A stretch of DNA of 64,000 bases from Chlorokybus atmophyticus (taxonomy: Eukaryota; Plantae; Mesostigma and Chlorokybus algae). Location of the stretch: the NCBI GenBank assembly GCA_009103225.1, contig RHPI01003788.1, forward strand, positions 273,582 to 337,581, written 5' to 3'. Made by a program: the position numbers and the translations under genes. Of this stretch, positions 1-64,000 are shown in pieces; positions within the stretch are counted from its first letter, which is position 1, and each line of letters starts with the position of its first letter. Under the pieces are notes generated by a model. The model saw only the letters and a program-made list of their open reading frames with translations. It ran no database searches and had not been told where the DNA came from.

Positions 1-580
1 ACTTGTTTGTTACTTATCAGGCCTTAACACGTGACTACACATAATTAACAGGCGCCTGTTAGTTTCTTATCAGGCCTTATCAGGTGACTACAACTAATTA
101 ACGGGCACCTGTAAATTACACATCCGTCTTACTTAAGTGACTTAGCCTATGTGACAGGCACCTGCAGGTTACACACCAGTCCAGCGCAGACGATTAAGCC
201 TAATTCACAAGCACCAACTAGGTAAATATCAATAAAATAAGGCATTCTTTAAGCAACTGAAGGTGACCAATGCCTAACTGTCGCTATATGTATTTGCATA
301 GTATGACTACAAGCGACTGTCACTGATTGCCAGCATCGCGATGTGCCTGTGTTGTGTACAAGTACCAGAAATGTGTACAGGGTCTTTCAGTTACTTGCCA
401 AGGCTTGTAGTTCGATTATGTGACTTGAATGCCTGCAGTTCTGTTGTATATCATAGGGATGCAAGTATTGACATGCATGAGCATAATGACGATTGATTGA
501 GCTGGTTTAAGATGCACAACACTCAGTCACAAGAGCCTTGCAGCTATGTACACTTCCAGCTAAACGGACTACCAAGTGCG

Positions 581-1647
581 CTACAGCTCCTCTCCATCAT
601 CGCTTTGCTCGTCATCATGAAACAAAGCACCACGCGCTGGGGCCTGTGGAGGAAACGCCGGAGCTTGCTCTTCCTCCTCAAACGGTTGTGCCAGCCAATC
701 AAATGCCGCTTCTGCCTCAGCGAGCGGGTCACGAGCTGCTGTCTCTTGCGGCCCGCGCTGATTGGGATCTTTCAGGTATTCGACACAAGATGCAGTGCGG
801 CGTTTCACAAGGGTGAATGGCTGGAGGGCTGCGTACCGTTGCCTCATCTCCCGCTTCATTGACATGATCATGGTGTTGATTTTGCAGGGGTACTTGTCAT
901 GTGTGTCAATGCTAGCAGCTACGAGAGGGTCTCCATCCTTGCCCTTTAGGATGCACTCCTGCGTAGTTGATAGGCATGTCTTGATGGCATCGAAAGCCAC
1001 TATTCGCTGCAGCGCGTCTGCAAGCCTGTAGTGTGGGGCTATTGCATTCCTAAATTGCTAATGATTAAATTCAGAGTGCCCACCGTAAGCAATAGGTATG
1101 CGAGGTGGTTAACTGTCAGCTGCCGGCGACCAGGTGTAGTGACGGCGTAAGACCAGCATTGCACGATCATTTGCTAGATTATGGGATTGCCCCATTCATG
1201 GATATCTCCTCCGCTCCAGGTCTGCATTGTCGGTCACCTCAAATCTCCGCCAAGACTTGTCTGCGACAGTTATACCAACAAGGCATTAATCACGATATAG
1301 ATAGTTCAAGTTGAGCCTGCACCAGGCTAGAATGGTGCATGTGACTTACTTTAGAGCGCGTTGCGCATCTGGGCTTTTTGGGTCTCGGGGTCCATTAGGG
1401 CGTCGATGTGCCTGATTAAATCGGTTTTTATAGGCGAGATGCGTACGTGTGTATGGAGGCTGAGTAAGAAGGCAGTGTTGCATAGCAGACATGGTGGTGA
1501 GGGACCCAACTCACTTGCGCTTGTTGCTTTCAAACAGTGTCCACTTGTTCTCCTTCTTAAGGACATGCTTGATCTTGGTGACGTTCTCAGACCGGACCTG
1601 CGTAGTTTTCTTCAAGGCGACACTCCAGTGGAAAAGATGCGTGTCAC
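581..1647 (-). pseudogene. Spliced, decayed gene of unknown family (4 visible exons)
   Basis: Minus-strand segments 1647-1515, 1459-1350, 1316-1131 and 1025-581 are bounded by AG/GT and join in largely consistent phase (DTHLFHWSVALKKTTQVRSENVTKIK...LHTHVRISPIKTDLIRHIDALMD...RAMLVLRRHYTW LADALQRIVAFDAIKTCL...). There are 3 in-frame stops and about one 1-nt indel, and one intron is only 33 nt. No family recognised. Confidence 0.45.
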
Positions 1648-2485
1648 CTTGCAATAGGTAGGCAAAATGACCACAACTTGACTTGCAATCAGCCGTTCAC
1701 TTGTGTAGAGCAATCCAAACTCAATCCTCACTTAAGTACATGCTAAGGCAGCCCATACGGTCATCAAAGTCGCAACAGTGACGCACGCCCCTTCATGCAC
1801 AGCAACGCACAGCAACGAACACGTGCACACACACCACACAAGCAAGCATGTGCACAAGCTCATCTGCTCAGCCAAGAACCTCTTTCCAAAGGTGTTGCTT
1901 GCACTCCAGTAGGTCAACTTGCATCCAACCAAACTAGGAAACAAACTAGCAAAGCCTTATATACCACCATTAAGCCCAAGCCCAACCAACTTTCCAACTA
2001 CCCTAACTGTCAGTCTGCACCACCATAGTAGCAGTCATGATGGCGTTGATAAGTAACGGTAGACGGTTAGGAAAGGCTTATTCAAGCTCATCGTCTTCAA
2101 GTACACTTCAAGATGCATCTTTTTGCGCCAACCCACGGCCAATCCGCCACTCCAATTGTAAGTTATGGCTTCTTAAGGTCACAACTCCAAAACAGCTGCG
2201 CGGGATACCATAATGATCCAAATATGCCGTCAGCTCGGTATCTGACTGTAGATACGCTTCAAACACACCTCCCTTACGTCCATGAGGACCCAAACATGAG
2301 TTCCCAACGAAAAACCAACACATAACCCCTGTAAAATGGCTATGAGAGCCGAACTCCCAAGGTCCAACCATGCCGCCAGCCCCGAGGGCCATGCACATGA
2401 CACTACATGCTCGCGCATGCTAGAGAGGAAGTGTGTGGGCGTTCACACTTTTCATTCGGAAGCGGAGTGTAGTGTGTTAGTGGAG

Positions 2486-5400
2486 ATGGAGGATGCTCGC
2501 ATGGAAGAGCTTCAAGCTGCCATCTTAGCATTGAGGGAAGAGCTTCATCACACTTAAGCAACGACACAAGCACAACGCGAGGCGTATGAGCATGCGATGG
2601 CGCGTGTACAAGTAAGTTCCTATTGCATCAAGCTTGCGCGTGCATGTAAAGGTGCCAAAGCCCAAGCCATTCAAGGGTTAACGTGATGGAGATGCAATAG
2701 ACGAATGGATTTTTCAAGTATCGTTCTGGTGGAAGCTCGCGGAGGTGCCCACGCATTTGCACGTAGAGGTTGCAGCGACATTGCGTGAAGGTGCATCACT
2801 TGTATAGTGGAGACATCGTTGTACGCGTGTTGCGTGGGTTGGCGCTATCATTGACCACCATGGAAGAGTTGGCTCTGGAAATCAGGCATCAGTTTGTTCC
2901 CGTGGAGAATGTGAAGGCCGCACACGCTGAAATTGCAGCCCTTGTGCAAACGGGGTCAGTGACGGCATACACGGCTATGTTTCAGCAGTTGGTGATGTCC
3001 ATACCCAACGTGACCGAGGAAAAGCAGTTGGACAGGTACACACGTGGTTTAAAACCTTAGGGACGCAAAAAAGTGGAGCTACGGGACCCTAAAACTTGAG
3101 CGGAAGCTATACGCATCACGGAGCGTCTCGACGCGTTGTACTTCAAGTCTTCTGAAACGAACGCTGACTGGAGGCGTGGAAGCAAGCAAGAGTGTGGTGA
3201 TCAGCCTAGGGGAAGCTTTCAACATGCATGGACACGCAGGGAATCAAGTTCACAACTTGCAAAGGATGGTGGAGCTGATTTTGGACCATCACCAATGGAG
3301 GTGGGTGCCGTACACACGCGTAACGGCGTGGCGAAGCACGGTGGACGTGGTGAGGCATGTAGCAGCGTGCACAAGTGTATTGTGTGCGGTTCGATAGAAC
3401 ATTTGGCGTGCAATTGCTCGAAGCGGCGCACGCAAACGTCTGCATCAGCTGGCAAAACATATCGCACACGACGCGTTAATGCAATGGAGGAAGATGGCGT
3501 GGAGGATCAGGGAAACGACTTCCCCCAATAGGTAAGGAAACTACTGCTGGGGATGAGGGGGAGCCTCACGCACAAATGAAGATTGTGACATCGCAACCAA
3601 GGAAGAAAATGGAGGTGGCTACGAACACGCCCATGGTGGTAAGTTATGCAAGTGAAGAGGCAACAAAGTACGTTGGGCTTCTGGCACGCATTTGCAATGA
3701 CCGATGACAATGGAGGGAGTGCAACCTTATAATTAATAATGGTGCAAACATCAACTTCATGAGTGAGGAGGTTGCACGGCGCTACGGTTGGCTTTCACCA
3801 TTACAAGGAGGAGAGTGAAACTTGCTGATAGGGAACCACCCTCTGGGGGGGGGGGTACCGTGCTGCGTTTTCAACCAAGGAGTTTTTTGTTCACATGGGG
3901 AAGTTAAAGGAGAATATGTGTTTCTGCTACATCACCCTACAAAACGGGTTTGATGGAATTTTGAGACTACCGTGGCTATGGCAACATAACCCATCCATCG
4001 TTTGGAGGAAGTGTGTGCTCACCATCAAGGGAAACAATAGAGAGTCCATTCAAGGTCTACGCGCGTGCTTTATCGAAGTAGAAAACCACTCTTGCAAGGA
4101 AAGCAAGAAGGGCTTTGTCATAGCTGCGTCAAACGTCGCTAAGGCAAGTATGCACACGCGTGTTGAGCACCTGCGAGGGGATAAAGCACCAGAAAGGCAC
4201 GGCACGCGCAGTTAGGTGGGAGTAGCATTGCTCAAGTTTCCTATGTGTAATTGAGGAGGCTGCTATCCCCACAAAAAGTGAAGGCTGCATGGTTGTGCGT
4301 GGTGCCTCAGAGCACATCAAAGTCAGCACCGAATCTGAGTGACTGCGCTGAGACATCCACGATGGACCCCGAGGTGTGCAAACTTGTTCCGGACTACCAA
4401 GATATCATGGTGGAAGGACTTCCAGCTGGTCTGCTACCCTCACGGAGCGTTGATCACCGTGTGGAGTTGATTGAGGGCGTGCACAAGCCACCCTACAGGC
4501 CTGTATATAAGTTGTCACCTTTGGAGTTGGAGGAGGCCGAGAAGCAGATAGCAGATGTTCTAAAGAGAGGTTACATCCGGCCAAGTCAGTCACCTTATGG
4601 TGCACCAATACTGATTGTGCGAAAGAAGAACGGGAGCCTGCGTATGTGCATTGACTACCGAGCGCTCAACACCATTACAAAGAAGAAGTGCTTTCCACTA
4701 CCGCGTATCAACGAGTTGCTGGAGCAGCTACAAGGTGCGCAGTACTTTACCACACTTGATCTTGTTGGAGGTTACCATCGGATCCGCATCACACCCTGAG
4801 GACGTGGAGAAGATAGCGATTTACACGCGCTATGGACATTATGAATAGTTAGTGATGTCGCTTGGGCTAACGAACGCGCCAGCAACGTTTCAGACATTAA
4901 TGAACAGCGTTTTTGCTGACTTGTTGGGTAAGGGAGTCCTCGTGTACCTTGACGACATTTAGTGTACTCAAAGACAAAGGACGAGCATGTGATCTTCTAC
5001 GGCGCGTGTTGCAGCGTTTACGCGAGCACAAGTTGTACGCTCAGCTACAGAAGTGCAAGTTTCTGCTACGCGAGGTGGAGTACCTGGCCCACATTGTGTC
5101 ACACGAAGGAATCAAGCCGGACCCCAACAAAGTGCAAGTGGTGCGCGACTGGTCTGCCCCGATCAACGTGAAGGAGGTAATGTTGTTCTTGGACCTTGCG
5201 GGGTATTATCGCAAGTTTATCATGGGATTTTCGCGCATTACGGCCCCTTTGACCACCCTACTGAAAAAAGGGAAGTCTTAGAGCTAGTTTACAAAGGAAG
5301 AGCATGCATTGGCTGCGTTGAGGAAGGCGTTTTTAGTATGAAATTGAGTGGAGCAGAGCTGAACTACCCTGTGCACGAGAAGGAGCTATTGGCGCAAGTG

Positions 5401-7127
5401 ATGGCGCTGCGACAATGGCGATGCTTTCTTGAGGGCAAAAGGTTCGTGCTGGAGCTCCAGCTCTCGAGACTGACCATTCCCCACTGAGGTACTTACAGAC
5501 ACAACCACATTTGAGCCGGAGACAAGCGCGGTGGTTGGAGTTCTTTCAACTTTTTGATTTTGAGATCGAGTACAAGCCCTGTACGTCCAATAGTGTGGCC
5601 GACGCGCTAAGCCGCTTGAATGCGATTCAAGCACTCGCTCAAGTGCAGCCAGAGTGGGCCGCCCAGATCCAACAAGTGCTTTGCGAAGACACAGAAGGTA
5701 GGAGAGTCTTGCGGGACATGGAGCGCACAGCAACGGACACAAGCGGACATTTGACAAAGCAAGACGGCCTACTATGGCTTTATGGCCGTTTGTACATCCC
5801 CAATGTTGCACATATACGCCTTCAACTTTTAAACGAAGCTTATGACGTACCCATTGCTGACCCTTAAGAAGTGGAGAGGACGTCAGCAAGCTTGAAACAA
5901 CGCTTTCACTGGCGGGAGATGCATCGTAATGTACGCGACTATGTGGCGTTATGCGACGCATGTAAAAGGGTGAAAGCAAGCAACCTCAAGCCAGGTGGGT
6001 TGCTACAACCTCTTCCCGTGCCATTGTCCAAGTGGGAGCAAGTTACTATGGACTTTATTACGGGGCTGTCGAAGACAACAGAAAGGTACGACGCAATACT
6101 CGTGTTCGTAGACAAATCAGCCAAATGGTACGCTTAGCACCGTGTTGTGAGTCTTGCACGGCACCAGAGGCAGCAAGCTTGTTTATAAAGCATGTCTTTC
6201 GTTCCCACGGACTACCATGAAGCATTGTGAACAATTGTGATCCCCGCTTCACAAGTAAGTTTTGAGAGGCGCTGCATAGTGCACTTGGTACGACCTTAAA
6301 GTTTAGCACGGCTTTCCACCCGCAAACCGATGGCGAAACGGAGCGAGCCAACCATGTGATTGAATATATGTTGCGCTGCTATTTGAATGCACGGCAAGAC
6401 AATTGGGCGGAGTTGTTGGAAGTGGTGGAATTTGCCATCAGCAGCCACACCAATGCAAACACGAGTGTCACCCCCTTTCCCATGAAACTACGGCCAACAC
6501 CGGCTGACACCGCTGACGGCGTGGACCCCGCGACGAGGTGACGCTGATGTGGAAGCAGTAAGGTTTTTTTTACAACGTGTGCGGACATCAATAAGGTGGC
6601 GAGAGAGGCGCTATTGGTGGCACAAAATAGGCGAAAACAGTACGCAGACGCGCTTCGCCGACATATCACATTTCGAGAAGGCGGCATGGTATTGCTTTTT
6701 GCGAGGAATTTACAGGTGCGTGCTGGAGTTCGCAAGTTAAGTGAGCACTGGCTTGGGCCATTTCAAGTCATCAAAGTGGTTTCGGACATGGCGTACAAGT
6801 TGCAATTGCCCGACTGTATGCACATCCATCCTGTCTTTCACATATCCTTGCTGAAATCATATCGAGGAGACCCACCATTGCGTCCACCGCCTGAGTTGGC
6901 TACGGAAGGTCATATCGAATATGAAGTAAAGAACATATTGGGTGAGAAGATGGTGTGCAACGTGCGCAAATACTTGGTGAAGTGGAAAGGCTACCTGATG
7001 CATGAAGCCACTTGGGAGCCAAAAGAGCACTTGGCAAATGCACAACATATCCTGCAACAGTATTTGCAACGACAATCAGAGAATCCTCGAGAGCTTCGAA
7101 GACGAAGCTCACCCAGGGGGGGAGGAG
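2486..7127 (+). mobile_element. Ty3/Gypsy chromovirus internal region, decayed (gag-PR-RT-RH-IN-chromodomain)
   Basis: Gag with CCHC knuckle CIVCGSIEHLACNC (3376-3417), degenerate protease INNGANINFMS, RT motifs (PSQSPYGAPIL, LRMCIDYRALN, YLDDI at 4945), partly deleted RNase H (NYPVHEKELLA), integrase (WEQVTMDFITGL, HPQTDGETER, GPF), chromodomain. Many stops and frameshifts. Confidence 0.95.
6917..7065 (+). other. Chromodomain at integrase C-terminus
   Basis: EYEVKNILGEKMVCNVRKYLVKWKGYLMHEATWEPKEHLANAQHILQQY matches the chromodomain pattern (YEV...YLVKWKGY...TWEP). Confidence 0.92.
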
Positions 7128-7567
7128 TGTAACAGTCGAGGCCAAGTTTCATGAATTTAGAACCTTTCTTGGCCCATTTATCGAGCACCACGTTTTCATG
7201 ACTTGTGGCAGATATCGGCGAGTTATGAGTCTGCAGCGGATTTCGACCGGGGCCCCATGATCAGTTCGGAAGGTGCCAGAAAACGGAGGGCCAGTCGAGA
7301 AGGGCTCGATCAGATTTCTGGAAGGGCCTGGCGCCAAGTAGTATAACTTGACCATATGAGCACCTAATCAGATGATCTTTAGTGCGTAAGAAACGTCTAG
7401 AAGTATACTACAAGGTTTAGCAATAGCATGTGCAGACTAGTAGGTATAACAGCGACATTGTACAATGTGCATTACAACCTTTGGCTCTCTGGTTTCTGGC
7501 GTGCAAGCTTGGTGGTGGTTAGCAGGGGTTGCTAGCGTGTGTCCACTGGTGTGTGCATGCTTGTGTT
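7115..7567 (+). repeat. Polypurine tract and start of the chromovirus 3' LTR (right boundary uncertain)
   Basis: AGGGGGGGAGGAG (7115-7127) is immediately followed by TGTAACAG (7128). No matching 5' LTR was found upstream of gag, so the end is a guess. Confidence 0.6.
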
Positions 7568-7944
7568 ACGATCCAAGGCGCTACACAAGTGGGTGTGTAG
7601 CTTCAAGCACACGCGGGTGCGTACGCGAGTGACGGGGCGCACGTGTGTGCTTGGCAGAGGGGGCAAGGTTCCGGTGTGCATACCGTGTCTTGGTGAGAGG
7701 GTTGTTGATTGGACCAACTCAAAAGTGACAAGGCACGAGCACCGTCATATAGGTGATAGCGATCTTGGAGCGAGGACCCGCGATGGTGGCCGCAATGCCA
7801 GGATGGGGTCATGTACAGTAAAGCCCTCCGACTACTGAGGCAAACGCCGCGCTTGCTTAAGATAACATGGTGTACGTGTTTGGTTGTGTGTTGAATGTGT
7901 ATTGTTGAGCAACTAGGTGTAACGCGGGGCTTGGCGAACGAGGT

Positions 7945-8480
7945 CATGGTAGCAAAAGTCGCTACCATGAGAGGTTGTGTATTGCTTATGATGCTTCATA
8001 AGCCCTTCTTAGCCTATTCCACATTAACCGGCATTACATTCAACCCGGCTTTAACCGCGATTTATTTTGCACGTCTTGGTCCTTTTTGACCGGCAGAGCT
8101 AGGTCGCGTCCGGTCATGACCAGAGCCTACCGGTCATGCCGCGTAGTTTTTCGCGGCGACTCGTTACGCGTGCAGGAGCGACACTGCGCGCCGACTCAGT
8201 CGACTTAACCGCACAGTTAAATTCGTTACCATTCTCACTAACCGCCTTGAATCGTTTTCAACGGTTGCAAAGATCTACCCACTCGCGCACTTCTTTGCGC
8301 GCGGTGGGGCTCGATCGAACGACCTTTAGAATATATGCTCCAGTTACCAATGCAATGGGGGGCTTAGCCGATTCGGCCATGGTAGCAAAATCCACGCCCT
8401 TGCGAGGTTGTGTATTGTTTATTTATGCTCCACAAGCTTTTCTTCTAGCCTATTTCACAGTAATCGGCATTTTATATCAA
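7945..8480. repeat. Diverged ~100-bp direct repeat pair (7945-8040, 8378-8480)
   Basis: Both copies read CATGGTAGCAAAA...GAGGTTGTGTATTG...TAGCCTATT.CACA.TAA.CGGCATT. The first copy begins with a 9-bp hairpin CATGGTAGC/GCTACCATG. Confidence 0.8.
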
Positions 8481-8657
8481 TGCTAATAAAGGATTCCAAT
8501 ATGAGATGTGTCGCAGGATCGAGGACGCGAGGAAAACTCGTGGATGGAATTGTTGTTCGTAAAACGCGCTGATCTTTACAATTTTTGCAACAACTGCTGC
8601 CACCATGTTGTCAAACCTTTGCCATCTTCGCGCGCAAGCTGTTATCAATACTTTGGC

Positions 8658-8800
8658 AACTACTCTATGTTACAATAATTCAATTTACCATGTTACAACG
8701 CACATGGTGCATTTACCGAGTTGTCAATAATTTGCTGACTAACTACTCTATGTTACTTGCATAATTTACCATGTTACAACGCACATGGTGCATTGACTCT
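8658..8800. repeat. ~83-bp tandem duplication
   Basis: AACTACTCTATGTTAC...AATTTACCATGTTACAACGCACATGGTGCATT occurs at 8658 and 8741. Confidence 0.85.
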
Positions 8801-9961
8801 ATTGTCAAATCTGTGCCAACAGCAAGCCTATGTTATTTGTGACATGTATGTTAACAATTATGTACTACATGTATATGCCATTGGTGTTGGCAAACGTTTG
8901 CCAACACGCACATCCTGTTGTTATGCGTACATCTATTGCTTTTGATGTTTTAAATCTAGCATGGAAGTGTTGTGCTAATCATATATACACATATTTCCCT
9001 TAAACTGCTGTACGACTGCCGGGACTCACAAGTGTGCTGTGCGAAAATGACACCACGCGACGGGTTCGGCAAACTTTGCCAATTACTCGGCGCGCAATAA
9101 GACGCTCCCGCCCACTACGCGCGCATGCTTGTAGAACGCCACTATCCTACTCCCATCAGAGCTACGGATATCCTGCTCCCATCAAAGCTACGGATGGGGT
9201 GGGATTTAAATGCACGGCCTACGACTTGGCCGTGGACCAAACGACTCGACCATTAAGGCACACAATTAAAGTCGCAAATTACTACATTCCATCATGTCAA
9301 CATCCCTGTTCAGCTGTAGCTCTTGTGTGGCCGATTTTCTAACGGCCGTAAACCCCGAGTATTGAAAAGTAGAAGTTGGGCCAAGCGCTATGCGCCGGGG
9401 AGTCTGCCGAGGACTCGGACGGGGTTAAAAAAGTTATTAGTCCATTATATATCAATTGTCTGTTAACTTACTGCTTATGCTGCTAGCTGCTCTCGCCATC
9501 CATTAGCTAGTCGTATGTGGCCTCAAGTTCATGGGCAGGCTGTGGGCTGTCAACAACCTGCTTAATATCAACCGCAGCTCCTTGCTTCGGCAAGGGTAGG
9601 GAACTCTGTTGGCTGTGACTGCGGTGCCTACGATTAGTGTTCCTCTTATTGACTGGTTGCAAGTTGACTCCCTGCTTGGTACCAATGTCCCTGGCAAACT
9701 TAACAGCCTTCTTGCTTGCCATTGGTATCGCGCCAGCATTTTGCCACAAAAGACACCGCTGAGCACACCGCCTCTTGGCGTTGTGCTTAGCGGTGGCGCT
9801 CGGAGGTGGTGCTGGCGAAGGGAGCTGGCGGCGGCGCTTTTGTCGGTGGCGGCGGCGCCGCCACCTACAAGAGCTCACACGGCACTGTTCCACGACGCCA
9901 GTCCAGTTATGGCGCGCAGCGTAGGGCTCATGGGTGGCCCCGTTGACGTACCGGCCCAATA

Positions 9962-10422
9962 TAGTCTACCCCGCCTAAGAGACTTCGTTTCAAGGGAATA
10001 ACCCCGCTAATAGCATAGAATATGAGATTACTAAACGTTTTACAGGCACATGTTGGTGCTTAAGAAAATATGCTTAACCGCGAAGAGCATATTTTTTTGT
10101 TGTGTAATTCTCGCAAGTTTTAGTGAGCGATATTCCAAGGTCGGGGGAGTAGTGCGTGACGGGTGTGGCATAATGCGTAACGCGCGTGATGAATATGGCG
10201 TGATGGTTGAGGTGTGACGCGCAACTAACGTGACGAGCGTGATGGCGCAACGGGCGTGGCATTATACGCTTGACGTAATGGGCGTGATGAAACCGCGCTT
10301 AAAGCATATTTATGCTCTTGACACCCAAGAGCATAATATGCTCTTGGACGTAAAAAGAATTACCCTGCCAAGAGCATAAGATAGCGGAGGATAAACAGTA
10401 TGCTCTTAAAGGGGGTAGACTG
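9962..10422 (+). mobile_element. pogo-type MITE, family A (461 bp)
   Basis: Termini (T)AGTCTACCCC...GGGGTAGACTG with TA on both sides (9960-61, 10423-24), internal AAGAGCAT/ATGCTCTT repeats, non-coding. Same length as, and closely similar to, 36377-36837. Confidence 0.93.
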
Positions 10423-10809
10423 TAATGGGCCGGCAACCAGGGTTTACTGGTCCCGTCGACATCGAGAGCGGTACAGGTGCTGGTCATTGACGGCGCCATC
10501 ACTGGTGCCAACACTTAAGCGCCCCTTGCGGCATTATGGCACCATCATTGTTTCTTCATACACGTCGAGACCGATATTGGTCCGGTCACTAATGGGTGCC
10601 ATATATGGCGCCGAACCTGGTAACGCCGATGTCCGGATGACTGTTCTGGACCGAAGAGGACCAAAATCAAGATGACTGTAACCTCGTTGCATTCTACTAC
10701 TGGTACAGCTGGTACAGGTATATATCAAGTGGCGCCGGCGCTACACCGGTGCTGGGTTGGACATCTGACCGTGAGATCAGGATCAGCCAGTGTGTCTGTC
10801 AGTGCTGTA

Positions 10810-11990
10810 TGGCATACAGTTGACAACTCGACAGCCCCTTAAACATAGCAACATCACTCTGAAGGATAAGAAGCGCATTCATGAGTTGTATCATGAAATG
10901 TGTACCAACTCCACCGTCAAGCAAGCGGACTTCATCGCCAACATGAAGGCAAGTTGAAGTTAGTTATCAAACAGAGTGCCTTGTCCAAGTTGTTGCATAG
11001 TTGTAACAAGATAGTGGACACGTCACCCCAAGGAGGAAACCTTGCTGCACCTACAAAGCGAATGCGTCTTGCCGCTCATCCCAAGTTTGAGGAAGCTATG
11101 TACACATGGTTTACACAAACTCATGCTCGCAATGCCACCATCACGGATCAGATCTTGATAGGGAAGAGTCTAGACTTTGCTAGCAAACTTGGCATAAAAA
11201 CTGTAATGCATCACATGGGTGGGTGCAACGATTTAAGCAACGCCATGCCATACCTGTAAAAGCTCCGCACGGTGCAGCGAATGATGCAGCTGAAGAGGGG
11301 GTGGATATGGCCCGCGCAGGCTTGCCGAAAATTCTTGAGGAGTATGACCCCCGCAACACATTCAACATGGATGAGAGTGGCGTGTTCAATAGAGCCCGCC
11401 CTCGTCGCACACTAGTCACTGCCAGCGAGGAAGCTCGAAGGGGGAAGAGAGAAGGATAAATTCATGGTGGCGCTGTGTGTGAATGCAGACGGGTTTAAGA
11501 AGTTGCCACACTTCCATTCATTGGTACATGAAAAAGAACAAAGTCTTTCGGGAGCACATGAACTCTCATTTACGTTGGCATTGAGTACGAGAACAACAAG
11601 AATGCTTGAATGAATGCGGAGGTAAGGTGTTGTCAACTGCAAGTTTAATTATGTATGTGGCATGCAATGGACATTATATGTTGTGCTGATCTTTTTGCCG
11701 CTGGTTGTGCAACTTCGCCTTTCAGATGAAGCTGCAGAAGTGCAAGGTTCTGCTGCTGCTGGACAACTCCTCGACACACGCCTGCAAGTATGGTGTGGTG
11801 GGCACGGAGAAGGGGTTTAAGACGCTGGAGGTGGACAACGTGAAGTGCCTGTTCCTGCCTCCCAACACGACCAGCATGCTTCAGCCTTTAAACGATAGCA
11901 TTATTGCAGCGTTTAAAGCCAGGTACACATTGCTTTCCTCGCAATTGCTGCATTGCTCTGATAAGCAGCAAGCTAATCAATTATGAAAAC
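10810..11990 (+). pseudogene. Decayed pogo/Tigger-like transposase (CENP-B-type HTH + DDE_1)
   Basis: ITLKDKKRI HTH, HPKFEEAMYTWF, FNMDESGVF, LLDNSSTH, FLPPNTTSMLQPLNDSIIAAFKARY; frameshifts and stops; runs into the N gap at 12033. Confidence 0.9.
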
Positions 11991-12289
11991 TTGTGAGAAA
12001 CTTTGCGCCGCCGCCCCCCCCCCCCCCCCCCCNNNNNNNNNNTCCTGCTGCTTGCAGCCCTAGCAGCGCGCATGGCCGACATGGCCGCCGCCGCCGCCGC
12101 CGCCGCCGCCGGGCCAGTCGGTTACTGTGAGAGGCGACGGGAAGCCGCAGAGTTACGCATCAGTTACGCTGCGTCGCGTAACTGACGCGACGCAGCGTAA
12201 CGCCGCGCATAAATAGTACCCCCCTCGTCTAATAACTCCCCCCCCCTAATACAACACCCCCCCTAAAATATTAGGGGGGGGGCTTTGTT

Positions 12290-12321
12290 TGTAGGGGGGG
12301 GTTGTATTCGCACAAATACGG
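12290..12321 (-). repeat. Terminal inverted repeat-like end of a Tc1/mariner-pogo element (CCGTATTT type)
   Basis: The reverse complement reads TA-CCGTATTTGTGCGAATACAACCCCCCC, resembling CCGTA-type pogo/Tc2 TIRs. The partner end is not visible (assembly gap upstream). Confidence 0.55.
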
Positions 12322-12410
12322 TACGCTCAATCAGTGTAATTTCAATCCAGTACTACGCCCTCTTTCACCCCGAATACAATTACCCCCATAACACACGGAT
12401 TGACGTTCAA

Positions 12411-12937
12411 GGACCATGAATGGTCCGTGACGCAGGACCGGGATTTCCCCCTGCTAAATGAAATCGGTGGACCTTGCATGGTCTGTTTGTCATTGACAGT
12501 CGGACCATTCATGGTCCGAATTTCACGTGAATGGTACCATTGTCCCTTGGTACGCACCACTTAAGGTCCGGCCGATTACTGTTGCGTCAGGACCAGATAT
12601 GGTCCGGCCATCGGACCAGGGACTAAATCATATCATTACAAAACTTCAATTATAACTGGTCCGGCCAGCGGACCATGGACCGAAATTTATTATGGACCAA
12701 TGTCAATATGAGTGCAAATGCAGTAAAAGTTGACACATCTTTGCCGGCGGCACCGGCCACGCCCAACCTGCGGCGCACGAGGCCGCGGCCAGCTCCGCGG
12801 CGTTAGTGGAATGATTAGTCAAGAACACACGCATCGGCCGGATTCGAACCCAGCACCTTTAGCATATCAAAGACGACGCCCTAACCACTAAGCTACAAAC
12901 CACGTGCCGGTAGGGTCGCATGGCAACCTATATCATG
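12411..12937. repeat. GGACC-rich interspersed repeat, copy 1 (adjoins left end of the pogo insertion)
   Basis: About 520 bp colinear with 17068-17585. Similarity resumes briefly (TATGGTGT) after the pogo right end at 16392. Confidence 0.92.
12831..12903 (-). pseudogene. tRNA-derived sequence with intact Pol III A and B boxes (copy 1)
   Basis: Minus strand TAGCTTAGTGG (A box) ... GGTTCGAATCC (B box) at tRNA spacing. Acceptor, anticodon and T stems pair poorly, so not a functional tRNA. Confidence 0.75.
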
Positions 12938-13729
12938 TACAGTCTACCCTCGATATAATATACCCTCACATTAAGAGCATTTACGATATAAGAGCCAAAA
13001 GGCCTTTGCAATTTCGTACATGGGGCAAAACCACCTCCCAATAAGAGTAAGAGCACTCGATATAGGAGCGCTCTGGCCCTGTAGGCAACTCTCTTATTGA
13101 GAGGGATTAGGGTTAGGGTTAGGGGATTTTGCGCAGGGGGCGCAGGAGCAAGCGGCGGCGGAGGAGGAGGGGGGGGAGCAGGGAGGACGACAAAAAGAGG
13201 GCCAGGTGTGCCGTTGTTGTTGTTGTTGTTGTCCTCCTGCTTTGCCTGCTCCTCCGCCGCCGCTTGCCCCTGCATGCCGTCGTAATTGAACAACTTGAAC
13301 AGCTTGCAGGCTGCCGTCATTCAAGTTGTTTACGTTGCTGCTGAGCAGCAACGTGAACAACTTGAACAACTTGCAGGCTGCAAGTTGCTGCAAGTTGCTG
13401 TTGCTGTGATGGGTTGCGTTATAATAGTAGTTGTTGTTGTGTGCTGGGTTGTGTTGTTGCTGTTGGTGTAGTCGTCATTGTTGCTGTCGTTGTTGACACA
13501 CTCTGGCTATGTGCAGGTAATAACATGTGCATGCATGCATGTATGCTGCACGGGGTAAGGGCAGTAGTGAAGGTAGGTAGGTAGCGACTAGGTGAACAGC
13601 CCGGTGGTTGAATATGAGTGTTTGATGGTGTAGTGTGCTGACTGCCTGTGCATGTGTCACACTCTTATGCATGCCGCAATCCTTGCATATTTATTATACA
13701 CACACACACTCTCTCTGTTTTGTCACAGC

Positions 13730-15672
13730 ATGCCGTCCCCAAAGAAGCGCATGCGTCTAACTGATCTTGAAAAGAAGAAAATCTGCCAGCTGAGGGTCAA
13801 CTTTAAGTCCCTTACCCATGACCTCTTTGCGCTTGAAGTGAAGAAGCAGCTCAAGCTGACTGTCAAGCGACAGACATTATCAAAGATATTGCAATGTGAA
13901 GAGGATCTGTTGCAGTTAGATGATAGACAAGCAGCGCGGAAGTCCATTCGCTCTGCAAAATTTGAACAGATTGAGCAGGCTTTGGTGTCATGGTTCAAGA
14001 TTGTAAGTGTACTATTGTTGTTATGCCGTAGATGTGTGTTGTTGCCATGATTCATGCTGAGATTTTGTATGTGCATGACTGCATGTCAGGCCCGAGCTGC
14101 CAACCTGCCATTATCGGACGCGCTGCTACAACAACAAGCGCTCACTTTGGCTCAAGCCAAGGGCGTGCCCCCAGAAGAGTTCAAAGCGTCCAATGGCTGG
14201 CTGGAGAAATTCAAAAAAAGGTGAGTGCCGTAGAAGTGAAAGGTGTCTGTCTTGATTGTGTGCTGACGTGTGTGCGTGCATGTGTGTGTGTACTTGAGTT
14301 GGGCTGGTTGCTGCAGGGAAGGGATCGTGTGCAAAAAGGCACACGGTGAAAGTGCTGATGCTGACATAGTGGGTGTGGAGCTGGCACGGGAGTCTGTACC
14401 GCTTGTGCTGCACGAGTTGGGTGCAACTGTAGAGGACACCTTCAACATTGACGAAGGTGCGTTGTATACAAGGGCCGCACCCGACCGCACCTTGGCGTTT
14501 GCGAGCGAGCAGGTGCGAGGCTTGAAGAAGTCCAAAGAGCGAATCACCGTGTTGTTCGGGTCTAACGCCAACGGCTCCGAACGGCTCAAATTGCTGCTCA
14601 TCAACAAGAGCCTACGACCACATTGCTTTGGCAAAGGGTTTAGTCCTAATGATTTTGTGCATTGGTTCAGTAACAGGAAGGCATGGATGACCATGAAAAT
14701 TTTTGAGGGTTACATGCAAGATATGAATGCGAAGATGGCAATGTCTAATCGCCATATCATTATCCTTCTGGACAATGCTGCCTGTCACAATTTATCAAGT
14801 GAAGGTGCATTGACTTGTATGCTACAATCACATACTGTGCATGTGATTGGTCACTTAAGCATGTCTTGCCTTGCTTGGCAGGTGTCAGGCGGGAGAAGCT
14901 ACACGGGCTTGAGCTGCAACGGATGTCACACATCACCCTTGTGTTCCTACCTCCCAACACCACATCGCAGGTGCAGCCCATGGATCAGGGCATCATCGCC
15001 GCTTTCAAGATGCGGTACAAGAAGCAGCTTGTGTCGTGGCTGCTCGCTGTCCTGGAGTTCAACCCGGGGACTGACCTGAAGGATGTCAAGCCATCCATCA
15101 AGCAAGCGGTGTTGTGGTCATCAGCTGTTTGGGAGGAGATGGACGCATCTATCTTCAAGAACTGCTTTGCTAAAGCTAACTTATGGCCATCAGATTGGTA
15201 TCCCGCCACTCGCAGCGTTGATGAGAGTGTGGCACGAGCTGCCACAGCGATGCAGAAGACCGCAGATGCTGACTGCACAGAGTTGGATGAGCTGATTGGC
15301 AAGTTGGGTATCAATGATGCGCTCTCCGCGGCTGAGTACATCAACATGCCAGGTGAACAGCTTATAGAGGCTGAGTTAACCCCTGACGAGTTGTTGGACA
15401 TGCATGAGCCCGTGACGGCTGATGTGGATGTTGCCCCCAACATGATTGCTGATGGGGACATTGACATTGACGACATCACACCGGAGCCTGTTGCTATTGC
15501 CACTGCAATGGAGTGCGCGGAGAAGTTGGGTGTGTTTACGGCGGATAACTTGGAGGTTTACAGTGCAAGCGACATTGCATGGCTTGAGCGCTTTAAGAAA
15601 AAGGCTATGAGGATGGTAGTGGCAAATGTTACCCGCATGCAGCAGAGTGACATTCGTACCTTTTACGCATAG
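13730..15672 (+). CDS. pogo-family transposase, 4 exons, 560 aa, no disabling lesion seen
   Basis: Exons 13730-14002, 14090-14220, 14317-14804 and 14882-15672 (1683 nt, all GT-AG, phases compatible). Two CENP-B-type HTHs (MPSPKKRMRLTDLEKKKIC; FKASNGWLEKFKKR) and catalytic motifs NIDE, LDNA, QPMDQGII. Confidence 0.93.
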
Positions 15673-16199
15673 ACGCACATGTTGTATACTTGCTTCTTAC
15701 ATGCTGTGCATGTACACATCAAGGCAACTGCAGCTAGGCAAGCATCTACTTGACATGATATGCCTCACTGCAATTGCACCCACACTTACACGCACACACT
15801 CACGCACACGCACACACCCACACTCACACGCACACCTACACACAGTCACACTGACACATAATCCAGCACACGCGTTGGTTGACTGGCCAGCATAAATGAC
15901 GGGGTGGTAGAAGTAGTGGTGCTAGGTGTAGACTTAGGTGGAGGTAATGAAGTAGCCCGGTGTGGATGGTTGAACTAAGCGACGCCGTTGGCTATGCGTG
16001 TCGGATGCATGTTATGCATGTTGTGTGTGTGTGCATGCTGTGCCTGCTGGGTATAAGATACGGATTTATGTGCACTCGCACACACTCACACTCACACATG
16101 AACACAGTTACACGCACGCACATTCCCATACACAAACACGCACATCATCACAGCACACTGACACTCGCATGCACACGCACACACACGCCCACACTGATG

Positions 16200-16389
16200 A
16201 TGCACCGCTGCTACCTCTTTACAAGAGCCATTGCTCCTAATTCGAGGTTACCTCATAATAAGAGCTGTGGCTCTTATTGCAAGGTTCCCTCTCTACAAGA
16301 GCACATGCTCTTATTTCGAGGTAAGAGCACCTCAATATAAGAGCCAAAAGGGCTCGCATAAACGTGGCTCTTATATCGAGGGTAGACTG
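16200..16389. repeat. Subterminal array of TIR-internal motif (CCTC-N5/6-AAGAGC), about 7 copies in both orientations
   Basis: Examples: CCTCTTTACAAGAGC, CCTCATAATAAGAGC, CCTCAATATAAGAGC, GCTCTTATTTCGAGG. A similar array lies at 12945-13100. Likely transposase-binding sites (inference). Confidence 0.8.
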
Positions 16390-16544
16390 TATATGGTGTC
16401 GCGAGGCGTACGGCGAGCTCACCGCCACCACCTTGAAGAACTGCTGGAATAAGAGTGGCGTCACTCCTGCACTCTTGGCACGCGCCCAGCCCTGACGGCG
16501 ACGCATGCGAGCAGGCTGTTATGCAAAAGATTGGCGGCAACATG

Positions 16545-16880
16545 TACACACGGAATTTTTTTCACGGACCAGCCCTGGTCCGCACGTACGGACCAGGGCC
16601 AAAACGCCCGGGCGGCTTGGGGTCCGGACCAGGGTCGGCTGCCTTGGTCTGCACGCGGGGTCCGGACCAGGGCTGGTCCCAACAGTACGTAATTGTCCCA
16701 CGGTCCCCCAAAAAACCGAACCAAGGCTGGTCCCGGTCAGAACTGTTAGAGGTCGGACCGGTTATGGTCATGTGTAAGGACCATCAATGGTCCCTGTTCA
16801 TACAAGCATGCAAAGTAGCAGCCATGGCTGGTGCGCATCTATACCGGTAGATAGTCGAACCAGGTGTGGTCCGGTTGGCA
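16545..16880. repeat. GGACC/GGTCC palindrome cluster
   Basis: Perfect GGACCA-N4-TGGTCC at 16566, 16664 and 16778, plus variants. Confidence 0.85.
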
Positions 16881-17067
16881 GTGTTTACTATGCGTTATGG
16901 CCGGCTGTAGCCGGACCGACTTTATAAGCTGACCGGCAGCGGCTGAAATTGCTGTAATTTAACTGTGCGCTGGCGGCTGACTGCAGTCAGCCGCAGCTGC
17001 AATTGAGCCGCCGCTGACCGCAGTTGGGCCGCCGCTGCTGGTGGCCTGCACACCGCCTGACATTTTT

Positions 17068-17585
17068 GGACCATGAATGGTCCGTACCCTTAGACCGGGA
17101 TTTCCCCCTGCTACATGAAATTGGTGGAGCTTGCATGGTCTGTTTTTAATCGACAGTTGGACCATTGTCACGTGATTGGTACCCTTGTCTCTTGGTACGA
17201 ATCACTCAAGGTCCGGCCGATTACTGTTGCGTCAGGACCAGGTATGGTCCGGCCATCGAACCAGGGATTAATTCATGTCTTTACAATACTTCAATCATAA
17301 CTGGTCCGGCCAGCGGACCATGGACCGAATTTTATGGAACAATGTAAATATGAGTGCAAATGCAGTAAAAGTTGAGACATCTTTGCCGGCGGCACCGGCC
17401 ACGCCCAACCTGCGGCGCACGAGGCCGCGGCCAGCTCCGCGGCGTTAGTGGAATCATTAGTCAAGAACGCACGCATCGGCCGGATTCGAACCCAGTACCT
17501 TTAGCATATCAAAGACGACGCCCTTACCACTAAGCTGCAAGTGCATGTACCTATAGGATCGCATGGCAACCTATATCATATGGTG
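17068..17585. repeat. GGACC-rich interspersed repeat, copy 2
   Basis: Direct-orientation homologue of 12411-12937. Confidence 0.92.
17473..17545 (-). pseudogene. tRNA-derived sequence with A/B boxes (copy 2)
   Basis: CAGCTTAGTGG ... GGTTCGAATCC on the minus strand; same degenerate stems as copy 1. Confidence 0.72.
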
Positions 17586-18409
17586 TTTTGCATGCGCCGC
17601 TTGGCGACTGTCGGCCTGCGGCAGTAATTGCCGATGGACAGTCGGAGATTGTCACTTTGATAGGCCCATAGGCTGAGCCCATGCAACTGTAGCATTCATA
17701 GGCTGTACCACTTACATGGACGGTGGTAAACTACATACCGGTAGCCGCGAACTCGGCGGTTGTCAATACGCCAGTACAATTTGTAGACTTGTTAGGGGCT
17801 GTCATTGTGACAATGCTTAGTGATAGTAGCCAAATTGCGACTGTCAATGCAGCCAGTGTACCTTATCGGGCTGTCGATGATTCTGTGGTCGCATGAGGCT
17901 TTTATAGGCCATTGATGAGGTTATACAAGTAAGGCTATAGGTCATAACATCTGACATTGCTTGCGCTTTCGTTTCATATAAATCATCAAAATTAAATATA
18001 CTATAAACTACGCTTAACAATGCAACATACGAACAGCATCAACATATGTATTCATGGTATGATATTAACGGTTGTGAACATTATAATAATGTCATAACCA
18101 ACGAACTATATATAATGTAATAATTTTACATCCATGCGCTACGCATGGATGTAAAATTGGTATCATTATTAACACTACTATTATTATAGATAATTATAAT
18201 ACTTTTTATATTCATGTTGTTATACATTACTTTAGACGTATACAATTTTGCATATAAAAGGTCAAAATGCACATGTGTACGCGCATCAATATACTTACAA
18301 CAATGTATGTACATGAAATTATAGACATGAAGTAGCTGCACGGCTGCATATTGCGGCCGCAATATGTCGACAATTTTTGCTTGTAAATGCCTTAAGCCTA
18401 CACCTACAT

Positions 18410-18560
18410 GCACACACACACACATATGTGTATATATACATCTGTATATCTGTATATATGCATATATACATATATACATATATATATGTGTATATATACA
18501 CATATATTTATATATACACATATCCATATATACATATGGCCTATATATGTATATATAGGC
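18410..18560. repeat. (TA)/(TATACA)-type compound microsatellite
   Basis: Direct reading. Confidence 0.9.
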
Positions 18561-18827
18561 CACAAGTGGACAGCCGCAACTGGTCGGCGGCTGTCAAGTT
18601 AAAATGTACATGGACAGCCGGCTGTCAATATACATTGACAGCCGACCATTTGCGACTGTCCACTTTATGGTAAGCGGCGACAGTCGGTGCGGCCTGTTAT
18701 ATAAATGATGATACACATTATGTACAATCATACATGTACTAACGATACTGTAGTTATGGTACACGTGTAGCGCGCCCTGCAGGGGCCGCCAACCAGCAAC
18801 ATTGCTGGTCCATGCCGCCCCATACAT

Positions 18828-18954
18828 GGTGCGGCACGAAAATGTACGGTGCGCGGCTCTATGCTGGTTCTTGGATGCGGGCCCGCTCCTGGGTCCGCAT
18901 CCATGAACCAGCATAGAGTACTAATCCGTGCCGCACCATACAAGGTGCGGCACG
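18828..18954. repeat. Fold-back (27-bp inner stem plus 11-bp outer arms)
   Basis: 18858-18884 pairs with 18891-18917 (2 mismatches, 6-nt loop). GGTGCGGCACG at 18828 and 18944 both pair with 18927-18937. Confidence 0.9.
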
Positions 18955-19968
18955 GACCATGTGTGGTGCGCGACTGCGCGCCAGGTATTGGGGCCCCAAA
19001 AGAACCATGGACGGTCCGTCCCTCGCGGACCAGACACTCGTGGTCCGCGGGGACGGACCATGTATGGCCCGCGGGGTCCGTGGAAGGACCATGCATGCAC
19101 GTCAAGCCGTGTGCTGGCGGGCGACCTGGTGCTCCATACCAAGAGCACCAGGCCACGCCGCTGGCCTGGTTATGCTGGCCTGGTGGCGGCCAACATGCTC
19201 AGACCAGCGGCGTCACCAGGCCATAGCTGTGGCTGTCGCTGCAGCCGCCAACTACCAACAGGCCACACACACGTGCATGTCAGCCAGGCCAGCTGTTCAT
19301 GGCCTAGTGCCTCGCAAGCCCACAAGGCTAAGAAACAACGCCCCTCCCTCCCCTCCCCCTCCCCCCGCCCCAAAGCATGCAATGAGCTCACAGCCATGCC
19401 GCATGGCAGTGCCATCCAAGCAGCATACAAATGCAACAACCACAACCAACGGCATGCAGCAAATGGTGCAGCAAATGATAGTAGTAGTTCAACTGTAGAC
19501 TTAGGCTGTTAAGACGTTTACAACAGCTATGATAGCTTCAAGCCATTTGATCCAAGTACTGTCTACACAATCACTCAATGTAGTGGCTACAAGCACGCAG
19601 AAACAAGTTCAAACCTGCTGCTCCAGTATATTGCCCACCGCAGTCTCTCCTCCCCTTGAGTGATGCGACATGTTGGCGCCGCTGCCTGCACATAAGTGCC
19701 ACAGTTGTGGTGCGTTCATGCGTGTGCATGAGTGTGGCTTTGATTGTGTGGGCAATTGTAATTACTACTAAAAGTGATGTGTGGATGCGCATGCGTGTGT
19801 GTGGGTTGCTGTTCTTAGACAGGCAGGACATGAAAAACATGTGCACGTGCATGCACACATGCACACATAAGTAATGCTCACTGAGCTGACTGAGTCTTTG
19901 ACAACGCATGCACGAATGCACGCATGCACGCACACTCATGCGCATGCGCACACACGCACCCATCGTAC

Positions 19969-22613
19969 CTTAAGGTGGTGGATGGCGAGAGAGGTAGTGC
20001 TTACGAACAAAGCCGTGCACACCCTAAACTCTTATTATTTCTTTCCTCAACTGCGGGGGTTGCTGCTTGCCAGCTTGGGAGGCAGTCCGCGCTCCTGCAC
20101 GTGCGCGTGCGCACATATGTGCGCACATGCTTGCTTGCGTGCCAGTGTGCGCGTGTGTGCAAGGAAGAACAACTCACGACTCTGTTGTTCACGCATAGCA
20201 TATGCACTGAACTGTCGCATAGGCCGCCATGATCAGTGCCGCCTATGAGACTCTCATAGGCTGTACAGGCGGGCTCATAGACCGCACTGGCAAGTGCGGC
20301 CCATGAAACAGTGCCGCCTATATAAACTGTCTCGTATGCGGCGCTGGTATGTGAGAGAGAGAGAGAGAGCAAGAGAGAGAGAGAGGCTTACTTGTTGAGG
20401 CGATGAGCGTGCGTGCGTGCGTGGTTGTGCAAGAGCCTGCCTGTGTGTGTCCGCGTGTGCTTGCTTGCGCATGCATGTGCGTGTGGGCATTGGTCAATGC
20501 CATCCTCACTCCCACCCTTTCCAAGCTAAGCAGGCCTACCTGAAAGTTGAGCGGCAAGGTCTTCGCCAGAAATCCCTGTCTGTCATCCTCACCAGCATTG
20601 CCCAGCGGTTGTTGCCAGCCGCAGCGGCTTCTCTGCAAGCATGTAGGGCAAGTTAGTGGTCGCGGTATCATGCTCCTTGGCATGTCGTGGGATGCGCATT
20701 GTCTGCATGAAGGCCTGACAGAGGGGCGGGGGCAGTCTGCAAGCCTGCGCGTGTGCATGTGCGTGTGCACGTTGCACAAGAAGGAAGGAGACGGTGTGGG
20801 TGGGGGGGGGGCAGCTGTTTCAATGCATAGCGTACGTGCCGGACTGGCTCATAGGCCGCACTGGTCAGTGCGGTCTACGAGCCAGCCTACAGAAACTGTC
20901 TCATAGGCACTGAGCAGTGCCTATCATAGGCTGCGCTATTATAGCGTGTAGCCCAACAAATGTGTACACTCACGCACACACAATTGCGCACTCATGCGCC
21001 TGACCCACACACTCATTGCACATACGCACACTCGTGTGCACACACATCGCACCTTAATGATGGCGGAGGGCACGGAGCTGGGGCGAGTAGTGCCTGCTTA
21101 CGCAGAGCTGTGCACAGTGAGAATCTAGTCTTTGCGGTCTATGAGCCAGCGATACCCAATGAGCCAGCCTTATAGCCAACAAGTGTGTGTGCACGTGCAT
21201 ACGTGTGTGACAAAGAGTGCTTGCCTGTCTGGATATTGCGGTCTATGAACTGCATTTTGAGTGTGCGTGCAAATTTACACATGAGCAATGTCACAACACA
21301 CATGCACACACGCACAAGCGCTTGCACACCTTGAAGCTGGAGAGCACGGGCAACTGTATTCAGGTGGTGCTTGTATATGCAGAGCCGCGCAGCCCAAACT
21401 TCTCTCTCTTCTCAGCAGCGGGTGATTGCCAGCTTGGGCGGTCCGCGAACCTGCACGTGTGCGTGCACGTGAGCACATGAATGTGCGCGCGCATGCATGC
21501 ATATATGTGTGTGCGTGTGCGCATGTTCAACAAGCAAGGGGGTGGCGGGGGGGACACCTGCATGCATAGTGTTCGTGTACATGCAGAAGTGCTGCTCATA
21601 GGTCGCACTGTTTAGTGCAGCCTATCAGCCAGCCTACAGCGACTGGCTCACAGGCCGCACCGGATAGTGCGGCCTATGAGCAAGTTGCTTTAAGCCTGTG
21701 AACCCAATATTGACCGTGTGTCTACAAGAATATGTACGCGTGCCATGAAAGCACATCTGTACTTGCACGCGTGCGTAAGTGCATGCCCTTGCACGTGCAT
21801 ATGCGCATGCATATGCACGCACATATTCTTCTCCCCCCCCNNNNNNNNNNNNNNNNNNNNNNNNNNNNNNNNNNNNNNNNNNNNNNNNNNNNNNNNNNNN
21901 NNNNNNNNNNNNNNNNNNNNNNNNNNNNNNNNNNNNNNNNNNNNNNNNNNNNNNNNNNNNNNNNNNNNNNNNNNNNNCCCCCCCCTCTCGTCCTCTTCCC
22001 CTTCCCTCCCCTTATTATTCCGCTCACCTTGAGGTCGCAGGTACCTACTGCAGCGCCCCCTAGTTCTGCGCCCTGAGCAGAGCAGCAACAGTGACGCCCT
22101 GGGTCACATGTGCAGTGACTGTTCTAGACACATGTGCACGGTGGTATGTGCGAGCGGTGATGACGAAGGTGCACCGCACTTGTCTGCAAGCGCACGCACT
22201 GTGTGACACACATACACATACGCGCAAAGATATGCGCACGCACGCGCACTCTTGCAAGCATGTGGGTGTACCCCATGCACACGTACACACGTTCTCACCC
22301 TCACGGCACTTCAGAGCATGCATTGCGCAATGCATGCATAGCTGCCAGCTCAGCATCTACGGAGCAGCGGCTGCTTGATGGCGCCATCCACGCCTCCTCC
22401 GTCGGGCACCTTCCGGTTGGCAGCACTTGACTGGCCTGCACGAGCAAGTGAGCTTGCCATAGCAACCATGCGAAGTGCCTTTTTCTGAAACTGTTGCACA
22501 ATGCTGTGCAGTCTGTGGGCGTCTATGGGCTTCTGGACAGCCGCTCCATGGGTTTTAGAATCCACTGACCAGGCATCGCTGGCTCATAGGCACTGGTTAG
22601 TGCAGTCTATGAG
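19969..22613. repeat. Array of diverged exon-like units interleaved with CA-rich tracts and CTCATAGGCCGCACT-N4-AGTGCGGCCTATGAG palindromes
   Basis: Palindromes at 20218, 20274, 20848, 20900, 21595, 21647 and 22583. Related AG/GT-bounded minus-strand segments at 19969-20094, ~20538-20633 and 21330-21450. Confidence 0.75.
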
Positions 22614-24049
22614 CCCCCCTATCACTGTCTCGTATGTTGCACTAGTCGGCGCCGCCTATAAAACGGTGTAAAACTACAAGCTGATCATGACAGATGTTTG
22701 TACGTGCATGCGTGCATGAGACAAAGTAAGACAGAGCAAGAGAATGCATGCATCTACTCAGCAAGCTGCATGCTTGTGCAAGCATGCAATTGGCCGTGAC
22801 ACTGAACAAAGCTGACTAGCTCACAAGCTATACGCTTTGCACGCCTTGCCTACCAATAAGCAGAACCATGGTAGTCACATGCGATGATTGTGCGTACCAT
22901 GCTCTCAGCACTGCAACATCTGACAGAGGCAAGACAGATCACGTACCGCACTATCTAGCACAAAGCCATCAGCGATATACAAAGCAACGCAAGTGCAGCA
23001 ACAAGTTTGATAGACTGATGGTGCTATGGTGAGCTGAGCGAGCTATCGCTGCATAACACGCATGGGTTCGTAATGCCACATGACATGATCAGCGGTTTAA
23101 CGTGCGACAACAATGCTAGGAGCAATGATGCCTCGGAGCCTGCGGCTGTAGCTGCTGCAGCCGCCGACGCTGTAGCAACCCAGCTGTACGACAGCTGTAG
23201 CAGCTGCGGCGGCTGTTGCTATGGCGGCTGTTGTTGGACTTACTGTTGTGCAGGTACAGCAGCAGTATTCACAAGCACAACCACCATCATGTCTACGACA
23301 AGCATGTCTATGGCAACAACGACAATTGACAACGATAGTAGGAGCCGCTGCAACCGTGGCAGCTGCTGTTGTTACACTGGCGACCACGCAATTCAAGCTT
23401 ACAGCAAGCAAAGCAACGTTGCACCGAAAAGAACTAACACCAACACCTTTCCGTAGCCAGCCTACCTCCAGCACCGCCCCCTCCGGCGCTGCCTCCAGCG
23501 CTTGCAGCATAAGCAACGCAAGCAGTGCCTCAGTACGACCCAGCGACTAGGGTTTCAGCACGGGATAAGGACAGTGTCGTACATACCGCTCTGCTGACGT
23601 GTACGAAGTTGCATCCCGCTGTCACAGACAATGCGGTGCGTGCCAGGCCTGGTGCTCACTCTGTCTGCGTACGAACCGGACTTGGTTCTCGGAACCGAAA
23701 CATGTTCGTACCAGTGCTGCTTCGGTCGACAGGTCGCGCGGGGCGGGATCAGCCTTGGTTTCAACACTTCAACCGCGTGCTGCACCAGTGCTTCACTGGT
23801 TCATTGGCCGCGGGACATGCGACCGACCCTGGTTCGGTTCATCGGACCATACCGTCCGGCTCCAGGGCCGGACCACCAGTGGTCCGGTCACACCGGACCA
23901 GTCGCGGTACTGGTACGCTACAACGTACCAGACGCGGGCTGCGTACGACTGGTCCGCGCGTAAAAAGCCCTGTGGTAGCGTATCCCCATTCCACGCACAA
24001 AGATGCTGTCACCCGACAAGTTCGTACATGCGGATGACACCGTCCAAGA

Positions 24050-24564
24050 CCAAGGCTGGTCCTAGTGATGAGGACATTTTGTATAGCGTTAGGCTTTTTG
24101 AGCCTGCGGTTGAGGATGAGGCTGCTGAGGCTGATGGTGAGGACATGTAATGCATTGTGCACAAACATGCATGCGTGCATTTCTGTGACTGAAAGTTCAC
24201 ACAGAGGTGTTGTAGATGGATGCGAGGAGGTTGTGCCGCCGCGCGTAACGGTGGCGTTGTGCATGACGTTCTTCCATGGTGTGGAGGCGTTCATCGCTAC
24301 CAACGACTACCCCATTTCAGAACATTATTAGCTCACATTGCGTCAGCTGCGTAGTGTGGTCATCAAGCATCAGATATATAATGCCGGGCATAAAACTCGC
24401 ATCCAGGACTTTTTCACAGCGGGTGATACCGGGCATAAGGCTATAAGAGCTTAATTATGCTGTTGACGGTTAAAGAATACATATTTTCTTAAACACTAAG
24501 AATACCCCCATGACTGGAATGAAAAAGGTAGGGATAAACGTGATTCTTATCACGAGGAAGACTG
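24050..24564 (+). mobile_element. 3' remnant of a pogo-like element (transposase C-terminus and right TIR)
   Basis: PSDEDIL...PPRVTVALC...KTRIQDFF matches pogo C-termini. The end at 24564 reads (reverse complement) CAGTCTTCCTCGTGATAAGAATCACG followed by TA, similar to the left end of the 35240 MITE. Confidence 0.8.
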
Positions 24565-27500
24565 TACCAGGTACACTATGGTTGAACGGTTCAACTTGAA
24601 CCGCAACGGTGTATATACCAGTTAGGTATTGAGCTTAACTTGATAGCAACTGAACTCTTGCAAATAGGTTGGCGCTAAAAACGATTTCGTCGATCAAACC
24701 ATGTAAGATACCGTAGTTGTCAACGCCTACCACGGTTAATTCGTTACCGTGGTAGGATCAACAAATCTAGATCTGCAAACGCAGCTAGCAGCAGCAGGCG
24801 CGCTTGGTGCGCACAACCACTGCACGGCTGCTGGCCAGGGCGATGGCGATGACAGCGGCGATGGATCCGCCGCCGCCGCCGTTGCTTGCGCTTCGTTGTC
24901 GGGCATATGCCACCTCTGACCAACGAGTAGCCTCCTATGCAGCCACTGCCTGCTGCTTTGCGCTAGCTCACCTGCCACTCCACCGCGCCTTAGCCTGCTC
25001 TTCAGCTCGCCTGCTCCTACACGCCTGCCCGTTTGTGCATGCTCATACATGACATTCCAAATAACTTGGTGAATAAGTCAGTGCCTGCTTGTTTTGTGCT
25101 CGCCGTGGTGCATGTAGCTTGTCTGCATGGCAGTGCGCCTGCAGGTACTACTGGCTATGCTTGTCGCCATGTTGTTGCCAACACTCTTGGTGTTGCTGTT
25201 GAGCTTGATATTGTAGATGTGCCTTACAGGTTGAAGGCCTTCACCACTTGTCATGCTGTGTAGGCCGCTTGCCAGGCATTGCCTGCAGGTACTGCCGTCG
25301 CTATTTAATGCTGCTGCTGCTGCTGCGCAGTTGCTTTTGTCGTCGTCCTTGCCGTTGCTTGAGCTCACATTTTGCGGTTGGTGCTGACAGGGTTAAGTTA
25401 AGGGTAGTCAATGGCAGCTTGCTTTTCACACATTCGTCAGTGCCCCACAACTCTTTGCATGTGTGCTCAGTGCTTTGCAATGTTTCAACCCCTCCAGGCA
25501 AGTTGCTGTCTGCTTTTGCTCGTCAGTTACCTGCTTGCTTGTCTGCTCTATTAGCCTGCTTAACTAATGCATATGGCTTTGCGTGTTGGTGTTGCGTTCT
25601 CATTTGTTGTTTTTTAAGCTGTATTTGGTCTAGCAAGCTGACGCCATCAAGCTTATAGCAGAGCTAGTCATGACATCATTTATGTTGGCAGCAGCTTTGT
25701 TGGCTACTGAAACGCAATCAACCAGCTAGAGCTCTTCTGGTGCGTTTAATGGTCGTCCACTCTGCGGATTAACTCGACGAGTATGGCCTGCACCTGCTGC
25801 CAGTGTGTGCGTCAATGCTCGTCATTGTGCCTATGGCTGTTTCACATGTTGTTGCTGGCAAATTCTTGGCTTCCTCCACTTTCAGTACTGATTTCACTGC
25901 TTTTATGCTGACTTGCTTTTCACATTGACTAACGTTTTGTGCAATGACTGATTGTTAGATGGTGACCATGATGCTGATTGCTGGCACGTGTAGGAGGGAG
26001 GTAGGCTTAAGGAGCCACCACACAGATTCACGAAGTTTTATGCTAAACACACGCTTGCTACTTGATGCATGGGCACGCACACATGCACACACACACACAC
26101 ATGCACACACACGCACACGCACGCGTGCATGTGTGCACGCCTGCAGGCTTCAAGGCAGGCATGCCCGCATGTTCTCGCACAATTGCACACGTCAGCCTGC
26201 ACGCACATGCAAGCTTGTGCACAGATGTGCAGGCGTGCAAGCTTGTACGCACGCATGTACATACTTGCACACATACGTATGCATGGTGCCCTTCAGGCGT
26301 TCTGACATGCATGGGCACGCGCACATATGTAAATTGTCCAGGCGTGCAAGGGTGCAGGCTTGTAGGTGTAGTGCTAAGGAGGCCTAGATTTTGCTGCAGT
26401 CCGTTTTGATCCTGAACAAGGGCAAGCCTGTGGGCACAGTTGTGGCCAAGGACCCTGAAGCAGATTTCCTCGACTTTGCCCAGGTGTGAAGCACATGCGG
26501 CTATAAGACTGTGTGTGTTGATGTTGATGGTGTAGAAGCAAACAGTCATCTCAAGCTGTCGATGCTGTTCTAGGTCTTCATGCAAGACTTTGTGTCGTCC
26601 GGGCTAGTTTTTATAATTATAGGGATGCCAAAGATTGTGGAGGGCGTGCGCATGCTGCCAGCTCCGAAAATGCAGGTGCGTACACATGCAATTCACGTAT
26701 GCAACTGTATGCGTGAGGGCATGCGCATACGCATACGCATACGCATACGCATGGATGCTCATGCTTGCATACTACTCTCCAGGCCTGCAAGTGCGCGGGA
26801 GTGGACCTCCTCTTATGCACGCGTGTAGTATTGCTCTTGTCTCCTGCAGGCGTTCACACGTGCTGCACATTTTCAGGGCGTGCAGGAGTTCAGGCATGTC
26901 CCCTGCATTAAGCGCACAAATGCTACTTTGCATGTGCACTTCTGCAGCTGCCGGCGTTCAGGCGTGCTGCATGCCTTCCAGGTGTGGAGGCGTTTAGGCG
27001 TACGCATTGGCTGGTGGTGGAGTTTCCGCACACACATGTACTGCCTGTAAACACATTTAATATGTAGTTGTATAGTCTGTGATGTTGTATAATCAGGTAG
27101 ATTACTCTGAACATTGCCAACATTGCCAACATTGTTTGTGATGCCTGTGACTGTTAACTTAGTGCTTGTTACTGGTTTTTAACACAATGTAAGCTAAATG
27201 CACATTGCAAGACCATGATTGAACCGTGTACGAAATGATACCAGCAGACCATACAAGACCAGTATTGCATCATGCATCGGCTGCATTTTTGCATGTTCAA
27301 TGCGAAAAACAACTCCCAATGTTGATCCTGCTGTTGGGCACCAGTATTAGCATGTACGAATAGCGATTGCGAAAACTCCGGCCAATACTGTACCCGGCGA
27401 CTGGTACCAATATAAGCCTGTACTGTGATGTCAGCAAAAACGGCCAATATTGCGGCCGTCAATTGCCGCGGCCCACCACGACAGTGCTTGGATCGGGGAC

Positions 27501-27678
27501 CAGTACCAGTTCCCGCCGATTGGCCAGTTTCGAGACTGGTCCGCGGGTCTCGTGGACCTGCTAAAGTATAGTATAGTATACAGGAGACGGCCTTCTTCGG
27601 GCTGCATTCGACGGCTTTGTAACTACTCTTGTATTTAGTAACTACAAAGAATTGGCGGCTGCTGTGCGCTCGGCAGTG

Positions 27679-27679
<1 letters not shown>

Positions 27680-27741
<62 letters not shown>
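27680..27741. repeat. (TA)n microsatellite
   Basis: Direct reading. Confidence 0.98.
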
Positions 27742-27745
<4 letters not shown>

Positions 27746-28464
27746 AAACGTAAATAATAAATATATGTACAAAGTAAATACAAACACCGTTGGATCGATG
27801 CGGCGTTGACCGCTCGATGCTTCGATACATATTTCTTTCATTTATTGCCGATCTTCGCCGTGCTCCGCCGTGCGTTACAATACACAAGAAACACCTTTAC
27901 GTACCGTGTGTACCGTACAAACAGTACACCTTTGCGTACCGTACTCTAAGCTGCCCCCCCCCCCCCCATCCCCCCCGTTTTGTACTGTGCATCTAATTGA
28001 TTACACAGAGCGCCACATAGATGCCTCTAAAGCAAATGTATATATTTAGAGCACTGTGTAGCTATTTAGATACATACATTTATCAGAGCAAACAAAGTTG
28101 CGGTAAGTAAGGTTAGAGTTTTCATTGGTCGGCAGCCGTTGGGGGCGGCGGCATGGGCGGCTTGGGGGCGGCGTGGGTGGGCTACATATGTGACAATGAT
28201 GGCCACCATAGACATGTAGCTAGTATGTATAAGCCTGTTGTTGACAATGTTAATGGCATACATGAGCTTGTTTCATTGCGATAGGGTCTTTTTGTGGCTG
28301 TTTACAAGCGCCACATGTTTGGGAGCTGATGTTACCCCCTTGAAGCTAATCCATCCACCACCTCCCTCTCCTCATGCTCCCCCCCCGCCCCCACCGCCCC
28401 CACCTCCCCCTCAACCTCCATCATCACAACCCCAATCGCGACAAGAGGGTAAGTCACAAACACA

Positions 28465-29160
28465 CATGGTGTGTGTGTGGGTGTGTATGCGCGTGTATAT
28501 GTGCGCTCGTTACATGTTTGTGAGCGTGCGTGCGTGCACGCATGCGTATGCTCGTGCTCGTCTGCGTGCGGACGCATATGTGCGCATGTGTACCTTGCGA
28601 CAATGTGTGCGCGCATGCAAGCTGGTGTCGGGACAGGAGTGTATGCTCGTGTGCGCGCGTGTACGTGTATGCATACGTGCATCCGCATACACGCGTGCGT
28701 GTGTATGCGTGCATGCGCGTGTGTATGCTCATGTGCGCATATGCATACACGCGTTTACGTGTATGCATCTATGCATCTGCATACACGCGCGTGTGTGTAT
28801 GTGTATGGGCGTGTGTGGGTATGAATGCGCGTCGTATATGTGTGTGCGCTCATCACATGCGTGCGTACGTGCGTGAGCGCGCGTGTATATGCTTGTGGTC
28901 GCTATGTGCGCATGTGTTGTGTGGACGCTATGCGCTTATGTGTATGCGGCAATGTGTGTACGCATGCAAGCTAGTGTCGGGGCGGGCGTGGAGGCATGTG
29001 AGTTTGCATGTAGACATATGCATATGCACGTATGCATGCCCGCATGTGTATGTGTATGGGCATGTGTGGGCGCCAAGGCTATTGTGCGCGTGCACGCATG
29101 CGTGTACGTGTGTGTGAATGTGTATATCATGTATAGGATGATGCCTGTGTGGCGTGTGTG
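28465..29160. repeat. Degenerate (GT/GC/AT) purine-pyrimidine alternating tract
   Basis: Direct reading; it produces spurious C/V/R/A/H-rich ORFs. Confidence 0.9.
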
Positions 29161-29199
29161 TGATATGTATTGTACAAACTCATGTGCTGACATTGATAT

Positions 29200-31587
29200 G
29201 TGAACAGACAATGAGGAAATTGGAGCGGGGCACCCCGTATATGAAGAAGCTTCTAAGCGAGTGCGCTTGTATGCACCAGAACTAGTTTGCAACAATGTCA
29301 GCCAAACGTGGCAGCTCAAGTAACCATTGCAACTTATGCACTGGCCCGATATACGAATGCCAATGACAAACCCTTTGTTGGCTGTCAAGACAAAAGAGGC
29401 CTGCACGCCATCAACCTTCGACAAGAAAGACTGTTATGTAGATGATGTTAACACCATTATGGTGTAATCTTGTTGGCATGGGTGTATGCCCGTATGCATG
29501 CGTGCGTGGGGTTAAGCATCTACTAGGTGGCACGCGTGTGGATGTAGAATGTCATGCGATGAGGGCTGCTTGATGTTCAAGTGCATATGCAGGTGACATA
29601 CTGGGTGCCTCGTGTTTTTTTCAATTAATATGTGAAGCAATACTCCCGCATGTAACAAGAAGGCCATCACATCTGATGGGTGGTATAAACACATGCGCAA
29701 GGTCACAGGGCTACGTGGTAGTAACTGGCTCTATGGCATGAGTCTGAGCTGCAAAAAGTGTACAGGTACGCATTGTCACACATGCATTGCGTATACACAC
29801 ACATTGCTAGCACATATGTAAATGCTTGCATGTTGATTCAACATGCAAGCATTTACATATGTGCAAATGGTATTGCAGGTAATGAAAGTAGAGACTTTAC
29901 TTGTCTCATATACAATTATACAATTATCGAATCCTTGGGCGGCTGCCAACATTTGTGCGAGACGAGTTCAAGATTCTGTTGACACCACGAGTAGGGTTAA
30001 GAAAAGACTTATTCGATTTTATTACGAGAGCCATAGTATGTGGTCAATCACTCCACGATGTATGCGAGCAACTCAAAGAGAGTCATCGCACCGACTACAC
30101 ACGGGTACATTGTTCTAATCTGGTATTGTATGCTCTTCGGCACAGTGATTGCATGCTTGAGCACTCAAATTAACCATAATTACGTCTTTTCTTAGTAAAT
30201 GCAGACGCTATTAGTGTACACTGAAATTTGGGAGTACCTGCACAAACCCGGTGATGCATTATCTTATCTTTGTACTACATCCATGCCGTCGCCGCCTGCG
30301 TTTGAAGTCTTTGATGATCCCAAGGGATGGCGCGGGTACGTGCCAAGCGCTGAGTACCTGACTCAGCAATACATTAAGCATGGTCAAGCAAGACGTGAAT
30401 GGCAACAAAAGAGGATGACGACACTTGGTGGAGCTATACTAGCTGTGGATCATACATACTTTAAATTGCCCAAATTTGTGCGACAAGAAGGACGTAAGGT
30501 GGCGGAAGATGTTTTCACACTTTATAACGAAACCAAGCAAGTGTGGTTGCATTGATTTGCGACTGCTGTGATTAAGTTTGATAGATTGTGCGGTCAGTTG
30601 GGTGAACACAATCACCCACACACGAACTGTCTATGGGTGATTGGATGGTACCTGGCTAGCTCATCCAGATTGGCCAAAGTCGTCCCAGCCTTGCCAATGA
30701 TTATTAAGCGTGCATACTACGCTGTGCATCAACAAGTGAGACGCACGTGCACGCCGCAGTGTTTGCTATAAAGCAATGAGTGTGCTTGCATATGCATGAA
30801 CAAAACTGTGTGCAGTCATTGAAGGTGGTGTGTTGTGATAACTCGACAAGCATGGAGATGTTCTTACTCCAAGGTTTCGGGTTGGACCATCTTTTGGTTT
30901 TGAAAGATCCATGGCATTTTAGAAATATTTTAGAAACAGCATTACAGAAACAGCACACAACCCCTCACCTCCTGACCACGTTGGTGCCACCCTATTAGAA
31001 CACGCTCTCTCACAGCAGACCAGCAACACAACTTAAGTAAGTAGTAGCTGCATGTTAATGCAATCATAACGTGGTGTTCAATGTGGACATGACCGACAAC
31101 CGTTGTAGGCACAAGCCACACCGGCAACGGATTATAACCCCTCTCGTTCAAGCAGCTTCAACGCCACAGCAAACCAACCACAACATGTGTCTTCTCAGCA
31201 TGACAGCAACACCACAAGTTAAGTAAGTGGTGTGCGTGCGAACGTGCAAGTTTGTGCGAGCGCTCGCGCGATCGAGGGCGCGTGCGTGCGTGCGTGCGAA
31301 TGAGTGCGTGCGTTTGTGCAAACGTGCATCGGTGAGTGCGTGCGAGTGGGTGAGCGTGCATGCGTTGATTTGTGCGTGCATACGTGCGAACGTGCGAGCG
31401 AGCGTGCGAGCGAGTGCGCGTACGTGCGTGCGTGCATGCGTGCGAACGTACGAGCGTGCATGCTAGCGAGCGTGCAAGCGAGCACGCGAGCGAGGGCGCG
31501 TAGGTGCGTGCGTGTGCGAATGAGTGTGCGTGCATGCGTGCGACCGGATGTCGGTGCAAGCATGCGTGTGTGCAAGCGAGCGAGGGC

Positions 31588-31618
<31 letters not shown>

Positions 31619-33006
31619 AGTGAGTGTGCGTGCATGCGTGCGTGCAAAAGTGCGTCGGTGCGAGCGAGCAAGCGTGCGTGCGTGCGCGCGTGCGTGCGTG
31701 CGTGCGTGCTTCGGTGAGTGCGTGCGAGCGGGTGAGCGTGCGTGCAGTGGTTCGTGCGTGCGAGCGAACGAACGTGCGAGCGTGTGTATGAGCATGCATG
31801 TGGAGCATGAATGCGAGGTTGCACGCGTGCGTGTGCGCCAGCGTGCGGGTTAGCGTGCGCGTGTGCATGAGCGTGAGTGTGCGCGTGTGCGTGCATGCTT
31901 GCGCATATGTGTGCCAATTTTATACGTTGTCATTTACAGATTGAGGAGGTCATCGATGATGAGTTGTACAATTACTTCACCCTTTTTTAGCAGGAGCGGG
32001 TCGCGACACAGCAAGTAAGTACCGCAATGCAAGTCAATTGGCAAAGGTTTAAGTGTGGTAATGTTAATCGTGATGCAGGGTGTCAGGCAAGCACACAACT
32101 CATCACACGATGCTGATCTCCTTGCCGAAGGCACGCGAAGAATGAGCATAACACCACGTCCTCCAAGGCCAGCGTGGCGACTGAGCCCACGCATTCCAAC
32201 TCAATCCGTCAGCAACGTCAATGCACGCAATGAAGGTGTGGCAAGTTTCTAAACTAGGGTTCTCATTTGCGGTCATACGAAACTCCGCAGACGCACATGC
32301 GGCGTGCATGTACGTGCTTGTTGTATGCGCATACATAGCCACAAATGCTCCATGCACGTGAATATAAACATGTCGTTCACAATGAATTTGCTTAGGCACT
32401 CAACCTGGAGCATCGAAGAATGCAGCGCATGGAGCACAACGCAATTTGAAGGTGCGCTCGGGTGTGTTGCACAAAAAGAAACCCATCAATTTTGCACGAC
32501 ACATTGCAAACGCCGAAGAACGACGGATGTGGTTTAAACTACACCAAGCGTCCACAAACAACACTGGCAAAACCGATTGGGACGCTATGTGTAGGGAGTG
32601 GAATTAGGGTTAAGTGAACAGGTAGCTCAAAAGAATGGCCGCGAGATCTATTGAAAGTGCAAGCATTATCTGCAAGCGTTTGAACGCCAGCTAGTCAAAG
32701 ACTTGGTGGAAAACGAGCATGTAACCATGCGCAATGCTATGCAGGGTTTTTTTGCAGACACTACCAGCGTCACTCCTCTGAGTGCAACAGCACATTGCAA
32801 ACCAACCCAAAGCCGAGCCTCCTCAAGCTCAGCGCCAATCAACCCGCCGCCAGCTACAGTCACGTGTCATGCGTAAGGACTTCGCGCATTGGCGGGAGTG
32901 CCCCTTTAAGGATGTCACCAAGTTCCCGTGGCCTCCACTGTTGAGCGACATCTGTGGGCCAGACTGCAAAACGAATTGCCGAGTAGCAGGAGATTTGCGA
33001 GTGTAG
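29200..33006 (+). pseudogene. Intron-split, decayed DDE-like transposase gene (DUF6729-like N-terminus)
   Basis: Segments translate to TYWVPRVFF...PACNKKAITSDGWYKHMRKVTGL...WLYGMSLSCKKC; RILGRLPTFVRDEFKILLTPRVGL...LKESH; FDDPKGWRGYVPSAEYL...GAILAVDHTYFKLPK (30448)...FTLYNETKQV; VVCCDN...LKDPWH (30906); GKTDWDAMCREWN...EIY*KCKHYL. Several stops and frameshifts. The family assignment is from memory of motifs, not a search. Confidence 0.65.
31240..31910. repeat. (GCGT)n/(GCGA)n microsatellite inside a presumed intron
   Basis: Direct reading; flanked by GTAAGT at ~31223 and TTACAG at ~31938. Confidence 0.92.
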
Positions 33007-33045
33007 AGTCTCATCAGCGCTAGAGATTCAGATTCATCTTGCTTC

Positions 33046-33079
<34 letters not shown>

Positions 33080-33137
33080 CCTCCCCTATAATGCACTTAA
33101 AATGAATATGAATGCACAGCTTTTCGCACAGATGCAT

Positions 33138-33582
<445 letters not shown>

Positions 33583-34351
33583 CTATACCCTTGTCCACTT
33601 GCACCAACGACAGGATTTCAAGCCCAAGTGTAAGTCCACGCGCTGTACCGTTTGCTAGTTTCGCCTAAATGCACGCCGCCGCCGCCCACGCCGCCGCCGC
33701 TGCCAAGAACGGGCGCCAAGTTGCAACTACTGACAACTTACCACACTTGCATTTAGAGGTTACTTAGGTTTCGTAATTGATATCATACTGTATGATTCAT
33801 ACAGCCAAATGTATGCCGAAAAAGTACGGTACCTACTGCACAGTGCCTGAGGTACCGTATTAACGCATAACGGCAGTCAGCGAATGCGGTAAATACTATG
33901 ATGAAACTGGACATCGGCAGCCCAAAGAGCACTGGAAGCATGCGAGGATGTTGTGAAAAACTTGTTGAATTTTGTAAAAAAAGTGGGCCCGACGCTGTAT
34001 TTACTTGAAATTAGGCCCGAAATATTAAATACAAACGCTTAAGGACAATGGTCTGATCCGCCGGGCCCCCTCGCGGTCCGTCGGAAAATTGCCTTGTGGC
34101 TCCTCCGCCAGCGCCACCTCACTAAGTGGTAAAACCTTCTGCACAGACCACGGTATGATGAGCCCATGCATGTAAGCTGACAGTTGCACCATACACGGTG
34201 TTCAACTCTGTGGATCAATTGCCCACCGTTCGCGTTGCTTAGATCAACGGTTACAAAAGGCTAAGCCTTCTAGTCTAGCCTCTGCACAAAACCATCTTAA
34301 GGAAACTACATAAGTCAATTTAGCATGTATTCTAGCATCTAGACATAGGGT

Positions 34352-34720
34352 GAGGTCGCCGATGAGGCCCTCACTTATCTCCTGCATGCTTGTTGCGCAG
34401 GCTGTGGATTGATGGGATTTATCGTGTGAACCTGTCACTGCATCGCCTCCACGAGCAGCCATGAAGGGTGCAATTGGTGTGTTCATCGGCACCTCACTCA
34501 ATAGCTGGGCACGTCGACTTTTGCTTAGCCGATGCGCGGTCGCCGGTGTGGCCCTCACTTGTCTCCTTCATGGTTGTTGCGCAGGCTGTGGATTAATGGG
34601 ATTTATCGCGTGACCCCGTCATTGCATCGCCTCCACGCGCAGCCATAAAGGGTGCAATTGGTGTGTTCATAGGCACCTCACTCAATAGCTTGGCACATTC
34701 CCTTTTGCTTAGCCGATGCG
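34352..34720. repeat. ~184-bp tandem duplication
   Basis: GTTGCGCAGGCTGTGGATT at 34392 and 34576; the units align over their whole length. Confidence 0.92.
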
Positions 34721-34734
34721 CCAGCAGTGATCCA

Positions 34735-34836
34735 CTTCACTCATTATTATTGGCTCACGCACGTGAGCATTAACAATCGCACCGTGCATGGGACTGTCAA
34801 TGCTCACGTGCGTAAGCCAACAATAATGGAGTGAAG
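34735..34836. repeat. 41-bp-arm hairpin (19-nt loop)
   Basis: 34735-34775 pairs with 34795-34836 with 3 transitions and one 1-nt bulge. Confidence 0.92.
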
Positions 34837-35239
34837 CGTGCGTCAATGATGGTCCGCCCAATTACTTTACAACGGACAAAAACAGGACCATATATGGTTC
34901 AGCACTCATATGGAGGACCGACCATGAATGGTCCGTACTCTCTCAGACCATCGGACCAAGAAGTGCTTGGTTACGTTAAGGACCATGTATGATCCGAAAT
35001 CGTATGAAAACATGAACAAAAGCTTATTATAGCGGCAGACCATGTATGGTGCGTACTGGCCTATAAGTTGGGCGTGCACCAGCGATGGTCGGCCCAATGG
35101 TTCTGGTTTCGACCAGCCACATGGATATTATTCAACAAAACATATATGGTTCGGCATTGTTGTTGTCCAAACCACGCATTGACGTACACCCATTGACAGT
35201 CGGACCGGCAATATCCCTGCTCCCGCTGCGGCCCATGTA

Positions 35240-35716
35240 CAGTCTACCCCCATGAAGAATCACGTTTAACTTTCACCTTTGCATTCCACGAACGGGGTTA
35301 TTCTCTTGGCACTTATAAAAATATATATTCTTTTACCGTAAACTGGATATATATGCCACTAACAGAGGTGTTGCCTGATAACCTTAAGCTACGTAATTAT
35401 ATGTTGACGTGGCACAAAAGTAATCGACAAATATTAATTACCATTTATGTCACATACGACATCATATATGAATTTTGTGACATGTTAATTTTAATAATTA
35501 AAAAATAAGCATGCTTAACAAGGTATCCCTCGGTATAAGACTGAGCCCACTTGAAATTTTAAGCCTTCGCTTTAGTCTTATTACGTACAAGACAGTAGTC
35601 TTGTACTCCACTAACTGATGATGTTTGCCTGTAAAACCATTAGTCTTTTGCAATTCTATGATCTTAATGGGGTTATTCTCTTAAACCGAAGTCTTGTAAT
35701 GGTCGGGGGTAGACTG
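35240..35716. mobile_element. pogo-type MITE, family B (477 bp)
   Basis: TA-CAGTCTACCCCC...GGGGGTAGACTG-TA; AT-rich interior different from family A but sharing the GGGGTTATTCTCTT motif. Confidence 0.9.
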
Positions 35717-35792
35717 TATGGTCTGAACTTTCGCCAATAGGACCAGTGCATTGTCTGGTCCGGCAGGTCTGGTGCGCGACTGCGCAATGGTA

Positions 35793-36266
35793 CAGTCTAC
35801 CCCCTTTAAGAGCATACCGTTTATCCTCCGCTATCTCACGCTCTTGGCGGGGTAATTCTCTTAACGTCCAAGAGCATACTATGCTCTTGGGTGTCAAGAG
35901 CCTAAATATGCTTTAAGCGCGGTTTCATCACGCCCATCACGCCCATTGCGCCATGCGTATCACGCCACGCCTGTCGCGCCATCACGCTCGTCACGCTAAC
36001 TGTGCGTCACACCTCAACTATCACGCCCTATTCATCACGCGCGCGCGTTACGCGTTATGCCACACCCGTCACGCATTACTCCCCCGACTTTGCAATATCG
36101 CTCATTAAAACTTGCAAAAATTGCATGAAATAAAAATATGCTCTTCGCGGTTAAGCACATTCTCTTAGGAACCAACATTTGCCTGTATTCCGTTTGATAA
36201 TCTCATTTTCTATGCTGTTAGCGGGGTTATTCTCTTGGAGCGAAGTCTCTAAGCGGGGGTAGACTG
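35793..36266 (-). mobile_element. pogo-type MITE, family A, inverted copy (474 bp)
   Basis: TIRs CAGTCTACCCCC with TA both sides; reverse complement of family A with a small internal insertion. Confidence 0.93.
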
Positions 36267-36376
36267 TATTTGGAGCCTCGAACGAACCAACAACGGACGG
36301 TCTTCCGCGGATTAGGCAGTTTCGGCCCGCGGCGTACGCACCATGCATGGTACGCGGGGTACGCGAAAGGACCATA

Positions 36377-36837
36377 CAGTCTACCCCCGCTAAGAGACTT
36401 CGTTGCAAGGGAATAACCCCGCTAATAGCACAGAATATGAAATTACCAAACGTTTTACAGGCAAATGTTGGTGCCCAAGAGAATATGCTTAACCGCAAAG
36501 AGCATATTCTTATGACATGTAATTCTTGCAAGTTTTAGTGAGCAATATTTCAAGGTTGGGGGAGTAGTGCGTGACGGGTGTGGCATAACGCGTGACGCGC
36601 GTGATGAATATGGCGTGATGGTTGAGGTGTGACGCGCAACTAACGTGACGAGCGTGATGGCGCGACGGGCGTGGCATTATACGCTTGACACAACGGGCGT
36701 GATGAAACCACGCTTAAAGCATATTTATGCTCTTGACACCCAAGAGCATAATATGCTCTAGAACGTCAAGAGAATTACCCCGCCAAGAGCATAAGATAGC
36801 GGAGGATAAACAGTATGCTCTTAAAGGGGGTAGACTG
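36377..36837 (+). mobile_element. pogo-type MITE, family A (461 bp)
   Basis: TIRs CAGTCTACCCCC with TA both sides; colinear with 9962-10422. Confidence 0.95.
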
Positions 36838-36879
36838 TACCTGGTCTTGGAACGTCAAGCCGTGTGCCAGATTATAAGG

Positions 36880-37510
36880 ACAGTGTAGTTATCAGCTCTA
36901 TACGACTACAGTCTACCACTGCTATAATCAAATTCATCAATGGAATAACCCCATCACAAGATTGAAATCTTAAAGGATCAATGTCCGCCTTGCTACATTG
37001 CTACGGGCATACGAATGATGTTCGTCGCATAGGAAATGTAAAAGTATATGCTAATTTCCGTTTTAATGTGGCCGCTGCACGAGGAAACAACGGCGCTATA
37101 CGTATACAAACGCAATCTGTAACATTTCTACCACCTTGCATTTGATGAATCATTTATACATAGTATTGTGTATGTATGCAATACATGACATATTTATTTG
37201 ACACATAAGTACAGTGTAGTGAGAATCAGCTCGATACAACTACAATCTACCGCTGCTATAATCAAAATCTTCGACGGAATAACCCCATCACAAGATTGAA
37301 ATCTCTGAGGATCGATGTCCGCCTTGCTACATTGCTACGGGCATAAAAATGATTTTCGTCGCATAAAAAATGTAAAAGTAGATGCTAATTTCCGTTTTAA
37401 TGTGGCCACTACACAAGGAAACAACGGCGCTCTACGTATACAAACGCAATCTGTAACATTTTTAACACCTTGAATTTGATGTATTATCTATACATGTTAT
37501 TGTATCTATG
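36880..37510. repeat. ~334-bp tandem duplication, each unit containing a TA-CA(G/A)TCTACC TIR-like start
   Basis: TACAGTCTACC at 36907 and TACAATCTACC at 37241; both units carry GGAATAACCCC, as in MITE family A. Confidence 0.88.
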
Positions 37511-39388
37511 CGATAGACTCAATTATAAATCTTATCCTGTGTAGAATGCAGACCTTACTTATTTTCTTCGATCATATCATGAGTATGCTTTCATGCGTTG
37601 TAAGACTATGCAGTCTCATAACGTATGACGGTCAATGGAATACCCATACGACGCCACAAGAGTAGAAACCGTTGTAACGGGGGTAGAATTTACAGGTATG
37701 CCTTTCCTTATTAAGCAAAATGGACTGTAGTGATGTCCGCATCGCCTCGCAAAGGACAAGTACAATCATACCAGAGTGGCAATCATCTTGCCCTTCAAGC
37801 ACCTTATCATGGCGTCTCAGCAGTGTCGGAAGCACACGTTGTCATGACAACATGAGACATTCCAGTTCAAAGGTCTGGGCAAAGGTGTGCTGGTTAGCGG
37901 AAAGCAGTGCTCATGACAGCGCTGTCCCTTTCTGTCCCCTTGACTTTGACAGATTTTATGATTTACATCCAACACCAAGATCATTGTCGTTCATAAGCCT
38001 CAGAGGTTACCACATAACATACCGTAACCATAACGCAACATAACCTAACATGATATTGCCTCGCATGATGAGTCGCATTACATTGGTCCGGGCCTTAACC
38101 GCCTCCGCTGCAGCAGGACACCGTACCGGTACTGTATCGAGATCAGAGACAGGCATTGATCGAGGTGGCTGTAAATACACTGTACCCCACTGTGAGTCTC
38201 TGAGTTAAAAAGCATGCCGTAGCAGTATCATGGTGGCCTGGTATGGGGCTTGTTCTTGGCAGCAGCCTTCTGGTATGGGGCGCGCTCGCATTGTCACCTC
38301 TCCAGCAAGGGCAGACGGGCCTGTCCAGCAGTCGTCCCACACTGACCGAGTACAGTCTGCGACCATAACGGCATTACCCGAGCAGGTAACGTCCAATCCC
38401 CATACACGTTAGGATATGAGCGCTTACACAACGCTCACGTATATCTTGGCGAGCGTTGTAGCGTTACTACCATTCTGATTTGGAACAGGCGTGGGGTGAT
38501 ATTATGGAAACTCATTTGCGCGGCCAGGTAGAGCTGGCCGTCCGGAGACAGGACTGGACCAGAGTGTCTCAGCGTTCTGTCGTACGCGCGGCAGGCCTGC
38601 CTGACGACAATGCATGCGTACGGACGCTGCTATGATGATGCGGCCGACTGGCGCTGTCAGCGGTAACATCGTACTGAAGAGCCGCGGCGCCTGCGACTCA
38701 GTCAATGCAAATGGCGCCGCGCAGTAGAGTCGACGGTACTCTGACCGCCTCCGTGCCGTACGTGTTGACGGTTACGAAGTGTACTGTCTGCACCACTGCC
38801 GCCTGCCTGCGTACTATCTCATTTTTTGGCAGCACGAGACTATCCATGTATATCTCCCGATATCTACATTGTTTCCTACCATTCCCCTAACTACTACACC
38901 ACTGTCAGAGCTCTCCCTCGTCGATATCGGGTTTGCCCTGCCCGCGGCCTCCCTTCGCTTTCCGCGCTTCAATCAGCAGCAGCGGTGCAGTCAGTATTGT
39001 CTCATCATCAGGGTTGGGGCGGTGGTGTGGTTGCGGGCGTTGCTGGCGTTCGCGGCGACGGCGGGGGCGCGGGCTGTGGCGCCGCCTGTGTGGATTGACC
39101 AGGGGCTATTCCGGGAGAGAGGGGTTGGCTCCAGCGGCCTGCGTGGTGGCGGTTTGGGACAAGGCGTGGCCCGGCCATGCGGCGGAAGTGATATGTGTAA
39201 GTGAACTGGGTGGGCAGCTGGGGTTGGGAGCTGCTGCTGCTGTTGGTCCTTTCTTGTTGTTGGTGCCGTGGTTGTGGGTGTTGTCCGCGCTGTTGTCGTC
39301 GTTGCGGTGCATGATGGGACGGGTTTTGACGACATTGAGATGTACTGCGTAAAGTAATGCGTCGTCGTCTGCCATTGATTGGGCAGGT

Positions 39389-42300
39389 ATGTCGAGCATG
39401 GAGGATGCGCTGGAGGCCGCCGCCTTGCGTGTGGCCAGACAGCTCCAGCGGCTGGACAATCAGCGGGCCGAACTTGTACACTTGCAGAGGTACTTGCTGT
39501 TGTTGCAGTTGTCGTGGTGGACTTGGCACTTTGGTCTTGTATTTATAGTGCAATGCCAATTGACTGTGAGCGCTATGCAATAGGGTATTGGAAGACGGCC
39601 GGCGAGCAGCGAAGAGTGGCGAGGCTGTGTCTTCAGAATGCGAGACCTTTCTGTTGAACACCAACAACAACATCGAGCACATCGCCTGCCCACCCAGCTG
39701 CTGCAATATTTTTGAAGATGACAGCAACATCCCTGACGAAGCTGGCCCGTGCGACCACAGCCTTGACGTGATACACGTGAGCACAAAAAATGCAAGCTGT
39801 AGTTTCATATGCAGGTGTTGTGGGTATTGCCTCAATTTTTGCCTCCATCTTGCACATTGGCAAGAGAGTGTGCGTGTGTGCAAGCGTTGGTATGCTATGG
39901 TGTGTGTGTGTATGTGTGCTACATGTGCAAACCGTCTCACTTGCCTGTTTGGGTTTGTGCAGCGCGTGTACGGGAAGGATCCATTCGAGGAGTGCCTGTA
40001 TTTTTTCATCAACCAGTGCAAGGCTCTGTACTCGCTGCACGAGCTCAACGAGGATGGCACCGACGTGCGCGTGGTCCGCCTCTCTGACGGCCTTGCCAGC
40101 TACCTGGGCGTATCACTGGACACACTCCGCCAGACGTAAGCCCCACACACACGGCATTCAATGTTGGGTTGTGAGTGCAACCATAACAATCGTTGCAAAT
40201 GGCAGTCCCCGGGAGCTGCATTTCAACTCGGAGTCTTCGCGTGTGGTAACGGAGGGCATACTGGAGGCGTTCAGGACGATGCAACCTGTCGCGGTGGAGG
40301 TGACATTCGTGAAAGGTGGGTCCGGGGCCAAGCAGACGAGCGAGGAGGAGATGGTCACGCTCGAAGTCACGTGCACGCCCTTCCCACCGCGCACCCTCTG
40401 CTGCTGCGGCAAGCGGGTAAGCACTTGTTGTTGTCGTTGTTGTGTGCATTGTTGTCAGTTTTGGTGGTCGAGTCGTGTTGGTGTGTTGTCTGACATGTGT
40501 TCGTGTGTGGCAGATACAGGTGCCTGCACAGGTGTTCAACATCGCTAAGGACATCACGGGTTATAAGGCGATGGAGGCGAGTCTGACGAGTCTGAAGCAG
40601 ACTGCGGAGGCGGCCACAGAGGCCAAGACGATGTTCCTGGCCAGCATGAGCCACGACATCCGCACGCCACTTAACGGAATGCTCGCCGTTAATGAGCTCC
40701 TCCTCGACACGTGCCCGCCCGATTCGGAGCAGGCCGAGATGCTGCGCACCATGAAGACGTCGGGGGAGACTCTCCTCTCCCTATGCAACGACATCCTCGA
40801 CATGACCCGCGTGGAGGAGAACAAGCTGGAGCTCGAGCCGCGCCGCTTTGACCCGGCAGCTTGCTGCAATGTGTGCGTGGACATGTTGTCCACGCTTGCG
40901 GCCGAGAAGGGCCTGGAGCTGTCTTGCTGGGCTCGCGGCTCCACCCCGCGCGCCCTCCTCGCCGACGACACGCGCCTGCGCCAGATCGTCTATAACCTCC
41001 TGTCCAACGCCGTCAAGTTCTCCCACGCGGGCGATGTCACCCTCACCGTGTCGGCCCAGCCCTGCACGCCACCACCCCTCGACAACGGCGTGTCCACATC
41101 CACGGACACCCCCGCGCAGTGGTGGGAGGTGGCACTGCGGTGTGAGGACACGGGCGTGGGCGTGTCGGAGGAGGACCTGCAGAGACTCTTCAAGCCATTC
41201 TCGCAGGCAAGTGGCACGCGCGGGGGCAGTGGACTTGGACTCGCCATCGCGTCGCGGCTCGCTGAACTCATGCACGGCGGCCTGCGATGCGTGAGCTCAT
41301 CCGTTGGCATCGGGTCCGTCTTTGAGTGCGTCATCAAGTGCCGCGGGGATCCACTTGAGGAAGGTGTTGTTGACGTCAACTCCACCGACGAGCAGTGGCT
41401 GCCTCTCCCTCCCCCGGCCCTATTCCAGGCCACGCGCGGCAAACACGCACTCTTTGTGCACACCAGCGCACGCATCTGCGAACAGGTGCGTATGTGCGTG
41501 CGTGTGCACGCGGGTGCACGTGTGCGTGCGTGTATGTGGTTTCGTGATTCGTGTTGTGAGATGATCCCATCAATAATTATCACGTATGTGCAGGCGAGCA
41601 AGCAGTTGAGGTGGTTGGGGATGACGGTGCGGTGCGAGTCCAGTGCGTCCGCAGCCCTGGAGGCGCTTGCTTTGGACGGCGTAAAGTGGGACGTGGTGAT
41701 CGTGGACGCTGCGCTTAAGACGGCCTCGTCCCCGCGCGCGTGGGGCTTCAACGGCGTGCACGTCGTGAAGGCAGCGCAGGCCCTCAGCGGCAACACCAAG
41801 GTGATCCTCCTCGCCACCATGCGCGAGGTCACGATGCTCACGGGGAAGAGGCCCCAACACGCGCAGCAGCAGCACATTGGCAGCAACGGCAGCATCAGCA
41901 CGTTGGATCCCCTCACGGGCATGTCGTGCGCCCGCACGCCCTCACTCGAGCGGCTTCGCGCTCTTGGCTCCCGCGACGTGGCTGGCATTGTGTCTGAGGA
42001 CCTCTCCACCTACCCCGGAGGAGACCAGTACTCCATCTACGACGTCGTGTCCCCACCATGCACGCAACTCCCGTGCGGGTCCCCATTGGAGATTCCTGAG
42101 TGCGACCTCACCTCCGTGTGGACACTCCTCAAACCACTAAAAGACTCGAAGCTCATCAGCGTGCTCACCGCGTGCTTTGAGGCCCATGATGGTGCCGTCG
42201 AGGGCACGCGCGCGGAGGCGGGGGTTATCCCGCCGGGGGAACTCGTCGTCCACCGTAACGAGACCACAAACCCACATTACGCGCACAATAATGTTGTCGT

Positions 42301-43333
42301 GCCGGGCATCCCATCAGTGGTTCCATTACAGCACCACGGCTTTGGCCTGCAGAGGACACCGAGCGGGAGCATCGAAAGACCCACCATGCTGTTTCAACAG
42401 CCTTACGCACTCAACCACTACCAGCAACCCTATCAACATTTACAACACCTTGATCAGCAGCAGCAGCACAGCAGGCAGCCGTTCCCGCTGCAACGCCAAC
42501 TCCATCATCCTCAACAACAACAACAACAGCTCTCTACGCCACAGCAGCTGCGGTTGAGAGGTGACCGGCAACAAGCGCAGCAGCAGCAGCAGCAGTGTCC
42601 AGTAGAGTTGATAGCGGAGCCGCTGCGGCGCATGCGGATACTCCTTGTTGATGACAACCTCATCAACCAAAAAGGTGCGTCATGTGGGAGAACAGCGTGA
42701 AGGGTGTTGCACGCATCCATGTGTGTGTGGGCTCGTGCGTGAGCATGTGCGTGTGTTCCCCTCTTGTCAGCTGGTACTGTTGAGTCTGATGCATGTGTTG
42801 TGGAACAGTGATGGCAAAGATGCTCCAGTCTTTGGGCTTCATCCACATTCAAGTGGCCTCCGACGGCGTGGATGCCCTTGAGGCCCTGCGCGCTAGCAAA
42901 CATCCTCACGACATTGTGCTCATGGACGTCCAGGTACACAACCACCCACACGCGCACCCACATGCGCGTGCGTAGGAATGCGCACACGCGGGCACGCAAA
43001 CCTTGACTCACTTGTTGTGCGTATTCCGTTGCGCAGATGCCCAGAATGGACGGCTTAGCAGCCACACGGAGGATACGCGAGCAGTGGGCAAAGGGGCCAG
43101 AGAGCCCGATGGTGCTCATTCTGACCGCCAATGCCATGAACGGCGACCGCGAGGCCTGCCTTGAGAGTGGCGCCGACTCGTATCTATCGAAGCCGGTGCG
43201 CAAGCAGCAGCTCGTGGACGCCCTCGGCTCCATGTACCAGGCCAAAGCGCTCGAGCACCCCCAACAACAGATTACCCGACAGCCGTCCAGCCGCGCACTC
43301 TGCCACCAGCAGCAGCAGCAGTGGAGGACCTGA
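39389..43333 (+). CDS. Hybrid sensor histidine kinase (coiled coil, PAS-like, HisKA, HATPase_c, receiver-like, REC), at least 1050 aa
   Basis: Exons 39389-39489, 39584-39776, 39963-40135, 40206-40416, 40514-41485, 41594-42674, 42809-42933 and 43037-43333 (3153 nt, all GT-AG, phases consistent). H box MSHDIRTPLNG, N box LLSNAVKF, G1 EDTGVG, F box LFKPFSQ, G2 GSGLGL; REC LLVDDN...VLMDVQMP...LSKP. No transmembrane helix in the modelled part. The 5' end may extend upstream (acceptor-like GGGCAG at 39381-86; candidate exons at 38.2-39.2 kb unresolved). Confidence 0.93.
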
Positions 43334-44149
43334 TCTGACATTTTTGTGTGTATCCAACACAACAATCCGTGCGATGAGTTGGATGTGAAGGTATATATGC
43401 GCGCCAGCTCGCGCATTTACCTGCACATTGCGCCGTCGCTACAGCCATGTTATTCTTGTAGTGAGTTTGGTGTGTTTGTATACATAGTGTATCACCATCA
43501 TTATGGTTAAGTAAATATGTAGATGTATGTCCATACGTTGCGGGGACTCACGTGGCACGCACGATGCAGCTGCGAGTTTGCCTCGTTGCTTCCCCTTCCC
43601 TTAGTATAACCTTTACAGAGTGGTGTGGCTAACCACCAGTGTTCATGTGTCACATATGTGCGTATTTTGACCGCGAACAAGCACTTGGTAGTGGTGGTAA
43701 GCGTGCAATATAGGTCAATAATATATCACAAGCGTTGTACAATTAGCAGAGCGGCAGTAGGAGTGGCGGGGGCAGGGCGTGCCTTGACAATATATGGTAT
43801 AAGCCAATACGCATACATGCTCACATAGGAGGGGGAGCCCAAGTCCTGCTGCTGTTGTGCCCGCTGGTGCTGCTCCTAATGGGCCGCTAACCAGGTAGCG
43901 CTGCTGCAGGTACACGACTGCAACATGTGCATGCATGACTAACAGGGGGGCGTAGATGTAGATGTAGGAGTAGAGTAGGTAGCCCGGTGGTCGTGTATGT
44001 AGCAACGAGTTGAGTATGTTTTGCAGACTGTTGCATGCGTGGTGTGGTCTGAATGGGCACACCCCTCGCGCATCTTCTGTATATACACCAAGTGTGCCAT
44101 TGCAGCAAACAGCAAGTAGCAAGTCAGAAGCAGACTCGCACAAATTATT

Positions 44150-44800
44150 ACCAACCGCCGGGGCCCTGCGCTACTGCTACACTAGTGCGCTAAGTGCGTG
44201 CAGTGCAATGGAGTGGGCATGTAGCAGTAAAGACGTTGTGGACCGACTTGTGAACCATCGAGGGCAGGCGGTGTTAGTCCAGGGGCTGAAGTTGTAGAAC
44301 AGCAGCAAGAACTTAGCAGTGCAGTTTAGTGCTGTGCAGAATGCAAAAGCCCCTGCCCTCTGACCCTCCCCCGCTAGCTTGCAGTCTTTGTGGCGGCTGT
44401 GGGAGTCTTGGCGCTAGAATGATGCTGCTCTACATCGGCCTATGATGGAGTCTCCCTCTCATGGCAGGCGCGAGCAGCTGGGCTCAGCCCAAGTTGTCTA
44501 TTCGAGCGAGTGAGGCACAGGGTAGACCCTTGGAGTTGGTGGCGTCCAAGCCAATATGACAATGCTGGACGTCAATGCCATGGCGTGTGGTGATTACCAA
44601 ACAGATGTAGCGGTGCGGGTGGTGAAGGTACCCAAGCGGCGCAAGCGACCACATGCTGGGGGGACACCCTTCATTTTGCTGGCGATGCAGACGCATGGCA
44701 CGCTAGGGGAGGACTTCAAGCACTGTGTGTGCCACGTCGCGGTGATGCGAGGGGCAGAGTAGCGGCGCTAGGAGGGTTTCATACGCCCTTGCCATCAATG
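44150..44800 (+). mobile_element. Remnant C-terminus of a restriction-like-endonuclease non-LTR retrotransposon (CRE/R2-type)
   Basis: MLDVNAM...KVPKRRKR...GTPFILLAMQTHGTLG resembles the DV...K..KY...FIPLA.ET.G.LG RLE motif; heavily decayed. Confidence 0.45.
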
Positions 44801-46949
44801 TGTGGCTTGCGCCTTGCGGGCGGGCACATGCGATGTTCATCATGGAACGAAGAGAGCGGCAGTATCGGGCTTGTGGCTAAAGGAAGCCCTTCGACCATGT
44901 GTACAGAGGCTGATGCAAAAACTCGCATAGATAGATAGCGGCCGTGTGCCAAAAGATGGTATGCTCAAATGAACACATGCATGGTGTTAATCAAACAGCA
45001 CCTGCAGCCAGCCGCTACCAATAACAAAACCACCTTACCACCGGGCAGCTACTAGGTAGCGAGTCGTGGATCATCTATGACTCGCTACATCTACTTGCCC
45101 AGCCCGTTAGTCATGCGTGCACTGCATTGTCAAGCCGATCACCTGTACATGCGATGTTGGTCAGCGGCCAGCTTGTCGCAAGAATGGCAGCCATAAGGAC
45201 TCCCCCTCCTTCACCCCCGCTGCCCGGCAGCGGCGCCACTCTCCCCCGCCACCTCTCCACCACGCGCAATCGCAATCGCTGCCGACCGCTGCTCTTCACG
45301 TCACTGCATGGCTAGGGTTAGCCACTGCATGTGTAGCGGTCGCCCTGCCTACTCGGCTCGCCTCGCGTAAGGCGAGGCATGTGGGCAGGGTGTCATGTGG
45401 TGACTAAAAGACAAATTACAAACCCTTGACGCCTCCCCTCATTGTAGCGCTTTTACCACAATGACCTAGTGTGTAACGATGCTCGTGCTCACATACACAG
45501 AACACAAGCCATACAACACATGTGTGCAGCTGAGCACAGTCTTCACACTGAAACCTTGCCTTCTCCCGCGTAAGCACGCACACACACCGTGTGTATGACA
45601 CGAACACCACTATTTCCCACGCCAAGCAAGAACGCAGTAGTGTGCTTTAGATCACGCCTCTCTCAGGCATACACTATCATACTCACAGTAGAGAGCCGAA
45701 AGCCAAAGTTGGTATTGTACACAAGGGGTTTTCCTATTGTACAAGCGCAAGGAAATATTATTAATAGGCAACTTATTCACTATCAAATCCAAAGGACGTG
45801 TCTAAGCGCAGTAGCGGGGGAAGGCGTGGTGCGTCGGGGTTGAACGGACGGTGTTGTATTTGGTCAATTGAATACAAAGCATCGACTACCGCCGTGCGTT
45901 GGGCGGAATAGATACAAAACCAAATACAATTAAGTGTAAATGCCACTTAACTGTAAAATGCCCGTCACTTGGCCGAGAGAGTAGCCGGTTTGTTAATGTT
46001 CGGTCGGACTTTTCGCTAATATAACATGCATGGGTCAATACTGTTGCAAAATTCAACGTCCCTATGATGTTGTCGTAAGGTGATAAAAATTGTATAAATA
46101 CCACATAGAGATAAGTATGCACTACATTACCTGCTGAAGTATTGCTCATGGTGATTACAACGGGCACGTTGATAACGACATGATAAAAGCATATAAATGA
46201 TCGCGTTAATGGTTATGTTATGCAACACAACTTCATACGAAGGTTGTACGTAGTATTTCTCTAATACTTTCATGCGTAATGTAATGTGTACATAAAAAGG
46301 ATAGTGTATGTTCATGTGCATGCAAAACCAGCTATATATAAATATACAATTAGGAAATCAAAAAATGCCAATTGCATCATGCGTAATACTATGGCAAGCC
46401 GGTTTATATCTTTTATTTGTGCATTGTTTGCATGCAATTTTACATTTATACATTATGCATAAGATTTATACATGCATACTGTACACGAAATTGATAAAAA
46501 AGTATTATCACATGTATTGTGCTTTATAAGTTAAATTACGTAAACATTGCACATTTTATACATTATTCTTATTATCAGCATCATATGATATAATTTAATC
46601 TGACTCCATTATGTAGGAGAATACATCTATAAATTGAAAAATAATAAATAACAAATGTCAACTCACTTTATATCAAGTAATCAAAGCTATAACACAACAT
46701 AATGATGACAATGCTATGTCATAACCATGTTATGTTTAAATTCTAATAAATTGCAAACCCACTTATTAACCACTTCATGTATCAAGCGCGAAGCGCGACA
46801 TTATTCCACAAATGTGTATTCGCCCCGTGATTATAAATGCGCGCGGAGTGCGCAATATGTTTTCAACAATATCATTATGCTTTATGTTCATGAGTGTCAT
46901 ATCCTTGTCAATGTAATCGAGACATAAGTTATAACAATATAAAGGCTGC

Positions 46950-48600
46950 GCAGCAGTGTACTAGAGACCCGTGCAACATTGCGCTCGTGCTTCACAGTTA
47001 TGGTTTCAGCTTTGCATTAACTACAAAGCAAAGCAGCCTTGTCATTAACATTGTCGTACTCGACGGAGGCAAGCGCGTCAGCACACAGGCGTCTTCCATC
47101 ATGCCCGTGGTATTCGTTCTAGTTGACGAGCTAGTTGACGCTGACAGAGTCTATATGAACGTGTCTATGAAGCCCTTGCTAGATGAGTTGGAGGATTTGT
47201 ACGCCATGGGCTTCACCACGCACTACGGTTTGAACTCCAGCCAGGTGGACATCAAGCTGCCACACCCTTTGGCCGGTACGCTTGCATACATTTGTTCACA
47301 AGACCTCATGCGCAATGCTGTGTTATGAATGTAACTGTTGACATCGTCTATCAAGTTAACAATCGTTTTAGCGAGTTGAGCAGAGTAAACACAATCCATT
47401 AAGGGCTGTTAACGATGATGATTGTCATTATTATGCACTTAATTGGTTGCCACCTTTCATGAGTCCATTGAGAGCGTTGAGAAGACTATTAACAGCGACT
47501 ATTTTTGTGCAGTTGTCCATTGCACGAGACAGTTCAGGTTGACATGCTCGGTTGTGTCCTGCGCGTAGCGCTGCCCACAAAGCAACGCGTCTTGATGCAA
47601 CGGGTGTTGCAGGTGAAACGGGGATCCTGAGAGCCGTGGTTATGATCGTTGCCTGTGACAATTTCACCCACAGCTAAATGGGGCAGTTCAGAAATGGCGG
47701 CTTATGCGGTTGCAGGGCTTGTTGCTTAAAGCAACTCATATCCAGTACTCAGTTGTCAACAAAAAACATGGCCAGCAGTTGCCTTCGATGGTGGAAGGCG
47801 TATGAGCACTAGCTCCTTTGTGCAGTTTACTATGCCCTATATGTTTCACAAGCTGCTGAGCGAAGATAGGAAAGACCACGTCATGTGCCTCCACATAATA
47901 TTTCGCTTATTCTTTGACATCTCGCGCCGCTTGGGTTGGGGTTCCGGCCGTCTAAAGCTCGTTGATGCACTGCTCATGTACTAGAAGGTGAATAATGAGA
48001 TCTGCTTTAATACCAACAAGAAGATTCTGGAGCACATTGCGGGAACTTGCCACTTGCTTGACAACAGCCGTCGACATGGTCACCATAATGTGTTCTGGTG
48101 CTAGGCTTTCAAACGCTCTGTGAAGTTGTATGTCAACACCCCATCCAACAGCATAGTCTACTAGATTGGTTTCATGAAGCAATTCGTCAGGAGATGGTTT
48201 GTGCGACTCTTTGGCGTTATGTGATGATCACATGTCAGGCCTGCTGCTCCACCATAGAGTTCCCAATGCACTATTTGCATCTGTAAAACAAAATTCGACA
48301 GGTCCACTTGGTATGAGGTGGCTACAATTAGGCACGCAAAGGAGATATGGGCTTTTGTGAAAGCGTATCCCATCTTGGCACACTCTAAGCACATCAAAGA
48401 TAAAGGCGTTTTGATTGGACGAGGCAGCATTTTATACGTAGGGAATGAGGCCTTATTCGAACGCATCTGCACACAAAAGAACATTGACATCCACACCAAG
48501 TCGCAATGGACAGTGCGTGATTGCAAAGCTTACATGAGGGACGGCTTGGTATACAAGTATGTGCTCGCATTGACACCCGTAGAGATGTCCACTTTATGCT
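46950..48600 (+). mobile_element. Decayed CACTA/EnSpm-superfamily transposase remnant
   Basis: VVLDGG...IMPVVFVL...MKPLLDELEDLYAMG and HGHHNVFWC*AFKRSVKLYVNTPSN resemble CMC-type transposase motifs; many stops; no termini identified. Confidence 0.55.
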
Positions 48601-48919
48601 GATCACTTGACAGTCTTGTACGTGTTATGCAGCAATATCGTCAACCAGCCAGGACTCTTCCCAACAAGCCGGCTCTGGTCTTGTAAACTTTGCCAGTGAT
48701 CGCTCGCAAGCTGCTCTATGGTCTTTCCTCGCCCATTTCAAGGCAAGCCTCCCAGAACAACCTGCTACTATTGTTGAGTAATGTGTATGCATCGACAGGC
48801 GCACACCTGCACATGCATGCATGCTCTAGCGCACCCACATACATGTCACCAGTCATACTTGTGTGTAGTTGTCGCCCGATGCTGCTCGGTGACAGCGGAG
48901 TCCTTGTTCTTTACCTCCT

Positions 48920-51900
48920 GAAATGTTCGTGGCATTGCCAATATGCGCTCAGGCATCGGGGTTTTTAATCGCAGAGCTTTGCTGGCATGTTTACGGGAAT
49001 GATCGTGTAGGCGCTCACACGCTGTCTTGCTGCAAAATATAAGGATTGCTGACTCAAGCCACGTCTCTTGGCTCTGCAGGTTCTGGGCGGGCGGATCGGT
49101 GTGGGCTCTATCACAGGGCAACAGCGGCGGTGTTGCCATCCAATATCCACGTGCATAGCAACACATGCTATTGGATGAGGGGGTGGCCGTGCCTGCTCGC
49201 TGCTGCTGGCTCCGCTTTAAGTGGGAGAGTGGTGTTCTTCCACTTGTCAACGTCCATGCCCCTAATTCCTTAAAAGACCGGCATGGCTTGTTTCTTTCAT
49301 TGCTGTTAGCCCTACCCCCTGCAGATTGGGCGGTCTTTGGGGGAGACTGAAATTATGTTGGCAACCCCCTGACCTGGACAGAATGCAATTAAGGCTCTCT
49401 CCAACAGCGCTGGAGCTTGCAGCTTTTCCATGCTGGGGCAGCGCTACAAGCTTGAAAACAGTCTTCGCGCACACTTTCCATTGCTCTTCATCTGTACATG
49501 GGTAGGATCCGAGCATGGCGGAATGCTTCCCATGGACCGCTTCTATTCATCCTCATGTCTTCGGACACTTAGTGGCAACCAGTTGGTGCGGGAGGGAGAG
49601 TCTCTCTCTGACCGCGATTCAGTTTTTTGTGTCTCCGCGCAACCTCTGGTTCTCCACGCAGGCTAGGCTGTTGGAAGTTGGACGGAGGTTTGCTTTGGAT
49701 TTCAACTCTTATTAATGACTTCCTCTGTCAATGGGTTGTGCATCAGCAGACTCGCCCCTCGGGGCCTCTTCTATTGCTGTGATTTGAGGCTGACTTGTGC
49801 ACTCTTGCTTAGCGCCATGAAGCCCGCCACAAGCGAGCCCATCACACTGAACTGGCATTTCTTTGATCTCTTTTGGCTGGGCTGAAAAGAGCCTTAATCA
49901 CTTCTCCCCCCTTACGGACAATGATTAAGAAGCAGAGGAACCTGCTTACTAGCATTGACACTCTTAAAGGGCATGTGCTGGAGTTGTCCCATATCCGTTT
50001 TGCTAGTCAGCATAGACTGCTAGGTGAGCGGATGAACAGTTGTGTTTTTCTTAAAATGTAAAGCCGACCGGCTCTCCTCCTGTCTGTTATCTTCATCCTT
50101 CTCTACGCATTCTCATATACCCCAGTTGCTGAGTTAGGAGGACATCTGCCGCTGTTTGGGACTACTACAAACAGTTTTTCACTGCGTCCCACCGTAACCC
50201 GGCGCTTCATCTCCAGGCCAAGGAACGGTGCACGTCCTGTGTTTCACAGACAGTAAATTCTAAGACGTTGTCGGCTCTCTCCAACCCATCTTGGCATCAG
50301 ATCTCAACCCCGCGCTAAAAAGCATGGATCCTGGCAAATGTCCGAGCAAAGACGTGCTTACTGCAGCTTTTGCAGACTGTTTGGCCATCTCTAACGCAGG
50401 GACTATTACTTACTCTGTTTGGAGGTCCTACGTGGGGAGGCAATGGGAACAATGTAGCGGGTTGAAGTCATCAAGCTCATCCACAAGAAGGGCCCCACCT
50501 CTGATTTGCAAAACTCGCGCCCTTTCACCATGTTGCCCTTTCACTACAAGATTTCTGCGCGCGCACCTTAAGTTTACGCCTCGCTGCAATCCTCCCACAT
50601 ACCATCTCTCCGGAGCAGACAGAGCTTGTGCGAAAGACGGTCCATCCTTGATAATGTTCTTATGGTGCTGGATGTTGCTTCCCACGCACACAGTTTGCGA
50701 CAGCAAGTGGCTCTTCTCCTGTTATACTTTGAGAAGGCGTTTGATCGCATCATCTGAGATTACTTAGTGCAGTTATGATGCGCCGAGGCTTTGACTCTAC
50801 CCTTCGCGGCTGGGTGCGTACGTTCAACGGTGGCAGCTATAGTTGTCCTCTTAAATGGCTTTCTCACGGAGGAGTTCCCGTAGGAGCGCAATGTACGCCA
50901 AGGCTGCCCCCTTGCTCCCATCCTTATCGCCCTAGCGGATGAGGCCTTGAGATCTCTGTTGATCCTCGCCACATGTTAGAGGCCTCACTCTCCCAGACTT
51001 GGCCCATTTGGGGGAGGAGGATGATACTCAGATATTGGAGATCATACATCTTGAATATGCTAATACGGTGGTCGTCTTAAAACTCATGGACGGGTCCCAT
51101 GCAGGCTTTACCAATAGCATGGACACCTTTTACCTGGCTTTAAACGCGTGCCTCAACCTCACCAAATCGGTTGGAATTAGGGTGGGGCCGGGCTTACCGG
51201 TATCGCCATCTAATTGGGGGGTGCGCTAGCCGCTGGTGATGCAGCTGCACTCATAGGGTTTCGGCTCTCCCTCATCACGAGTGGACTTGTTGTCCTCCCT
51301 CTGGAGCTGACCAATTTGCGTCAGCGAATAGCCTCGTGGAGTCGGCATCATCTCACTTATGGGCGCGTGCTGGTCTTGAACGAATGCATAATATGCACTT
51401 TATGGTATACGACCTCGTTGCTAAGACCATCATCCAGTGAACAAGCAATTCGCCGCCTGAGCACGGAGTTCTTGCGGCCGCATTTTGAACCATCAAACGG
51501 CGACCTCGCCGATGTGATGCGCAGGGTGAGGGGCTGTGTTTCTTGGAAGGTGGTGGTGTTGAGGATATTCTTGTATCCGGTGTGCTTGCCCTGCGGATAA
51601 AAATAGGCGCGAGAACATTCGGGCGCGAGAAAGGTCTAGACGAGGACTTGAGTCGAGAAGGTTCCAGGCGCGGAGTCGAGTCCGGAAACTGGAGACTTTC
51701 AGGCGCTGTAGAAGAAACGTTGTAGCTCGGTGGTTACATCATTATATGGCGCGTGTCATAGCTTGTTGGAAAGCTCTTGAAAGTAGCTACGTGGTGCTTA
51801 GAGCGCAGGAATTGGTTGAGTGTAGAAGTCGTGGTGACTTCTAGAGTAGACAGGTGCAGAACTGGCGGGTATAAAAGCCCGCGGTGTGACTTTGTTGTAA

Positions 51901-52915
51901 TCCTTAGAACGCCTTTTTGGGATCAGCCTTGTGTGTATGCTATGGTAGAGTGTGTGTGCTTGTGCTTGCACCAACTCCATGCATGATCAGTAGTGTCCAA
52001 ATCTCAACGGGTGTGCTTGCCAGTGCGGCAAGGCGGCTTGGGCGTGCTGAACCCGGACACGCAGTCCCGTGCACTTCTTGCCAAGTGGGCTGTCAGACTG
52101 TCCAATCCCACTTGGGTGTTATGGAAGTCCCTCGCCTTTCATCAATTTCGCGCGTGGGTGTCCCACCCCCGCCATCTAGAGGTTCTTTGGCTCCTACCTC
52201 TAGCGTCTCTCATGTTGTCGAGCCTCATTCTCCGCCTAATCCATGTCACCTCACTGGCGCTCTATCATTGCTTCTTAGTTGAAACTTCGCCCTTTCATCG
52301 CACCCCCCCCCAAAAACTATAAAGAGGTACTTATGCAACACCTCTTCCATAACCCTCTTCTCCGTGATGCACGAGGTGCGGTGCTGAGTTTTTCCCGCAC
52401 GCTCTTTTTTAATATGGTGGCTCAAGATTGTTACAGAGACGCGGGACCTGTGGGATACGGAAGACCTCCAGCCATACACCCAAAGTACCATCTCGCACTA
52501 GGTTGAATCACCTGAGCCAGCGCTCTCCCTTTTGTGGCATAGCATCCCCCCGGCCTAGTGCAACCTGCTGCACGCTGGCCCGCAATCTCCCCGAGCTGAG
52601 GAATGGTAGGTCGAGGTTGACAAAGCTGGCGCTTCAATCAAGGTGCACTATCTGTAGCAGGTCGTGGGTAAACAACTCTTGAGCACGAGCTTTACTCGCA
52701 GCAGATCGGAAGGGCAGACTTTGTCAGGCCCCTCACCAGCGTTGCTCCTCTCTTCAGCTGGTCTCTTTCGCGTCAGGGTCTGCCCACCACCACTGCAATT
52801 GCACACACACCCAGCGGTGGGCTCGCTCAACTTGACTGCTCTTTTTTGTCGCGCCTGCCATGGTCGAGGGTCACGCCGTCTCGGGCACAGTGCAGACGAG
52901 CCCATGCCGTGGGCA
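48920..52915 (+). mobile_element. Decayed L1-clade LINE ORF2 (APE endonuclease, RT, zinc-binding C-terminus)
   Basis: GNSGGVAI, VNVHAPN...FGGD*N, DRFYSS; LIHKKGP..DLQNSRP, FEKAFDRI, RQGCPLAP, YAN (for YAD); VSWKVV/CLPVRQGGLG split by an insertion; CRAC near 52850. Confidence 0.9.
51557..52009. mobile_element. Solo-LTR-like insertion (453 bp) within the LINE
   Basis: Begins TGTTGAG and ends CTCAACG (CA changed to CG); flanks GGTGG/GGTGT (4 of 5 match). Removing it restores the LINE motif SWKVVCLP. Confidence 0.8.
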
Positions 52916-55492
52916 TGCTGATGCTACGCGCAGCATTTGAGCAACACAACAAAGACAACCCCCCACACATAGGCATAGGCTTGGGGATGAACCTATGTGA
53001 GGATTTGATCAGTAGTAGAGCTGGTGACGCTCCTCCTTACTGTACCTGCTGTGCTGTAGTACACACAGTCAACAAGCCACCCCCCCTGAGGTTCTGGGGT
53101 AGCCTCCAAGACTCAGCTTCTACTGACTGTGTGGGGGACCGTTAATGCGGCAGTCATCGCACCAATACTCCCACAGCGGCACCTTGTCCAATGGAGGGTC
53201 AAGGCAGTAACAGTGCCTTGGTTGCAGCCTTCGCACAACAGCATCATCGGGTCGTTGTCGGCGTTGCCACATGTCTCGCAGCGGGTGCTTTGCGGTGGTC
53301 GCGAGGGTGCTGGATCTTGCAGAAGCCAGCAACGTGGGGAAGATACCAGGGCGCGCAGTTCCCCATGTTTTCGTTCATGTGCTCGCCTTGTTGTCCCAGA
53401 AGGTCCAGTACCCCTGTGGGATACACCTTCAATACCTTATAGACAGCGTGCCCAACGAAGGTGTTGAGGGTGTCGATTGTGGTTGCCATGCGGTAGATGA
53501 AGTCTCCTTACTGTAAGCGGCGTTTTCGCTCCTTGTAGACTCCGCTGCGCACACGCTCGTAGCGAAGCGTGTCGGGGTGTTGAGCAATGCGCAGGTTGTT
53601 AAAGGCCATGTGGACAGTGTGCTCGGACAGCGCGATGCGCACTGTCAGATCATACAGCATCTCGTCGGGGTTGTCGAGATTGTCCACCATTATGTTGACC
53701 TTTTGCTGTGCGCGGCAAGGGAGCAATGGCTGCCTTTCAAACAGCAAATAGTATGGACTGTACTCTCGCAGTGCTGCCTGCTTTGACAGCCAAAATCCCA
53801 GTGCTACCCATGGGAGGTGGTCATCCCATGTGCTCTTCTCGTAGTTGAGGATGTACTTTGGCAAAGCCTTTTTGATGGTCTGCACGGTACGCTCAGCGAG
53901 ACCATCGGCGTGTGGATGGTCGCGTGAAGTATGGCGGTGGTCGATGAAGCTTCATCTGTCCATGAGCTTGTCAAAGGCTCCTCTAAACTCCATACCTTGG
54001 TCGGTGATGACTTCACCACAGCTGCCGAAGCGAGTCCGAGTACATGGGAGAGGAAAGCCTAGGCTACTCCCTCGCTGCTCTTGTCAAGCAGGGGCACCAG
54101 CTCCACCCATTTAGAGAAGTGCTCGATCATGACGAGGATGTAGCGGTTGCCTCACGCTGAGGGCAATAAATCCCCGAGGATGTCTAGTCCCCAGCGGTAA
54201 AACAATCCCGAGATGGGGAGGGGATGCAAGGTGGCATTGCGCATGTCGAGGCTCGTGCGGACCATGTCACACTGCTGTCAGTCGCTGACGAACTCGCGCA
54301 CCTGTTTGTGCACCCCATACCACCAGTACTGAGTCCTGACTACACTGGCCGTGCGCTTGATACCGAATTGTCCGAGCTCGGTGCGAAGAGCAGCAATGAT
54401 GCCTTCTTGCGCAGCTGGTGTTGGGACCTTCTTGTCCTCATTTTATATCCGTTGATACAGTTTGTCGTCGGCCCAGCATTAGTGCTAAGTGCGTCGACTG
54501 ACGCGGTCCTTCTCGCGCGCGCTCATGCCTGCTGAAAATTGTTCGATCCAGAGTAGTGCGAGGGATGGCTTGTTAAGCTAGATGTCCTGTCGTGTGTCGG
54601 TGGGTGCCAACTCCTCATCCACCACCTCAGGGTCGGCGGCGAGCGCTTCCTCTGATAAGGGGTCGGTAACGGTGACGGTGGGCCCGAGAGAAGGCGCATC
54701 CTCGTCTGCTGCTGCTGTAATGGCCTGGATTTCGCGTCCTAAACGTAGCGCAGCGACAGCGAACATGGCCGCTACACCTAGAGGTGCGACTGCAAGACCC
54801 AACTCGTGTCGGGCTCCTGTTGCATCGTTGGTGCTGAGGTGGGGGTTGCGATTAAGGCAGTGCGTGTCCTGGTTAGACAGGCCTGCTCGATGCTCCACCT
54901 CCAAGTTATACTCTTGCAGCAGTAGTGCCCACCGTGCCGGCTTGCCTGTCGGGTGCTGGTTGGTCAGCCACTTCCGTGTTTGGTGGTCAGTGATCACTTC
55001 AAACCGCCGTTCAAACAGAAAGGGGCGGGAGAAGGAGATGGCCCATACTGCGGTGAGACACTCCCCCTCGTAGCTACTGTAGTTGGCCTTAATGCTGTTG
55101 TTGCTGCGGCTGGCATACGACACTACACAACCTTTCTTGTTGTCATCGTGCTGCACGAGCACTGCTCCCATGCCAAGCTTGCTCCAGTCTGTGTGCAGGA
55201 TGAATGACCTATTGTAGTCAGGTCACTGAAGAATGGGAGCTGTGGTGAGTTGGAGCTTTAACTCCTCGAAGGCCTCTTGTTGTGCCTCCTTCCATAGGAA
55301 CTCCGTGTCCTTCCTCAGCAGTTTGTTAAGTGGCCGCGCGATCTTTGCAAAGTCCTTGACAAACGGTCTGTAGTAGTTGGCAAGGCCGAGGAAAGCACGC
55401 AGTCGCGTGAGATCTTTGGGGGCAGGGATGACTACCAGTGCCTCCACCTTGGCCTGCTGTACATACACACCGTGGGGCACAATCATGTACCA
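52916..55492 (-). mobile_element. Decayed Ty3/Gypsy element 3' half (RT end, RNase H, integrase, PHD finger, PPT, putative short 3' LTR)
   Basis: LRAFLGLANYYRPF; FILHTDWSKLGMGAVL...NYSSYEGEC...ITDHQ; WGLDILG...IEHFSKW...HPHADGLAER; PHD at 53280-53150; PPT AGGGGGGGTGGCT at 53087-53075; LTR starts TGTTGAC at 53074, probable end ...TCAGCA at 52916. Confidence 0.9.
53150..53280 (-). other. PHD finger (C4-H-C3), one frameshift
   Basis: CETCGNADNDPMMLLCEGCNQG / HCYCLDPPLDKVPLWEYWCDDC. Confidence 0.9.
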
Positions 55493-55643
55493 TGTTAGCA
55501 TGAGCATGTCTTGCACACTGCTCAGTCCAGTCAGCTTACGAATTGGCTAAGGCATGAGCCTTGGAGATACCACTACTAGTATGAGCTGATATCGATCAGT
55601 CATGAGTCTGTAGCAGTTATCGAGTCCACTACGCGGAGTATGA
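55493..55643 (+). mobile_element. Truncated Copia LTR (first ~150 bp), same family as 57716-62692, opposite orientation
   Basis: TGTTAGCATGAGCATGTCTTGCAC...CACTACGCGGAGTA is the reverse complement of the LTR end at 58222/62692. It interrupts the Gypsy RT and breaks off just before a poly-C/N tract. Confidence 0.93.
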
Positions 55644-55670
55644 TGCATCTATCAAGTGTACCCCGATCCC

Positions 55671-55781
<111 letters not shown>

Positions 55782-56849
55782 CCGTCTCTGCACTGTTGGG
55801 CAATGTCGGGGAATGCGCTTGACCCCTACCCTTAGGGGGTCGGAGATGTACATTCCCCCACCGTACCTGGGTGGGGATTGGTGGGGGCATTCAACACTTT
55901 ACCCCGACCCTCTCCATGTTGAGGATGGCGGGGAATGTCAAAGGAATGTTAAGGGGATATTAATTGTCAGAGCCGCCTGTTGTGCACATTGCACAGCAGG
56001 CTGTTGCAAAACGTAGCCAGGTGCATATATCGCTAGATCTACATATATGTATATGTAAGCTATAGTGTATATATGCATATACGTATGCGTATATTCATAT
56101 ACGTATGCATATATGTATATATACAAATGTGTATACATTATTATCAAAGTGAATAGATACATAGATAAGTAAATGAATAAATGAACATGTATATATGGTT
56201 ATACTCTACGTATTACACATATGTGCATCAATTCAAAAGAACATGGTACGAGTAGCAAATTAGGGCGAGGAGACAAATATGAGAGGGCACAATAAGGGAG
56301 GGGCAAAAGAATGCGAGATGTACTACCTGACACTTATCGGTATTGGTGGAAGGTCAAGACGTACTTACCACCATAACATCATGACCATTGCGGGGCAACA
56401 GCAGCAGCATACCAATAGTTTGTAGATGGTTTTGGGGACTTTATGACGAAGCCTTTGACTACATGATGTGGTACACTCAAGGCATCCGGTGCCGACGATT
56501 TGATCACTACGGTGTTGGACTGTTCAAGCTGTAATAGTTATTCTGTGAGCACAATATGCAGTTTTTAGTTAGAGCCGCAATTAGAATCGTTGTGAGACCA
56601 TGGCCTTTCTCATATCATGTGCGTGCGTGCGTGCGCGCGCGTCAGGTGCGTGGGTGTGTGCCTGGGGCCGAAGCTGATGGAGGGGCTGGTTGTCATCCTC
56701 TCCTTCCCGGATGCGATGCTATGACTGTCTGTAGGTATTGCACCATTTGCGGTAATGATGAAGGTAATGTCAACAGGTGGGACTTCCGTCTAGGAGGTGT
56801 AGTCAATCTTTATGCCTGTGCATATGTTTGTCAAGCCGATCAACAAGTA

Positions 56850-57710
56850 CGTTAGCGTGGAAAGTGTCGTGCAGATTGTCTTTGAGGGCAACCTATCCTT
56901 AAGTTGCAATTGTTAAGGCCTGCCTGGACAAGCGTTGGGTTGTCACGGACGTGCGATAGTTGAAGGCCAAAGGATGTCATTATTGTGTCAGACTCTTTCC
57001 TTACAGATTGTGTGATAAGATACTCGCAACAATGCATATAGCTATATACATATTGTTGCAACGAGTTGACAAGCCTGTCGGGCATGCAGACGGCCGCCGC
57101 GGCGCCGGCGAGAGCCAAAGTTTTTAATGCGATGTTGAGGCCACGAGTTAAGAACCATGTTGACAAGTAGATAGACCTGATGAGGATCTTGTCATTGCGC
57201 CATTGTGACCGAAGCTACGCTGACTCAGTCCAGCTGTCCGTAGCTAGGCCGACAAACAAACTTTGTTTAAAGATATTGAAATCCTGCCTTAGGTTAAGAA
57301 CGAGATTGTAATCATGCGAGTTGATGTCATTTAGTAGTTGGACTACCACGCAATGCGCCAACTAGATGATATGGGCATGGTCTAGGCCTGTTATAGCGAT
57401 GAGCAAGGGCTACCTTCGTCACGTACAATGTGAGCTGGTACTGCTAAACGAAACAAGACATGTACATGGTCTTCTTTGCAACGTTAATGCCGAGACTTCA
57501 CGCAAGGTGTCTGCCAACGAAGACTGATTGTGCGCCGCCGTCAAGTGTAACGCAATGTGATGCACAGCCGTCGATCTGCATGTGCTTGCCGCGATTGTCC
57601 ATTATGATGGCGCTAGCATTCTGAGGGGTGCGGTCCTTGAGACGATGTGGCATGACGTCAGCTGCTATAGTGAGTGGGGCAGCAGCTGCAATGGCGCTTC
57701 AGGAGGATAA
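56850..57710 (-). pseudogene. Decayed retroviral-type aspartic protease region (likely Gypsy pol N-terminus)
   Basis: VTLDGGAQSVFVGRHLA*SLG resembles LD(T/S)GA..V.I...LA..LG, followed by HDYNLVL and DSWTESA; interrupted by the Copia insertion. Confidence 0.55.
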
Positions 57711-57715
57711 CCTAT

Positions 57716-58222
57716 TGTTGAATACTGAGCAAGCGCTGGCCAACTACCGCATACACATGCACCAGAACATACACACAAGGCGTGCACACAAGGCTTGCAA
57801 AGGGGTTTCACTCGAATCAACAACTTGTTAATTCTGTTGGCCTTTATACCAGCCAGACTACACATGTCTACTTTAGCAAGCACCGCGTGAGCTATACTCA
57901 GCAGATTGCCAATATGTAAGCTTGGTTGTCTAGCTTACAGCCAAAGCTTATCAACAAGCTAAGCCACGCCTCCTAAGGCTACGTATACGCGGAGTTCTCG
58001 CCGTTCTCCCAAGGCGTTGGCTGCGTCAGGCTGCGCCAGCCTCATGAGCAAGTCCGGAGTCTCCTGCTTGGTCGTACTCCGCGTAGTGGACTCGATATCT
58101 GCTACAGACTCATGACTGTTCGATATCAGCTCTTACTAGTAGCAGTATCTCTAAGGCTCATGCCTTAGCCAATTTACAAGCTGACTGGACTGAGCAGTGT
58201 GCAAGACATGCTCATGCTAACA
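57716..58222 (-). repeat. Copia 3' LTR (507 bp)
   Basis: Hand alignment to the 5' LTR: about 19 substitutions and one 4-bp indel. Confidence 0.97.
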
Positions 58223-58238
58223 TTCCCACGCAGGCAGC

Positions 58239-61200
58239 TTAGTAGACTCCAAGTCCTCTAGTGCAGTCATGGAACTTCTTCGTCACCAAAGGCTTGGTCA
58301 TGCAGTCAGCCAGCATCTCTTCCGTGTTGCAGTACTTGAACGCCACCTCCTTCCTTGCCACACGCTCGCGCACGAAGTGGTGAATTACGTCAATGTGCTT
58401 TGACCGGAATGAAGCAATCGGATGCTTTAGCAGCTTGATTGCGCCTTGGTTGTTGCAGTTGATGCTCATGCGGCTTGCAGGGTAGCATAAGTCCACCTTC
58501 AGCTTCTTCAACCACAATGCCTCCTTGACTGCCGATGAGGCAGCCACGTACTCCGCCTCTGCTATCGAGGCAGCCACGGTAGGTTGCAGCTTACTGTTCC
58601 AGCTAACAATTCCGCCATTTATCTTGAACGCGTAGCCAGTAGTTGACCTCCTCGTGTCGAAGTCCCCAGGGTAGTCAGCGTTACAGTAGCCCTCCAACTC
58701 CTTGTCTCTAAAACCAGCTCCCTCTCCAGAGTGAACGCCCACGCTTGTGCTCCCCATCACATAACGTAGCAACTCCTTTGCAGCTCTCCAATGCTCCATG
58801 GTGGGTGCTGACATGTATCGTGCAAGCACTCCCACAGCATGTGCGATGTCTGGTATAGTGCTCACGGACATGTAAAGCATGCTCCCAACCAACTCACTAT
58901 AAGGGAACTTGCTCCTGTCGAGGTGCTCTGTCTCACTCATTGCTCGCTGCAGCTTGGCTCCCACGGACATGGGTATTACCTTGCCTTTGGCGTCTGCCAT
59001 TCCAAACTTCTCCACAATCCTTTGCGCCATCAACTCCTGGCTAATCTTGGCTGTCCTGTTGTCCTTGTTTCTCTCGATCACCATGCTTAGAAAAAGCTTT
59101 GCCTCTCTCAAGTCCCTCATGTCGAAGGCAGACTTGAGATGTCTTCACCTCCTCCAAGTCCTTCAGCTTCTTCGCAGCAGCCATGATGTTGTCGACGTAG
59201 ACCAAAAGCCAGATCTTCTTCTCCTTGTGCGTGAAGAGTCCAGGATCACCTTCAGAAGGTGTGCAGCCAATCTTCTCCAACTCCTTGGTGAGCCGGATGT
59301 GCCATACTCTTGGCGCTTGCTTGAGCCCGTACAATGCCTTTACAAGTCTGCAAGCAGTGCCTGGTCCTCCCTCCTCATAGCCCTTGGGTTGCTGCATGTA
59401 GATCTCCTCCTCCAACTCTCCGTAGAGGAATGCAGTCTTCACTTCCAAGTGGTGTAGCTCCCAATCCTCAGCTACCACAAGTGCAAACATGGTGCAAAAG
59501 GTTACAAGCTTACTAGCAGGGGCGAACACCTCATTGAAGTCAATGCCCTCTTGTTGCAAGTACCCCTTCACCACCAATCGTGCCTTGTATCTCTCGATGC
59601 GGCCTTGCCCATCGCGCTTGATCTTGTACACCCACTTCACCGGTAAGGGCTTCACTTCAGGTGGGACCTTCTCCAGCCTCCATGTGCCGTTGGCGTGCAA
59701 GGATGCTATCTCCTCGTCCATCGTATGCTACCATAGCTCTGTGTCTTGGGCTGTCATTGCCTCCTCATATGTGGTAGGCTCCTCCTTCTTGGTTAATGCT
59801 GCCAAGCTTTTGAAGCGTCCTTCCTCAGGTCTCGTGCTCCTCAGCATGTACCTGGGCTCCTCCTGGACCTCCACAGCTTCTTCCTCCGATGCTTGTTGCT
59901 GAGACTGATGGTTGGTATCTATAATTGGGTCCGCAGGGTGCAGAATGTTGTTGATTGGTGACTCCTCCATGTGGGGGTCCTCCTCCTCCTCGTCAACAAC
60001 AACCTCTGGGACAGCACCTGTGATGCCTTCCTCTATAAACATCACATTCCTACTCACCACCACCTTGTTGGGCGCCAGCTTCGTTTGCAGTTGCTTGGGG
60101 ATGAAAACATACGCTGTAGAGCCGAAAACCCTCAACATAGAAATGTCTGGCCTTTGCTTGGTGAAAAGCTCCCACGGTGTCTTTGCTTGAGATTCATCCG
60201 ATGAGCAATTGCGCACATACGCTGCAGTAAGCAGTGCATCTCCCCACCTATGGTCTTGCATGTTTGCGTCCACCAGCATTGCTATGACTTTCTCCAATAG
60301 GGTTTTGTCCAGCCTCTCAGCTGCTCCGTTTCGCTGCGAGGTGTAGGGTGCCGTGTATTGGTGCGTGATCCCGTGCTCGGCCAACCAGATCTTCAGCTCC
60401 TTGCTGATGTATTCTCCACCTCTATCTGACCGCACTGTCACCACCTTCTCTTCTGACTGTTTCTCCATCAGGGTGAGTACCTTCTTTAGCTGTGCCGACA
60501 ATTCCGACTTCAAACGCAGGGGCACCACCACCGCAACCTTGCTGTAGTCATTCAAGAATGTACAAAAATACCTGTACCCTTCAGCAGTTGCAACGGGCAG
60601 TGGTCCGCATAGATCAGAGTGTACCAGTTGAAGAGGCTTGGTTGTCACACTCTGTGATGCTAGGAATGGCAGTCTTCGTCGCTTCGCCGGCACACAAGGT
60701 TCACACAACACCTCTTGCATGGTTTTGAACTCCTCCGGCTTGATGTTGATGCCATTCACCATGTCTTCCTTCACCCGCCTGGTGAGGTTATCGTAGCCGA
60801 GATGTCCAAATCGTCGATGCCACAACGCTGCGGACTCTTTGGTCGATGCAGTATACGCTTGCACTCCAGCAAGCTTTACATGATACTCTCCTCCTCCATA
60901 ATCTTTGGCAATCATGTACACGACCCCATCAAACAGTACACGCCCATGGTCTCCCTCAAAAACAGTCATAGACCTAGCTATTGCAGCAGCACGCACTGAG
61001 ACTGGACTTACAACCGCTCGAGGAACATGTAACACATTGCGCAAGCACACTTGCCTCTCAGCTCCGTCAACACTGCAGTTAAGGTGGACGTCCCCCATGC
61101 CAATGGCTGCTTCCTCACTGCTCCTAAATGCGACTTTAATCGGCTTGTTAATAAGCCTGTAGCTCTGGAACTGCTCCTTGTCAAAGGTGAGACGCTTGTT

Positions 61201-62070
61201 GCACCCGGAGTCTAGCACCCAAGCAGTAGCAGATCTTGACGATGCAACTGTAAATGCCATGGGTTTCTCACCCTTCTTGTCGTTTTCGCCACCCTTCGCC
61301 TTCTCTTGCTCCGCTAACCACAGCCGGCACTCCATCTTGAAGTGGCCCTTCTTCCCACAATGATGACACTTGAGGGTCTTCTTGTAGTCCTTCCCCTTCC
61401 TGTTGCCACCGTTGTACGAGCCTCCTCCTCCACCCTGACTTCCTTTCTTTGAGCTTAAAGCAGCAAACGCCACCGAATCTGCTTCATCTCTTCTCCTGCC
61501 TGTCTTCTCTTCTTGTTGAAGCATCATGGGCAGCATCACATTGAGCTTGAGTTCTTCCCTTGGCGTCTCAAGCACGGTCACCACCAAGTCGTACTCCTCA
61601 GGAAGTTCGGAGAGGATAGCCCAAACTAGCTCCACCTCCTTCACCTCGTGGCCTATCGAAGTGAGGTCTTTCCACAGCTCCCTTGCTCGTCCCGCGTACT
61701 TGGAGATAGGCTCCGCTGACTCCTTCTTCAGCGCGTTCAGCTGCCTTCTCAGCTGCAGCTTCCTTGCATTATTGCTTGCTTTGAATGTGTCTGCCAGCTT
61801 TTGCCAAGCTTCCTTGGCATGCTCACACTCATCAAGCATTACAAGATGGTGATCCTTCACGTTCAAGCATAGCAATGCAAGTGCCTTTTCACTCTTCTCC
61901 AACCACACACTCTGCGTACCCTCTACAGGTCCGTCGTTGTTGGGATCGGCATACTTCCACAAACCCTTGTGCTTTAAGAGCGCCTTCATCTTTACGCTCC
62001 ATGTGCTGTAGTTCTCCAGGTCCAGAGGTACCACCGACAACCTAACGCTGGAGCCTTCATCTTCTGCCAT
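58239..62070 (-). pseudogene. Copia gag-pol, disrupted
   Basis: NYSTWSVKMKALL, CHHCGKKGHFKMEC, WVLDSGC, LWHRRFGH, LVHSDLCGP, RSDRGGEY, RYKARLV, SKHIDV. Stop at ~59728, frameshift at ~59150, YVDN instead of YVDD, RNase H YCNAD instead of Y.DAD, and an apparent in-frame deletion at KLAP/NKVVVSR. Confidence 0.95.
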
Positions 62071-62168
62071 CTTATCACGCCTTCTTCAGAGGTCTTCTAC
62101 AAGTAGCAGTTTCGCTCAGCTTTTTCACTAGTTGTAGTGCTGTCTCCTCTCTTGAACCACTAGCAGTG

Positions 62169-62181
62169 TGGGCCCATAACC
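62169..62181 (-). promoter_or_regulatory. Primer-binding site GGTTATGGGCCCA (half-tRNAiMet type)
   Basis: Directly abuts the 5' LTR end and matches the internal tRNAiMet PBS of Drosophila copia-type elements. Confidence 0.85.
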
Positions 62182-62692
62182 TGTTGAACACTGAGCCAGT
62201 GCTGGCCAACTACAGCACACACATGCACCAGAACATACATACACACATGGCGTGCACACAAGGCTTGCAAAGGGGTTTCACCCGAACCAACAACTTGTTA
62301 ACTCTGTTGGCCTTTATACCAGCCAGACTACACATGTCTACTTTAGCAAGCACCGCGTGAGCTATATTCAGCGGATTGCCAATACGTAAGCTTGGTTGTC
62401 TAGCTTACAACCAAAGCTTATCAACAAGCTAAGCCACGCCCCCTAAGGCTACGTATACGCGGAGTTCTCGCCGTTCTCCCAAGGCGTTGGCTGCGTCAGG
62501 CTGCGCCAGCCTCATGAGCAAGTCCGGAGTCTCCTGCTTGGTCGTACTCCGTGTAGTGGACTCGATATCTGCTACAGACTCATGACTGATCGATATCACC
62601 TCTTACTAGTAGCAGTATGTCTAAGGCTCATGCCTTAGCCAATTTACAAGCTGACTAGACTGAGCAGTGTGCAAGACATGCTCATGCTAACA
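62182..62692 (-). repeat. Copia 5' LTR (511 bp)
   Basis: TG...CA; pairs with 57716-58222. Confidence 0.97.
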
Positions 62693-63071
62693 CCTATTGG
62701 TGGAGGACCCCGTGGAAGGTGTGGTGGACATTGATGGCGGGCCGCCAACATACGCGTACGGTTGATGCATGCATATGTTGCGTGGTGGGGCAGGAGTAGT
62801 AGTAATATGCGAAGCCCGTCACGGTGCTGTGCTGCGCGACATGCGCACGGTGTGTGCGGCCACCCACGTTGGTGTCCCCTTCAAGGTAGCAATGGCCTCG
62901 CGAAGGTAGCGCGCTAGTGCCTGCTCTTTCTAACCGCTGCGCTGCTGCGGCCTGTTGCTCCGGAGTAGTAATATTTGAATCCACTCTGCCTTTTATGAAT
63001 ACGAGGCAGATTAAATTTGAGGGATTCCTTAAGTATTGCCTTTCCTTGACAAACTCGATTACCAAAGGCAC

Positions 63072-63705
63072 ACCCGTCCCTGCCAAGCTAGTCTTCTCGA
63101 AGTTGGTACTCGAGTTGAGTGGTGGACCGTAGGTGTTAAAGCCAAGGTGTCGGCGGACGCAGCAAGTGTTGAGCAAGTGTCAGCTGTTGTGCTTGCGACG
63201 GTGGCAGCTTAAGTAGCTGTACCAGAGGCAGACCCATCCCTGCCAACACCTAGTCTTTTCGAAGCTGATATTCGAGTTGAGTGGTTGACCATGGGTGCCA
63301 AGGCCAAGTTGCTGGCGGAGGCAGCAAGTGTTGAGCAAGTGTCAGCTGTTGTGTGCCTGCGGCGGTGGCAGCTTGAGTAGCTGTACCAGAGGCAGACCCG
63401 TCCCTGCCAACACCTGGTTTTTTTGAAGCTGGTACTCGAGTTAGTGGTTGACCATGGGTGCCAACGCCAAGGTGCTGGCGGAGGCAGCAAGTGTTGAGCA
63501 AGTGTCAGCTGTTGTGTGCCTGCGGCGGTGGCAGCTTCAGTAGCTGTACCAGAGGCAGACCCGTCCCTGCCAACACCTGCTCTTCTCGAAGCTGATATTC
63601 CAGTGTAGTGGTTGACCACGGGAGCCAAGGCCAAGGTGCTATTGGAGGCAACAAGCGTTAAGCAAGTGTTAGCTGTCGTGCCTGCGACGGCGACAGCTTG
63701 AGTGG
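63072..63705. repeat. Tandem minisatellite, about 4 units of 162-164 bp
   Basis: GCAAGTGTTGAGCAAGTGTCAGCTG recurs at 63162, 63324, 63487 and (variant) 63651. Confidence 0.93.
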
Positions 63706-64000
63706 CGGCTGCGATATCGGCATGGCGCTTTACTTGTTGACAATTGTACATGTGGCTCAAAAGGTTCAGGACTAATTGTTTGCAATTCGGGTACTCTTAA
63801 ACAACATTGTATGTGTTCTTGTCGCTCAACTGCACATGCCTCAGGGTGGGGAATGTGTTTGAAGTGCTAATGTGGTTTTGAAGGTTCAGGACTGGTTTTT
63901 TTCAGTCCAAGCACCCAGGTGCAATACCGCATGTGGTCTTGCCACTTGAAAACACGTGTCTGGTGAGGCGCGAGTGTGCTTGAAATGCAAATCTATTCTT

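Follow-up and report, generated by a model that had tools for sequence, protein, structure and literature searches.

Half of the pogo-type insertions in a 64-kb window of Chlorokybus atmophyticus lie in palindrome gaps of a resident DNA transposon, hinting at targeted insertion

We analysed a 64-kb stretch of Chlorokybus atmophyticus DNA (the window). Six pogo-type elements with common ends CAGTCTACC(C) lie in it, and TA/TA target duplications flank 6/6. Four are MITEs (461-477 bp), one is a 3450-bp copy that carries a DDE_1 transposase, and the sixth, of 782 bp, is older. In order along the window, they are:

9962-10422, plus strand: pogo-type MITE of 461 bp, with TA at 9960-9961 and 10423-10424
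12940-16389, plus strand: full-length pogo element of 3450 bp that carries a DDE_1 transposase and is flanked by TA duplications, outside any of the dyads described below
35240-35716, no strand assigned: MITE of a second family, 477 bp, with an AT-rich interior and the terminal 12 bases as in the others
35793-36266, minus strand: MITE of 474 bp that shares 86% identity with the 9962 copy and lies in the opposite orientation
36377-36837, plus strand: MITE of 461 bp, 93% identical to the 9962 copy
36909-37690, plus strand: related but older element whose right end is degenerate and in which ~334 bp are duplicated internally, outside any dyad

The first five elements and their TA duplications had been described in an earlier note on this DNA, and we confirmed all of them. 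A TG duplication with TACAG ends was considered at the 35240 site; this register fails in the other copies, and the TA register was kept. An extra copy at 24456-24564 has homology confined to ~130 bp of one end, so its empty site could not be rebuilt. Assembly gaps (12033-12042 and 21841-21977) and single Ns (33277 and 55781) are clear of all elements, flanks and paralogues used here; they leave larger-scale distances uncertain and nothing else.

In the 3450-bp copy, the DDE_1 transposase is divided over two or more reading frames (about 13742-14884 and 14842-15669). Queried one by one rather than as a spliced protein, two exon ORFs matched PF03184 in Pfam (E=2.5e-17 and 5.5e-14), jointly covering profile positions 1-177. 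Homologues of 541-664 aa align over 13742-15669, beginning at their residues 12-61, and an N-terminal CENP-B/Tc5-type helix-turn-helix gave no Pfam match on ORF 13652-14050 at E<=0.01. Searched by protein words, the largest transposase exon returned only relatives of at most 43% identity, the best match in an all-protein representative search was 37% identical, and an 18-base pattern of the terminal inverted repeat had 0 matches in the metagenomes scanned.

The MITEs are short (461-477 bp) and non-coding, and their terminal CAGTCTACCC is identical in the 3450-bp copy. Beyond the termini the likeness is restricted to AAGAGC-type motifs, so that mobilisation of the MITEs by exactly that transposase is something we infer. 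The family taking part would consist of one apparently coding copy and at least two MITE families with its terminal bases. This arrangement resembles pogo/Tigger elements and their MITEs, such as the Lemi1-Emigrant pair, in its TA duplication, short terminal inverted repeats, DDE_1 domain and MITEs with common termini and subterminal motifs, here the AAGAGC-type repeats. Lemi1 proteins bind both the terminal inverted repeats and the subterminal motifs of Emigrant (PMC1636448).

The pogo-type elements lie in or beside copies of a resident DNA-transposon family. Ends of this family begin CACAC(G/C)G, most often continue with TTGACGT and have a first palindromic dyad ~20 bp in. The resident features are:

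9876-10660, plus strand: tentative end of a diverged resident element, with CACACGG, then TTGACG and CCA-N4-TGG motifs
12392-12939, plus strand: copy A of the resident repeat; its end opens with CACACGGATTGACGT, and dyads lie at 12411, 12502 and 12590
16547-16880, plus strand: resident end with CACACGG, a first dyad GGACCA-GCCC-TGGTCC and the densest dyad cluster of the window
17049-19113, no strand assigned: non-autonomous resident DNA transposon with CACAC(C/G)G termini, a CTG/CTG 3-bp duplication and dyads near both ends
34850-36866, minus strand: resident subterminal region, whose end at 36866 reads CACACGGCTTGACGT (minus strand) and then the first dyad, with three nested pogo MITEs

Five resident ends begin with CACAC(G/C)G, and a TTGAC(G/A)T-like sequence comes next in 4/5. 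Copy A is 87% identical to copy B (17049-17586). The family looks CACTA/CMC-like because one copy has a 3-bp target duplication; this superfamily call is made from the termini and that one duplication pair, seen on the complete element at 17049-19113 and expected by chance in 1 of 64 cases. CACTA/En-Spm elements (CMC superfamily) carry subterminal repeats that are bound by an element-encoded protein. Like them, the resident element has CAC-starting termini, apparently a 3-bp duplication, and densely arrayed subterminal motifs, some of them in inverted pairs, but a CMC transposase was not identified in the window. ORFs in 24.6-33.1 kb gave no Pfam transposase match (DUF6729 appeared weakly, below cut-off), Pfam on 27 ORFs in 24.6-40 kb returned nothing usable for the superfamily, and partner ends for the resident termini other than 17049-19113 were not found in the window. 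An autonomous resident copy may exist elsewhere in the genome.

The dyad, GGNCCA-N4-TGGNCC, is a subterminal motif of this family. The earlier note had called it abundant in the resident repeats, and its spacing marks it as a genuine local feature: the pattern G.CCA-Nk-TGG.C occurs 13 times in the window at k=4 and 0-5 times at any other k from 0 to 12, and the dyads take fixed positions near resident ends. Removing each element together with one TA rebuilds the empty sites, and the three dyad-spacer sites proposed before were reproduced. The 9962 site reads CCGGCCCA-ATAA-TGGGCCGG, with perfect 8-bp arms now at 9951-9958 and 10426-10433, and lies 84 bp inside the tentative resident end. The 35240 site reads GGCCCA-TGTA-TGGTCT (arms 35230-35235 and 35719-35724, 4/6 complementary). 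The 36377 site reads GGACCA-TACC-TGGTCT (arms 36369-36374 and 36842-36847, 5/6 complementary); here the dyad split by the MITE is the first of the resident end at 36866 and lies 28 bp from it. Thus, half of the pogo insertions sit exactly in the 4-base gap of the resident palindromic motif, which hints at targeted insertion.

The other three insertions (3/6) are off-dyad, and the arms of two occupied dyads are imperfect. The 12940 and 35793 sites had been described as off-motif yet in or beside the repeats; this is correct, both are near resident ends, and the 36909 site is off-motif as well. The 12940 element lies 547 bp inside copy A, and copy B holds the uninterrupted paralogous site. The 35793 empty site, CAATGG-TA-TTTGG, has no dyad, and a paralogue near 18980 shows CCA-N5-TGG there. 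The 36909-37690 element lies 41 bp outside the resident transposon end. Nearly identical dyads were left empty at 17238 (GGACCA-GGTA-TGGTCC), 19058 and 12593. When we looked for inverted-repeat inserts of any kind interrupting a dyad at TA, the three pogo cases were the only ones recovered.

One ancestral MITE-in-dyad insertion copied along with its flanks would produce such a pattern artificially; in favour of this, the MITEs at 9962 and 36377 share 93% identity and each stand beside a TTGACGT module. We checked for flank co-duplication and found none: the flanks of the dyad sites are unrelated and share merely chance words of 8-9 bases. The 9962 and 36377 copies occupy homologous TTGACGT-plus-dyad modules in opposite orientations relative to the module and at different spacer positions (ATAA at 9962 and GGTA at 36377), showing that they are separate events, and the third event involves a different MITE family. 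With flanks, orientation and spacers all different, co-duplication is hardly credible and was rejected for the three dyad copies.

The transposase might instead read an extruded stem-loop and cut in its loop, like some bacterial insertion sequences in REP elements. The 9962 site does fold into an 8-bp stem free of mismatches around a 4-base loop (-11.4 kcal/mol), and insertion sequences that target REP palindromes exist (PMC1525189). However, folding energies at the remaining two occupied sites are only -0.7 and -3.8 kcal/mol, unoccupied TA-bearing dyads are more stable (-6.0 to -8.8 kcal/mol), and stems of 3-5 bp would presumably not extrude from duplex DNA. Because hairpin strength fails to predict which dyads are occupied, the hairpin or cruciform recognition offered in the earlier note is disfavoured, and we regard it as very improbable. 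The insertion sequences of REP or palindromic units (IS1397, IS110-family; PMC1525189) are like the present elements in entering at the centre of a short, abundant palindromic repeat. They differ in being prokaryotic, in belonging to other transposase families and in using structured REP hairpins, whereas here hairpin strength does not follow occupancy.

We then scored the enrichment against several backgrounds. Dyad spacers hold 3/6 insertions and 14/2786 TA sites (all TA of the window with elements removed, and those in CCA-N4-TGG spacers; hypergeometric P=2e-6). This result comes from three dyad events, all within a single window of 64 kb; one 210-bp stretch holds two of them, and motif and end zones were chosen after inspection of the data. 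Six strict dyads in the window bear a TA, and 3/6 are occupied. Correction for a look-elsewhere effect (any 3-base arms, spacers of 2-6) gave P=0.006 for zone TA and 4e-4 for all TA.

Regional bias alone could also gather pogo elements in or beside resident ends, whether because the DNA there is open or tolerates insertions, by local hopping or by homing to MITEs already present. The three dyad placements would then be due to chance, given how few TA sites these regions offer. Every insertion falls between 600 bp inside and 50 bp outside a resident end (P=1.3e-7), with 6/6 within about 550 bp and 4/6 within 210 bp of one. Two dyad and two non-dyad insertions fall within ~260 bp of original sequence, so their placement may be non-independent. 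Plant MITEs are documented to nest into particular repeat families (PMC5172404). Dyad spacers hold 6-13 of the 52-198 zone TA sites, so the conditional P is only 0.001-0.015 against TA within 50-400 bp of each insertion; enrichment beyond local TA availability is nonetheless kept, as it is against TA sites within the resident-transposon end zones of the window (P=0.003-0.006). Against regional bias as the whole account, the conditional test still gives P ~0.006 after look-elsewhere correction, and the 9962 event lies 25 kb from the cluster, in the best palindrome of the window. We consider this explanation possible, though rather unlikely.

An intrinsic preference of the transposase for sequence or deformability would favour TA flanked by CA/TG steps, many of which TA-bearing dyads supply. 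Tc1 and Sleeping Beauty have a reported preference for TA between CA/TG steps. CATG-TA-T is common to the 35240 and 12940 sites, both in alternating pyrimidine-purine runs of at least 8 bases; at the four remaining sites, however, the runs are short (3-5). Moreover, among 95 TA sites in a CA-N4-TG context, all three dyad insertions fall within the six that have the full G.CCA/TGG.C arms (extended GGNCC; P=1.4e-4). We regard intrinsic preference as a decidedly unlikely explanation.

Taken together, these results make a real targeting preference probable, on evidence that is suggestive rather than proof. We lean towards the view that the pogo family prefers the subterminal regions of a CACAC-ended, CACTA/CMC-like transposon and there favours TA in the 4-bp spacers of GGNCCA-N4-TGGNCC. 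The earlier idea of one transposon targeting another is strengthened, because the dyads prove to belong to the subterminal regions of a DNA transposon with CACAC ends, and it gains from the enrichment in the window; its cruciform version is disfavoured. A dimeric protein belonging to the resident transposon, or a host factor, may bind the dyads, although none that does so was identified. If bound, or deformable by nature, the spacer could supply the sharply bent TA step required by Tc1/mariner-type transpososomes. Any TA present in the spacer would serve, with the register following the TA position. In a more specific version, which we think unlikely, the other transposon's DNA-binding protein forms a complex on its terminal dyads, and this complex guides the pogo transposase there or strongly favours it.

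Known systems share parts of this pattern. In Drosophila, 895 pogo insertions show no target motif beyond TA (PMC3276498), whereas half of the insertions here lie in one dyad of another transposon. Palindromic target motifs are known for P, hobo and Transib (PMC3276498), and nested LTR retrotransposons have a weak palindrome preference (PMC6911290). The present sites are like these in their symmetric features, which reflect multimeric integration complexes; the motifs of P, hobo and Transib are, however, centred on the duplication in a fixed register, while here the position of TA in the spacer varies. According to the summary of Jiang and Wessler (2001) in PMC5172404, maize and rice MITEs land in other repeat families above expectation and as independent events. 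The preference described there is at the level of families; here it apparently narrows to a defined 16-bp dyad and to the outermost few hundred bases of the transposon that receives the insertion.

Near-random integration at TA is classically exemplified by Tc1/mariner-pogo elements. If a natural family does concentrate in another transposon's dyad, it would show how a preference for targets can evolve in the absence of a domain devoted to targeting. It would also exemplify competition between transposons of one genome, in which the terminal binding sites of a rival are destroyed, and suggest a natural route for steering pogo- or mariner-type vectors. If the more specific version above held, one DNA transposon family would land on its rival's transposase-binding sites and disable them, as in the first dyad of the 36866 end, a eukaryotic cut-and-paste equivalent of the REP-targeting insertion sequences.

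We searched the window for the pogo terminal sequence CAGTCTACCC and found paired matches that bound five pogo elements; a sixth is older and has a degenerate right end. The junctions of all six showed a TA at both sides.

Pogo-type insertions, named in the text by their start
9962-10422, pogo MITE, 461 bp
12940-16389, pogo coding copy, 3450 bp
35240-35716, pogo MITE of a second family, 477 bp
35793-36266, pogo MITE, 474 bp
36377-36837, pogo MITE, 461 bp
36909-37690, older pogo copy, 782 bp, with a ~334-bp duplication inside

The 3450-bp copy encodes a DDE_1 (pogo/Tigger) transposase over at least two reading frames, and its transposase is therefore presumably spliced. Identity between the 9962 and 36377 MITEs is 93%, and each is 86% identical to the 35793 MITE, which is inverted. 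The 35240 MITE shares with the others only the termini and ~90 bp of one end. A solo end of its family (24456-24564, ~130 bp, 74% identity) terminates in GAAGACTG-TA, and a search for its partner end found none. In the older copy, the duplication (tandem, 36874-37252) takes in ~30 bp of left flank and the left end. Assembly gaps (12033-12042, 21841-21977) and single Ns (33277, 55781) are clear of all pogo elements, flanks and paralogues used, and the finding is independent of continuity across any gap. A long poly-C run (12000-12033) adjoins the first gap, which probably reflects sequencing trouble at the homopolymer; C-run/G-run inverted tracts lie just downstream (12230-12300).

We then reconstructed each empty site by deleting the pogo element and one TA.

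Empty sites compared with the palindrome GGNCCA-N4-TGGNCC (the dyad)
9962: CCGGCCCA-ATAA-TGGGCCGG, fits, 8-bp arms perfect
35240: GGCCCA-TGTA-TGGTCT, fits, arm complementarity 4/6
36377: GGACCA-TACC-TGGTCT, fits, arm complementarity 5/6
12940: ATCATG-TA-TATGG, not a dyad
35793: CAATGG-TA-TTTGG, not a dyad
36909: ACGAC-TA-CAGGT, not a dyad

The earlier note had placed the 9962, 35240 and 36377 insertions in dyads and those at 12940 and 35793 outside the motif; the reconstructions bear this out. The dyad is a genuine local feature: we counted 13 instances of G.CCA-Nk-TGG.C at k=4 versus 0-5 at each other k (0 to 12 scanned). Dyads cluster at 12.4-12.7, 16.5-17.3, 18.8-19.1, 23.8-24.1 and 34.85-36.4 kb; one cluster lies ~500 bp from the solo MITE end. 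The TA occupies spacer positions 2-3 at one occupied site and the spacer edge at the other two, an edge placement (NNTA-TGG) likewise seen in empty dyads. Thus, the insertion register seems to be fixed by where the spacer's TA lies rather than by recognition of particular bases in a symmetric site.

Co-duplication of flank and MITE, which the earlier note had named as a possible source of the pattern, is rejected for the three dyad insertions: the flanks are unrelated, sharing only chance words of 8-9 bases besides physical overlap between neighbours, and the dyad insertions come from two MITE families. The 9962 and 36377 MITEs occupy homologous TTGACGT-plus-dyad modules, but their orientations relative to the module are opposite to each other and they use different spacer positions. 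Uninterrupted paralogous sequence exists for the 35793 and 36377 sites (18958-19114, 72% identity) and for the 12940 site, where resident repeat copy A (12392-12939) is matched by copy B (17049-17586). The full-length pogo empty site (ATCATGTATATGG; 12925-12950 / 16385-16400) is 4 bases longer than the copy B site (ATCATATGG; 17565-17586), a difference that could be an old footprint or, the two copies being 87% identical, an indel between them.

Self-comparison of the window without the pogo elements, together with motif searches, showed that the dyads, noted earlier as abundant in resident repeats, form the subterminal motif of a family of resident DNA transposons. CACAC(G/C)G opens five of its ends, at 12392(+), 16547(+), 17049(+), 19113(-) and 36866(-); a TTGAC(G/A)T-like sequence comes next in four of them, and the first dyad lies ~20 bp in. 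A sixth end, 9876(+), is more diverged and tentative. One non-autonomous copy is complete.

17049-19113, resident DNA transposon, 2065 bp, CACAC(C/G)G termini, CTG/CTG flanks, dyads near both ends

Because of the CAC termini, the 3-bp duplication and the dense subterminal arrays, we loosely regard the family as CACTA/CMC-like; loosely, since there is a single duplication pair and Pfam searches of 27 ORFs at 24.6-40 kb brought up no transposase for it. The TTGACGT motif (TGACG core) directly outside the first dyad (9943, 12400, 19099(-), 35179, 36852(-)) may be a second putative protein-binding site. The complete element also holds two palindromic tracts, a TA-rich microsatellite (18424-18560) and a long GC-rich stretch (18560-18670). 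Copies A and B, a common repeat of 550 bp, each carry a degenerate tRNA-like segment (12829-12902, minus; matching part of 17480-17560); the former scored 21.5 bits against the Rfam tRNA cut-off of 29, although boxes A and B can be made out by eye; ARAGORN called no tRNA. Pfam searches of ORFs at 24.6-33.1 kb gave nothing besides a weak DUF6729 match (29901-30173, +; E=2.9e-4, below cut-off) in a multi-intron gene region. Elsewhere lie an unbroken 752-aa histidine kinase ORF (40442-42700, +; HisKA and HATPase_c) where the GC content of the window peaks (62%), and a copia-type gag-integrase ORF (59728-62070, -; Retrotran_gag_2, rve) that lies between two repeats of 95% identity (57707-58222, 62176-62692).

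How do the pogo insertions lie relative to the resident ends? In coordinates with the pogo elements deleted, the 36377 MITE sits in the first dyad, 28 bp from end 36866, followed at 136 bp by the 35793 MITE and at 210 bp by the 35240 MITE; the 36909 element lies 41 bp beyond this end, outside. The 9962 MITE is 84 bp inward of the tentative end 9876, and the full-length copy 547 bp into copy A. The first 250 bp inward of the six ends contain 52 TA sites, and these took four of the six insertions (P=1.8e-6). Widening the zone to 600 bp inward and 50 bp outward takes in all six (P=1.3e-7). Although the end zones were drawn post hoc and four insertions form one cluster, the insertions are strongly associated with resident ends.

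Such regional bias might by itself account for the dyad insertions. Across the window, CCA-N4-TGG spacers hold 14 of 2786 TA sites and received 3/6 insertions (P=2e-6). The excess, which the earlier note had proposed checking against local and within-repeat TA sites, persists in the window relative to TA sites within 50-400 bp of each insertion (P=0.006-0.015 for the core motif; 0.001-0.01 with G.CCA/TGG.C arms) and to those within end zones (P=0.003-0.006). A Monte Carlo allowing any 3-base palindromic arms and spacers of 2-6 gave P=4e-4 (all TA) and 0.006 (zone TA). We consider regional bias alone the less likely explanation. A simple CA/TG-step preference would have 95 TA positions in CA-N4-TG context to use; extended arms mark just 6 of these, and 3/3 dyad insertions fell there (P=1.4e-4), which speaks against such a preference. 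Half of the six strict dyads with a TA are occupied, and the converse search, for any insert with inverted repeats that splits a dyad at TA, returned just the same three MITEs. The dyad targeting proposed earlier stands as an enrichment on three events in one window; that the family truly prefers dyads is a reading we lean towards, if only slightly. Intrinsic sequence preference, hairpin recognition and artefact jointly share the probability left by this reading and regional bias.

Hairpin or cruciform recognition, suggested in the earlier note, is unlikely given the single-strand folding energies: the three occupied sites gave -11.4, -3.8 and -0.7 kcal/mol, two of them thus folding more weakly than the empty TA-bearing dyads (-6.0 to -8.8). 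Tc1/mariner-type integration complexes need a bent TA step, as structural work on mariner has established. We favor a model in which the dyads would be bound by a putative dimeric protein, from the resident transposon or the host, or would be deformable by themselves; in either case the spacer would present a bent TA.

Drosophila pogo used TA alone, with no further target motif, in 895 new insertions (PMC3276498). MITE nesting in particular repeat families is documented in plants (PMC5172404), and nested LTR retrotransposons show a weak palindrome preference (PMC6911290). The closest functional analogue comes from bacteria, where insertion sequences use REP palindromes as targets (PMC1525189). 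If the preference is true, a eukaryotic pogo family concentrating in the terminal dyads of another transposon would be a new form of known target-site selection.
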